Positions 1-64,000 of a DNA stretch of 64,000 nt are shown here, piece by piece (the first letter of the stretch is position 1; every line of letters starts with the position of its first letter). This stretch comes from Reclinomonas americana ATCC 50394 (Eukaryota). A model generated the notes under the pieces. The model had not been told where the DNA came from. It saw only the letters and a list, made by a program, of their open reading frames with translations, and made no database searches. The stretch lies in contig PS015309.1 in the NCBI GenBank assembly GCA_048213135.1, positions 42,434 through 106,433 on the forward strand, read 5' to 3'. Both the position numbers and the translations under genes were made by a program.

Positions 1-951
1 GATGGACCACTGCTCGACTGCTGCTGCGGCGGCGGGTATCCGTAGCCGTAGGCACCTCCCGGGTACCCACCACTGTTGTAGGCATCGGCCGGCGGCGGCG
101 GCGGCGGCGGTGGCGCATGCTGCTGCTGGTGCGAGCCACCGCCGCTCATTGCGTGACCAAGTGCTGTGCGAAATCGCTGCAAGTCAACACGGAACCCTCT
201 CCACGGAGAAGAAACAACACAACACACACGACGCAACAGCTGCCGATGAGCGAGCCCACAGCTGCGGCTCCGGCCGTTTTCATCTGGGGTGCAAGAGGTG
301 AGCACCGCAGCACAGCATCTCTCTGCACTTGCAAAACTGCACGCAACAAGATCACTCGCGCCACTGCTGCTGCCGCCGCCGCTGCTGTGTGGCACGTATG
401 TGCTGGCGGGCGCCGCAGGCGCATGAGTCGACGAGGCCACTGGTGGATGTGGCACCGACGGCGCCGAGCTGGCCACCGGAGCCGGTCGTGGTGGCGGGGC
501 CGACGGTGCACTGGAAGCAGGTGCCGGCGCTCGTGCACCCGAATACGATGGACGCACTACGCTGCTGCCGGCCGCACTGCCACTGGGTGCCGCCAGCGGT
601 CTGTTGTTTATGCTTGTGTAAGTCGCCTTTTTTTCCGCATAGACACATCATCATCATCCAAAGCAACAGCACCTGCTGGCCGGCGCCGACGAATGGTGCG
701 ACGACGACGCGGATCCCATAGAGGAGGCGCCGTATGCCGGGCGTGGCCTGCGTGTGTGTGTGTGCGACGAGGTTAAACAACCACGCAATCACGCGTGCCT
801 CTGGCGAACACAACCAACAGCGACGCAACACTCCCGATCCCGAGCTGCTCTTGTTACTGTGCGTGTGTGTGTATGTGCGTGGAGCACGAGAGGTGAGTGT
901 GAGTGTGCGAGACGAGACAGGGGGAGAGTGCGGCAACGGCACGCACGTCAT
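1..951 (-). CDS. 5' part of a Pro/Gly/Tyr-rich protein of unknown function; continues beyond the window start
   Basis: Manual splicing: ATG AC|gtgcgt at 951, a 15-nt exon at 830-844, then exons giving MTSGSGVPRPAYGASSMG...APPPPPPPADAYNSGGYPGGAYGYGYPPPQQQ. No diagnostic domain is visible and the middle exons are uncertain. Confidence 0.5.
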
Positions 952-1033
952 TCTGCTCTCACAATCGTGGAATATAATATGATGAGTAAAAATAGCGGGG
1001 TGGATTTTCCGAGTCAAACTTGCATGCATGCAT

Positions 1034-3972
1034 ATGGCCGCCGCCTTCGCGCCCACGCCCGTCTGCGCATGGTGTGCTTACAGCTGACGGCGAATGCACC
1101 GTTGCAAGCGAGCGGTGTCAACGGCCGTGACGACAGCGAGCCGGCTGCCGACGACGACGACGATCGTCTCTTGCAAGAACTTGCATGCCACTGGCGCGCT
1201 CGTCACTAGTGCGTCTGCCTGTGTCCACAAAGCAACAGACTCCCTCTGTCTCTCTAACTGCAAGCACAGTGCGGGCGTGATGGATCTGGTCAGCGAGGCC
1301 CGCTGGCATGCGTGGGGTGCATCCGCGCGCCCGGCTCACCACTTGGCGCTGGCGTTCTTTGTGCTGGTACGCGCACGCTTGTGTGTATGTGTGCCTGCAG
1401 GCAGTTAACTTGCGAGACTCGCGCGCCCGCAGAGTGTGCTACGACTCCGCGGGATCGGCGCCGCACTGCAAATGGTGAACGCCTGTGGTCGCACGGATGC
1501 AGAGGACGACGTGACGCCGCCACACATGGTGCTGGAGGAGTCGATGCGGTTGCGGCTGCTGATATGCATCTGCGCGGCCAGTGGTCACGTCGTGCAATGC
1601 GGTCGTCTCCTCGAGCCACTGCTGCTGAGGGATGATGGCGCCGGCGATCCGCTGCTGTACTGGGCGGCGGCCAAGATGCACGCCACCATGGGCTGTGTGA
1701 ATGAGGCAGCGCGCTTTGCGGAGCTGTGCATCCGCCAGTGCCGAGAACGGTCGTACGCGTACGCAACGCCGGTGACGGTACCGCTCTTGTGCGATGCGGC
1801 CAGTGTGTTCGAGGTGGCTCCGGAGGGTGACTTGTCGTGGCAGTGCGTCGAAGCAGTGGATGTGATCACCACGCATGAGCGTGTGCACGCCGTCGCCAGC
1901 ATGCGCCGTCCACCACCTCTGTTTCGACCCGCGGAGGCTGACGTGCGCGTTGCCGACGATGGCATGCTGATGCAGCTGGTCATCGACGCGCTGATCTTGC
2001 TGGTGCGTGTGGTCCATCGCCTCGATGACAATGACACAGTCGACGACGTCGATGGGGATCTCGTGACTGTCGCTCTGCGGCAGCTTCACGTGTGGCAGCA
2101 GCAGTTAAGTAATCGTAGCGCTGTGTCTCGCGAGCCTTTTTGAGTCTGTGCTTACGTCTGTATCGTGACTGCAGGTGCAGCGGAGATGCAGAACTGGCGG
2201 CGACGGCGTCTCAGGCGGCACGACGCACCGCATTCAAGTTGCAGCTCTTCGGAACACGACAAGCGTTGCCGGCAATGAGTGTCGGTGGCCACGGTCGCGT
2301 ATCGTCGTCGCGTCGGCTGGCCATATTTGCTCGAAAACTACGGCAACGACTCGTGCGTGACAGCTTTTCGACCGCAGCCGGCGTTGCAAGGTGGTGCGCT
2401 CATGTCTTTCTATATTCAATGGCAGCAAACACGCAGCGAGACCACGGTGACGGAGTGGCGGGAGTGGATGCGGAGTGAGGACGTGCTTCCGTCGCCGGCA
2501 AGCTCCTCCTTGTCGCGACAGCCGCACTGGCTGTTTTCCGTGTGCCGACGAATGGGCGCAGCCACTTCACTGGTTGCGTCCGTCGTCGTTCCGGCGCTGC
2601 TAGTGGCACAGCAGTGGGATGACGCCGCGGATCTGTGCAAGCGCGTGCTCAGTGTGTCGCCAACGGACGCAGAGGTATGCATCCCACGTGGCACCGATCA
2701 TGACCTTTGCATTCTGACACATCGGGGCAGGCCTTGCTTTGCCTGCTCGTCGCATGCACACAGCCGACGGCAGCAGCTGCGAAAACGATCAGTCGATTGG
2801 ACAAGCTGGTCACGTTGAGGTGTGTGCGTGCAGCGTCACAACCTCGGATATCCCCCCTGCTCAGTGTTCGTGAGTGTTGTGGGAGAACAGTGAGCAGCTA
2901 TACGAATTGGCGCCCCACCTCTTTCGCGGATGGGAGCGTCGGTGGGCGCTGTGCAGAGGCCATCTGGCTGTGGGCGCCACTGTGCAGTTCTTGCGTCATG
3001 CTGTACCTCTCCGGCGGCAGTACTCGTCTGCAGAAGATGGCCGTCTGCGCATCAGAGACATACAACGGGAGCCGCAGACATTCGCAATGCGACTGGCGGA
3101 CAAGGTACGCACTCCTTTTCCCTTCTTCTTGTACGTACGTACGTATGCGCGCGACAAAATGACCATGGTCATCAACGCAGGCGACAACTGCGGAAGTGTC
3201 AGTCGAGCTTCATCAGTGCATGTGCAGTGCGTTGCTGGGCACTGGTCTGATTACCGATGGCCTCGTGTCACTTCGCTGGGCTCTGCTGGCGGCCTGTGAC
3301 ACCCTTCCCGACCTCACTACCACTCTGCTCCGCCGTCTGTGCGACTTGCTGACCGGCGGCAGTGTGGCGTCGCTGGCGTTGACCGAGCGTGCATTGCATG
3401 CGCTGGCTGTGCAGTACACGGGAGAGGGCGTGCGTCGTGCCGACAGTTTCGTGCGTGCCTGTCGTGAAAGGATTCCCACTGCGATATATATGCATTCATC
3501 ACGATGTTCTCTGTGCAGACGACAAGCTGCAGTGTTGGCGGCAACTGGCCGACGTTGCGCATGACCTGCGTGATGACGCAATGGAGACGGCTGCGCTGGA
3601 AGAGTGGCAGCGAGTTGCGCCGGACCGTCGTCGCGTCCATTTCATCCACAATACGTTCGCGCTGACCCAAGCTCTGTGCCGCAGCTGTCGCTCTCACCGT
3701 CACCTGCGATACACGAACGACTCTCGCGCTTGTATGCCACGCTCGGCAACTTTTCCGAGGCTCGTCGCCACGCTGCGCAGGCTGGTGTCGGACCTGCACG
3801 ACTGCTGGCCCTGGCACTGTGGGAGGCGCGTGCATCAATGCAACCCCCTCGCACCAACATCGCGTCCGCGATCCCCCACTCGTCGGCCATGACTGCCCTC
3901 CTCGAATCCGCGGAGTGGCCGACCGCGAGTACCGATACCGAAGTGCTACTCGCCGCCGGAGTCTTACAATAA
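1034..3972 (+). CDS. Hypothetical multi-exon helical (possibly TPR-like) protein
   Basis: Coding-biased ORF segments (1436-2103, 2175-2390, 2480-2674, 3181-3430, up to TAA at 3972) separated by short GT-AG introns. Helical motif LLVAQQWDDAADLCKRVLSVSPTDAE. Exact start and some junctions are uncertain. Confidence 0.5.
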
Positions 3973-4066
3973 ACCAAAGAAAATTGTTTACTCTCTTCTT
4001 GCCTCTCAGTTTATGGCCGAGATGTCGGAAGCTGTGCTCGACCGCCGTTCGTCGGTAACCTTGCGC

Positions 4067-7000
4067 TTATTCATTCTCTCTAATATTCGTGGATTGATCG
4101 GAACCTGCGCGCAAGGCAAACACAGTGTCGGCAAGTCGACCACACAGGCACAAACACAGGCCGTAGGCGTGCGACTCTCACCATGCCGAACGTGTTTGAC
4201 TGCGGTCTTGATCGCGCACTTGGCGATCTTGCGTGTATAATGGTCACCTCATCACCATCGTCGTCTGCGGGTACCGCGCAAAGTGAACAACCGAGGAGAC
4301 CAAGGAGAACGCGAGAATGGGGGACACGCACCGTCGCCCACATGTCGCAGTGCCATGTCACTCTCAAAGCCCATTCGAGCACCGTTTGCTCGCAACAACT
4401 GCACAAGTCAAGAAGCGTGAGAAGAGAGCGGGTACGACACCCGCAGAGAAATCGATGCATGACGCACATCAGCGACCTCGCTGTGATCCTGCCTGACGGC
4501 GTCGCTCAGCGGCGTGTGACCCCATCGATCGCGCGGATTCGGGTCGGCGTACTTGAGCAAGTAGCGAACCACTACCATGTGCAAACCAAAAGCTTGAGCC
4601 TCACACACGCACAAACACACACAAGCACACAAATTACCTTCCAACTCTCCAGTGCTGCGGTGGCCCGAGTGGTAAAGAATGAGAGAGACACACAGACACA
4701 CAACGTAAGCAGCAATCGAGAACGCGCCAAGTGCGTGCAGAGTGCCTCACCTGGCGGCCACATGCAGAGCTGTTCGACCATCCTCGTCGGGCATGTTCCT
4801 ACACCACACACGAGGTGAGCGCTTGTGCGCACAACAGATACACCATCCCACGAAAACAACGAACACATCGGCACCGCTGTTGACCAGTTGCTCCAATTCC
4901 TCCAGATCACCTGTGCATGCGATTGCATGAGCTTGACACAGCGCAGCGAATGTGAATCACAAATTCAGCAGCACACCTGTCGACGCCAACTGACACAACA
5001 AATCGACCATGCGTTGTGTCGCCTGGTTCAGAATGCGGACAATGTTGTCGTGATGCCGTCGTCTTGCATCATCCACGGCCATGCCTCCCCACCGATCCTT
5101 GACGTTGGGCGGCACACCAGCTGCATGCATGCATGTGAACAAGAGGCAGAAAGAGTAGTGCACTACAAGCAACAAGTGCACTTGCCTTCAAGGAGGAATT
5201 CGACTACCTCGACGTGTCCCTGCGCAGGTGTGTGGTACAGTGTCAACAAACCCAAACAAACGAAAAAAACGACACACGTGCAGGAACGAAACGTTGGCAG
5301 CTGCCAGATGCAACGCCGTACTGCACATATCGAAAACAACAATCGAGTGGTCAGACACAAATGCACAATCAATAGGTCACGTGAGTGCGCAAGTTTGTGT
5401 GCCACACCGTCCGTCACAATCCGGAACTGCAAGGCACCCACAGTGGTAGCAGTGAGTGGTGAGCAAGCAACGGGGAGGCACTTCTCAAAAAAAAGTGGAC
5501 GCACTGAAGAGAGCGCAAGTGCGCGACAGTGCCTGCAGCGTGTCCAGATCGCCGGAAGCACCGGCCTCGCACAGTTGTTCACCCTGCACCACGGTGTCAG
5601 TGGTAGGTTCAGTGTTTCACCGAGCAAGCCACAGGTGCGCACCAGATTCTGTGTTTCTGTCGACGCGCCCTTGCTGATCATCCACTCGGCCACATCGTGA
5701 TGTCCGGCACGCGTGGCAAGTGCCAGCGGTGTCATGCCTGCTCGGTCGACCACATTAATGTTCGAAGTTGGCAGACTGACCAGGTACTCGAGGACATTCT
5801 GGTGTCCATTCGCTGCCGCCAAGTGGTACGCCTGGCGGTCGAGTTGTGGAATGAGACCAACACCCGTCCATATCGTCACCAACTGAGGGNNNNNNNNNNN
5901 NNNNNNNNNNNNNNNNNNNNNNNNNNNNNNNNNNNNNNNNNNNNNNNNNNNNNNNNNNNNNNNNNNNNNNNNNNNNNNNNNNNNNNNNNNNNNNNNNNNN
6001 NNNNNNNNNNNNNNNNNNNNNNNNNNNNNNNNNNNNNNNNNNNNNNNNNNNNNNNNNNNNNNNNNNNNNNNNNNNNNNNNNNNNNNNNNNNNNNNNNNNN
6101 NNNNNNNNNNNNNNNNNNNNNNNNNNNNNNNNNNNNNNNNNNNNNNNNNNNNNNNNNNNNNNNNNNNNNNNNNNNNNNNNNNNNNNNNNNNNNNNNNNNN
6201 NNNNNNNNNNNNNNNNNNNNNNNNNNNNNNNNNNNNNNNNNNNNNNNNNNNNNNNNNNNNNNNNNNNNNNNNNNNNNNNNNNNNNNNNNNNNNNNNNNNN
6301 NNNNNNNNNNNNNNNNNNNNNNNNNNNNNNNNNNNNNNNNNNNNNNNNNNNNNNNNNNNNNNNNNNNNNNNNNNNNNNNNNNNNNNNNNNNNNNNNNNNN
6401 NNNNNNNNNNNNNNNNNNNNNNNNNNNNNNNNNNNNNNNNNNNNNNNNNNNNNNNNNNNNNNNNNNNNNNNNNNNNNNNNNNNNNNNNNNNNNNNNNNNN
6501 NNNNNNNNNNNNNNNNNNNNNNNNNNNNNNNNNNNNNNNNNNNNNNNNNNNNNNNNNNNNNNNNNNNNNNNNNNNNNNNNNNNNNNNNNNNNNNNNNNNN
6601 NNNNNNNNNNNNNNNNNNNNNNNNNNNNNNNNNNNNNNNNNNNNNNNNNNNNNNNNNNNNNNNNNNNNNNNNNNNNNNNNNNNNNNNNNNNNNNNNNNNN
6701 NNNNNNNNNNNNNNNNNNNNNNNNNNNNNNNNNNNNNNNNNNNNNNNNNNNNNNNNNNNNNNNNNNNNGCATAAACACAAACACAACACGCACAAGTATG
6801 CGACAACGTACCGATCACGCAAAAAGTACACCGAAAAATACGACGCCACGCCCACGACGGCACCGATGCCCATTGCTGCGCCTGTGAGAGTGCGATATGT
6901 TGTTGCACATGAGAACCGGGTTGCACATTGACAGCAAGATCAAGAAAAGGCGCACCCGCAGACACGTAGCCACAGCCGGGTGTGATGCCTGCAAGACCGG

Positions 7001-9039
7001 CAAGCGCACCTGCGACAGACAGACGTCAGGCACAACATCGGCACCAACAAGCAAGTGAGAACACGAGCAGCGCACCATTCAAGATCTCCGTGATGTGGAA
7101 GTAATCAGTTCTGTGAGAGCACAACTTGAGCATCAGCATGCATCCGCGAAAAAGCGCCGATTGTTTACGCACCTGATGTACGCCAGAATGAGCCACACGA
7201 GGCCGGAGACACACGCCGAGACATGTGTATTGAGAGCTGTGTCGCATGCGGTGAGTGCGGAACACTCTCGTATACTGTTTTCACGCACACAACAAACGCA
7301 CCTGCTTGTACTGCGATCTTGTCGGCACGGTATGCCGAGCCGCCGTTAAAGGAGAACCACGCGGCCCAGGACAAGCACCCACCAACGACTGGAGATAAAC
7401 ATCGCAGTGAGAGTCGCGCGACAAAGGCGAGCGAAAGAGTATACAAGCGTACCAGTGAGCTGTGGAAATGCGCGGAAGAAACACACAGAACATGGGGCAG
7501 GTTAGTTGAGGTCACGTCACACACACACACACACACCGAGACAAGTGCACGCACGGGAATGTTGTGCGCTGCATGCAATATGATGTGAGCTACGCAGCCA
7601 CCAACATACAACAACGATGACGGCACGGTGTGGCGACGCAACGTCCATTGTTGTACTCGTCGAGCTCGGGTCTCCGCTCCAGCATGAGTGAAACCACCAG
7701 GGCTGACATGCCTGATGCCGTGTGGATTCTGTGAAATGCATGGAAGGCAACATGCGCAGTAGATGTTTTTGAGTACACATTCTCCTCAAGACAACACACT
7801 GGCCAGAGACGCAACGGAAAGCCGCCACCAAAGTCGAAAACGCCCCATCTGTCCCCACGGTTGTCAACTCTTGCGACAGCAGCAACAGGACCTTCTCGCA
7901 GCGTAACTGTTGCAAGAACCCGCCACCCCAGAGCGAATGCGCCACGGGGTAGTACACCAGAAGCGGGAACAGCACGCAGAACATGATGAAGGCCTTGAAA
8001 TGCAGCTTCTCCGCCTGCAGATGCGCGCATTGAGCATCGCACCCACCGCGATAGATGGCGCTCACAACACGACAAACCCAAGCGCCTGTACATAACACTG
8101 GTACGACGGCGGCAAACTGTAAGTGGAAGCTGGCAAACATGAGGCCGGGGATGGTGGGCGCTGTGTGACCGATCGACGGGATCACGATCGTAAGCAACGT
8201 GAGCCCGTGAACGGTACGGGCGCACACAACACACGCACCTGACTTGTAACATCGGTAGGTCTCGCGCAGGAGGACGTGATCCAACGATCCAATAATGCCC
8301 CAGTGATCCTCACCGACTGCGCAGCAGCACAGTCAGTTGCAGAGCACCGAGCAATGCACACCCACTCTCCAACGAAACAGGTTAATGAGTAGCCGATGCT
8401 GCAGCGTGGGAACACAACGCGTCGCGAATGAGGTACACGTGACTGACACGATGGATGCGTGCGTGTGACAATCCGACGCAGCACGCAACAGACACCACAT
8501 GATGCCGCCGATGACGACGCCCGTGAGAGACTGCATAAGCATGTTCAACCTGCACACAGCGAGAGACACAGAGAGGGGAGTGAGAGAGCGAGAGAGTGGG
8601 GAAGTGTGAGTGAGCGAATGTGACACAAATGGTGGTGCATCAGCAGCAGCGCAACGAGTTGTTGCGTCGAATGATGCCGGCTTGTGTAAGACCAACGCTG
8701 TGAGTGAGCGAACAACTGGACGTGAGACGACGCAAGCAGAGGCACGGGTCGAACGGCGATGACAATGACGAAACGCTGGCGACTGCAACATGACCTGTGT
8801 GTGTGTGTGCGCGTGTGCAAGTGGTTGAGTACACCATTGAGAGAGAGATTCGTGCAGCACTCAACGCACCATGGCAGAGCTGACCAACATCCACGCTGCG
8901 ATGAGACACGCACACACACAATCATCGATCATAAGAAGAACGAGCAAGCTGCAGCAGCAATGTGTTCTTGGCGGCAGCCACATTGCATACCAATGTCGCC
9001 GTCATCCAAGGCGCAACCGTTCTCATCGAGGCCATCCAT
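4067..9039 (-). CDS. amt: Amt/Mep-family ammonium transporter with probable C-terminal ankyrin-repeat domain (interrupted by the gap at 5890-6768)
   Basis: Spliced translation: DDGDIAWMLVSSAMVMLQSPAVGLTQAGIIRRNNSLNMLMQS...IGYSLTFG...YYPVAHSLWGGG...DFGGGFPIHTASG...HNIPLTVVGGCLSWAAWFSFNGGS...NGALAGLAGITPGCGYV. After the gap, on the same strand, ankyrin repeats (DCDGRTALHLAAANGH, DEDGRTALHVAASTG, DRWGHTPLSDA) end at TAA 4067. Continuity across the gap is inferred, and the start could lie further upstream. Confidence 0.85.
5890..6768. other. Assembly gap (others at 35232-35576, 41552-41699, 42584-42687, 44891-45163, 48882-49226, 53658-53677, 59537-59556)
   Basis: Runs of N. Confidence 1.
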
Positions 9040-9712
9040 GAGCGACGAGTTCACCGAGGATGAGTTGTGCGAGGGTGGGTGCGCAGGCTCGCGTGCGCAA
9101 CGACGACAACAACTCCACCAATCGTGAGAACAGGATGTGTGGCGCACAGCGAGCTCGCGTCGTCGGCGATCTCTGTACGCTAGCAGGCGATAGATGACAA
9201 CGCTGCGACGACGAAAGGAGCTTCGACAGAGAGTGGCCGAATCCGTCGACCGATATCTCGATCCGTGGCGATCGATTTTCTGGCTGCAGCAACCTCATGC
9301 ACACTGTCTTGACGGCCAGGTCCAACAACCACACTTTGTGCGGAAACTATTGCCTCTCCAGACCTTCTGCAACACGTAGTATCGAATACAAGGGTGTACA
9401 TGTGTTCGAATTCGTCCAGTGCAACCGGATAGACGTTCTCCACGGCCAGTGATGAGTGCTGGCCTACACGACAACTGTCACCCACAAGCTTGTCGATATC
9501 ACGACGCGGCAGATATCTTCGTCGTTTTTCCGTGGACATTCATACAGCGCTGCGAGGGAGGGAGATTCTACTGTCAATCCAATTTGTGTATGCTCACGTC
9601 CACGCGTGTGCTTCCAGTTTTCGACAACAAGGACACTCGCACTTGCTCCGTGAGCGAGAGCACAAGAGAACAGGAATAGCTGTACGGAGAGACAGTGCAC
9701 GTTGTGCTAGCC

Positions 9713-16650
<6,938 letters not shown>

Positions 16651-16764
16651 CATGCGATGTTGATAACTACCTATATCCATCAAACGAAGTAAAAAGAATG
16701 GGAGAAAACACACACACTGAGAGATAGAGAGGGGGAGAGAAAGGAATATGCGGATCGACACAGC

Positions 16765-19321
16765 TCATTCACGATGAGCCTTGGCAGACCCGACACGCGC
16801 ACCGGTGCCAGCGGCATGTGCAGGCGTGGTCATGCTCACCACAGAGAGTGTGTGCGGAGAGCCGGCGTCCATCTCCACCAAGGCCATGGGCGCGTGCAAT
16901 CCGTCTCCCCCTCCGTCTTGCAGCAGTGGTGCAGTGGCCAAGTCGCTGTCCAGAGCAGCGTGGCGATCGTACAGCCAAGCAACGTACTTTTGGTGGGCCG
17001 TCAGAGTTTCAAAATCGGCCGGCACCTCCCAGAAGGCGTCGTCGCGGTAGTACATGTCCAACGGGTATCCGCGAGTGATGAGACGCACCACGTAGCCACT
17101 CAGTGCACCAGTCGACGCGCCAAGACCAAGAGTGATGGCCAGAGCGGCCACTTGGTACGGCGCCTGATTGTCGGTGTGCGGGAACATGGCGTCGAAGCTG
17201 TTGCCGTAGTCCGCACGCTTGGCGACAGCGGTGGCAATGATCGCCGTGATGCCACCGAGGAATCCAGGCAGACCGTGCAAGCCAAGCACACCGCAGGTAT
17301 CTTGCAGGCCGATCTTGCGCTCCAAGAATGGAAGAATGTAGCGGAAGGTGAATGTCGACAGGATGCCGGCACAGAAGCCGAGCAACAGAGCACCCTGGGT
17401 GGGAGGAGGAGAGCGGGCGTTGTTAGCACAACGTACTTGGTTGTGTGCACATGTACATGACGGCGGGGCGCAACTCCAGTGCCGAGAATGAGATCGGCCG
17501 ATGCGCCCACCGCCACGCCACCGGCAAGAGTGGCATTCTGCACGTGCACCATCTCGAACTTGCCGTGGAAGAGCTTGCTCGAGGCGAACGTGCTGACAAT
17601 GCTGGCGGACAGCGACAGCACAGTGTTGATGATGGCACGGAATTGGTTTTCACCAGCAGTGGCGGCATTGAATGACGGCCAGTAGATCCACAGGAAGATG
17701 GTGCCCACCATGGCGAAGCTGTACATGTGTGTGTGTGCACACGTGCAACAATTACACACAAAGCAGCACAGCAGCAGCGCCACACGCGAGCAAGTGCACA
17801 CTCACATATCACCCTGGTAGGAGGAGGCACGGTCGGCAGAGGCCAGTGCTCGTTTGTGCGAGAGGAACCAGGTGGCTGCGAGGCCGAAGCTGGCGCCGAA
17901 CAAGTGAATCGTCATGCTGTTGTTGGGCGGAAGCGATCGCCATGGTGAGCAGACACACTTCGTCACTGCTCCTCCCCTCCTCCTTAAACGCACCTTCCAC
18001 CCACATCCACCGCGCCGACCTTGTTGATGCACACGTAAATGTTGAGGGCGTAGAAGAACATCTCGAAGATGCCGAGGTAGAATATCTGAGTGGGCGTCGT
18101 GCGGCCGATCAGCACGCCAAAGGTGATGAGGAAGGTGATGGCGGCAAAGTTGCCCTCGATGAGCCACGACGAGTTGATGCGCAGCGTGTCCCACTCGCCC
18201 GCCGCAATGCGCACAAAGAGAGCACGCATGAGGATGCCCCACTGGATGCACACGCCGGCCAGGAGCATGGTGAGGCCGACCGACCCGAATCCAAAGCGAC
18301 GCAGGAAGGTCATGAGGAAGCCAAAGCCTGTGCGCTCACACACACATGAGGTCAGGCGCCGCCCGATGACGAGTTTACGAACGCAGCGCGCAGCGGACAA
18401 GGGAAACAACAAGAACCGATGAATGTCATGATAGTGATTCCTGCACACACACACACACGGATGCAGATGAGTTCGCACACAGCACATTGTCAAGAGGAGC
18501 ATCGCACGCTCACAACTCACCAAGATAGTAGGAATAGAACGATGTCACGCGATTGGCAGGGCCGACTTGGAGAGCCGTGTCGGTGCCGTCAGAGTAGTCG
18601 ACGAGGGTGAAGTACAGCAGAATCATCAGCAGCTGGAACAGGAAGAGTGGAACACTGAGCTCCTGGTGCGCGTTGTCGCCCGCGTGGCCACTGGCACCGC
18701 CGCCGTCAACACGGCCGATGTTATCGACATCGCGCAGCAGCTCGAGAATCTGCGAATCCCGTCATCATCATCATCAATCACACACAGAGAAGGCAAGGAG
18801 TGGAGAGTGGAGAGCGGAGAGCAAAGAGAGAGAGTGTGTGTGAAGAGTGCCAGATGCGCATATGCGCGCGCAGCGTTTGCGTGCACGCACCCTCTTCCTC
18901 CGCTCGCGCACGCTGCGCAGCGACTCTTCGAGTGAGCGGCGATTCGATGTGTTCTCCATCAGCGCCGCTGTTGCGAGTGTTGTGTGTGTGTGTCAGTCGA
19001 TACCAGCACGCATGTATATGGCAAGAGAGTGCGCATCAGCAGTGCGAAAACACACACGAAACTTCCCAGCGCCTCGAGCGTCTCCAACTCCTCAGTCGCA
19101 ATGTTGGAGAGCTGCGTCTCCAGATCATCCTTCAACCTGCGAATGCGCGCACGCACACACACACACACACACAGAGGCACGCACACGAGATGAGCACACA
19201 CACTCACACACACACATGCATCATTCATCGGCGGCGTGGCGGCATTGAAAACTCTAAACTCTTACAAAACACCGGCACCTCGGTGCCGGGAGACTCACCG
19301 CGTGGTTGCTGCGTAGGCCAT
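16765..19321 (-). CDS. Rhesus-family (Rh50-like) ammonia channel
   Basis: Spliced: [86 protein letters not shown]. Both pore histidines are present. ATG at 19321 followed by CG|gtgagt. Confidence 0.93.
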
Positions 19322-19474
19322 TCTTGTGTGGGGATGCAGACACTTGTGTGCGCACGTACACCGATCTCGTGGCTCTCTCCTCCCACCCCACGTCACGGGC
19401 GAAAAACAACGCCTTCCAAATTTGGAGCGGCAGTCAATTGATTTTCCGATCATCGTGCGAGAGAGGCAACATTA

Positions 19475-20831
19475 ATGGAGGCCTTTGCCAGCGACGTGGA
19501 CCGCGTGTTGGTTTGTGGGGCGACTGGACGGGCCGGATCGGCGGTGGTGCGGGCACTGGTGCTGGCCGGTGCAGAGGTCCGCTGCTTGGTGAGACCGCCT
19601 CTGGATAGAGCGGTGGTCGATGCGCTGCGTGCATTCGGCTTGCGCGTGAGCATTGTGGAGGGCGATCTGCTCGACATTTCGTCGATCAAGGTGTGTGTCT
19701 CTGTGTGTGTGCTCGTGGAGGCGCGCACGGCAACACAACACAATTGATTCTGCGACAAATAATGATTCCCTCTGCGTTTGCCAGGAAGCACTGCACGGCT
19801 GCTCAAGGGTGTTTGTGGCCACATCAGGCGACGATCTGGCCACTCTGGAGGGCAACCTCGCACTGGCGTGCCAGGACATGGAGAGTCACGTGGAGCTTCT
19901 CGTCAAACTCTCCGTCCCGAAGGCGTTTCTCGGCAAGCCGCCAGTCGGGGTGCAACACTTGGATGCCGAGAACCGCATCCGCGCCACCGACGTCCCGTAC
20001 GTGGTGCTCAACACCGATGGCTTTATGGAGGTGTGTTTGACACGAATACGACGACGATGAAACAACTGACGACAGACGTGTGCACACAGTCGCACGTACT
20101 TCTCCACGCCCCCTCGGTAATGTCCACCGGTCGCATTCGCTTCCCGTGCCCCAGTGACGCCCACTGGTCGTACATTTCACTCGAGGATGTCGGTGCTGCA
20201 GGTGTGTGTGTGTACATGGCGGTGGTGGAGTGCGCATTCTTCTCCTCCTTCGTGCATGACAAGAATCTGCCAACTGCGAGTAGCGGCCTCTCTGTTGCTG
20301 CTGCCCGACCTCGCACCCCACATTGGCCAGCACTATACACTGGCCGGCCCGGAGCTCGTCACCATGCAGCAACTGGCCGACATTGTGGGCATTGAATGTG
20401 GGCTGCCGCCGAGCAAGTCGGGATCGTCGTGGTACGAACAAATTCCCAGCACCGTGTGGAAGCGCGAGGCAATGGCCCACGGTCTGCCCGAGGACGCCTG
20501 CGACTCCATCCTCGATCTGTACGGACCCGACAACGTGCTGAGTGACGAGTATCGTCTGGCGGGCTCAAACGACACGGATCGTCCACTCAAGGTTACGTGT
20601 TATTTTTCCCTCGATTGTGTGGCTGCTGACATTGATGGGCGACTGCTGCATACCGCACAGGCTGTCTACACGCCACGGCTCACCGTACGTGACTTTGTGC
20701 GCCTGAATGCGGCCGCCTTCCGGCCGATCGGCACACTGGGTTCATCGTGGGGCAGCGGTGCCGGCAGTCATCACTACGGGAGGCGAGGTCACCAGCAGCA
20801 GGAGCAGTATGAGGAGGAGGAGGGAGTGTGA
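19475..20831 (+). CDS. NmrA-like / atypical SDR NAD(P)-binding protein
   Basis: N-terminal Rossmann motif VLVCGATGRAGSAVVRAL, VEGDLLD, SYISLEDVG, YTLAGPELVT; 4 short introns. Confidence 0.8.
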
Positions 20832-20942
20832 AGCAGTCAGTCTCACTGTCTCTCGCCACATGAATGAAGAACGTTGGTGACGTTACTGCGATCGATGTTC
20901 GATTGTCCCGTAGCCTCCGTCGTTTGTTTGTGAGAGAGAAGG

Positions 20943-22057
20943 ATGTCTCGGCGACGCGTGAGTGCCAGCACGAGTAAGCTGCTCGAAGGTACATCTCCTC
21001 ACTCACTCGTTGTTTCCACCTGCTTCTCACGCGCAATTTTCCACCTGCTTCTCACGCGCGATGACAGATATGGCCAAGAGTGGCCTCACCGGTGCACAGA
21101 AGCGACAACTGCGCGAGACTGCACAGAGTTGCGTGCGCACGAGACGAGTCCTCTCCCCTCTCCTTCTCGTTCTCACACACACACATACACACGCACAGGC
21201 GGATCAACACTACCACTGCACGTGCCTCCACAAAACTACGTGCAGCAGGCGTTCAGGAGGGGAGGCACTGGTGCCGACATGTTTGGTCGCCGATCGTATG
21301 GCATCTCACGAAAGAGCCAGTCGGCGATCCAGCGAGACACACCGTACGAACGCGACTCGTATCGCCCACTGCCACCAAGTTGAGCATCATCGATCTTGTC
21401 GGCATCCTCGTGACGCAACAATTCTCTCATCCTCTGTCATCGAACAGAGTTTGATCGCGACAAGGAAAAGGACAAACTGATCTCGATCTTTGGCGACGGC
21501 AAGGAGCACTATGAGGCCATGCAAAAGGCGGTGCGCGATGCTGCCAGGAGACGCCCCGCGCCACCACCGGCACCAGCGGCTCCGGCATTGACGCCCGAGC
21601 AGCTGCGCATCGAGGAGATTGGCAATGAGATTCACGAGCGCCAGCAGTGGCTGCAGGAGATGAAGGTGAGTGCGTTGTGCGGGAGGTGCGCGTCGCCCCA
21701 CTTCCGCGCCTTTCTCACGCTCGTGTGTGTGTGTCGCAGTCGCTGTGTGCTGGTCTCGACAGCGAGGCGCGTCGGCGTGTTCGCGAGTACGAGGCGCAGA
21801 TCAGTGCCGAGATTTCGGTGATGCAGTCGGAGCTGAAGCGGCTGGTGCGTGAGGAGGAACGGGCGTTGCGTGTGGAACAGGGCCTGCCGCCAGACCCCGA
21901 CGACGACGAGATGGGTGGCGAGAAAGACGGCGGGGATGGGGAGACGAGCGGGTTGTCATTGCTGATGCCGAGTGAGCGGCTGGCCGATCAGCAGAGAGCG
22001 GCGAGTGCCACCGCGGGTGGTACCAGCACAGTACCGAGCGCAGCGCCAGATCGATGA
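20943..22057 (+). CDS. UPF0193 (EVG1/C22orf23-like) protein
   Basis: Spliced SKLLEDMAKSGLTGAQKRQL...YERDSYRP...DRDKEKDKL...IEEIGNEIHERQQWLQEM...ISAEIS resembles the UPF0193 family pattern as I recall it. Confidence 0.75.
21013..21059. repeat. 22-nt direct repeat TTTCCACCTGCTTCTCACGCGC x2 in UPF0193 intron 1
   Basis: Copies at 21013-21034 and 21038-21059. Confidence 0.9.
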
Positions 22058-22139
22058 ACTGACAACCATCAAAACTACTACACTTGTGTTTTTTTCTCCT
22101 CGTTTCTTTTTCGGTGTGTTTTTTCTTCTGCGCAGCTGG

Positions 22140-24492
22140 TCAGCGATCATCAGCTCTGCCATCGCGTCCAGTGCTCTGGGTGAGCTTGACGGTTTTCAAC
22201 CAGTTCTGTCGTCAGCAAATGAGTCGTCGGGGGAGGAGAAGGGAGACGGAGAAGGCGACAGCCCACGCAACGGCCATTGGCGCAATGTGCTTCTCCTGCA
22301 CATCACTGTCCTGCACCGACCAGCTGGACATGGAGCGGCGGTGCAAGTCCTCGGCACGCTTCATGTGTCTTTCTTGGTCGAGCTGTACGACTTTCCATGC
22401 ATGTTCCGCGGACGGTCGTGCTGCGCGCGTCGCAGTCAGCAACATCAGGCGAAAGTCCATGGAGGAAGCACTGAAGAAAGTACCGCGGAGATCAAAGCTC
22501 TGCGTCGTGGCATGCCGTTTCCTCTTCTGCACGTCAAAGGCTCCCGACGACGAGATCTCAGAGGTCGTGTGTGTGTGTCGTTGCTGGAATCGCCTGGTGC
22601 TGATCGGCAGTCGGCTTGGTGGCGGCACCAAAGGCATCGACTTGGCCACCTGGGGCAGCGCGCTCTGTTGTTGCACTGCGTTGGCCGACGTCACATCGGC
22701 GAGTGGCGGCCGTGAGCCTGCTGTGGCGGCGGCGCCGCTGCGCACGGAGCGCACCTGCGGCAGTGCAGAAATGGCTGGTGGCGACGGCGTCTTGCCACCC
22801 GTGGGCGATGGCGAGAACGACGCATCAAAGGAGATGGGAGAGGAGGCGTCAAACTTGCCCGTTCCCGATCGTGGCATCTGCGGGGTGGCACTCAGCGGCG
22901 ACTCGGAGCCTTCGGTGGCCATGGCCACTGATCGATCGGCATCACGCAGAGGCGACACCAGTCCACCCTCCAGTTCCTGCCGGCTGCGTTCGAGATCCTC
23001 CGCTTCCTCGTCGGTCTGAAACGATGAATCGCTAATGTCGTGTTGTCGGAGAGTCGGCAGTGTGAGGGCACTGGGCGTGTTGATCGACATGATGGAGTGA
23101 TTCTGTGCCGCCGGCGTGCCCGGCGATGCTCCTTTTTGCGCCACCTCCTCGTCGTTGTCCGTGTCATCACCAAAGCCATCGTCACTCTGCGGTGTGCATT
23201 TGGTGAGTGAAGAGAAGTGGATCACACCTTCTCTCTCCCCTTTCGACTGCACGCACATCGTCCTCGACACTGTGATTGTCGCGTACTTGCGGCGCCGAAG
23301 AACCACTGCAGCGCGCCAGCTTGGCGACAACTGGTTTCGTTTGCGGCTGCGGTTGCTGTTTGTGGACTCGGTGAGCAACAACATCGCGTGGCGAGTCGGC
23401 GAGATCTTCGCCTCCAAAATCGATCAAGTGAGTAGGCAGCAATGGTGCCTGTCGCCAAGCAAAAGTTCGTGCCAGTCAGCTCAATGACAGTGAGAAAAAT
23501 ACAGTGGCACCACAATGCGAAACCTGTGGCGGCGCCACGGCCGGCTGCTTCTCATCAGAAGAATCGTGGGAATCCCACTCACTGCCGCTGTCGTCGCCCG
23601 CAGACTCCTCCGCCTATGCGAGATCGGGAGATTGTCAGTCGCCTCGCACCCCCAACACGGGCGCACACGTTCTACTACGACGCACCGCGGCCGGCGAGTC
23701 GACCATGCGCAACACCTCTTCCCGCGGCATTGGCGACACAGCCGCCGGCGACGACGGCGAACGCGACCGCAGCGGATGCACCGCCGGTGTTGCCGACGCC
23801 GGCAGCACACTTGCCAGCAGCTCAGACGACGACGGCGACGCCGAGTCCATGGCCGTCGCCGGCGACGAGGGATCCTCATCACTCAGCAAGCGACGCCCAC
23901 GCGCCGGTGGCGTCACCACAGGCGACTCGCTCGTCCACCGCTGCGACCCCGGCAACTGGAACGACGATGACGATGATGATGACAGCGCACCAGTGCCACC
24001 TGCCGAGGCGAACACAGTGGACGGTGTGCCCAGTGCGTCGAGCACCGGTGGCGGTGGCGTACGCACATCACTCGGCTGCAGCTGCTGCCGGTGAAACATG
24101 CTCACTGCGGGCGAGTCTGGTGCCACACGCGCGACTGTGACCGGTGCGCTTGACTGCTCGCTCTCCTGCACAACGACGATGAGCAATGTTCCCGCCAAGT
24201 GTCATCATCAACACCCACACCCACACACACACACCATGTCCACGAGTACTCTCAGCTGCGCCATGGCTCGGTCCAACTCTGCCAACTGGACACGCAGCTC
24301 GTGCTGATTCCACACGTGTGAGCGCGTGACTCGAGTGTGTGACAGTGTGTGACTGTGTGTGAGTGAAAACGCAACAACGTGTCGAATGCGCTGAAACGTG
24401 CTCAACATGGGTCCACTGGCCACCTCCTCTGTCTCCTTGTCGTTGCTCTCCCCGCGCCACCAGCGCACGAGACCATCGAGAACGCGTCGCAT
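22140..24492 (-). CDS. Hypothetical Ser/Pro-rich low-complexity protein
   Basis: ATG at 24492 and long coding-biased ORFs (23635-24198, 22212-23417) joined by GT-AG introns. Last exon NWLKTVKLTQSTGRDGRADDR* is reached via GCC|gttgcgt at 22271. Confidence 0.55.
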
Positions 24493-24580
24493 GAGTGAGA
24501 AAAAACGAGTTGAAGGGCCTTGAAGAAAGACCTCCTGATCGCCGATCGATGAACTGCGTGATTAAGTGGATAGGAAGGGA

Positions 24581-25947
24581 ATGGCGAGCAGCAGCAGCAC
24601 ACCGCAAGACCTGCACGCCACTGTGCTGTCCGAGTCGGAGGAGCTGGACCCGGCACTGCATCCTGTCGTGCGCGGTCAGTCACACGCACACACACACAGA
24701 GTGTGACATTGCCTTACACGCGCAAGCAGGGCCCGACTTTAACGATCCCGTCGACTACGATCGCTTGTTTGAGACGTACCAGTACATGGGCTTCCAGGCG
24801 AGCTCGCTCGGACAGGCCATTGTCGAAATCAATCGCATGGTTTGCGATATGCATGCAATGGAGGGCCGGAAATGGTCTCTGATGTTGTGTGTGTGTGTCG
24901 AGGCAGATCGACGCACGCTCGGCGCCGCACGAGGTGGAGACGGCCGAGTATGAGAGCGAGGACCCGTTCCGCCCGCGTCGCCCGTGCACCATCTTCCTCG
25001 GTTACACCTCCAACATGGCGTCGTGTGGTGTGCGCGAGGTCATTCGGTTCCTGTGCCAGCACAACATGATCGACTGTGTGGTGGCCTCGGCGGGTGGCAT
25101 CGAGGAGGACTTTATCAAGTGTCTGGCGCCGACGTACATGGGCGATTTTGCGCTGCCGGGCGCCGAGTTGAGAAAACGCGGACTCAATCGCATCGGCAAC
25201 CTGCTGGTGCCCAACTCCAACTACTGCAAGTTCGAGGATTGGTTCACGCCCATCCTCGATGAGATGTACGCGGAGCAGTTGGAGCACGGCAAGGTGTGGA
25301 CGCCGTCGCGCATGATTGCGCGCATGGGCGAGCGTATCAATAACCCCGACTCGATCTACTACTGGTGCTACAAGGTTTGCGTGGCACCACCGCGAGTGGG
25401 GCGAATGCCTTGCGTTGGACTCTCACACTACCTTGTGTGTGTGTGCGCGTAGAACAACATCCCCGTGTTCTGCCCGGCCATCACCGACGGCTCGATCGGC
25501 GACATGGTGTACTTCCGATCGTGGAAGAACACCGACTTCACCATTGACATTTGCCGCGACATTCGACGCATCAACGACATTGCTCGGCGGGCGCACTCCA
25601 CCGGCATGATCATTTGCGGTGGCGGTCTCATCAAGCACCACATTTGCAACGCGAACCTCATGCGCAACGGTGCCGACTACTCGGTGTTCATCAACACGGC
25701 CAGCGAGTTCGACGGCAGCGACTCGGGCGCCCGACCCGACGAGGCCGTGTCGTGGGGCAAGATCCGCCTCACGGCCAAACCCGTCAAGCTGTACTGCGAG
25801 ACCTCGGTGGCGTTCCCACTGATTGTCGCGCAAACGTTTGCCAAGCGGTACCACTTGGAGCGACGGAAACGACAGGAAGAGGAGGAGGCTGCTGCTGCTG
25901 CTGCAGTGGCTGAGGTGGCGGCTGCGCCTGTTGCGGCACGAGAGTAA
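24581..25947 (+). CDS. DHPS: Deoxyhypusine synthase
   Basis: [100 protein letters not shown] (catalytic Lys intact); 3 introns. Confidence 0.96.
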
Positions 25948-25995
25948 AAACACTCGCAGTGTCAATCAGCCATCTCGTGTGAGCTCGGCGTGATT

Positions 25996-26602
25996 TTAAT
26001 CGTCGAATGGTCCGCCAGGCATATCGGAAGCCGGCACCGTTAGACAGTGCCGCCTCATGTAGGCCCTCCGCCTTGCATCACGCACAGCCTCTACCTTGCG
26101 CTGCTCCTCCAGCAGGTCCTTGATGCGCTGTGCATGATGCCCGCACATGAGTTGTCTCCGACACACTGTATCATTGTCTCGCTCGCCACGCAACAGCCAA
26201 GTCAGCTCTCCGCAGCTGCGTGTCAATGCTCTCGTCGACCTCGCCCAGCAGCACCACATTCTCCCCGCGAATGATGCACAACCCCACGCGCTCGTCGGCA
26301 AACATGCCGTCACAAGTGAATCTCTCCCACGTGTCCTCGAACACCAAGTTCGCTGCGCGCGCGCGTGCAAGTGAGTACACTTGCATGCGCTAAGCACGAG
26401 AAGGGGGAGGCCGCACCAAAACGATCAAAAGAACGCAGAACGCCGAGCAGATTGCGTCCGTCACGCAGCCACACAAACAGTCGCTCTGCATGCACAAGCA
26501 TGCGCTCATCAGTGCATGCACACACACAGAGGAAGTGAGAGAGTACACGCAACTGTCAACCTGCTCAAGAAGCGTGGCCGACGACGGCAAGCCCGCGCTC
26601 AT
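25996..26602 (-). CDS. LSM1: Sm-like protein LSm1
   Basis: Spliced MSAGLPSSATLLEQVDKRLFVWLRDGRNLLGVLRSFDRFANLVFEDTWER...IIRGENVVLLGEVD; 3 introns. Confidence 0.92.
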
Positions 26603-26687
26603 CGCCGGCGTCTTTGAGTGGTGTGGCGGACGGACCGACGGAAGTTTGTGACTTTTGCGCGCGCGACAGAGGAAGAGTTGTCTCACC

Positions 26688-29600
26688 ATGGCATCGTCGT
26701 CGTCTTCGCCATTTGCTCGTGCACGCGACCTTGCACGTGAGCTGTTTGCACAGTTTCCGCATCGCGGAGTGGGCCGTCTGCTGCGCGTCATTGTCGGTGA
26801 GTGATGTCCACACACTCACGCGCGCGCTCTTCCTCTCCCTCTCTTTCCTCCCTCATGCTGAATGTGCTCGGGCCGCAGACCCCGCTGCCAAGGTCGACAT
26901 TCGCTCTGCGGCCATGCATCAATTGGATCGTCTGCTGGCCTCTGAGTGGGCGGTGGATGCCGCCGTCGGTCTCCGTCTTGCGTCGCTGTCAATTGTCGCG
27001 GTGTGTGTGTGTGTGCCTGCTCTCTCTCTCTCTCTCTCATTGTCTCACTGGTGACTGACGGCCTCCTTCTTTCGCAGCTGCTGTCGGCTTGCAGTCACGA
27101 AGATTGGAACGCGCGAACGGCGGCAGCCGAGGCGATATCGGTGTGCTTTCGATGCATTGCCAAGTACGCGCGCAGTGGCGTAGAGCAGTTCCTGGCGTCG
27201 TCTGCGTTGCCTCCGCCCCCGCCCCCGCCGCCATTCCAAGTCAAAACCGACTCGTCGGCATTTGCATGGACACTGGAGGCGCCTGCACGCTTGCCGCCGG
27301 CGCTGCCGCTGATGGCGTCGCCCGTGTCTCCGTCGCTCGAGGTCCTCACCGACATGGCCCGCCAGCTGGCCTCGTTTGCCGGCGCCTTGTCGGCGGCCGG
27401 TGGCAGCAGCGGCAGCAGCAGCAGCAGTGGCACGGCGCGAGGTGGAGGACGACGACCACCTCCGCCGCTGAAGGGCGTGAGACCGGCCAACATTGTGACG
27501 CCGACAACGCACACGGTACTGTCTTCCGTCAGCGGTTCCATGCTGGCCAGCATGGATGTTGCCAGCATGTCGGTGCGCCAGTTGAACCGATGGCGTCGTC
27601 TGACTGCCGGCAAGCCGGCTGCTCCCTCGACACCGACCACCGCCGTGTCCACACCAATGTCGCCCTCGTTTTTCACCGCATCGTCTCCCTCGGCAGCAGC
27701 GGGCAAGGCGGCAGGCGCACAGACTGCCTCGTCGAGTTCGCGAATGCAGAACAAGCAGCGTCGGATGGCCGGCAAAGTGAGACCGCGCAGCCCTGGCGAC
27801 GAGGATGAGGATGACGATGAGGACCAGGAGGACGAGGAGATGGAAGACAACGACGACGATGACGACGGCAACGACGAACACGATGCTACCGATAGCCCGC
27901 CGAAGAAACGGCAAAACACGAGAACCATGCCACCGCCCAAGACGCCAAACGGTGGCGGAACGAATGCCGCAGCCACTGCCGCCACGGCTGCTGCTGCCGC
28001 CACCACCACAGACGCCACCATGGAGACTGTGTGGTCCTCGTCGGCGGGGGGTGAAGCCGTGCTCAACGAAGTGGATCGTTTGGCAGAGGACCCATCGCAC
28101 TTGATTTCGTGGATGCTGAGCGCGCTGGTAAATGGTCTGCTCGACACCACGTGGTGGGTCCGGCATGGTGCCATCATGGCGCTCAGGCCTCTTTTGCGCG
28201 AATTGGCGGCGCTGCAGTCGCCGTATGGAGTTGGCGGTGGCAGCTTCGCAGACGGGTGGCGTCTGGTGTTGCGCGCCCTGACGTTTGTGCTCATGGCCGA
28301 CGAGTTTGCCGACTTTACGGGCGAGTCGGCACAGGTTCCGGTCCGTGCAGAGATTGCGGTGGCGGTACCCGACGCAGTGTCTCTGTTGGTGGGTGGTGCG
28401 ACTGGAGCGGTGGCACTGGCTGCCGCGTTGCGACAGTGCGCACAAGTGTTGGCTTTCACCGCCTGCTTTAGTGAGCGGTGGCAGGTGTGTCTGTGTTGTT
28501 TTGCATTCGTCGCATCTGGCGCCTGTCGCGCGCGTGCGTGTGTGCTGATAGAGTGCGTCGATCGTAGGTCCATCTCGGAGTGCTACTGACGTTGAAGTCG
28601 TTGGTGCATGCACAAATGAGGGTCGCACAGAGCAATGTGCCGAGTGTGGAGACCAAGGCGGCACTGACGGACTCGTTGAATGCGTCCACCATGTTGACGA
28701 TTCGCTGGTATGTTGCATGTGTGTATGTGTGTGCTGCTTCACTCAGCAGCAATGTCTATCGTGGTGGTGACGACGTGTGACGGGCAGCCTGTCGACGGAA
28801 AAGGACCCGAGTGAGGAAGTGTGGTGCGCAGCCATGGATAATCTCGCCGCAATCATTGACGCCGTGCAGAGCGGCCAGTGGTGGGCGCAGCAACTGGGAC
28901 CGGAGGCCAAGTGGGCCTCCGATGTTTTCTCGGGCGTCGTCCGGGCGCGACAATTGCTGGCGAACCTGGACGACGGCTCGTTGGTGGCCGCACCGTTGTT
29001 GCTGCTTCTCAGTTGCGTATCTTGGTGGAATGTTGGAGGTGACGTAATGCACGCGACTTACGTTTGAGTTTGTGTCGTGCGTCGCGTGCAGGGCACAGCC
29101 ATGGTCCGTGGATCGGCTCAGCAATGGCGCAAATGAGTGCCGACGAGTATGTCAAGTTGACCTCGTACTGCTGGCACCCGTCTGCTGCTGTGCGAGGAGA
29201 AGCCTTGCGGCTGGCTCAGGCAACGTGGTTGCAAAAAGGTGTGCCGGTGCTTGGCGATCGAGCACCGCTGGTGTTGTGTTATTTCTTCACCGTCAGCTTT
29301 ATGGAGCCACAAGAGGTATTGCGCGTGTGCACACTCGAAATAATGCGCCTTTCGTCTCATAGCAACCCGTAGGCACTTCGTGTGGCCGCGCGGGAGCTGT
29401 TTGTGGCCCTCGGTCTTCATGTCGGTCTCCGTGCGTCCATGCAACACGGCTTTCTCGGCTGGCTCTTTTCTCTCTCTGCTCTTGTCATGGCCTCCACCGC
29501 GCAACGGGCCTCGGCTTCCGCCGTCGGTGCTCTCCCTGCATCCGTCGAACCGTGGTGGAGCGAGCGCATTCCACAAATGCTACAGACGCAGTTGCGTGGC

Positions 29601-32600
29601 GCAGCGACGGGAGCGGTGCAGGCGAAGTGACATCGATGCTGACATTGTGTTGCAGAACATCCATTCGGCAAGAGGTGCGATGGACGGAGCAGGAGAAGTG
29701 GGATGGACTGTGGGCGGGTGTGGAGACACTGGCCTCGTTGGTTGTTCACGCGCCAGAGGGAGAGGCGTCGATGGTGCAGGATGTCGGCAACTCGGTAGGG
29801 TTCGCCTTGATGAATGGCGCCGAGTCGGCGGCGTCAAAGGAGGTGGCGATTGTTGGCACGCTCTTCTGCAATGCCTGGTCACTGCTGGTGTCGGATCCAC
29901 TGCGAGGTCGTGGTGCGTGGTGGCGTGACAAGCGATGGTTTGACACTGTGACTGTGCCTAATGGTGATATCTCGCAGTGCCGCGGTCGCCGCTGCCGGAG
30001 GATGTGGTGCAGGCGCTGCTGTTCTTGGTGGAGACTGGATGCGCGGAATTCGGCGCCGCACAGGTGCAAGCAGGACCCGCAGTTGCGTGGCGACCCGAGG
30101 CCACAGGTCAACAATGTCGCAGCCGTGAGGACTGACCTCTATGTGTTTGTTGACTTGCCGCAGCGGGCTCACGAAGTGGTCATGTCTGAGCTTGCACGTC
30201 TGGGCACCATGGCTGCGGCGTCGGAAGTGGCCATCATGCGACAACCTCGAAACAGTGTGACAATGGTCATGCAGTCGCTGCTGCAGCTGCTGCGGGTGAG
30301 TGTATAAGGGTGATGAGCAGGCGTGGAGATGCATCATTTTCATCATCATCCGCTCTCGCAGGAATCGGCGTCGAACTCTCGCGAAACAGCGTGGATGGGT
30401 GCTCATTTGGGTGGTGCCATTTGTCGGCTGGCCGTCATGTGTTCGTCGGGAGTGTCGTGGCCGGGAGATGAGTCGGCTTCTGCCGTGGCCGACTTCTTGG
30501 TGGACACGGTGATTGGACACGTGTGTGGGTACAGAGCAGTGGTATTGCCACCATCGGTGCTGGCGCTACTGGGTGACGAAACTGGGCGGCTGTCGACGGG
30601 TGCTGCCGCGAACAAGCCCACCGTCAACCTGTTTCACCAGGTGGTTGCCGAGCGACTCATGGCCAGTGTGCGAGAGGACTCTGGCACTGACGGCGCAGCG
30701 GCCGCTGCTGCCGCTGCGGCTGCTGCTTCTGCTGCTGTGGTTGCTGGTGCGGACGATGGCGATGAGGACGAGGATGAAGACGAGGCACCGTCAGTGGCGG
30801 TGTCGGGTGGCAAGCGTGGTCGCAGGAAAGCTGCGGCCGGGCGCACTCACCAATCTCGCACGTCGACGACCGCCGCAGCCAGTAGCACGCTGGCGCTGGC
30901 GGTTCTCGAGATTGTGGAGATGGAGTCGAAGCCGCCGCCGGTGGAGAAGTTACCTGGCGTCTCCCTTGGTCCTGGCAGGTGAGTGAAGTGTGTACGAGTG
31001 AGCAGAGGCTGGGGTGATGAAGCTGAGCGCTGCATTTCGTCGCCTCGCAGCGTTGCCGGTGTCGATGACGCGTCAGCTGACGCTGTGCAGTCGGCGCTTT
31101 CTGCCGATGGTGTGTGGTCAGGGTCGTTTGCTGCCGAGCGTGCCTTGCGTTCGTTGGTCCACGAGTGTGGCAGTGGTTTGCTGGAGCGTTTGCCGCGACT
31201 GGCCCAGGGTCTGCTGCGCGTGTGCCAGCCCCTGCCCCCGTTGACGATGGGTGGTGGTACGATTGAGTGGATGCAACAATTGTCACAGGTGCAGCAGTCG
31301 GCTGTGCTGTGCTCGGTGCTGACGGAAACGTTGCCGGAGGCCCATCGCGAGGATCCACGGCCGTGTGTGGTGGTGGAGAGTCTGGAGAAGCTGGTGCCAT
31401 TCTTGCTGGCTCGTGTGGCGGAAGCCATCCAGGCAGTGTTCCCTGCGGATTCGAGTACACCGTTCTTCGCGGCGCAGCGTGTGCTCGCGGCACCCACCAC
31501 GTTGTTTGTGATGGATGTGTGCGCGTGTGTAGCGCGCATATGTCGCTCCAGTCTCGCCCTCAAGGGTGCCGGTCACTTTGTGTTTGAGGGTGGCATCACG
31601 GCTCCGGCCACCGCGTCGTCGGCCGTTGGCGTGGTTGTGGAGTTTGTGCTGAGCTGCTTGTCTGCTGAGTCGGCGTCGGTGTCGATGAGAGCAGTTGGCC
31701 TGCGCATTGTTCTTCGTTGCGTTCCGCGTGCTCCCACCCCTCGTGCCCGTCCAGTTCTCACTCGTGGCGTGCGCAGAGTTGATCAGCCAGCTGCAGCAGC
31801 AGTTTGTACCGTATGCACCGCTGGTGCTGCCGCTGACGCTCAACTGGCTGAGCCATCCAGATCCTAGCATTCGGTCGGTGGCGTCGTCCATCTTCTCGCT
31901 GCTGCTCCCACTGTTGCCAATGGCGTTGCCGCTGTTGGGTTCCGGCGAGGCGGTGACTCTCGCCTCTGTCCACCCACTGTTGCACCCGTTGAGCTCGGTG
32001 CCCGGTGGAGTGCACTCCCACGCAGCCTACTGGCACCTTCCCGAGGTCGTGCGGCTGCTCGTCGAGGAGCGACTGCACTACCTGCGCCGACTGGTGGTCG
32101 GTTCGTCGGTGCACGCCAGCGGATCCCAGTTGCGTGATTGAGGATGTGGACTGCGTGTGTGTGTGCGAGTTGAGGTAATTCTGTCTCATCGCGCGTTGCA
32201 CAGTTCCACGGAGGAGTGGATGGGGGCGGCTGGCGTGTTGGTGGACCCTGCGGCGCATCGTGTGGCGCATGTGGACGCCACGTTCCGTGCGTACCAGTTG
32301 GAGGGAGTGCGGTGGCTGTGGTTCCTTCGGTGTCACCACTTGCATGGCGCGTTGTGTGACGACATGGGACTCGGCAAGACGCTGCAGGTAGCACTTTTTT
32401 ATTTCTCTCTTTGCATCTCTCGGGTCTCGCGGTCTGACGATCGGTGCAGGCCATTGCTGTGATGGTGATGCACGCGTTGGACCGGGGCCAGCGGGGCAAC
32501 GCTAGTGTTGGCGTCAGTGCCGTGTTGTGTCCGGCCACCCTGGTGCCCAACTGGCAGGCCGAGATCATCAGATTCGCGGCACCTGTGTTGCGCCCGGTCG

Positions 32601-34669
32601 CGTGGAATGTGGCGTTGCGTGTGCTTCTTGTGGTGATGGAAGTACTATGCATGCGAATCAGCGTCGCTGAAAATTGTTTCTCCCTTCTCAGCTCGCTGGA
32701 GGAGCTCGAATCGCAAGTGGCGGCAGCGGAGGCAGCTGCGGATCTGGCCGGTACTCCGCCACAAGGCGTAGTGGTTATCATGTCGTACGATCGCGCCTCG
32801 CGTGATGTGGATACACTACTCGGCTTCCTTGGTGCACGCTCGCTCGAGTACTGCGTGCTCGACGAGGCACACATTGTGCGCAATCCCGACTCCAAGACCT
32901 CGCTGGCAGTCAAACGACTGCCGTCGTCACACCGCATTCTTCTCACCGGCACACCGATTCAGAACAGTGTGCTGGAGTTGTGGTGCGTTGTGTGGCAACG
33001 GGAGCGCGAAAAGAATGCTGAAGCGGCCGCTCACTCATGCACGCTGTACGTACACAGGTCCCTGTTTGACTTCCTCATGCCATCGTATCTGGGCTCGCGT
33101 CAAGTGTTTCGCAACATGTACGCGAATCCGATTCGGAAAATGGTGCGCGCCGCTCCACACGCCAGTCTGGAGCCGGAAAGCGATTTTGATATGCTGCACC
33201 AAAGCGGCAGCGGTGATGGTGCTGCTGCAGCAGGAGCAGGGGGCAACATGTCGTACCACGTCGACAGCTCGAAGGCCAACCAGGCCGTCACACTGGTGTT
33301 GCACCAAGGTTATTTCTTTTACTGGCCTGTGTGTCACCTGCTCTCCTGCTGTCTGACTAACTCCATCGTCACTCAACAGGACAAGCGGCATTGCGCCGCT
33401 TGCATCAGCAGTGCTTGCCGTTCATTCTGCGGCGCAAGAAGGAGGAGGTGCTGTCGGAGTTGCCGGCCAAGACCATTCAGGATCTGTACTGCGAGTTGAC
33501 GCCGTTGCAAGCGGCACTGTATCGGGTGGCCAGCTCACTGGTGCCCTCCAATGTGGCCGCTGCGGCTTCGGCTCCTCCCAGTGCAACGGAAGCATCGTCA
33601 TCGTCGTCTGCAGCTGGACCGTCAGCACCCGTTGTCCCGCCAGTCAGCATGGAGGGAATGGAGGCTCTGCAGGAGATGCGGACCCTGCGCCGCCTCTGCT
33701 CTCACCCGGCGCTCCTCGTGCGACACGCCTCCGACTCACCGGGTGCCGTGGAGAACCGCCTGCTCGAGATGTGTCGAGCGGAGAAGCAGCTGAACACTGT
33801 GCAGCACTCGGCGAAGCTGCTGGCGCTGCGGTACGTTGCCGCGATTGCGTGTGCGTGTCGGTGACTTATCCTGCTCACACACACACACAGTGACCTGTTT
33901 GTGTCGCTGGGCATGAGTCGAAGTGAGCGGGGAAGTGGTGGTGGTGGTGCTGCTGCTGCCGGCACGTCATCGGCCTCGGCATCGGACGCCAACGACGAAG
34001 ACTTGCAAGGCGAGACGCGAGTCGACCACAAGATGCTGATATTCGCCCAGGGCAAAACCAGTCTCGATATCATCGAGCAGCAACTGCTGCGCGGCGATAT
34101 GTCGCATCTGACCTTCCGGCGCATCGATGGTGCGTGTGCCGCTCTTGTGCTGTCGCTCCTTGTCTTTCCTCACACGATCCACCGTTCTGCACAGGCGATG
34201 TGCCGCCGGCCATGCGCGTGAGCGTGGCCAACGAGTTCAACTCGGAGCTGTCGCGTGTCGACGTGCTGCTGCTCACCACCGCAGTCGGCGGCGTCGGTCT
34301 CAACCTCACCGGAGCCGATATCGTCGTGTTTTTCGAGCACGACTGGAATCCCGCTGCCGACATGCAAGCCATGGATCGCGCTCACCGTATCGGCCGTTTC
34401 GTCGTCTCCTCCTTCCCTGCTGCTGCTGCCGCTGCGTGTTGTGCGTTGTGCTGATACATCTGGTCGTGCACACAGAAAAGCGACACGTCCACGTGTACCG
34501 CCTGTTGTGCGCTGGCACGATTGAGCAGGACATGTTGAACATGCAACGCATGAAGCTGCACCTGGCCAACACAGTGGTCGGCGCCGACAACGCCTCGATG
34601 CGTACGATGGAGACCGATGCGCTGTTGGAGAACCTCGAGATGGCCCATGCATCAGCTGCCGCAAAGTGA
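26688..34669 (+). CDS. BTAF1: TBP-associated SNF2-family ATPase Mot1/BTAF1
   Basis: HEAT-like N-terminus ([41 protein letters not shown]), [109 protein letters not shown]. Confidence 0.93.
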
Positions 34670-34796
34670 AGCAGTGAAGCACAACGATGATTTCAAGTTG
34701 AAGGGGAGAAACCAAATTTAGCCGCGGCAGAGAAGACGTCCTGTGTCCGTATGCGAAGCTCACACACACATCGCGTTCAGTGAACCTCTGAGAGCA

Positions 34797-35963
34797 ATGG
34801 CATCATACAAGGACCGACACACGTTCGGTGAGTGGCGCGAGTGTGTCATCTTTGTGTGTGTGCGTGTGTGCGCGTGTGTGTGCGCACGTGGCAGCGGTTT
34901 GTGCGACGATTGCCATCTTCCCCCTGTCACTCACACACGCACACCTCTTCCCTCCCCCGCATCTCTTCTCTTCCACAGAGGAACGATCAAAGGAGGCGGC
35001 GGACATTCGCTCGGTGAGTCTCACTTACAACAGACAGTGTCGATCTGACACTTTTGTGGTCCACTCACTCACTCGTGTGTGTGTGTGAGCGCAGAAGTTC
35101 CGCGAGCGAGTACCTGTGATTGTGGAGAAGCACCCGCGCAGCGATATCCCCGCCATTGACAAGTCCAAGTTTCGTGTGTGTGTGTGAGAGAGAGACCAGT
35201 TTGGGCGGATGAATCGTAACTCACACGCTCTNNNNNNNNNNNNNNNNNNNNNNNNNNNNNNNNNNNNNNNNNNNNNNNNNNNNNNNNNNNNNNNNNNNNN
35301 NNNNNNNNNNNNNNNNNNNNNNNNNNNNNNNNNNNNNNNNNNNNNNNNNNNNNNNNNNNNNNNNNNNNNNNNNNNNNNNNNNNNNNNNNNNNNNNNNNNN
35401 NNNNNNNNNNNNNNNNNNNNNNNNNNNNNNNNNNNNNNNNNNNNNNNNNNNNNNNNNNNNNNNNNNNNNNNNNNNNNNNNNNNNNNNNNNNNNNNNNNNN
35501 NNNNNNNNNNNNNNNNNNNNNNNNNNNNNNNNNNNNNNNNNNNNNNNNNNNNNNNNNNNNNNNNNNNNNNNNNNNNCTCACACGCACATAGGTTCCTGTT
35601 GCCAAGTGAGCTGCTTGTGAGCCAATTCGTGCACGTTGTGCGCAAGCGGTGAGTGCGACTCGATCAAGTCTCTTAGTGTCTGTTTGGCTCATATGTGTTG
35701 TGTGTGTGTGTGTGATTAGACTGTCGTTGCCACCGGAGAGGGCACTCTTCCTGTTTGTGAAGAACGTGTTGCCGCCAACGGCAGCCGTGCTCGGCGCTGT
35801 GTACGAGGAACACAAGGGTGAGGAGCAGTCTGCCTCTTTGTGTGTCGCTCTTTGTGTCTCTCTCTGTGTCTCTGACAACGAGTGCAGATCCTGACGGCTT
35901 CCTGTACGTGACGTACTCTGGCGAGGACACATTCGGCGCAGCAGCAGAGGAGGAGGAGCAGTA
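34797..35963 (+). CDS. ATG8: Autophagy protein ATG8 (6 exons; gap inside intron 3)
   Basis: Spliced MASYKDRHTFEERSKEAADIRSKFRERVPVIVEKHPRSDIPAIDKSKFLLPSELLVSQFVHVVRKRLSLPPERALFLFVKNVLPPT...[22 protein letters not shown] followed by an AAAEEEEQ tail. Confidence 0.95.
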
Positions 35964-36236
35964 ATTGTGGCCTGTGTGTGGGGTTGTGTGTGTGTGTGTG
36001 TGTGGTATGCGCGTGTGTGTGTTAAAAGAAAGAGGAAGAGGATTCGGCACAACAAACCAAGACCTCCGCGAAGTGAGCGTCTCTCTGTGCTGTTGACTGG
36101 GCCTGCCTCTCTTCCCTCTCTACTCTTTGCACTGCGCGCTCTCTGCTTTTGTGTTGTATAAACGAAACAATCGTCTGATCGCCGTCGTCCCGCAAACAAC
36201 AAGTTTTTCTTGTGTGTCGGTGTTTGAAGAGAAGGA

Positions 36237-37781
36237 ATGGCCGTGTCGCCTGCGGACCTCGTCGATCTTGTCGGCTTTCTCCAGCGCAATCAGAAGCAGG
36301 AAGTGCGACGCGCAGCAGCCAAGGGTTCACACGTCATCCCACGCGCACAAGCATACACACTCTTCTCCATCTCACACACACACACACAGGCCTTGCGCAG
36401 TACTCTGGCACGCCCGATGGCGAGCAGGCGCTGCTCGAAGGCGGCGACTCTCTGATCGGCGCCCTCATCGAGGCACTGCGTGATGACGATCCAGTTGCGC
36501 AAATGCATGCATATGCACACATTTTCCGATCACTCTCATGGCGCTCCTCACACGAGCACACACACACACACACAGTATGTGTCAGTGTGCGCGGCGAATG
36601 CGCTGGTCAACCTGTGCAGTCATGCCGAGGTGGCCAACCGGCTCAGCTCCAGCATGGGCCGCCTGGTGCTGTCGATTACGAATTCCACCACCAACGAGGG
36701 CGTGCGCAGTGTGTACGGCCCGCTGCTCTCCAATGCCACCGCGGTGTCCGATGACTGCGCGCAGCAGGCGGCCTCGCATGCGCGTCGCTTGTGCATCTGT
36801 GCTTGCGCCGGTCTCGGGCAGGCCTCGCAGTGGGTCTGCTCCTTCTTCGATCGCAAGTCATTGCTGTCTACCTAATCATGAGCTCATCATTCATGTAGGC
36901 GTCGTCCACGCTGCACAACCTGTCGCGTCTGGCCAGCTTCCGAGCGCAGGTGGTGGAGCTGCGCTTGCTGGACGACATTCTCGAGTTCGCGGCGGCCACT
37001 GAGTCAGCCAGCAGCGGGAGCACGAGCACGACGACGACAACCACCACTGCTGCTGCTGCGTCGGCGGCCACGGCGGCGGCGGCCGTGGACCAAGCGCTGG
37101 CGGGCCTCGTCAGCAATGTGTTTGGCGACGCTGCGCTGCACGAGACCATTCCGGAGGCGTCGGTGCGTGCTGTTCCCGAGTGCGCACGGCAGGTGGCGGC
37201 ACGGTGGCGAGCCAAGTCTCGCAGCGACGATCGTGCCACCCAGACTCTTCTGGCCCGCGCTGCTCGGCTATGGGTGATTAGTTTGACGGCGCTGGCCGGT
37301 ACTGCACAGGGTCGGGAGCTGCTGCTGAGTTCGGGAGCGGTGCGTTGGGAGTTACCTCATTTCCTTTCGTTTCTCTGCCTCATCGACCTCACCACAGTTC
37401 ACGCTGCTGCATGACGAGGATCGCTCGTTGCCACTCGACAGCGACACGCAGGCGGCCGCCCGTGCGGCACTGGCTGCACTGAAGACGCACGAGGCTCGCA
37501 GCGGCGCTGTCCCGCAGTACGGCATGGAGGTGTCGGCCGACCAGTTGCGCGACGGCGGCATGGTGGTGCAAGACGAAGACGATTTTGAGGAGAGTGCTGG
37601 CGCCGGCGCCAGCGGCAGTGGAAGTGCAAGCATCGGCGAGGCCTCGGGCTCGGGCTCTGCATCAGGGTCAGCGCCAGTGTCAGCAGCAGTCTCTGAGTAT
37701 GACGAGGAGGCCGAGGCGGATGCCATGGCCGCACTCGCGGCGGCATCGGTGTGGGACGAAGGTGACCCGCCAGTCGACTAA
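36237..37781 (+). CDS. HGH1/FAM203-like ARM/HEAT protein (putative eEF2 chaperone)
   Basis: N-terminus LVDLVGFL...EVRRAAAKGLAQYS, ALVNL...LLSNAT, C-terminal LAGTAQGRELL and an acidic tail resemble HGH1. The sequence is divergent. Confidence 0.55.
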
Positions 37782-37878
37782 CCTTGGCGTATTAATGTCT
37801 ATCTGTTTATCCCTCTCTCTCTGTCATGCGAATACACGCCACTGCTAGGACACTTCATTTTCTGGCCGGTAGTTTCTT

Positions 37879-40800
37879 TCAGGGGATGATTTGGAGATCC
37901 CGCAGCAGCACGGCAGCCAGTTCGGCGCCTGTCGGTGGCTCGTCCGCGAGGGAGCTGAGGAAAGACTCGCGCTTCTGCTCCAGCAGCTCCAGCTCGCCCT
38001 CTGCGCTCGTTTTTTGTGTCCAGGTCAGCTCCAGTTGTTCCACTGCGAGAGGTGGGTGAGTGTGCGAAGGAGAAGGCTGGTGCGGTGTGATCAGACAGGG
38101 ATTCACCGTCGTTGTTGAACTTGTCGATGTCAAATGATGAACCGGAGCTCATCGCCTGCTGCACCTGCGTGATGAAGAGTTGCCTGCGACACGCATTAAG
38201 AACAAAAAACAGTCTCTCTCTCATCGTGCACCGAGAATACGCACCACCGCGCTCGGTAGAATTCCTACGGCAGCAAGTAAATGAGCGCATTGTTGTGACA
38301 GAAGAGAGACTGCGATGTATACGCACCGACACCATGCGGTCCCACAGTTTGTAGGCGTAGTCGTGCAGTGTAGAGTCCGCAGCACCCCACAGTGTCAGCT
38401 GCGTGCGCGCGTTCAGCTCGTACTGCTGCTGCTCGGCCGCGTTGGTGGCCCACGAGCGAGCGTTGGAGAGCCTTGCGTATGCAGAGTAAGGCCAGAGAGC
38501 GAGGGAGAGGCATAAGGTAATGGTAGATTTCGAGCGTACCACGTGTTGAGCGAGAAGAATGGATTGCCGGCAAACAACGCGGCCATGCTGTCCACAGTGG
38601 ACAGGAAGCTGCTGGCGGCCGTGTTGAAATCGCTGGCCGATGCCTTGAAGTATGCATTCATCATGTCGAGTTGCAGCTGCTGTGCTTTGTTGCTGCACAA
38701 GAAAGGAGTGTGTGTCAGCATGCAAATCCACATCCACACAAACATCGATGAAGCGACACGCACCTGAGCACTTGTGTCGCCACGGCAACCTGCAAGTGTG
38801 CGTGTCAGCTGCACAAGAGGAGAGAAGGGCACGCATAGCACGAAGGCAGTACTCAACCACGTCGTACTCGTACGTGGGCAAGCCGCCCAGCTTCTTGATA
38901 TTGTCGGGACTGAGCAGGAGGTTGATGGCCGCCACCACATCGGCGGGGTCGTAGTACAGATTGGTGTTGGGGTTCATCAGCAGATTCGGACGTGAGGCCA
39001 CTGCGTGTGTGTGCAAAGTGGGTGCGCGCACGACCCAGAAAACCTCATGCACGCGCACATGCATGCACGTACTCACCGACAGACCACGTGGTACCGTGCT
39101 GCTGCGTGCGACAGTTGTACACTGAGCGAGCCAGCAGTGCCCAGGCTTGCTGCAGCTGACTGTCGGCAACGCCGTAGCGGCGAAGCGGATAGGCTGCAAT
39201 CCAGGCATCCAGGTCGAATGCGGTGCGTCGCCACGTCATGTCGGTCAGAAGCGAGTAGACGATGGGGTTTGTATCAATTGCCTGCGCCACCACACTGCAA
39301 TGAGTACTCAAAAAACCGGTAGATGTTGCATGAGGTGGCGCCAACCTCCATGGTGATGCCGAGACCGGCCACACCCTGCGGAGCTGCCTTAAGTGCCGCC
39401 GGTGGACCCTCATTCACGCTGGACAGAAGACCATATAGGCCAGACCGACCGCCAAAGCTGCACGAGAAGGGAAGCATGAGGCGAGAAAGATAAAGAAGAG
39501 CAGATAAAGGGCCTGACAGTGTTCACGCAACTTGTGCAGCATGCACCAGATGAACGGCTTGCCGTAGAAGGCACTGGTGACATTGTAGACGGGGTGCAGC
39601 TCGGCAAACAGGTCCAGCATCAGCAACGAGTCGCCAGGCACGCTGGTCAGCAGCGCCTGCGTCTGCGCCGGCTGCCAGAATCCGCTGCTGTAGTACAGGA
39701 ACCAGCCCTGCATGACCCACACCGCCTGCGGATCCACGGCTGTCATGCTGCGGTAGATCTCTTGGCCCACGTTGCGCAAGTAGTCGGGTGCATTGCTTGA
39801 CGGCGTCTCCTCATTGAATGGGTCGGTGGAGTCTGCGAGGAGGACGTGCGAGCATGAGGCGCCTGGCATGTGAGCACTACGTGGCATGCATTCACGTCTC
39901 CGCAACAGTAGTGAGTGGTGCCATAGATCTCGGTCTGCTTCTGCAGGAACGCGCTGCCGATGGTGCGGAAGAGCGGATCGGTTGGATCCAAAAAGTACGT
40001 GCCGTCGAAGCCGTTCCACTTGTTGAGCTGCGTGATCATGGCCTTCGGGTACACCTTGGTGAGACTTGGCGGCACGTGGCCAGCAAAGGCACCGAGGATC
40101 GGTGTCATGCCGAACGACTGCATGCGCTTGATGATGGTGAGCTGGAGATCGCGCCGAGCGGTCAGCCAGTTCGACGTGAGCGGAGACATCCATGCGTTGA
40201 CGTTGCCCATGCGGTGCCACGGGAGGAAGGCCGGCCCGGTGTAAAAGTCGTTGACAATGTCGGTCTCGTTCAGCCCCAGTGATTTCCAAACCTGTTGTCG
40301 ACATGCACGGTGCGTTAGCTCCACTGCCACCTACCACGCAGCCGGTGCGCACGACACCAACCTCCAGCCACACATACTCCTGGCCGACGAGCGCGAGCGG
40401 GAAGTTGAATCCATGCAGCGCCATCCAGTCAATCTCCCGCTCCCAGCGCGACCACGGCCAGAACACCGACGAGTAGCCAAACGTGCACGTGTTCCACGCA
40501 TACCGCCACTGTGTCGCACGAAGTGTCGGAACGTGAGGCACGCGCGCGCGCGCGAGAACATCTCCACGATCATGAGTACCTTGTACGGCGTCGACACCTC
40601 GATCATCGGCTGCACCGTCGGCAGCGTGCTCGGCAGTCGCAAGTTGTCACCACCCCATGCCACTGACACACAATGAGCGACGGGAAAAAGAGAGACGAGT
40701 GAGGGACGAGCGCGCGGAAGTGGCAAACCATCGCAATTGCCTGCTCACAGAGCTAATGAGCCACACAACATCATGACAATGCACCATTGATGACCAGACG

Positions 40801-41167
40801 CAACAGTAGTGATTCAAGTAGTAGTTGAGCGCCGAGGCCAGCGCCACACCCGATGTTCCACTGCCACCACACATGAGCAAATCACTCAATCACGTTCTCA
40901 CAGCACACATGACACTCACCGCAGCATGACTTGCACACTCTGACCGGCACCACTCGTCTCCACCTGGAACCGATCATACGAGCCGGCCTCCAGCGTCGAC
41001 GATGGCAACAGCGACAGTGAGAAGTGTGACTGCACAGCAGCAGGCAAGAGGCGCGACAAGAGGCCCTGCACAGCCACCACTTGCGGGTCCACAGACACCT
41101 CCGCACTGGTGGCCGTGACTGCAACGACCATAAGGAGGAGCAGAGCAGCGAGGAGTGCTCTCGTCAT
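37879..41167 (-). CDS. NAGLU: Alpha-N-acetylglucosaminidase (GH89) with signal peptide
   Basis: RGTSGVALASALNYYL, NTCTFGYS, WEREIDWMALHG, GPAFLPWHRMGN, FAGHVP, DPFNE, WVMQGW, WCMLHNFGG, GITMEAID, YELNARTQLTLWG, DYAYKLW; ~14 introns. Confidence 0.95.
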
Positions 41168-41248
41168 TGTTATGTCGGAAAATTGTGTTTCTGTTGACTG
41201 GTCTGTGTTGTGCTTTCGCGCGCGTGTGTGTGTGTGTGAGAAGAGAGC

Positions 41249-42399
41249 ATGCGGCACTCGTTGCTCCGTGAGGGCGACAGTGCAGCAGCACAGTCACCGT
41301 ATGCCTACGCCGCAACTCCGTCCATGGCACCGACTCCTGTTCGCGATCCTCCTCCTCCTCCGCCTGCGAACAGCAACATGTTTGACAGCAGTGGAGTCAG
41401 TCTGGATCGCATGACTGGTACAGTGGGCTCGGTCGCCACGGCCTTGCCACGCGGCAAGTCACCAGTCAAGTTACGCACACACACGCGCGCACGTGCGCGA
41501 ACATGATGTGATGATGCATCTTCTCGCATCACTCATTCATTCATTCATCAANNNNNNNNNNNNNNNNNNNNNNNNNNNNNNNNNNNNNNNNNNNNNNNNN
41601 NNNNNNNNNNNNNNNNNNNNNNNNNNNNNNNNNNNNNNNNNNNNNNNNNNNNNNNNNNNNNNNNNNNNNNNNNNNNNNNNNNNNNNNNNNNNNNNNNNNC
41701 ACATCAACGGCCGGTGGCTATTCGTTTGTGACGCTGGATGCCAAGAAGCGCGATCTGCACGTGAGAACGTTGCGCAGCAGGAACTCGCAGCGTGTGCGCT
41801 CTCTCTCTCGTCCCTCTGACGCTCCGCCCAAACTGCAGGTACCCGTGTGCATATGGCTGTTGCGGCTGCTGCTCGTGCTCCCAGTTGCACACTGTGGAGG
41901 GTGCGGCGGTGTTTTTCGTGGAGGGTGTTGGCGATGAAGCAGGTGCGCACGACAACTGCTCTCGCTCGCTGCCGGTGGTGGTGGTGGTCCCACATGACCC
42001 TCTGTTTTGCAGCGCTGTTCGGCCCCGACTCGGATGAGAGCATCTCGGGTGGCACTCGATATCGGCTGGTGGTGCGCAATCGGCAGAACCGACTCTTTGC
42101 GCTGACCAAGCTGGTCTGTCCCCACGACTTCTCACCACCCATTCCCCCACTCTTCGCCCCACTGACATGGTCGTATTGCACAGTTCGCCTCCCGCACCGA
42201 AGTGCTGCGCCTGCGCAACGTGTTTCGCACTGTGCTGCAGGGCGCGTCGTACACGCCGGGTGGTCCCGACGAACCGGGTGCAGTCGACACCGAAGCCATC
42301 ATGCGTGCCGATGCACATCCTCCACAACCGCCAGCACGGCGACACTCTGAGAAGCTGCTCGGCTCGCCCGGCGTGCAGCAGCAGCCCATGCGGTGGTGA
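41249..42399 (+). CDS. Hypothetical protein (gap at 41552-41699 inside)
   Basis: Pro-rich first exon from ATG 41249; later exons give YPCAYGCCGCCSCSQ... and FASRTEVLRLRNVFRTVLQG...QPMRW*. Confidence 0.45.
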
Positions 42400-42485
42400 C
42401 TTCTGTAATGAAAAAACAATGCATGTTATGAACCAAAGTGTCCCACGACGACGAGCCTCGGATCACGACGAGAGAAGGACAGAGC

Positions 42486-42522
42486 ATGTCGAGATCAGGG
42501 CCACGCTCGGTGTACAGTTGCG

Positions 42523-42565
<43 letters not shown>

Positions 42566-44355
42566 GTCGTCGTCGTCGTCGTCNNNNNNNNNNNNNNNNN
42601 NNNNNNNNNNNNNNNNNNNNNNNNNNNNNNNNNNNNNNNNNNNNNNNNNNNNNNNNNNNNNNNNNNNNNNNNNNNNNNNNNNNNNNNTGACATGCATGCA
42701 TGCATTCTCACTCACATGCATTCGATGTGAGCAGACCGGTGTTGGATCAGCAGACGGGCAAGCCACGTGGCTTTGCGTTTTGCGAGTTTGCCGACGCGGA
42801 GAGCGCGGCCATGGCTGTGCGAGAGCTGAATGGAGTCGAAGTGTATCGGCGTCGTCTGACGGTCGATTTCCCACAAAACGATCGCAGTCGAGGGAGTGGC
42901 GGAGGAGGTAATGTCGTGCGTTTCGTGCGTGTGAGAGGGAGAGACGCAAGTGAGTGGCTCACTGCAGCTGCATCTTGACAGACATGCCGTATGGTGGCGA
43001 CTATGGTGGTTCTGCAGCGGCACCACCACCACCACCGCCCCCGCCGGCCGCCGCACCGCACATGCCACCGCAGGCGCCGCCACCACCGCCGGGAGGGCAG
43101 GTGGCCACTCTCGACAGCATCACCGCCGTGCTGCGGTCAGTGCCGCAGGGCGAGTTTGGCCTCATTCTGGGCCAGATGAAGGTTTTTTTTCTGAAACACC
43201 ACAGGCGACTGCTTGTTTTTCAACGATGGCTCACCAGTCGTGGCGATTGCAGGGCATGGCTCTCGATCACCCAGAAGAGACGGAGCGTCTGTTGATAGAG
43301 AATCCACAGCTGTCGATCGCACTTGTGCAGATTCTGGTGATGATGAACATGGTCAGCCCGGACCAGCTCGGCGCGCTGACCTCGGGACCCGTGGCGAAGC
43401 CGCTGGCCGGTGTCGGGCCACCACCCATGAATTCGGGCGCTGCTGCTGCTGCTGCTGCCGCCGCCGCCGCCGCTGCAGCGCAGCCACCGGTGCATCGTCT
43501 TGGTGCACCGCCACACATGGGCCCTGTTGGTGAGTGTGCATGGCAGGGTGAAGGGTAATAATCTCTCGTCGTCACTCACTTCACTTGCACATGCACAGGT
43601 GTCATGCCGCCAGCGCCGCCAGTCGGCTACAATCCCGCACATGGTATCGTTGGTGCATGCTCCATGTTGAATGAAGCATGTGGCTCACTCTTTTGTGATG
43701 TGCGCAGGGGCGCCACCGCCACAGGCCGTTCCACCACCACCGCCAGTGGCGGCACCATTACCACCCCACATGCATGTGCGTCGCTATCGTCTTATTTAGT
43801 GTGCAGCCCTTCTCCCATTAACGCCAGTATATTGATGCAGCAGGCGGCCGCCTATGCTCCTCCACCTCCACCTCCACCGGCGTATGGTGGTGCAGTTCCG
43901 ATGCATGCGGTGCGTCGCCCTTGTCGAGCCAGCGATCTCGCTGCTCCTCACACTCGTGTCCCCAACAGATGCCGCCGCACGGTCCGCCAGCTGCCGCCGC
44001 GATGGCGCCGGCACCAGTGGCCACCCAGGACTCGACAGAGTTGTTGGCACAGGTACAGCTGCCGGTGGTGCGCCATTCCTGCCTTTTCCAGACTGACGAC
44101 GTCTCCTTCTGCACAGCTGTTGAGCCACGGACTGACGGTGGAGCAGCTGCAGAACCTATTCCAGCTGAGCAGCGAGCAACTGGCGCTGGTACCAGAGCCG
44201 ATGCGCTCACAAGTCCTCCAGCTTCAAGCGCAGGCGGTGAGTTTCATGCCACAAAATTCAACTTCACAAGCTCTCATTTTTCTCGCTTTCCCCTCCTGCT
44301 GCAGCCGCTCATCATTCAGTCACTAATGGCCGCCACCAAGCCGGGAGGCCTCTAA
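42486..44355 (+). CDS. CSTF2: Cleavage stimulation factor subunit 2 (CstF-64/Rna15)
   Basis: RRM (RSVY..., DQQTGKPRGFAFCEF), hinge (ILGQMK...LLIENPQLSIALVQ), Pro-rich linker and C-terminal LSSEQLALVPEPMRSQVLQL. Part of the RRM falls in the gap at 42584-42687. Confidence 0.9.
42526..42583. repeat. Compound microsatellite (TC)n(GTC)n abutting a gap
   Basis: Directly visible. Confidence 0.95.
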
Positions 44356-44477
44356 GTCGACAAATAAAAAACCAAGTCCTGTCAGCCGCGCGTTGCCGCC
44401 CAATTCACCGCAAACCCTTTCGTCACTCTCGAGACAACACTCTCTCTCAACTCAACTAACAAACAAACACCCCCCCA

Positions 44478-44752
44478 ATGCCGCCGAAGAAGGACACTGA
44501 CGCACCAATGGCCGACGCAGCTGCTGCTGACGCCGCCCCCGCTGCTGCTGCTGCCTCGCCCGCGCCCAAGAAGGCCAAGAAGGCCGCGGCGCCCAAGAAG
44601 GCCAAGAGCTCATCGGCCGCCTCCTCCGCCGACTCTCACCCCAAGTACGACATCATGATCAGCGCCGCCATTCGCGCCCTCAAGAGTCGCACGGGCTCCT
44701 CGCGACAGGCCATTGCCAAGTACATCGGCGAACACTACAAGCTCCCCGAAGG
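44478..44752 (+). CDS. Linker histone H1 with winged-helix globular domain (first exon; remainder lost in gap)
   Basis: [14 protein letters not shown] followed by [30 protein letters not shown], then donor gtgcgc. Confidence 0.9.
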
Positions 44753-45163
44753 GTGCGCCCCTCCCCTCCTCCTCTCTCTCTCTCACACACGCACACACAC
44801 GCATACAGACGCACCTCTCTCGCTTCTTCTCTCAAACACGCACACACACGCATGAGGAAGAGAAAATGATGTGTGTTACTCACACATTTANNNNNNNNNN
44901 NNNNNNNNNNNNNNNNNNNNNNNNNNNNNNNNNNNNNNNNNNNNNNNNNNNNNNNNNNNNNNNNNNNNNNNNNNNNNNNNNNNNNNNNNNNNNNNNNNNN
45001 NNNNNNNNNNNNNNNNNNNNNNNNNNNNNNNNNNNNNNNNNNNNNNNNNNNNNNNNNNNNNNNNNNNNNNNNNNNNNNNNNNNNNNNNNNNNNNNNNNNN
45101 NNNNNNNNNNNNNNNNNNNNNNNNNNNNNNNNNNNNNNNNNNNNNNNNNNNNNNNNNNNNNNN

Positions 45164-46610
45164 CTGCGGAAGGGGCGGGAGACGCACCTTGATGCCAGGC
45201 TCGCCTCGTGTCGCCATCCATCATGATCCACCGACTGGGCTGGTCGTGACTCATGCCATCACTGACGGCCTCGTACTCACTGCGGGCGGGCATTTGCGCG
45301 TGCTGCCGTGCTTGTGTGGCAGCAGCGGCGGCCGCAAATCGCTCGCTGGCCTGCGACGCCACTGTTGTCACCTGTTGCGAGAGTCGTCGATTCTCTTCGC
45401 GCAGTTGCATCACCAGCTGCTCACGTTCCTTGGCCTGCAACAGGGTGAGCGTGTGTGCTGCTCGTATTTTGCACACAGAAATACAGCCGCACCTCGCCCG
45501 CCATCTCGGCCAAGTCGGAGCGCAGCTGATGATTGTGTCGTGCGATGCGGTCCAACTCCTCGCGCAGCACATGAACCTCCTTGGCCTGGTGCGAGCTCAC
45601 GTCGGCATGATCATACGCCTGCTTTGTTACCACTCGCAACGCCCTCGCTTTCTTCTCCGCCTGCGTTCCACAAGAGGGTTCACGGAACTGAGCGCGTCGG
45701 CAACTCGAACAATACATACACACACACGCACACACGCACCGTGGCCTCCACCACCCGCGCACTCTCCTCGGCCCTGCGTCGAAGCTTGTCGTTGCGCATC
45801 GCCAACTCTCGAGTCTGCCGATATCTGTCCTTGGTCTCCTGCACCGTCGTCTCCAGTGTGCTCACGCGCTGCTTCAGCTCCGTCACCTGCTTCTCCAGCT
45901 CGCACTTCTCGGCACTGCATTACCACGCAGCACAAGTCACACACTCGGGCGACGGAGAGGAGCGAATACAGCGAGAGTGGAGCCTACGTACCTGATCGTG
46001 GCGAGCTTGGCCTGCTTCCGTTCGACCTTTTTCTCCGCATTCGCCGCCTTCTTTTGTACCTGCTGTTCGCGGCCACTCATCTCCGCCGCTTGCTTCTGCA
46101 CCTCGGCAAAGCGCTTCCGCAGTTCACCGTACGCCTGATCGGCCTCCCACAGCCGCTGAGCGTCCTCTTGACTCTTGTGGTTTGCGTTGTCAGTTTGGAC
46201 GCGCCACCACGCTACACGAGAGCAGTGCGCCACTCACCTGTGCCGTCAGTCGCTCCACTTCGGCTTGCAACTGGTGCTGCTCGGCCACCGAGGCCGCCAG
46301 TCGACCGTGACCCTCTTGAATGCGCACACTCATCGCCTGATCACACGTGAGAGTGAGAGTGGGGCAAACACACCAACAGAGCACAAGCGGGAAAGTCACG
46401 CACATTGGCCTGCACTGTCAGCTCCTCATGCTGCCGCTGCAACGAGCGATACTCGCGGGCCAGCACTGCTCATGCGATCAGACAAAGAGGGAAAGAGTGA
46501 GACAGAAAAGAAGGCGCGCACTCACCCGACAGCTGCTCCGCCTTCTCCTCGTTCTCCTTTTGCGACACATCCAGCCGCTGTTGCAGCGACAAGTACATCG
46601 GAATGGCCAT
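45164..46610 (-). CDS. Coiled-coil protein of unknown function (3' end in gap)
   Basis: E/K/Q/R-rich heptad exons (LQQRLDVSQKENEEKAEQL, LKQRVSTLETTVQETKDRY, EREQLVMQLREENRRL) joined by GT-AG introns. Confidence 0.6.
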
Positions 46611-46701
46611 CGCTCACTACTCCTCTTTTCTCCTCCCGCGTAAAATCGCCGTGTCAACGGTCACTCACACACACACACTTCATCACACACACACGCACAC
46701 A

Positions 46702-49700
46702 ATGAGCTCGAAACCGCGTCGCGTCTCCACCGGAGGTGCTTCCATGTCCAGTGCGCGTTCTGCCACGTCCTCTTCCACAACTACCACCACCACCACAACC
46801 ACCACAAGACGTCGTCCACAACAAGCCTCCTCCTCTGCGGCTGCTGCTGGTGCCTCTTCTCCTGCTCCTCCACCACCTCCTCCTCGTTCACAAGCCGAGT
46901 CTGCGTCACACATTGCGGCCTCGCTCATTGTGCGTCTTCCTCTCCTGCGTGTGTGAGAGCAGAGATTGAGCATCTATCTGACTGTTGCCACACAACAGTG
47001 TGACAAGGCTCAGGAGCGCTCACTGGAGAAGATCTACGATCTGGATCTGCGCGACTGCAAGCTGACCACGAGTCGAGGGCTGGAGAAGGTCTCCTTTCGC
47101 TGACTTGTCTCATCACTGGGGGGAGTTTCGACTCATATCAGCATCATCTGTGCAGTGTGTTCGTCTGAAGAAGCTCGACTTGTCGCACAATGAGCTGGAG
47201 GTGCTGGAGGGACTGCAGGAGTGCACTGATCTGCGCGAGTTGCGCGCCACTCGCAATCTACTGCGTGCCTTGTCGGGCTTGGAAAAGTGCGCTGCTGTTG
47301 TCGTCGTCGTCGTCTGTCGGCTTGTCGGTGGTGATGAGCACTCACACCGTGCACTCACAGATGCACCCGACTGACGGCACTGTATGTGGCGGATAATCGC
47401 ATCGCGGCGTTGGATGACAGCCTGCGTGCGTGCGAGACGCTGACGACGCTGTCGATGCCAAACAACGTGTTGACGGCGTTGGATCAGCGATGGTTTGAGA
47501 CGTTTAGGCCGGTGTTGCAGACGCTGGATATCTCGGGGAACGCGTTCGGCACTGGTGACACGGGTGGAGTGCTCAGATTACCGCGCAGTGGCTTCCCCGA
47601 GTTGCGGACGTTGCATGCCAACAACAATTCTGTCGGTGAAGTGCGTGGCTTGTCGGTGTTGCCGGCGTTGGAGGAGTTGCTGCTGCGGTACAACCGTCTG
47701 GTCTCCTTTGCCGGCGTCTCCAATCTCGACAAGTGTGAGCGGCTGACTCGTCTGGATCTCACCGGCAACCAGCTGGTGGGCATGGAGTTCTTCCCGCCGT
47801 CAATGCCGGCTCTGACCGAGCTGCTGTTGGCGCGCAACAAGCTGGCCGGCAGTGTGCGTGAGGCGCTGCGTGTCATTGCTGCGGCTTGTCCGAGAGTGGA
47901 GGTGTTGGAGTTGGATCGCAATCTGCTCGAGAGCGACGGTCTTGCGCCCTCGACCTACCTGCTGGAGCTGCAGCCGTTGGCGTCGCTCGCCGAGTTCTCG
48001 CTGTTTGAGAATCCGTGCATGGAGGTCGTCGACCCGGTGCAGTTTCGTGTGGGTGCGATGGAGAGCAGAGAGTTGTAAGGGTGTGCCGACATGCTGTGTT
48101 TGTCACAGGTTTGTGGAGACGGCCATGCTGTTGCTGCCGACGGTCGACACAATCGACAAGCTGCCCGTCCGTCCAATTGGTGATCAACCGGCCGCGGCGC
48201 CCAACCAGGACTACGGCCTGCAGCTCACCAGCCTCGATGAGTTGGAGCGGGAGCTGGAGTCGCTGATGCGTACAGATGGCGAGGGTTCATCGTCGACACC
48301 ACGCGCACAAGGCACCTCCCGGCGACCGCCAGTTGGGCGACCGGGCTCCGCCTCGGGTGGCCGTCCGGGCTCGGCGGGTGGTCTTCGCAGACCACAGACA
48401 CCGGGAACCAGTGTGCCGACCACAGCTTCAGGTGTGTGTGTGTTTGTGTATGTGAATGGAGTTTGAGTGGTGTGGGAGTGTGCTCATTTGATGGGTGTTG
48501 TAGGTCGACCAATTCTACGCGCAGTCAACTCGCGCCCAGTCAACGTGTACCGAACAGTGTCCACCGATGCTGTCATGTCGGCGGTGAAGGAGCTGCGGCG
48601 GGAGATGGATTCGATCACCAATCGCTACCTCGAAGTGTTTGAGTCGCTGGAGAAGAAGGCCACAAGTGCGTTTGACATTCTCGTACTCCTTTCATTCGAT
48701 CGTCATCCTCATTCTTTTGCGTGTGTGCAGTTATTAATGACAAGGCCATGGATTCGGTGCGCTCGCTGTCGTCTGCCGACGGTTCGCCGTCGTCCAAGGC
48801 CAGCGTGCGACCGCCCTCTGCTGCCTCGTCGGAAGTGGCTGCGCTTGCCGATCCCGGTTCAACAACGTTCCTCACGACACTNNNNNNNNNNNNNNNNNNN
48901 NNNNNNNNNNNNNNNNNNNNNNNNNNNNNNNNNNNNNNNNNNNNNNNNNNNNNNNNNNNNNNNNNNNNNNNNNNNNNNNNNNNNNNNNNNNNNNNNNNNN
49001 NNNNNNNNNNNNNNNNNNNNNNNNNNNNNNNNNNNNNNNNNNNNNNNNNNNNNNNNNNNNNNNNNNNNNNNNNNNNNNNNNNNNNNNNNNNNNNNNNNNN
49101 NNNNNNNNNNNNNNNNNNNNNNNNNNNNNNNNNNNNNNNNNNNNNNNNNNNNNNNNNNNNNNNNNNNNNNNNNNNNNNNNNNNNNNNNNNNNNNNNNNNN
49201 NNNNNNNNNNNNNNNNNNNNNNNNNNCACCGGCAGCGAAGAGGAAGAGGAGCGACCGCGTACGGCCAGCGCACGTCCACGCTCGCGGCTGGAGGAGGCTC
49301 GTTCCGCCTCCCGTGTGCTGTACGGCAAGCAGAGTGGCGCCGCCGAGGCAGCGCTGTCGGTGCGACCGGGTACGGCTGGCGGTTCCGGCTCGCGTCCTGG
49401 GTCGTCGGCCTCGGCCAGTCGACCGTCCACTGCCGACAGCGCCGGCGGCGCTGCGGTGAGTTTCGGTGACCTGTTTGCCAAGCCCGCGGTCGCAGCAGGA
49501 GGAGCGGGAACACGTGCACGGCGGACACCGTCGCCACCGTCACTGGCAGTGCGCAAGTCGGCGGCAGCGGCGGCGGCGGCTTCTGGCAGTGGCCGGTTAC
49601 CGTCGTCGTCGTTTGCCGAAGACGCGCATTCGGACTCGTCGTCTCTGTCGTCGCTGGATGAGGAGCAGGAGGCGGCGTTGCAGGCGCGCATGGGCGACTG

Positions 49701-50404
49701 GAAGCTTGACAGCGACGACGATGAAATGGACGACGACGACGACGGCGACGATCGTGGTGTTGGTGTCGGCCGAGGGGCGGCGGCGGCGACGAATGGCACG
49801 AGAAGCAGCGGCGACTACAGAGGCAGTGGCAGTGGTGTGAGCGGCTCGGCGAAGAGAGAGGAGATCAGTGACGACGATGACGACGACGACGACGACGATG
49901 CCGACTTTGGTGACAGCGAGCAGACCACAGCGAACGGTGTGAGCGAGGCTGTGCGATCGGTCCGCCGTCTCGACATCCCGCGCTCCACCGACAGCGGCGG
50001 CGGCGGCGGCGACGGTGATGACGATGAGGCGGAGGTGCGGCGGCAATCCGTGGCCAGCGACAGCAGTGCACGGCGAGAGTACCAGCCGTCGTACGCGCAA
50101 GTTCCCGGCATCACACCGAGGTGAGTGATTGTGAGAGGCGCTTGGTCTGCCTTGCACTTCCTCTCACGGCTTACCGACGTGCTTTTGCACAGGGAGCGTC
50201 CGTGGTCCGCCACCAAACCCATTGACTTTTCTGGCAAGCAAGCCGAGAAGCGTCTCATCAGCGACACCGACAAGAAAGGTGTGACCATTTTTCTTGGTGA
50301 ATATGCGCGCGCGCGCGCATCCATCGTCTCACTTGGTATGCATGCACGCAGGATACTCCTCGTTCAAGCCACGGTTCATGAAGAAGAAGAGCGACGACAC
50401 ATGA
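46702..50404 (+). CDS. SDS22-like leucine-rich repeat protein with long disordered C-terminus
   Basis: LxxLxLxxN repeats (LKKLDLSHNEL, LRELRATRNLL, LQTLDISGNAF, LEELLLRYNRL, LTRLDLTGNQL), an LRR cap (LFENP...LLLPTVDTID) and an acidic/Ser-rich tail; stop at 50404. Confidence 0.8.
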
Positions 50405-50570
50405 GAGGACATAAACCCCAAGTACTTTTTTTGTGCCGTTTTGATAGTGCGCACTGCCAAGCTACTCAGGTTCGGCAACTATTGTAGGCAAATTCTTAAC
50501 ATGGTGTACTCTTCTCCTCATAGAGAGAGGCACACAGTTGTATAAAGCAAAGAGAAAAACCGGGAAAGGA

Positions 50571-51142
50571 TTACTCGCCACCACCACCACCACCAGCCGT
50601 GGCAGGCGGCGGCGCATCTGCAGCAGCCGAATCCTCCTGCTGCTGCGAGGCCAGCGCGGCCAGTCTCGCCTGCAACTGCTCCGACATGGTCTGCCCAAAC
50701 GACTCATCGATCTGCAACAGCAGCGAGTGGATGGTCTCAAATGGAGTCTCGCTGCCAGCCTGCACGAGAAGGAGTGAGTGCGTGTGAAATGCGAGCTCGC
50801 AGCGTGAGACCAGACACGCACCAGACGATAGCCCTGCACGGTGCCTTCGACGCGCACTTGCCGACCGCTCTTGAGCAGAATATCCGCAAAGTGCGGGTCC
50901 TCGCGGTCTTGCGCCGCCGCACTCACCACCTCACTGTGCGCAACAACAACGTTGGTGTTTCCGAACTCACACACACAGACACCCACTCTCTCCTCACACA
51001 CACACACACACCTGTCAATGAGATCCTGCAGCGCCAGTCGCACCTCGTCGAGCATCGAATCCTGCACAATCACCAGCTCATTCTGCTCGAGCTCGTCATC
51101 ATACGCATCGTCCTCGTAGACTCTTCGCGCATCCTCAGACAT
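50571..51142 (-). CDS. GSKIP/DUF727-domain small protein
   Basis: Three exons; C-terminal PFETIHSLLLQIDESFGQTMSEQLQARLAAL resembles the GSKIP domain. Confidence 0.65.
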
Positions 51143-51310
51143 TTCCTTGTGTGTGAGATGATTACCGACAAGACAGACAGAGATGGAAAGAGGGTGGAGG
51201 GGGGGTTAACGCTACTAAACAAGATAACAAACAAGGGAGAGGATAACAAAGGAGAGGAGAGCGCTCTCACGCGACTCTATTGATAATCGAACACGCGAGT
51301 CGCTGACAGA

Positions 51311-51321
51311 TGGCGCGAAAA
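51311..51321 (-). promoter_or_regulatory. E2F-like site TTTTCGCGCCA in the GSKIP-like/HAUS4 divergent spacer
   Basis: Matches the E2F consensus TTTSSCGC, a few bases upstream of the HAUS4 ATG. Short motif, function inferred. Confidence 0.35.
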
Positions 51322-51328
51322 TCGACGA

Positions 51329-52690
51329 ATGGACGACGTTGGTGCGTGGATCACGCCCCTCTCTCTCCCATCCATCCCTCTCTGTTCAACTCACGTCCCT
51401 CGTCCATTCTATTGCGTCAGCCGATGTGCATGTGGGCGTGGCGCTAGGACTGGGCGAGGTGACAACGTCGACGTTGGAGGAGCGACCAGAGTTTCGCGCC
51501 TTGCTGGAGCGACTGCAGGAGGTGCTGGTCGATCGCTCGTGCTTGCCAGTCGAGCAGCGAGAGGCACAGGACAAGGTCTGTGTGTGTGCGTGTCGGGCAG
51601 AGTCTCGCAACTGATGATCATCATTTGTTGTTGTTGGCGGTGATGAGACAGCTGCGACAGCAGGTGGACAGTGAGCGACTGGCCTTCCTGCGGCACTCGT
51701 TGCTGTTGAGTCAGTTGGAGGATGCGGCATTGGCGGTGGGCGGAGGCAGTGGCGAGGGCGTGGATGACAAGTCCAAGGCGCCAGTGGTGCTGCAGGCGTT
51801 GGCGCGCGCTGCGGCGGCGCACTTGACGCGGGTGCGGGAGCGGGCGCTGCATGCGGCACGAGCACCGCACTCGTCGGTGGTGCACTTGTTGGATGTGACA
51901 CCGCAGGTACGTGTGTGTCTGTCTCTGTGTGCTTGATTGGCGAAGAGGTGACACGGCGGTGCAGGCGTTGCAGAATGCGCGGCTCGGTGGTGCCGAGGAC
52001 TCGCCCGTCTCGGTGGTGAGCCAGGCGGTGGAGCGGCGGTTGCGGCGGCACCTGATGGCACTGGCCAGCTTCACCGCCGAGGACGATGCTGAAGTGAGCT
52101 CGCGCCACCCTCTACCTCCCTCCCTCCCTCTGGTGCTCAGCACCCCCCCTCCACAGAACTCCAAGCTGATGCTCTCCAAGGCACGCCAGCTGCCACAACT
52201 GGTGCGCCAGTGGCAGACGCGGCTGCAGGTGGCACGCGAGCGGCTGGCCCAGAGGCGACACGTCACGCGGCAGCTGCTGCTGGCGCAGGTCGAGCTCACC
52301 GCCAAGTGTGTGGCGGCGGCTGGCGAAGTGCTGGTGCGACACCGTCTCCCGCCACACGGATTGCGCTTCCGACACGACGAACTGTGGCAAGAGTGGCTGG
52401 TGGAGCGCTTCCGTGCCATGACGCTCAAGCTGGGCGTGCTCAAGTACGAGTACCTGCGCGACACGTACACGGTGGAGAGCGTGCAAGCGCTAGCCAAGAT
52501 ACGCGACCGTGTCATGGCGCGCGTACGCTCCGTCCGCCGCTCGGTGGAGGAGCGTGAGGATGCACTGGAAAAGTACCGGCGAGCCAGCGATGCCGACCCG
52601 GCATTCGCCCAGATCGCCCAGGAATACGGTCACACACTCGAGCAGATCCAGGAGAAGGAGTGGGCGCTGCGTGAGCTCGACAAGCGGTAA
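51329..52690 (+). CDS. HAUS4: Augmin/HAUS subunit 4
   Basis: EWLVERFRAMTLKLGVLKYEYLRDTYTVESVQALAKIRDRV...FAQIAQEYGHTLEQIQEKEWALREL matches the HAUS4 C-terminal pattern. Confidence 0.85.
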
Positions 52691-52763
52691 AGAGAAAACA
52701 AAATGTATACTGCAGCAAAAAAAGCCGTGATCTCCCCACCGCCACACCCGCCTCTGCCCGTGC

Positions 52764-53637
52764 TCACACCCCCAATGACAGGCGCGTGAACTGCGAAAAG
52801 TCGACACGCGTAGCATCACGCAGCGTCGCCACCAGCTCCTGCAGCTCTTCCGCATTGCACAAGAACTGCACACCGCCCTCCGACGTCTCCAGCTCAATCG
52901 TGTACAACTGCAGTCCGCAGTGAGCGCGCCTCCACACACCTGCACGCCAAGCAAGCACACGCAAGCACGCAACTGGTCGCGCATCAATCGCCTGCGTCGA
53001 GTCACGCGTGTAGTGATCCAGTCGCCACCGCACACCACGCAGTTGCGGCAGTCCCGTCGTTCCCACCGCCGACAGCCGCTCACGAATCTGTGCCAGATGT
53101 GCATCAAAGGCCGACACCACCGCCGCCTGTCGCTCACCCGTCACACCCGCCTCCTCCAACGCCGATCTTTTTGTGTGTCTCCAAAAGATGAGCAACACGA
53201 ATTGATCCGAGCGCATCATCCACCAGACTCACCCCAGATCGAGTGAATGCACACTGCGCTTTGCCGCCTGTGTGTACAACGCCAGCAGTCCCGCATGCGC
53301 TGCCTTGACCAGCACTCTCTGCTCATCGCTCACACCTCCGCCTGTGCGTGAACATGTCAACACTCACACACACGCGCGCGCTCTCTCTCTCTCTATGCAC
53401 GCAACCCAACACATCCTCCAGCAGCTCGCCACGCGCAGCGGCCGACGAGGCCAATGCACGCGCCGAGGCCTCGGCCACTTGCCGCACATGCGCCGCACTG
53501 AGCGAGCTCAGTGTGACCAGCGCAGCACGCTGTGACTCACTGACCAGCGGGCCTCCTCCCGCCACTGATGCACCAGCTCCACCTACTGCTGCAGCAGCTG
53601 ACGATGATGATGAACCAGCGCCGGCTGCTGAGGCCAT
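52764..53637 (-). CDS. COMMD3: COMM domain-containing protein 3
   Basis: LPQLRGVRWRLDHY...VQFLCNAEELQELVATLRDA (COMM domain); N-terminal VKAAHAGLLALYTQAAK; 3 introns. Confidence 0.8.
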
Positions 53638-53682
53638 TATATGTGCAAAGATAAGATNNNNNNNNNNNNNNNNNNNNAGTAC

Positions 53683-53683
<1 letters not shown>

Positions 53684-53734
<51 letters not shown>
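53684..53734. repeat. (TC)n microsatellite in an ISCA2 intron next to a gap
   Basis: Directly visible. Confidence 0.95.
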
Positions 53735-53740
<6 letters not shown>

Positions 53741-53743
53741 TAC

Positions 53744-54382
53744 CAGGTCGCGTTGCACAAAATCTATGGTGGCTCCCTTGAGGAAGGGTTCGCTGGCGCT
53801 GTCGACCACAATCTTGGCGCCGTTCTTCTCCAACACTCTGCGTTGTTGTTGTTGCGCATTCAGCAACAACAACACTCACTTGCAGGCACGAGCGACGCTC
53901 ACCGATCGCCCTCTTTGACCATTGTATCCTCGCGAATGTCGTACTGGAAGCCCGAGCAGCCGCCAAACACCACGCCCACTCGCAAGTACACTTCGTCGCC
54001 AGTGGGAGTGGCAGGAGAAGAGCGCACCTCGTTGGCCAGCTGATCATTGATGAAACGAATGCGCTGTTGTGCATGTGTCACACAACGTCATCGCACGCTG
54101 ACAAGTGTGTGTGTGAGAGTGAGTGCGTACCTTGACACACGCATCGGTGACGTTGAGTAGTAGTGGTGCGGTTGATGACTGTGATTGTGCTGGTGGTGGT
54201 GGTGGTGGCGACGATGTTGATTGTGATGCTGATGCGTCGTCGTCAATCACTCGTCGTGTGCCGGAGAGTGTGGAGGCTAACCGGAGCCACGAGGAGTGTG
54301 CGTTGGTGAGTGACTGACTGGAGGCAGGCCTGCGCGTTGTCTGCCACGATCTCGCAGCGAGGGCGGAGAGCAACGGGAGCAT
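53744..54382 (-). CDS. ISCA2: Mitochondrial A-type Fe-S carrier ISCA2 (last exon missing at the gap 53658-53677)
   Basis: Presequence-like N-terminus, LNVTDACVKRI, YLRVGVVFGGCSGFQY, KIVVDSASEPFLKGATIDF, then donor gtaaga. The CxC exon is not in the assembly. Confidence 0.85.
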
Positions 54383-55384
54383 CTTGCGCTCTCTCTCTCT
54401 GTGAAATTGGATGAGGTGTGTGGGACGAACTTCTTTGCGCCTGTCCACGCTGGAACGAAAAAAGGCAGCAACGCGCGCGGATCAGGAGGGTCAACAATCG
54501 AGCTTGGCTGGGCGGCGATGCTGGGCAGCGATCTTCGAGTGACCTCGCGAAGTTCTAGATCCACGACCGGAATTGCCAATCAATGAGATGCATGTGATCG
54601 GTTTCGGCAAGGAGCTGCAAGCAGCAATCGACGTTCGCTTTGCGAGAGTTGAGGTCAGTCACGCTGTGACGATCCAGGGTCGACGGACCGAAGCGGATGC
54701 CGTGGAGATCGCAAGATATTGGCAGAGACTTCGAACTGAACAACCAATCCGAAATCCTTCTTTGTACACCGTCAGCACGGCAATGTCGAGACGCGCGGAG
54801 GAGGATGAGGACACAGACATCACTCTATGATCGCAAGGGTGTGCTCGTCATTGCCGGCGGTGCCGCTTCGATTTCCCCCGTATGCGAGTTGTCCAGTTTT
54901 GCGATTCGAATTCACAACTTGTGATGCAACTCGCTTCCGTGCACGCTTTCAACCAACGCCATCCCGCCACCTCTCCTCTTCGCCCCTCTCCCTCTTCCCC
55001 CACCTCCCTCACCTGCTCACCACACTCCCCGTCTTGCACCGCAACCAATCGGCATACCAAAAGTTCGTCCGAGATTGTGTGCTCTGTTTCGCGCCGAGTT
55101 CCCATTGTCTCGAGTCTGTGTAGTTGTGTGGAGCAAAGGCTACTATCCCCGTGCACCCCTAGACGCCTATCCAGCACCTCTCTCCCCTCCGTCTCTGCGT
55201 GTCTCTCGCAGCGTCTCTCCCTCCCTGCCCTCTTACCCCTGTCAAAGAAGGTACGCACATTCAGTGTCTCGGTGTGTGGGTTGTGTGTGTATGTGTGTCT
55301 CGACTTCACACACACTCACTCACTCATGTTTCGTACAGCTGTGAGAGCGTGTGCGTGTGTGTGTGTGCGTGTGTGTGAGCCCTC

Positions 55385-58300
55385 ATGAGCGGAGCGACGC
55401 GAGTTCGTCAACAACCACAACCTCATGTGCGCTCTCAATCGGCCTCATCGCCCACTTCCTCGGCGCGTCGCTCAGTGACCACAGTGTCGGCCTCACAACG
55501 CAACGCACGACCGACAGTTGCGTTTCTCACATGTCGCTTTCCAACCCCCGAATGCTCATCATCGCCAATTGCATCTTCTCCGCGCGCAGAGTGTGACGCG
55601 CGCGCATCCTCCACTCTCCCCCAAGTCCTCCACCCGAGTGGCACCGATCGCACCCGACGTCACTGTCACTCCCGGGCAGAAGAGACGGCCATCGTCGTCG
55701 TCCACCATCGAGGCCTCGTCGCCCTCGTCGCCGGCTTCTGCATCTGCGTCGATGGTGGCCGCAGTGGCGGCCGCGGCCACGCTGCGTCGATCGTCTCTGC
55801 AGTTGCCACTGGGAGCGCTGGAGAGTGCAGGACTCGGTAGCCAGTCGCCACGTTCGCCCTCGGCTCCGCCGTCGGCACGATCGCAGTGCGCCACCTTCCG
55901 CTACCACTCGCCCGATCACCGCGGAGGCGCGGCTGTGACGGCCCCCGTGCAGCCACCCATGTCGTCGCGATACGGGTCACCGTCGCACTCGCCGCGAGCC
56001 TCGCTGAGTGGAACGCTGTCGTCGAGCACCATGGCCGTCGCCCGCCGTCTCGGTGTCAATGTCGACGAGGCGCAGTTCATGGAGGTTTGTGGCAATGATC
56101 CCGACTCACGTAGTGCTGCACGCGAAGGAGAGGAAGACAGAGAGAGAGAGAGAGAGCTGTGCCACTGACCATGTTGTGCGTTGATAATGATCGTGATCGT
56201 CGGAGAATCCACCGAGGCTGGGCCACCGGCGTTGTGCTTTTGTTATCCTTCTCTCTCTGCATGCCATGCTCATCATGTTTGTTTGTGTTGGCGATAGGAT
56301 GTGCGCAAGACGGTGGTGCGGTTGAAGAGCTTGCCGAACAGCACGACCTACGTGGAGGATTCGGTGCAGTTTTTGGTCGAAGCCGCCAAGGAGAGCGACC
56401 ATCACCGAGTGATTATGCGTGAGCTGGGCACCTTGGAGGTGCTCGTCTCTCTGCTTCGTCACCACGGTACCAATGTCCAGTCGCTGGCCGCCGAGGCGCT
56501 GATGCTGCTTGGTGCGTGTGTGTTGTCCTCAGTTTCGCACATGCATGATTTGTCCGATCCTGAACCGATGCAATGTCGTCTTGTGTTGCAGCGAACAACA
56601 AGGGCAACCGCGACCGCATTCGCGAGGTCAATGGCATTCAGCCGCTCATTAATTTGCTGAGCAAGGAGTATGCGGTGTTGCCGGCCGCCATGGCGCTGCG
56701 CAATTTGTCTACTTCGTCGGAGAATCAGGTAAAGAAATGCCACTGCAGCACGTCTGATCCTTGTCGACTGTTGCTCATCAACCTGCGCCACAGCTCCGCA
56801 TCTACCAGTACGACGGCGTGGAGCCGCTCATTCGGCTGCTGCGACATGTGGATCCGCGCGTGCAGGAGCAAGCGGCTGCGGCCGTGGCCAACTGTGGTTC
56901 GCATTCTTGTCCCCAAGCGTGTGTGTTTGTGTGTGTGCTGCAGTCGACTCAAATCGATCGCCTTGTCGCACACAGCGGCCAACTCGACAAACCAGGGTCT
57001 CATTCGTGACCTCGGCGGCGTTCCACTGCTGGTGAACCTGCTGGCAATCAAGAACTCGCGCATTCAGCGACAAGCGGCCATGGCACTGAAGCACCTGGCC
57101 GGCAACGAGGTCAACCGCGACCTTGTGCGCGACGCCGGCGCTGTGCCGCTGCTGATCGCCATTCTGCACGAGGGCAAGACACGAGCCAAGGCCATGGCGG
57201 CTGGTGCGCTCGGATTCTTGGCCTACGGCGAGCAGGTTTGTGTTTCTGTGTGTCGTGTTCATGCCTGATCATCATCACTCGTGCTGAATCATACAATCGG
57301 CGGGCGCAGACTCGCGAGCTCATCCGCATCCACGGTGGCGTGGCACCGCTGTGTACCATGCTGCAGTCGAGCAACGTCGATTGCCTTGAGCAGGCCACCA
57401 CCTGCATTGTCAACGTTTGTGAGTACTCATTCATTCCCTTGTGTGCTGATCACTCGCTGGTGCTGTTGCTAACTGCTGCCGCCAATCGCCGAACAGCTCT
57501 GAACAAGACCAACCGCCACCTGATTCGCGAGTGCAAGGGCATCGAGAGCCTCATTCGCCTGTTGATGAGCTCGAACGCCACGGTGCAGGAGAATGCTGCG
57601 TGGGCGCTGAAGAACCTCGGTATGTGAATTCCCCTGTCAGTACGATGGCAAGCTCCTCCAGCATGACACTCATGCTTTGTCCCCCCTCGCAACAGCCATG
57701 ACACGCGCCAACCAGGACCACATTCGCGAGAATGGCGGCTTGGAGGTGATGTTGGACCTGCTGGAGACGGAGAATCACGAGCTGCTCTCACATCTGGTGT
57801 GGGGTCTCACCAATCTCAGTTGCGTCTCTATCTTTATTCTGTACCCATGGCCCTGTGACACGCCCGTGTATCTAGTTCTGACCGCTCGCTCGTGTATGCA
57901 GCCATCAACAAGTACAACCAAGACGAGATTCCGCGTCTTGACGGCATCCGCCCGCTGTTGCAGCTGCTGTCGCACGAGCGTGATGATGTGGTGGAGAAGG
58001 CCGCGTGGACGCTGACCAACCTGTCGGTCAGTGTGGAGAACCGCGACAAGATTCGTCTGGAGGGTGGCATTCCGCCCTTGATCACACTGCTGGCGCACCC
58101 GAACGCCAAGGTCAGTGCAGTGTTTGCGGGGACAAGGAGAGTCTCTCTGTGTTCTCCTCGCTGACTCTCTTTTGCAGTGCGTGGAGAAGGCGGTGGCCGC
58201 ACTCAGCAATCTGGCCACACGGAAGCCATGCCGCGAAGCCATTCGTAAGAACGGCGGCATTCCACCGCTGGTCGAACTGCTCGACTCGAACATTCCGGAG

Positions 58301-59635
58301 CTGCTGTGCGGGGCTGCCGGCACACTGGCCAATATGGGTGAGTGGCACGAGTCACGACTGTTGCATTGCACGAGGACACGCATCTCATCTCTGTGTCATC
58401 GTGTCTGTGTGCGCAGCGAGCAAGCACGATGTGAATCGCGAGGCAATCCGCGCCGAGGGAGCTGTCGGTCGCCTGTTGCAGTTGCTCGGTCACGTGGATA
58501 GCATGGTCCGCACCGAGGCGTTTGCCGCGCTGCGCAACCTGTCTCGTTGCGTTCACTCTGTCTGTCGTGTGCCAATGTGTTTACTCGGGGAAGCTCACCG
58601 ACCCGTGCCATGCGTGCAGTGGGTGAGGCCTTCAATCGCGCGCTGCAAAAGTTCGTCATGATCCCCGTCGGCCCCGACACGTTTGCCGAGTTGGGTCAGG
58701 CGGTGGCCGAGTATGAGCACGCCGCTGAGGATCTCGACGCGGCGGCGTTGTTGGAGATGCTGGTGGCACGGCATGGTGGTGAGTGTGATGATGATACACG
58801 CTGTCAGTGCCTGTTTGGCTTGTCTCACGATTGATTTGCAGGCACACCCGATCCACAATTGCTGGCCGAGTACCACCGCGTGGCGCAAATGCCAGCGCCG
58901 TCGACTGCTCAGCACTCTCGCTCTTTCTCCGACATCACCGGCACCACACTGTCGGTGCGCCCGGTGCCTCGTGACGACAGCCGACGTGCGTACCAGCTGC
59001 AGTACGCGCAGCAGCACCACGATTCGGTGTCGGTGCAGTCGGACAGTCCACCACGAGCGACCGTGACCAGCATTGATTTCCCCGAATCGTCGTCCACACC
59101 ACCACCACCTCCACCGCCACCACAGTCGGAATCAGCACGCATTGTGCAACCGCACCAGGGTGGCAGCCCACGCAGTGGGTCTGCTGGGCGACCACAGCCG
59201 GCGTCCTTCAATCTCCCGCAAGTGCCTGGCTCACGATGTGCGTGCCTCTCTCTCTCTCTCTCCCCCGATTGTCACATTCAACTGACGTTTGTTCAATGCA
59301 CAGCGTCACCGCCGCGCATCCCCAGCGCACCTGGCTCCACCTCGTCGCTCGGCATGAGTGACGACACGGGCGCTCACGACTTCGATCACGACAGCTCAGG
59401 CGACGATCTGGTGCGCTCGATCGCCCCACCACGGCAGTCAGCGTTCTCCACCCATACCACCACCACCACCACCACGACAACCACGGCTGCGGCGCCGCCC
59501 ATTGTGCCTCCACTGGTCGGCTGGGGAGCTTCATCGNNNNNNNNNNNNNNNNNNNNACACCCACCCACCATCATCACCACCGTCAACCCCTCTCAGCACG
59601 ACCACGCCAACGCAGGTCGTGCAATTTTGATATGA
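55385..59635 (+). CDS. Armadillo-repeat protein (Vac8/PUB-like ARM array) with disordered termini
   Basis: At least 10 ARM repeats (GIQPLINLL, GGVPLLVNLL, GAVPLLIAIL, GGIPPLITLL, GGIPPLVELL; AAWALKNL, AAWTLTNLS). First exon 55385-55516 is inferred. Final reading frame is uncertain because of the gap at 59537-59556. Confidence 0.85.
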
Positions 59636-59835
59636 CGGTGGTCGTGTGGTGCTTGCTGGAAGTTGTACTACCTCTTTGTGTTGCTGCCTCTTTTTTGCCT
59701 CCTCCTCCTCCATAACCTCCCACCCTCAAACAAAAGAATTGCCAGAAAGAACCTCCTGTCGCCCACCATTGTTAGAGCGTCGTCAGTGTACCACGATACT
59801 TCTTGTCCTTGACATCATAATCATCACAAGGAAAA

Positions 59836-62179
59836 ATGCTTCTCTTGCGCACATTGCGTCGCTCACTGGCACGTTCGTGTCATTGCTTTCGTCACTCCCA
59901 TCGCTTTTGTCTCACTCGTGCCACACAGTCGACGAGCAGCAATGTGATGCGCGACACGCCCGATGCCTTCCTGCAGAACGTGATGAAGCACAACGGATTG
60001 CATCGCGCCATGCTTGCATTTGATCACGAAACGCGTCGTGTGGTTCCCTCACATCCCGCGCTGCAAGTCGTCGCCGACTGGATGATGAATGACCCGGTGG
60101 ACTACAAGCAGGTGGGCTCAGCAACACATGCATGCATGCGTGAGTGTGTGTGCGAGAGAGAGAGATGCGCTGATTCTCTCTCTCTCTCCTCTGTCGCAGC
60201 ACGAGGCCATCTTCCTGGAAATCGGGCGAGAATCCGGTGCTCTTCTCGGCTCCTTCTTGTGGTGGACGAAGCGTGGTCAGGGTTGTGGTGGCATTCGCTA
60301 TCGCTCCTACACCAGGTTGGTGCTGTCTCCTGTCTCGTCCCTTCCTCTTTGTCTCTGTGGCTCACGAAGAATTGCAGCCTGGAGGAGTACCTGCGCGACG
60401 GCATGCGACTGGCCACTGGAATGGGCCAGAAGAGCGCCCTCGCCGGTCTGTGGTGGGGCGGTGGCAAAGGTATGTAGTCGAAGGTGGGGAGGGAGGGAGA
60501 GAGAACTTGTCCACGCTCGAGCTCATATCATGTGCCTGCTTGCAGGCGTCATTCCCATGCTGTCGTCGCACTCGGACAAGTTCCTCGACCGTGGATTCCG
60601 TGATGCGTTGTTCCGAGACTAGTTGAGTGGTGACAGCATTTCTCTGTGTTGCTTGACGTGCGCCGTGCCTCACTCTCGCTGCAGCGGTCGTTTCCTGACG
60701 GGCACACAGGGTGCCTACGTGGCTGCTGAGGATGCTGGTGTGCTCATCCCCACAGCTGCCTGCCGTGCGTGTCTCATGACTCACTTATGTGCTCGTGTGC
60801 ACAGGCGTCAACGTGGAAGACGTCGATGTGGTGTTCTCACAGACTCGTCACACGACGTGCATCTCACCGCGCCTGGGTGGCTCCGGCAACCCGTCAGTAC
60901 CCACAGCTCAGGTGACTCCCTGTGCGAGACAGGCGGTTTTTTTGCGATGCCTACTCAATTCGCCAACCGCCTGCGTACACGCAGGGCATTGTGTGTGCGA
61001 TGGAGGGTGCGCTGCAGTTCCTGAAGATGGGCAGTCTCGAAGGCAAGACTATCGCGGTTCAGGTCTGTGTCATGCTCGGCGTCACTATTTTGTACCACGA
61101 GTTGTTGTTGACGCGGTTCCACACACAGGGTGTCGGCAATGTGGGTCTGCCGCTGGTGGAGTTCCTGCTGGCCAAGGGTGTGAAGCGCATCGAGGCTGCC
61201 GAGACTGTGCCGCACCGACTGGAACAGGTGTGTCTGCAGCCGTGCTGGCGTCTCGCTCTCTCCGTCGTGCATCGTCTCTGACCGTGCACTCGCCACTGGC
61301 AGGCTGTGGAGAAAATCACCGACTCCCGCGTGCGATTCCGTCATGGTTGTTACTCCTCGCACTTTTTCTCCTGCATGCGCCATCGTGTGTTCTCATCAAC
61401 ACACAAACTATGCTGGGCAGTGACCACCAGCGACATGAGTATCTTGCACGAGGAGGTGGACATTGTGTCGCCGTGTGCCTTTGGTGGCGTCCTCAACCCC
61501 ACCACCATTCCTGGCATTCGGTTTGTGCGCTCTTGTGGCTCTCTACCTCAAACACGCGAGAACTTGACTTGCTGTGTACTGTAGGGCGAAGATTGTGTGC
61601 GGTGCGGCAAACAACCAGCTGCAGGATCCGCGGGGAGATGGAGAACTGGCGAAGCGCGGCATTGTGTACGTACCCGATTTCGTCGGCAACCGCATGGGCA
61701 TGTTGCGTGTGTGCAGCAGCGTGACCAGTTTCCTCTGTTTGTTTGTTCGTTGATCCTCACGTCACGCTTGTTGTACAGCGTGAACTGTGCCAATGAGCAG
61801 TACGGCTACGTGACACCGTCGTCGGAGGATCCGTCGTTTGCCCGTCACTTTGGTCGCGACTGGGAGGACTCGATCCAGAACACCACTCAGCGCGTTCTCG
61901 AGTTTCGTATGTGCCACACCCACTGTGCCGAGGCGCACACTCACTTCGCACTCTGTGATACAGGCTTGCCAAGCGCACTGGAACATCGCCGGCTGTCGCG
62001 GCCATTGTTGCGTCACTTTACTCACCCACTCACATACAGCTGCTTGGACTCATTGTTGCAATAACCAGTCGCTGGCCGACAAGGCCGCCAGCGTGCCGCA
62101 TCCGATTTGGGGCCACCGTGTGCGCCACATTATCGAGTCGCTGCGGAAGAACTCGTGGGCCAGCGCCGAGCGTTTGTGA
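59836..62179 (+). CDS. Glu/Leu/Phe/Val dehydrogenase family protein, probably mitochondrial
   Basis: GCGGIRY, MGQKSALAGLWWGGGKG, YVAAEDAG, GGSGNPSVPTAQG, IAVQGVGNVG, SPCAFGGVLN, VCGAANNQL, YVPDFVGNRMGIVN; Arg/Ser-rich N-terminus; ~13 introns. Confidence 0.9.
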
Positions 62180-62495
62180 CAAGTTACCCCATTTTTGTGG
62201 GAGAAATGACAACTCCGTGACGTGAGATTTGATTCCCCTGTCCGAGTGAAAGTAAGTGGAAGATTGGCGGACTGCTGGCGCGTGGAGAGAGCGAGAGCGA
62301 GAGAGATAGATAGTAGTGCCGCCACGTAGATCACCACTGCCGTCGCTCGAGTGCTTGGGGACCTAGTTCGCCGTGTCAGCGTGGTTTGCTCTCGTCACTA
62401 GTATCTGGGAGGACAGTGGGAGTGCTAGTAGAGGCCACAACGGTAGAGAATCAACAGCTGGTGCGACTGCGGCAGTAGAGGGAGAGCTGTCAATC

Positions 62496-64000
62496 ATGGG
62501 GCACTCGGAATCCAAGTCGGCGCGTGGTGAGGCTATCGTGTTTGGCGAGGTTTGTGCTGTGGGTGTACTGTGTTCTCGGTGGCCGGAACACGTCTCACCA
62601 GTCGTGCACAGGAGGGTGCCGGAAAGAACGAGCTGCTTCACATCGCAACGGTGCGTCTTTTGCTTGTCGTGTGAGGGGCCGGCGATCAACTTTTTCACCA
62701 ACATGGAATCGTTTTGTTTTTCTCCAGCGGCTTTACACCAACACTCCACTCAAAGTCGAAGCCGAGCGACATGGGCGTCTGCTCTTCAGTGAAGTGAGTT
62801 GTCGTCTCAGTTGCCGCGCCCCTTTCTCCCCTGCCGAGCTGACAAGGGCACACGTGTGGCAGGAACTCGTGGTGAAGCACGGAAGCGAAACCACCAAGAT
62901 TCTCTGGGTCTGCATCTCATGTTGTTGTTGTTGTTATCATTGATCTCCCTGCCCGTTACTCACGCATGCACGCACTGTACTCTCAGTGGAATACGGGCGA
63001 TTGGACGCACTTCTTCTCTGGCATGTCTGCCACGCAGAAGAAAACGTTCTTCTCGTCGGATCGGCGCTGTTATGTGATCGTGTACAGGTGAGTAATAATT
63101 ATTCCGAATGCATTTTGTGATCCCCAGTTATGACTGACCAGTGGATGGGGTGAACCAGCGTGACAAGTCGCCGTACATTCAATGCGGTGCATCAGGTATG
63201 CGGTTTGAATGCGAGGCGCGGGAGGGTCATTCATTCACTGACAATTCGGCGATGGCTGTTTTGCAGGTCATTCAGTGCCTCCGCCATTTCCAGAGTGGCC
63301 GCGGTGCTGCGCCGGTGCTGGTGGTTGGCACTGGAGTAGAGTGCGAAGTGGTTGGGCGAGAACGAGAAGTATCGAAAGAGGAAGCCATTGTTGAGTGGTC
63401 TGCTTTCGTGCTCGCAGCCTCACACGCTGACACTTACAGCATCGTTCGTCGCGCAGATGTTTGCACAGCAACACCACGCGCTATACATGGAATGTTCCGT
63501 GGTCACTGAGTGGCACGCGGAGCTTGTTATCCAAGTGGCAAGTTCCATCGGCATTCAGTGCAAGTTTCGTTGGCTTTGATTTGAGGGAGACCGTGCTGTG
63601 TGTGTGACACTAACCGAATGTCACAGCGGTCGACACGGACCCCTTGATGCGAAATCGGTGATTGCTGAGGCGCTGCGGGAAAACATTCCTGCCGATTCCG
63701 TGGTGCCCGTTGAGGTGCCTGCAGCGGGCTCTGCACAGCAAGCGCCGGTCGAAGCCCTCGTCGGTGGTGCGCACCCACACATGCAATTGATTATAGCTTC
63801 TTCGCTCACACGCATCACGTTTGCAGTGCCGGCCGTGCACGACCAGGGCTCCGTGTCTGACTCCGAGAATGTGTACATGGGGTCGAACTACACGCCGTGC
63901 CGAGCGGCATACGCGTTCATTGTCGACAACGAACGAGAGGAGATACCGGAGGGCTTTGTGGCCATCGAAGAGCTGCGCGCGCTCTATGTGTATCGCTCAA
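62496..64000 (+). CDS. Degenerate Ras-superfamily GTPase-fold protein with N-myristoylation motif; continues beyond the window end
   Basis: Spliced MGHSESKS...IVFGEEGAGKN...ILWWNTGDW...YVIVYSVTSRRTFNAV...PVLVVGTGVE...REVSKEEAIMFAQQHHALYMECSV. Confidence 0.7.

Follow-up and report, generated by a model that had tools for sequence, protein, structure and literature searches.

How does a spliceosome define the exon-intron boundary when the conserved G of the donor, normally the fifth base of the intron, lies at the sixth? The question is raised by a 64,000-nucleotide stretch of the Reclinomonas americana ATCC 50394 genome (assembly GCA_048213135.1, contig PS015309.1, positions 42,434 to 106,433 of the forward strand; hereafter, the window), for which the initial annotation, made by splicing conserved genes by hand, had described about 47 GTTNNG donors with G at +6. 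The motif is present at all 47 positions on the strand given for each, with GTTGCG at 31 of them and the longer GTTGCGT at 26; the words GTTTCG, GTTACG, GTTGAG and GTTAAG make up the 16 sites without GC at +4/+5 (hand count).

Evidence on where these introns are cut comes from spliced alignment to profile HMMs built from database homologs, in which GT/GC..AG introns were allowed and neither a donor motif nor a length prior was used. Four genes hold 22 of the listed sites, and the listed donor was chosen at 16 of them (Amt, 6/7; P-type ATPase, 4/6; NAGLU, 4/4; Mot1, 2/5); this frame-preserving alignment supports the 16 class introns as GT..AG. Three of the misses (11790, 29012 and 35169) lie beyond the aligned range, at one (11936) the listed site ties with the GC donor 3 nt beyond it, and the remaining two (7642 and 32129) fall in weakly conserved stretches where the aligner preferred one long intron. 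The class introns and candidates in these genes are as follows (a slash marks the cut; costs are those of forbidding the donor).

8698..8774, minus strand: Amt intron, agc/GTTTCGTC, donor 8774; homology, cost 5.5 bits; also gene finder
8550..8655, minus strand: Amt intron, ctc/GTTGCGCT, donor 8655; homology, cost 11.0 bits; GC at +3 loses by 5.7
8399..8489, minus strand: Amt intron, tct/GTTGCGTG, donor 8489; homology, cost 8.2 bits
8317..8378, minus strand: Amt intron, cct/GTTTCGTT, donor 8378; homology, cost 13.7 bits; TTC over TGC
7849..7907, minus strand: Amt intron, aca/GTTACGCT, donor 7907, preceding a 33-nt exon (7816-7848); homology, cost 13.5 bits
7729..7815, minus strand: Amt intron, tcc/GTTGCGTC, donor 7815, downstream of the 33-nt exon; homology, cost 8.2 bits
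7569..7642, minus strand: weakly supported Amt candidate, gac/GTTGCGTC, donor 7642; raw parse; replaces a 224-nt intron from 7612 when that is forbidden, cost 2.1 bits
40741..40804, minus strand: NAGLU intron, act/GTTGCGTC, donor 40804; homology, cost 4.8 bits
39833..39906, minus strand: NAGLU intron, act/GTTGCGGA, donor 39906; homology, cost 11.0 bits; TAC over TGC, +5.8 bits
39458..39531, minus strand: NAGLU intron, caa/GTTGCGTG, donor 39531; homology, cost 14.7 bits; AAC over AAG
38790..38857, minus strand: NAGLU intron, gtg/GTTGAGTA, donor 38857, rare G at -1; homology, cost 8.8 bits
12084..12152, plus strand: P-type ATPase intron, att/GTTGCGTG, donor 12084; homology, cost 11.0 bits; GC at +3 loses by 5.6
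12259..12328, plus strand: P-type ATPase intron, aac/GTTGCGTG, weakly resolved; cost 2.1 bits; GC at 12262 better by 1.2 bits without a GC penalty
13199..13274, plus strand: P-type ATPase intron, att/GTTGCGTC, donor 13199; homology, cost 3.9 bits
16223..16290, plus strand: P-type ATPase intron, ttc/GTTGCGTT, donor 16223; homology, cost 6.7 bits
11790..11857, plus strand: predicted intron at the ATPase N-terminus, outside the alignment, att/GTTGCGTG; gene finder only
11936..12000, plus strand: predicted ATPase intron, att/GTTGCGTT; gene finder; by homology, GC at 11939 scores 0.2 bits higher, its 4-bit penalty included
31716..31776, plus strand: Mot1 intron, ttc/GTTGCGTT, weakly resolved; homology, cost 1.6 bits
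34396..34475, plus strand: Mot1 intron in helicase motif HRIG-Q, gcc/GTTTCGTC; homology, cost 9.2 bits; CAA over CGA
29012..29091, plus strand: predicted intron in a poorly conserved part of Mot1, tca/GTTGCGTA; gene finder only
32129..32203, plus strand: predicted Mot1 intron, cca/GTTGCGTG; gene finder; the homology alignment has a 231-nt intron instead
30082..30163, plus strand: unlisted Mot1 candidate, gca/GTTGCGTG; gene finder
32614..32691, plus strand: unlisted Mot1 candidate, ggc/GTTGCGTG; gene finder; the homology alignment has 32621..32731 instead

Forbidding each recovered donor cost 1.6-14.7 bits, and at least 4.8 bits for 13 of the 16, while shifting both intron ends one base downstream improved the alignment at none of the 16 sites and lost 24.8 bits in total (9/16 sites informative). 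The earlier contention that conserved residues fix the cut was borne out in the three named genes for which junction codons were scored, CAA being preferred over CGA in Mot1 (+4.2 bits), TTC over TGC in Amt (+5.0 bits) and AAC over AAG in NAGLU (+3.7 bits). It is conceivable, if highly improbable in our judgement, that the sites are instead mis-annotated, either as GC-AG introns starting 3 nt downstream (GTT/GCGT) or as an artefact of hand-splicing or of self-reinforcing gene models. A GC donor is indeed the better choice at 12259 and wins at 11936 despite its penalty, and the same ATPase gene holds a true GC-AG intron at 12578; however, the convincing donor of the latter, AAG/GCAAGA, is unlike GCGTGN, and GT is preferred over GC at +3 at five of the seven testable sites by 2.7-9.4 bits (12084, 5.6; 16223, 2.7; 39906, 6.2; 39531, 9.4; 8655, 5.7). 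The 16 listed sites without GC at +4/+5 also speak against mis-annotation, as does the recovery of the class both by a gene finder that ignores donor motifs and by homology alone. Homology and statistics together thus point to a cut at the listed GT.

The estimate that such donors head a fifth to a quarter of the introns agrees with 40 of 186 introns (21.5%) in the set of a self-trained gene finder and with 14 of 52 in the homology-resolved Amt, P-type ATPase and NAGLU genes, the share being 27/187 in the donor-blind set. Every intron here derives from homology or from a gene model; the larger sets come from the self-trained finder, which recovered 20 of 26 homology-verified introns, and the homology-based class sites number 16 only. 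The 14/52 class introns compare with 49 of 990 sense-strand GT sites in the same three genes (binomial p 1.6e-7), and GTTGCG was the commonest donor hexamer (19/187) even for the donor-blind finder. G at +6 in GTT donors also exceeds the background: G+6/T+7 occurs in 24 of 54 donor-blind GTT donors but in 100 of the 1413 GTT words that are not donors (Fisher 3.5e-13), and G is at +6 in 35 of 180 intron-internal GTT words. The heptamer GTTGCGT occurs 39 times on both strands, 26 of these being listed donors, with a sense to antisense ratio of 21:3 on a strand map that derives from the same self-trained finder and leaves 15 occurrences outside. These data confirm, at the level of sequence, that the GTTNNG donors are a real and over-represented class.

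The self-trained finder used 34 of the 47 listed donors in its filtered set and 42 in its raw parse. Five donors are outside the raw parse: 7815 and 7907, which flank the 33-nt exon and are both fixed by homology, and 35169, 41470 and 42517, whose acceptors would fall in N runs, as had been recognised for the last two. The predicted class introns elsewhere in the window, together with the 35169 motif, are listed below.

2104..2180, plus strand: predicted intron, gca/GTTAAGTA; self-trained gene finder only
5220..5292, minus strand: predicted intron, aac/GTTTCGTT; gene finder only
17395..17474, minus strand: predicted intron, gga/GTTGCGCC; gene finder only
18968..19062, minus strand: predicted intron, gaa/GTTTCGTG; gene finder only
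20592..20660, plus strand: predicted intron, aag/GTTACGTG; gene finder only
21128..21198, plus strand: predicted intron, aga/GTTGCGTG; gene finder only
21379..21447, plus strand: predicted intron, caa/GTTGAGCA; gene finder only
26128..26194, minus strand: predicted intron, gct/GTTGCGTG; gene finder only
26486..26553, minus strand: predicted intron, aca/GTTGCGTG; gene finder only
36494..36575, plus strand: predicted intron, cca/GTTGCGCA; gene finder only
52908..52973, minus strand: predicted intron, cca/GTTGCGTG; gene finder only
53342..53405, minus strand: predicted intron, tgg/GTTGCGTG; gene finder only
57819..57901, plus strand: predicted intron in an armadillo-repeat gene, tca/GTTGCGTC; gene finder only
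58546..58619, plus strand: predicted intron in the armadillo-repeat gene, ctc/GTTGCGTT; gene finder only
60622..60684, plus strand: predicted intron in an amino-acid dehydrogenase-like gene, cta/GTTGAGTG; gene finder only
61702..61778, plus strand: predicted intron in the dehydrogenase-like gene, cat/GTTGCGTG; gene finder only
61902..61963, plus strand: predicted intron in the dehydrogenase-like gene, cga/GTTTCGTA; gene finder only
62007..62068, plus strand: predicted intron in the dehydrogenase-like gene, att/GTTGCGTC; gene finder only
63564..63626, plus strand: predicted intron, caa/GTTTCGTT; gene finder only
55517..55589, plus strand: weakly supported candidate, aca/GTTGCGTT; raw parse only, flanking exon rejected by the strand filter
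63390..63468, plus strand: weakly supported candidate, att/GTTGAGTG; raw parse only
748..829, minus strand: weakly supported candidate, agt/GTTGCGTC; raw parse only
22206..22271, minus strand: weakly supported candidate, gcc/GTTGCGTG; raw parse only
35169..35175, plus strand: listed donor motif, caa/GTTTCGTG; motif only, acceptor would fall in N run 35232-35576
41470..41476, plus strand: listed donor motif, caa/GTTACGCA; motif only, acceptor would fall in N run 41552-41699
42517..42523, plus strand: listed donor motif, aca/GTTGCGAT; motif only, acceptor would fall in N run 42584-42687
164..237, minus strand: unlisted candidate, gct/GTTGCGTC; gene finder
24304..24375, minus strand: unlisted candidate, gtt/GTTGCGTT; gene finder
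48042..48108, plus strand: unlisted candidate, gca/GTTTCGTG; gene finder

Outside the donor itself, the class resembles ordinary introns. Its acceptors are CAG in 40/40 cases, its median length is 73.5 nt vs. 71 nt for canonical introns, and CTNAY lies within -45..-7 in 34/40 class and 71/108 canonical introns. The U12 branch word TCCTTRAY was found in 0/40 class and 0/108 canonical introns, and no class donor resembles the U12-type RTATCCTT. These are, we predict, GT-AG introns removed by the ordinary major (U2-type) spliceosome. That a single heptamer heads 22 of 186 predicted introns might suggest a mobile family of introner-like elements with a fixed GTTGCGT start, which we regard as the least probable of the explanations considered: when all 186 predicted introns were compared with one another by their interiors, 21 short matches (15-25 nt) emerged, none of which joins two class introns, and lengths and 3' ends are the same as in the canonical class. 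By eye, these short matches are mostly low-complexity repeats.

The most informative comparison is that of the position profiles of the 40 class sites and of 108 donors with G at +5 (both from the self-trained set). From -2 to +9, the class profile is the canonical profile (CAG/GTGCGT) displaced by one base. Class position -1 differs from canonical -1 (p 6e-14) but not from canonical -2 (p 0.38), +4 differs from canonical +4 (p 2e-18) but not from +3 (p 0.10), and +7 differs from canonical +7 (p 7e-14) but not from +6 (p 0.13); the matches of -2 with canonical -3 (p 0.56), +8 with +7 (p 0.73) and +9 with +8 (p 0.58) complete the pattern. The clearest consequence is the loss of the exon-end G, which is at -1 in 85/108 canonical vs. 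3/40 class donors (Fisher 1e-15) and in 27/30 vs. 1/16 in the homology-only set; among the 47 listed donors, only 20592, 38857 and 53405 carry it. T at +3 alone is not the cause, because the exon-end G persists in 11/14 GTT donors whose conserved G is at +5, nor is the finder the source of the split, since its donor model has one exon-side distribution for all donors. The class is, on these profiles, not a random GTT variant.

The same data bear on whether U1 would pair with these donors in a shifted register or with a bulged nucleotide, which the initial annotation had treated as one thing. With a bulge, the canonical exon-end and G+1 pairing would be kept, U+2 or U+3 would loop out and pairing would resume at G+4; both registers share every pair from +4 onward, which is why the intron-side statistics fit them equally, and human bulge +2/+3 sites are on record (68 of 201,541 in Table 3 of Tan et al. 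2016, PMC4856993). A bulged U keeps exon-side pairing and therefore would keep a favoured G-1; yet G-1 is lost in both sets, and class positions -1 and -2 resemble canonical -2 and -3 rather than the canonical positions of the same number. In the duplex model with a standard U1, moreover, only 2/40 sites pair most stably with a bulge. We thus consider a bulge quite unlikely for the class, although it may apply to 20592, 38857 and 53405, where G is at -1 (for AAG/GUUACGU, the bulge is the most stable, -4.5 vs. -1.4 shifted). The shifted half of the earlier formulation fits better, and its bulged half runs against the exon-end evidence.

Our preferred reading is that these are U2-type introns whose 5' splice sites are probably recognised one base out of register by U1. 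The canonical donor is (C)AG/GUGCGU(G) and the second class (C)A/GUUGCGU(G), that is, the fourth base of the nine-base word changes from G to U and the sole GU now lies one base upstream. U1 snRNP would most likely bind this word in the shifted register, with the intron G+1 pairing with U1 C9, the usual partner of the exon G-1, U+2 mismatched opposite U1 C8, and U+3 to U+7 pairing as canonical +2 to +6 do. The catalytic spliceosome (U6, U5, Prp8) would then cut at the sole GU, which precedes the U1-helix junction by one base, and U6 would presumably accept a partner, G+6/U+7, that lies one base farther than usual from the cut site. The U1 5' end may well be standard or near standard, and the shift itself would require no variant snRNA. 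A mismatch is also consistent with the stringency of the class: its remaining positions vary less than those of canonical donors, which compensation for such a mismatch would explain. C is at class position +5 in 35/40 sites (G in 0/40), and in 15/16 homology-recovered sites (hand count from donor words), vs. C at canonical +4 in 45/108.

The energetics of pairing are less favourable to a standard U1. The standard U1 5' end is ACUUACCUG. Using this textbook end as printed in Tan et al. 2016 (PMC4856993), from which the organism's own U1 may differ, the duplex model gave class medians of -0.6 (shifted), -0.3 (bulged) and 0 kcal/mol (canonical register) vs. -6.7 kcal/mol for canonical donors, with 17/40 class sites lacking any register better than zero. 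With each of these U1 ends the shifted register was best or tied in most class sites, namely in 21/40 with the textbook end and in 37/40 and 29/40 with two hypothetical ones. A hypothetical end complementary to GUGCGU raised the class to -6.2 (shifted best in 37/40) and canonical donors to -9.2, and a hypothetical position-8 change raised the class to -4.0 (shifted best in 40/40). Furthermore, A would be the best partner for a standard U1 where the class nearly demands C, which counts against that view.

Weak textbook-U1 pairing and the near-obligatory C at +5 therefore keep a diverged U1 5' end a live possibility. Under this explanation, which we hold to be doubtful but worth retaining, the cut still falls at the GU and the donors would be read by a U1 snRNA that has diverged or by a second one: either the sole U1 of the lineage is matched at its 5' end to GUGCGU (e.g., by G, or by G and C, at positions 5 and 6) and forms a strong shifted helix despite the mismatch, or a second isoform with position 8 changed pairs with U+2 and is dedicated to the class. 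The almost complete lack of textbook-U1 binding favours it, as do the gains with the GUGCGU-complementary end and the position-8 change, and the canonical +4 order C>T>A>G (C 45, T 31, A 28, G 4; n=108) would be expected opposite G rather than pseudouridine. Against it, A is also enriched at canonical +4 (28/108), and a dedicated, perfectly pairing isoform would make the stricter consensus at other positions needless. The U1 5' end is, in addition, among the most conserved RNA sequences of eukaryotes, and in a GC-rich genome composition alone can enrich G+3 and C+4, as in GC-rich algae with standard U1. No snRNA gene was found within the 64-kb window. A related and similarly tentative proposal is that U1 binding and cutting are uncoupled in about a fifth of introns through a U1 5' end diverged to match GUGCGU; CAG-N-UGCGU would then be cut after CAG if N is G and after CA if N is U, and the same changes at U1 positions 5 and 6 (to G, or to G and C) would let the helix survive the position-8 mismatch.

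Elements of the preferred, shifted-register reading have precedents. Human shifted-register sites number a few dozen, a rare exception, vs. about a fifth of introns here. Human shifted-register 5' splice sites were reportedly described by Roca and Krainer in 2009 (in Nat Struct Mol Biol 16:176), and bulge +2/+3 sites, it is said, by Roca and co-workers in 2012. According to Tan et al. 2016 (PMC4856993), the shifted register was demonstrated experimentally for human sites, whereas the class here is defined from sequence; in both, the cut is at GU and the canonical match is poor, and the displacement of all 5'ss/U1 pairs by one position in the human sites is what we propose for the class. The example ACA/GUCAAGUAUA in Table 2 of that paper shares its exon-side CA with many class sites, while the word differs, being GUNAAGU in human sites and GUUGCGU, with U+3 predicted to pair, here. 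The human bulge sites tabulated there likewise begin with GUU, have the conserved G displaced downstream by one base and would share the intron-side pairing, but keep the exon-end pairing, whereas the class loses the exon-end G. According to Kramarek et al. 2024 (PMC11162779), the choice of cut site need not depend on where exactly U1 binds, as at the STAT3 exon 21 tandem donor, for which U6 pairing in a register other than the canonical one has been proposed; that case concerns a single regulated 3-nt tandem donor of a single human gene, as opposed to a 1-nt offset with a single GU, predicted to be constitutive, in many genes. U12-type introns also form a second sequence-distinct class within one genome, yet the class here has major-class 3' ends and lengths and neither an RTATCCTT-like donor nor TCCTTRAY.

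Taken together, the profile match and the over-representation suggest that the splicing machinery of this lineage routinely reads the start signal in a position displaced by one base, much as had initially been proposed. If true, this genome would be a natural system that separates the register of 5' splice-site recognition from the choice of the scissile bond.

All 47 donor positions (first intron base) that the initial annotation had assigned to a second class of 5' splice sites begin with GTTNNG on the strand named, i.e., with T at +3 and with the G of canonical +5 placed at +6 instead; GTTGCG accounts for 31 of them and GTTGCGT for 26. Profile HMMs were made from database homologs of four genes of the window and used with no donor motif. 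That is, a first pass scored all in-frame GT/GC..AG junctions around gaps between matched fragments, and a second pass aligned profile to genome in the manner of GeneWise, with no splice input beyond a GT or GC start, an AG end and a length of at least 35 nt. This homology-only alignment recovered 16 of the 22 annotated sites within these genes, as follows.

Annotated class donors recovered by homology-only alignment (window coordinates)
Amt, 15 introns: 8774, 8655, 8489, 8378, 7907, 7815
P-type ATPase, 22 introns: 12084, 12259, 13199, 16223
NAGLU, 15 introns: 40804, 39906, 39531, 38857
Mot1, conserved C-terminal part, introns not counted: 31716, 34396

Forbidding each recovered donor in turn cost 1.6-14.7 bits (at least 4.8 bits in 13 of the 16). 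The sites missed were 11790, 29012 and 35169, which lie beyond the aligned range, 11936, where the GT ties with a GC donor 3 nt further on, and 7642 and 32129, where conservation is poor and the aligner chose one long intron. Mot1 rows such as those at 31340, 32621, 33180, 33581 and 33947 were left uncounted as aligner "introns" that skip insertions within poorly conserved parts, and the row at 31939 (GTTCCGGC, 231 nt) was kept out of the class counts. Two ~150-nt "introns" from the pairwise junction scan, at 8867 and 8469, were rejected, each being two introns at a micro-exon place that the full alignment corrects. A 33-nt micro-exon of Amt (7816-7848, minus strand), which encodes part of the conserved ...WGVFDFGGGF..., is flanked by the class donors 7907 and 7815.

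Two other placements of the cut were scored against the GT, namely a GC donor 3 nt downstream (GTT/GCG...) and a non-canonical cut that moves both intron ends downstream by one base. The GC donor loses by 5.6 bits at 12084, 2.7 at 16223, 6.2 at 39906, 9.4 at 39531 and 5.7 at 8655; it is ahead by 1.2 bits at 12259 and ties or wins at 11936, and at these two sites homology does not separate the GT from the GC. For annotated sites reading GTTTCG, GTTACG, GTTGAG or GTTAAG the GC alternative is inapplicable. The later cut, which alters one codon, was never better; 9 of the 16 sites were informative, and over these its summed loss was 24.8 bits. The conserved residues by which the GT had originally been chosen agree with it, the spliced codons being CAA rather than CGA in Mot1, TTC rather than TGC in Amt, and AAC rather than AAG in NAGLU. 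Separately, the P-type ATPase gene has a GC-AG intron (12578-12641, plus strand; AAG/GCAAGA...TAG) that was picked by homology alone; its margin was 6.2 bits in the junction scan and, once a GC penalty was applied, 3.3 bits.

Class donors are more abundant than chance would provide: they open 14 of the 52 introns in Amt, ATPase and NAGLU, whereas the sense strands of these genes hold 990 GT dinucleotides, of which 49 have this form (binomial p 1.6e-7). A donor-blind gene finder, which knew the donor only as GT and otherwise relied on coding statistics, an acceptor matrix and a length prior, retrieves no more than 11-14 of 26 verified introns. It was therefore used for motif enrichment only; its commonest donor hexamer is GTTGCG (19/187). 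The excess of G at +6 over background that the initial annotation's reading implied is present, since G+6/T+7 occurs in 24 of 54 donor-blind GTT donors vs. 100 of the 1413 GTT words elsewhere (Fisher 3.5e-13); at intron-internal GTT words, +6 is G in 35 of 180 cases. A self-trained finder with a first-order donor model retrieves 20 of the 26 verified introns and predicts 186, among which the class makes up 40 (21.5%), although the class sites fixed by homology number only 16 and the others depend on the self-trained model. It uses 34 of the 47 annotated sites (42 in its unfiltered parse); the five outside that parse comprise three with acceptors in N runs and two micro-exon sites fixed by homology. 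Additional class candidates from this finder lie at 237, 24375, 30082, 32614 and 48042. There are 39 copies of the word GTTGCGT on the two strands together, 26 of them annotated donors, and its sense to antisense ratio is 21 to 3 (15 left unassigned), based on a strand map that leans on the self-trained model.

Canonical donors of the self-trained set (n=108) read (C)AG/GTGCGT(G), with G-1 in 85, G+3 in 73, T+6 in 74 and G+7 in 54. Class donors of the same set (n=40) read (C)A/GTTGCGT(G), with G+4 in 29, C+5 in 35, T+7 in 35 and G+8 in 16, and with A (17), T (13), C (7) or G (3) at -1; the near-obligatory C at +5 recurs among the homology-only donors (15/16 vs. 14/30 by hand count of the donor words). 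The two groups differ sharply at same-numbered positions (-1, p 6e-14; +4, p 2e-18; +7, p 7e-14), and the comparison offset by one base gave the following values.

Class position against the canonical position one base upstream
Class -2, canonical -3: p 0.56
Class -1, canonical -2: p 0.38
Class +4, canonical +3: p 0.10
Class +7, canonical +6: p 0.13
Class +8, canonical +7: p 0.73
Class +9, canonical +8: p 0.58

That is, the class profile is indistinguishable from the canonical profile displaced by one base. G at the exon end is found in 1 of 16 class donors vs. 27 of 30 canonical donors of the homology-only set, and in 3 of the 47 annotated sites, a split that the gene finder could not have made, as a single exon-side distribution serves every donor in its model. 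In GTT donors with G at +5 the G at -1 is retained (11/14). The displaced profile and the lost exon-end G together mean that CAG/GTGCGT and CA/GTTGCGT are one nine-base word, whose fourth base is G in the former and T in the latter, and the predicted cut is at whichever GT this word offers.

T at +3 is very common across Amt, ATPase and NAGLU as a whole (about 22 of 52 homology-fixed donors; 6769-9500, 10800-17000 and 37500-41500); in most eukaryotes this position is nearly always a purine. Eight of these T+3 donors are in the canonical register and keep G at -1 (GTTCGT, GTTAGT, GTTTGT, GTTTGC, GTTGGT, GTTGGC). Four homology-fixed donors have G at neither +5 nor +6.

Homology-fixed donors with G at neither +5 nor +6
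40579: aag/GTACTCAT, margin 10.0 bits, G at -1
13543: ctg/GTGATTTT, margin 16.6 bits, G at -1
14529: gag/GTACAAAC, margin 24.9 bits, G at -1
38106: acg/GTGAATCC, margin 3.7 bits, G at -1

Beyond the donor, class introns resemble their canonical counterparts, with CAG acceptors in 40/40, an upstream CTNAY in 34/40, and a median length of 73.5 nt vs. 71 nt. U12-type introns were ruled out, the class having no U12 branch word, and so were introner copies, as intron interiors are unrelated to each other, the sole intron-to-intron similarities found coming from GT/CA and CT/GA repeats. Given these features, the class is neither a minor-spliceosome nor a mobile-intron family. Introns of the window are short and uniform overall (homology-fixed, mostly 59-80 nt; predicted, mean ~71 nt, SD ~9), CAG ends are nearly universal, and some introns are multiples of three without stops that read through as open frames (e.g., the 63-nt intron 8015-8077). 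The dinucleotide repeats are very abundant (GTGTGTG 227 times, CTCTCTC 116 times, both strands) and, by eye, mostly intronic and intergenic.

The pattern is most likely that of a shifted U1 register, in which all donor/U1 pairs are displaced by one base. G+1 would pair with U1 C9, U+2 would lie opposite C8, U+3 to U+7 would pair as canonical +2 to +6 do, and A-1 and C-2 would pair with U10 and G11; after U1 departure, U6 would either bridge one extra base to reach G+6/U+7 or pair poorly. The original report of a shifted register is reportedly that of Roca and Krainer in 2009. Tan et al. 2016 (PMC4856993) describe this register for a few human sites, and Kramarek et al. 2024 (PMC11162779) provide experimental precedent for the cut site not needing to track the exact U1 position. 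Alternatively, U1 might pair with the exon end while U+2 or U+3 is looped out. The intron-side pairs of such a bulged-U register are identical to those of the shifted register, but it keeps G-1:C9, and the loss of G at -1 from the class argues against it.

Nearest-neighbour energies computed with the textbook U1 5' end (ACUUACCUG), as printed by Tan et al. 2016 (PMC4856993), gave class medians of -0.6 kcal/mol in the shifted, -0.3 in the bulged and 0 in the canonical register, vs. -6.7 kcal/mol for canonical donors. Class energies are thus near zero in every register, and the U1 5' end itself may be variant, a suggestion of the initial annotation that is now more specific and testable. In a hypothetical case where the U1 end is complementary to GUGCGU, the class median would reach -6.2 kcal/mol and the shifted register would be the most favourable one at 37 of 40 donors; a hypothetical change at U1 position 8 would bring the median to -4.0 kcal/mol. 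The C at class +5 is also poorly matched to a pseudouridine at U1 position 5, which would not pair with it. Canonical donors prefer C at +4 as well and almost exclude G (C 45, T 31, A 28, G 4; n=108), which is not the order a pseudouridine partner favours and could be a hint that U1 position 5 has changed. No Rfam family reached its gathering threshold in the window, nor did any snRNA appear even at E<=1; the only match at that level, a weak one to the mir-3149 model (55306-55378, plus strand; 30.2 bits vs. a gathering score of 100, E 0.12), is most likely due to chance.

The window itself has ~59% G+C, eight N runs and very many short introns. Protein database searches with single-exon references found distant homologs only and no near-identical proteins, and a metagenome scan gave no match closer than 59% identity. 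Homolog identity reaches 65% for the Na/K-type P-type ATPase and 53% for NAGLU; for Mot1 it is at best 37% over more than half of the query and up to 45% over a third. Amt homologs were matched in the representative library, and the best match, the Amt-related protein P0361, aligns in one stretch (query residues 9-95 with its 98-199) spanning a presumed intron, unlike the remaining Amt matches, which have two stretches each; the single stretch may reflect a read-through gene call in a relative or a real insertion.

Non-canonical U1 registers explain odd disease mutations and weak-looking donors at a few human sites, and human shifted-register sites number a few dozen. Bulge +2/+3 sites are 68 of 201,541 in human, and curated non-canonical registers together make up 2.1%, according to Tan et al. 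2016 (PMC4856993), whereas the shifted class represents about one in five introns here. No report of a lineage with shifted or bulged donors as a major class was found in the openly searchable article literature, where the word GTTGCGT/GUUGCGU was met only as a primer or in texts on other subjects. Judging from the donor sequences, a known exceptional mechanism most likely serves here as a constitutive second class, used by roughly one intron in five. If ~20% of introns do use a displaced register, the register would count as a trait that can evolve at the level of lineages and not as an error that is tolerated, and each 64 kb would offer dozens of natural substrates for studying how U6, U5 and Prp8 set the scissile bond with U1 displaced by one base. 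Gene finders trained on a single donor matrix would miscall such junctions, the wrong options often being 3 nt off and in frame. Finally, if the U1 5' end has diverged in this lineage, it would be one of the rare departures from a sequence that is nearly universal.

Follow-up and report, generated by a model that had tools for sequence, protein, structure and literature searches.

Donors in the 64-kb stretch of Reclinomonas americana ATCC 50394 analyzed here (contig PS015309.1, assembly GCA_048213135.1; hereafter the window) fall into two classes associated with different last bases of the exon, the second of which has an exon composition displaced by one base and is cut at GT as judged by homologs. 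A probable explanation, drawn from sequence, is that one donor signal is used in two registers, the shifted introns being read one base off and still cut at GT, with U1 and U6 as the likely donor readers, which would pair in the +1 register.

Donor classes and the last base of the exon

Genes were predicted with our own gene finder, whose donor model covers intron positions +3 to +8 only and leaves exon bases out. The window is compact and intron-dense, with short GT-AG introns, and 34 genes with 185 introns were predicted in it. Donors were classed as unshifted (GTG[C/T/A]G[T/C]; 124 introns), shifted (GTT[G/T]CGT; 49 introns, about 26%) or other (12 introns). Outside the ATPase and NAGLU genes the gene finder is the sole basis of the intron calls, and it errs: the non-G unshifted calls at 15027 and 40352 are really G/GT donors a few codons upstream (here and below a slash marks the exon-intron border), and some weak or GC donors were passed over. 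The P-type ATPase gene, with 28 introns, was curated by hand against homologs; it includes a GC-AG intron at 12578. A control run on the same genes used a flat donor model, in which every GT scores equally, and yielded 268 introns (119 unshifted, 37 shifted and 112 other, the last mostly noise).

The exon base at -1 is G 85, T 22, C 9 and A 8 at unshifted donors versus A 19, C 14, T 13 and G 3 at shifted ones (G versus non-G among the predicted introns of the window, Fisher test; p = 9e-15), with G at 8 of the 12 other donors. This 2x2 comparison bears out the original prediction, made from the letters of the window, that shifted donors are almost confined to exons not ending in G. G at -1 was likewise found in 75/119 unshifted and 3/37 shifted donors under the flat model, and in the curated ATPase gene in 0/7 shifted donors versus 15/21 of all others (Fisher test; p = 0.0014). 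Where the exon lacks a terminal G, the shifted donor is the majority form (46/89 predicted introns). Within predicted exons G precedes GTT in 15% of cases, a plain background below which the 3/49 at shifted donors lies only marginally (one-sided p 0.04 to 0.15); what sets the classes apart so strongly is thus the enrichment of G at unshifted donors.

The original prediction had some 47 shifted donors, including three after G. We found 49, again with three after G: those at 38857 (- strand) and 53405 (- strand) agree with the prediction, and one at 23523 (- strand) replaces 20592 (+ strand). At this last position the GTTACGT donor is present (aag/GTTACGTG, 20592..20660) and opens a plausible 69-nt intron with flanks that score as coding, but the gene finder read through it. 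The unshifted donors named as lacking -1 G all exist, namely CCC/GTGCGT at 7554 (- strand) and two on the + strand of the ATPase gene, AAA/GTAAGC (14141..14201) and ACT/GTGCGT (14622..14692), both of which splice without gaps against homologs. Such donors are common, and four in the ATPase gene are confirmed by homology, which contradicts the proposed rule that U1 slides whenever -1 G is missing.

The shifted motif is far more uniform than the unshifted one, with exact GTTGCGT in 29/49 donors, and ATT directly precedes the donor in 6/49, features that a mobile intron family (introners) carrying GTTGCGT and inserting at non-G sites could produce. Such an origin is hardly credible: an all-versus-all comparison of the 185 introns gave 218 matches, and the 40 listed were all GT/CA microsatellite with no common body sequence, so that among the matches listed there was no copy similarity beyond splice signals. 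Moreover, length, acceptor and branch scores are alike in shifted and other introns, and shifted donors are spread without clustering over most multi-intron genes on both strands. U12-type introns, with donor /RTATCCTT and branch TCCTTRAY, were also considered and rejected, the shifted introns having GTT[G/T]CGT donors and branch-like CTSAY motifs as in the other introns.

Position of the cut at shifted donors

A calling artefact would arise if the GTTGCGT sites were not donors, or if the intron started three bases later at GC (GTT/GCGT). All introns here are predicted, the GC reading is in frame and therefore beyond the power of open reading frames to exclude, and the ATPase intron at 12578 is a real GC-AG case. 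Nevertheless, the chance of such an artefact appears very remote, because the GT reading fits homologs better at 8 of the 11 shifted junctions compared and nowhere fits clearly worse; the three that remain are uninformative and lie in unconserved sequence. The spliced models are gap-free against homologs at the tested ATPase and NAGLU junctions, and the motif that spans the junction at 39531 recurs without change in the transcript-derived protein of a relative. In addition, GTTGCGT is enriched in the window (39 exact matches on both strands versus 16.2 expected, a count reached in 0/100 shuffles; GTGCGT, 111 versus 87.9), and the finder with a flat donor model still picks GTTGCGT sites.

Four shifted introns on the + strand of the ATPase gene carry this comparison, with GT scoring higher in 19/25 homologs for att/GTTGCGTG (12084..12152, gap-free against all 25), 18/25 for aac/GTTGCGTG (12259..12328), 20/25 for att/GTTGCGTC (13199..13274) and 18/25 for ttc/GTTGCGTT (16223..16290). 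Three more in this gene were called by the gene finder: homology is uninformative for ttc/GTTGCGTT in the N-terminal extension (10590..10655) and for att/GTTGCGTG (11790..11857), and weakly informative for att/GTTGCGTT (11936..12000). In the NAGLU gene (- strand), GT was higher in 20/20 homologs at caa/GTTGCGTG (39458..39531) and act/GTTGCGGA (39833..39906), in 18/20 at gtg/GTTGAGTA, which follows an exonic G (38790..38857), and in 10 of 20 at act/GTTGCGTC (40741..40804; lower in 3, equal in 7).

The remaining shifted introns were called by the gene finder only. Two of these follow an exonic G, tgg/GTTGCGTG (53342..53405, - strand) and cag/GTTTCGCA (23449..23523, - strand), the latter being the one absent from the three predicted; its gene also contains gcc/GTTGCGTG (22206-22271) and gtt/GTTGCGTT (24304-24375). 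An ammonium-transporter gene, with Pfam Ammonium_transp on an overlapping frame, contributes six (7569..8774, - strand; donors at 8774, 8655, 8489, 8378, 7815 and 7642, with -1 c, c, t, t, c and c), and a HEAT + SNF2 gene seven (29012..34475, + strand; donors at 29012, 29591, 30082, 31716, 32129, 32614 and 34396, with -1 a, a, a, c, a, c and c), its Pfam profile coordinates being ordered across exons and imprecise at 32614. On the - strand lie also gct/GTTGCGTC (164..237), gga/GTTGCGCC (17395-17474), gaa/GTTTCGTG (18968-19062) and cca/GTTGCGTG (52908..52973). Those on the + strand are aca/GTTTCGTG (3446-3518), cga/GTTGCGCC (3614-3684), aga/GTTGCGTG (21128-21198), caa/GTTGAGCA (21379-21447), cca/GTTGCGCA (36494..36575), aac/GTTGCGCA (41769-41838), tgc/GTTTCGTG (42920-42981), gca/GTTTCGTG in an LRR gene (48042..48108), three in an Arm-repeat gene (aca/, 55517-55589; tca/, 57819-57901; ctc/, 58546-58619), cta/GTTGAGTG (60622-60684), cat/ (61702-61778), cga/GTTTCGTA (61902-61963), att/ (62007-62068), att/GTTGAGTG (63390-63456) and caa/GTTTCGTT (63564-63626), the last of the original prediction. 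The first donor of that prediction, gca/GTTAAGTA (2104..2174, + strand), remains a candidate that the gene finder did not call.

Register of reading and pairing with U1

Shifted donors have T at +3 and G at +6 in 49/49 cases and T at +7 in 84%, that is, the U2-type consensus displaced by one base; G occupies the position after the T slot in 41% of shifted versus 48% of unshifted donors. Despite lacking G at +5, they show no enrichment of -1 G, which recognition in the canonical register would demand, and this absence speaks for a shifted register. The exon side agrees, its bases fitting the shifted slots (-1 would lie opposite U10 and -2 opposite G11 of U1). The -1 base of shifted donors (A19 C14 G3 T13) is distributed like the -2 base of unshifted donors with -1 G (A35 C15 G13 T22; p = 0.27), shifted -2 like unshifted -3 (p = 0.34) and shifted -3 like unshifted -4 (p = 0.31), whereas shifted and unshifted -2, compared in the same register, differ (p = 0.02). 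In both classes the conserved G is preceded directly by CA more often than by any other dinucleotide, namely at 10/49 shifted donors (against a background of 7.8%; p = 0.004) and 20/85 unshifted ones (against 3.2%; p = 3e-12). G at the equivalent slot of G/GT donors (13/85) does not differ significantly from the 3/49 at shifted -1 (p = 0.17); three G in 49 accords with the shifted slot, so the low G is as expected from a one-base shift and calls for no separate avoidance of G. The predicted placement of the intron's first G in the slot of the missing -1 G is thus supported by exon profiles that match after a one-base shift. As for U1 binding one base off with the cut remaining at GT, the statistics fit and homologs place the cut at GT, with an ordinary AG acceptor, but a missing -1 G does not oblige U1 to slide.

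Pairing energies were computed with an assumed canonical U1 5' sequence, ACUUACCUG; the window contains no U1 gene (0 Rfam matches at gathering score in the 64 kb). For the 46 non-G shifted donors the mean energy is -1.0 kcal/mol in the +1 register, as against 0.0 kcal/mol when they are paired canonically; non-G unshifted donors reach -1.9 and G/GU donors -7.4. With this assumed U1, canonical-register pairing is therefore poor and +1 pairing better but predicted to be very weak. The original prediction had called the shift compensatory; in the computation the extra U weakens the predicted pairing with canonical U1 whatever the context, the loss being 1.0 kcal/mol with non-G and 2.4 with G at -1, and H/GUUGCGU is predicted to pair no better than H/GUGCGU, so no such gain is seen.

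A bulged register would keep the exon end and GU paired normally, pair the GCGU one base on, and loop out the extra U, which lies at +3 (or +2). Human +2/+3 bulges have been described (68 predicted, 54 after curation; PMC4856993), and bulging is computed to give the most stable pairing at the three shifted donors that follow an exonic G (-5.6 kcal/mol). We regard it as quite improbable for the class as a whole, since a bulge leaves -1 opposite U1 C9 and should bring equal or higher enrichment of -1 G, against the 3/49 seen. Furthermore, the exon profile fits shifted and not unshifted slots, the looped-out base would be free to vary and yet is T in 49/49, and shifted donors lacking -1 G are predicted to pair less well by a bulge than by the shift (-0.6 versus -1.0 kcal/mol).

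The base opposite U1 position 5 is C in 45/49 shifted versus 52/124 unshifted donors (p = 6e-10). Canonical U1 is unable to pair this C, so these donors may be read by a different factor or by a U1 that has changed: a non-canonical U1 5' end, or two U1 species, for which shifted donors would be a fully paired second code. Candidate changes are G at position 5, pairing with C/U at +4, and A at position 8, pairing with the U of the shifted slot. The +4 base of unshifted donors is C in 42%, T in 37%, A in 19% and G in 2%, the pattern expected opposite G and not opposite U or pseudouridine, and the C at the equivalent slot of shifted donors points the same way. If position 5 is set to G, the computed +1 pairing of non-G shifted donors (-4.6) comes out level with that of non-G unshifted ones (-4.7). 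U1 5' ends matching atypical donors occur in Entamoeba and Mastigamoeba balamuthi (ACGUAC), and a mixture of standard and variant U1s is mentioned for Physarum (bioRxiv 2022.06.08.495308). The same preprint gives Thecamonas, Micromonas and Saccharomycotina as keeping a standard U1 despite C/U at +4, which makes donor composition alone a poor predictor of U1. We consider an altered reader rather unlikely. A specific form of it, two parallel donor codes with two readers in this organism, through a second U1 species or a changed U1 5' end, seems unlikely; equally doubtful is its detail that one U1 would serve G/GUGCGU and the other would pair fully with /GUUGCGU (for example, with G at position 5 and/or A at 8). 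If true, the cut set by the second reader would fall one base further 5' in the helix than is usual, and the shifted register would be a regular genome-wide mode of 5' splice-site use, serving a quarter of all introns.

In the mechanism that we favor, a single donor signal resembling CAG/GUGCGUG would be used in two registers. The common form would be cut between the two Gs; in the shifted form, CA/GUUGCGUG, seen in about a quarter of introns, U would replace the G that follows the conserved G, leaving the conserved G and this U as the only GU, with the cut one base further 5'. In either form the reader, which is most likely U1 snRNA with its 5' end, followed later by U6, would pair with one and the same GCGU block and CAG block. 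The first G of a shifted intron would then take the slot held elsewhere by the last G of the exon, and the last two exon bases would occupy the slots preferring A and C. The register of reading, and neither a separate rule nor a pairing gain, would then lead to the near-absence of G before shifted donors. With canonical U1, the model gives no reason why such weakly paired sites are common.

Comparison with known systems

The position of the cut relative to U1 binding is usually regarded as fixed. To our knowledge, shifted pairing is known from a handful of human sites only, reportedly a few dozen. Thus, what is already known as a rarity in human would here serve about 26% of predicted introns. 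If some one in four introns of a genome were shifted, that genome would offer hundreds to thousands of sites for natural tests, which could reveal how U1, U6 and Prp8 set the scissile bond, whether the 5' ends of snRNAs evolve together with donor sites, and how intron positions evade the AG/G proto-splice-site constraint. In genomes of this kind, a gene finder trained on a single donor matrix would get a quarter of the introns wrong.

At canonical 5' splice sites, -1 G and +5 G compensate for one another. As in that trade-off, the last exon base is associated here with intron positions; however, the trade-off acts in one register, whereas in shifted donors +5 is C, +6 holds the invariant G, and G shows no enrichment at -1. 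The predicted difference between the two therefore stands, but it is not without precedent, given the shifted U1 pairing described in human (PMC4856993). Entamoeba and Mastigamoeba likewise have C at +4 and a consensus poorly matched by canonical U1; their change of consensus stays in the normal register, and the passages of the preprint that deal with them describe no second, shifted class (bioRxiv 2022.06.08.495308). Bulged registers (Roca et al. 2012, Tan et al. 2016; PMC4856993) also separate GU from the pairing partner of U1 C4, a G, by one extra nucleotide, but they predict a normal -1 G preference, whereas the exon profile here is shifted.

The closest likeness is to human 5' splice sites with one-base-shifted U1 pairing (PMC4856993), a register attributed to Roca and Krainer 2009 in PMC4856993 and PMC9311317 and represented by the test oligonucleotide ACA/GUCAAGUAUA (PMC4856993). 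As described there, such sites share with ours the GU at the cut, U at +3, consensus G/U at +6/+7 and not at +5/+6, and an exon end that need not be G, with GU cleavage fixed and all U1 pairs moved by one. All validated human non-canonical registers together account for about 1.5% of 201,541 sites (PMC4856993). Unlike this human oddity, the shifted class in the window, its register deduced from sequence, comprises 49/185 predicted introns, has a tight consensus of its own, GUUGCGU in place of the human GUUAAGU, and is the majority form (46/89) at exons that do not end in G.

Predicted introns and their junctions

The window, 64 kb of eukaryotic DNA of ~58% G+C with eight N-runs, carries numerous short introns (55 to 90 nt) in which branch-like motifs read CTSAY and acceptors YAG. 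Pfam searches on open frames identified an ammonium transporter (~6.8-9.0 kb, minus strand), a P-type IIC cation ATPase (9.7-16.7 kb, plus strand), a deoxyhypusine synthase, a HEAT + SNF2 protein (gene-finder model, 26688-34669, plus strand), an alpha-N-acetylglucosaminidase (NAGLU, 37.9-41.1 kb, 37879-41131, minus strand), and LRR, HAUS4 and Armadillo-repeat proteins, and no Rfam match was obtained at the gathering score across the whole window. Introns were predicted with a self-written dynamic-programming gene finder, with codon log-odds trained on Pfam-supported stretches in place of codon self-training on long open frames, which drifted and lost real genes; in leave-one-out tests the codon model scored the true frame best in 12 of 12 cases. 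Successive iterations updated the acceptor, branch and length models, and donors were described by a three-component mixture covering intron positions +3 to +8 only, so that exon bases could not bias the comparison of the last exon base (position -1).

The converged output comprised 34 predicted genes and 185 predicted introns, with 124 unshifted donors (GTG(C/T/A)G(T/C), conserved G at +5), 49 shifted donors (GTT(G/T)CGT, conserved G at +6) and 12 others. The shifted class was exactly GTTGCGT in 29 cases, and the exact GTTGCGT count was 39, against 16.2 expected. Throughout the window many introns start with (GT)n or end with (CA)n, as at 7532(-), 19213(-), 27001(+) and 51011(-). Several in-phase GT donors compete in such microsatellite introns, which makes the finder's donor choice unreliable there and artificially raises the share of T at -1 in the unshifted class. 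Two finder errors were recognized against homologues: in the ATPase, a four-residue insertion placed the correct donor, G/GTGAGT, at 15015 instead of the called 15027, and the alignment of NAGLU revealed the second, at 40352.

For the ATPase, the finder's pieces were merged with four missed introns and the spliced product was aligned to 25 full-length homologues from a representative search. The missed introns, all on the plus strand, were a GC-AG intron at 12578-12641 (aag/GCAAGA ... TTGTAG), whose removal joined ...NRALK to the next exon without a gap, those starting with GTAAGC at 14141 and GTGCGT at 14622, and one at 14529-14582 (gag/GTACAAAC, donor GTACAA) that lacks G at both +5 and +6; since this last junction was also gap-free, donors far from both classes are in use. 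Junctions were gap-free across the conserved body of the ATPase, including the shifted donors 12084, 12259, 13199 and 16223. With 20 homologues of NAGLU, among them a relative's transcript-derived protein at 65% identity, the shifted junctions at 39906, 39531 and 38857 were gap-free, and so was that at 40804 over the stretch that the alignment covers. These homologue checks cover the ATPase and NAGLU, the junctions of the HEAT + SNF2 and ammonium transporter genes being finder predictions.

As GTT/GCGT offers an in-frame GC-donor alternative, both readings were scored against homologues. Eight of the 11 shifted junctions favored the GT reading, in agreement with the original prediction that cleavage would stay at the GT; the remaining 3 lay in unconserved sequence and were uninformative. 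These scores and the gap-free junctions also counter the possibility that the shifted class is a calling artefact.

Several features of the genes themselves were recorded. The ATPase model has a predicted Ala/Pro/Ser-rich N-terminal extension of ~560 residues (9713-11790, plus strand) and a ~150-residue insertion in the C-terminal membrane region (15649-16222, plus strand), both without counterpart in the 25 homologues. Its closest named relatives are from zoosporic fungi (~50 to 57% identity), and a homologous-protein search with one ATPase open frame returned no match. Metagenome relatives reached at most 59% identity, and the 8 examined of 80 loci were intron-poor and without the motif class. 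The best named matches of a NAGLU exon were bacterial (45 to 54% identity), besides the one eukaryotic transcript-derived protein. The predicted HEAT + SNF2 gene fuses HEAT repeats to an SNF2 + Helicase_C ATPase in a Mot1/BTAF1-like layout; its exons, compared singly with Pfam, gave profile coordinates in order but imprecise, and a homologous-protein search with the 469-residue HEAT exon returned no match.

The last exon base and the donor class

Shifted donors had been proposed to follow almost exclusively exons that do not end in G, and the predicted introns bear this out: -1 was G in 85/124 unshifted and 3/49 shifted donors (Fisher test; p = 9e-15), the other shifted donors following A (19), C (14) or T (13). 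Expressed by exon end, the shifted share was 3/96 after G, 19/28 after A, 14/26 after C and 13/35 after T. A run in which all GT donors were treated as equal, which over-called (268 introns, 112 in neither class), gave 75/119 unshifted versus 3/37 shifted donors after G, with GTTGCGT again dominant, and the curated ATPase alone gave 0/7 shifted versus 15/21 others (p = 0.0014). All three G-preceded shifted donors of the original prediction were found in the sequence where it had placed them, the finder having read through that at 20592 and added one at 23523, as were its three unshifted examples without -1 G. Shifted and unshifted donors did not differ significantly in the base that opens the downstream exon (p = 0.11).

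When donors were aligned on the conserved G, a common profile emerged, in which C-A-G is followed by G or U and after that by U-G-C-G-U-G. At their exon bases, shifted donors were indistinguishable from G/GT donors one slot further out (shifted -1 versus unshifted -2, p = 0.27; -2 versus -3, p = 0.34; -3 versus -4, p = 0.31), while without the shift the -2 positions differed (p = 0.02), which fits the proposal that the intron's first G occupies the slot of the -1 G. In either class, CA was the top dinucleotide on the 5' side of the conserved G (10/49 shifted, 20/85 unshifted), well over exon background. The extra base was T in 49/49 shifted donors, G+6 was invariant and -1 G was not enriched although +5 is C; together, these features speak for a full shift by one base and against a looped-out U.

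A separate avoidance of -1 G in shifted donors was considered and dropped: G precedes GTT in 15% of the exon background, against which 3/49 is only marginal, and it stands at the equivalent slot in 13/85 unshifted donors (p = 0.17), so that 3/49 needs no avoidance of its own. When the whole unshifted class had served as comparator (p = 0.005), microsatellite donors had inflated the difference. ATT precedes 6/49 shifted donors (11790, 11936, 12084, 13199, 62007 and 63390, plus strand; four in the ATPase), with almost zero predicted U1 pairing in the exon, and TT at -2,-1 is mildly enriched (7/49 versus 6% background, p = 0.03).

The shifted class is spread over genes without significant clustering (p = 0.12 and 0.23) or overall heterogeneity; an ankyrin-like gene with 10 introns (4067-5888, minus strand) and a 6-intron gene (45165-46610, minus strand) have zero shifted donors. 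A mobile intron family was rejected, as the introns share only GT/CA repeats among the matches listed and do not cluster along genes, and so were minor-spliceosome introns, whose motifs do not fit.

Predicted pairing with U1

Register-specific duplex energies were computed with the canonical U1 5' end (PMC4856993), whose conservation in the host is an unproven assumption. In the canonical register, means were -7.4 kcal/mol for unshifted donors with -1 G, -1.9 for unshifted donors without it and 0.0 for shifted donors without it; the last improved to -1.0 in the +1 register (pairing moved one base) and to -0.6 in a bulged register, so with canonical U1 these donors are predicted to prefer +1 over register 0. 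Under the same assumption, the extra U would cost 2.4 kcal/mol with -1 G and 1.0 without (p = 2e-11). These predicted costs agree in direction with the idea of a sliding U1, in which sliding is cheap only at a non-G exon end, but compensatory is the wrong word, because the extra U never strengthens the predicted pairing.

Most likely, the donor pattern of the window corresponds to the shifted U1 register of human sites, in which, according to excerpts of PMC4856993 and a mention in PMC9311317, G+1 pairs with U1 C9, U+2 faces C8, the remaining helix is moved by one and the cut stays at GU. Shifted donors would be read here in the same way. We infer that a near-neutral network accounts for the class distribution: with a non-G exon end both forms would be nearly equivalent and persist (46 shifted, 39 unshifted), whereas with -1 G the unshifted form would be much better and dominate (85 to 3).

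Against canonical U1, the predicted pairing of shifted donors is very weak for so common a class. The slot opposite U1 position 5 holds C in 45/49 shifted versus 52/124 unshifted donors (p = 6e-10), a C that canonical U1 cannot pair. Unshifted donors have C 42%, T 37%, A 19% and G 2% at +4 (n = 124), a bias opposite to the preference of canonical U1 (U/pseudouridine at position 5) that points to a possible change at the 5' end of U1. A host U1 with G at position 5 might pair non-G shifted donors as well as non-G unshifted ones: the modelled energies were -4.6 kcal/mol for the former, placed in the +1 register, and -4.7 for the latter. In excerpts of bioRxiv 2022.06.08.495308 such a U1 is reported from Mastigamoeba balamuthi, yet a standard U1 is retained in further lineages that have C or T at +4, which leaves the altered U1 hypothetical in the host. 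Two readers would be favored by its presence or by an additional U1 carrying A at position 8, while ACUUACCUG as the sole U1 5' end in the assembly would fit a shift in which one U1 reads both classes and is mismatched at shifted donors.

Comparison with known donor systems

Main-text searches for GTTGCGT, GUUGCGU or GTTGCG as a donor class returned, among the matches listed, only primers, aptamers and unrelated sites; for shifted registers they yielded human studies and a single, speculative mention in tunicates. Shifted pairing is already known from human sites, where all validated non-canonical registers together make up ~1.5% of sites in excerpts of PMC4856993. Here a single shifted class makes up 26% of the predicted introns, a share counted in one window and mostly on introns predicted by our own program.
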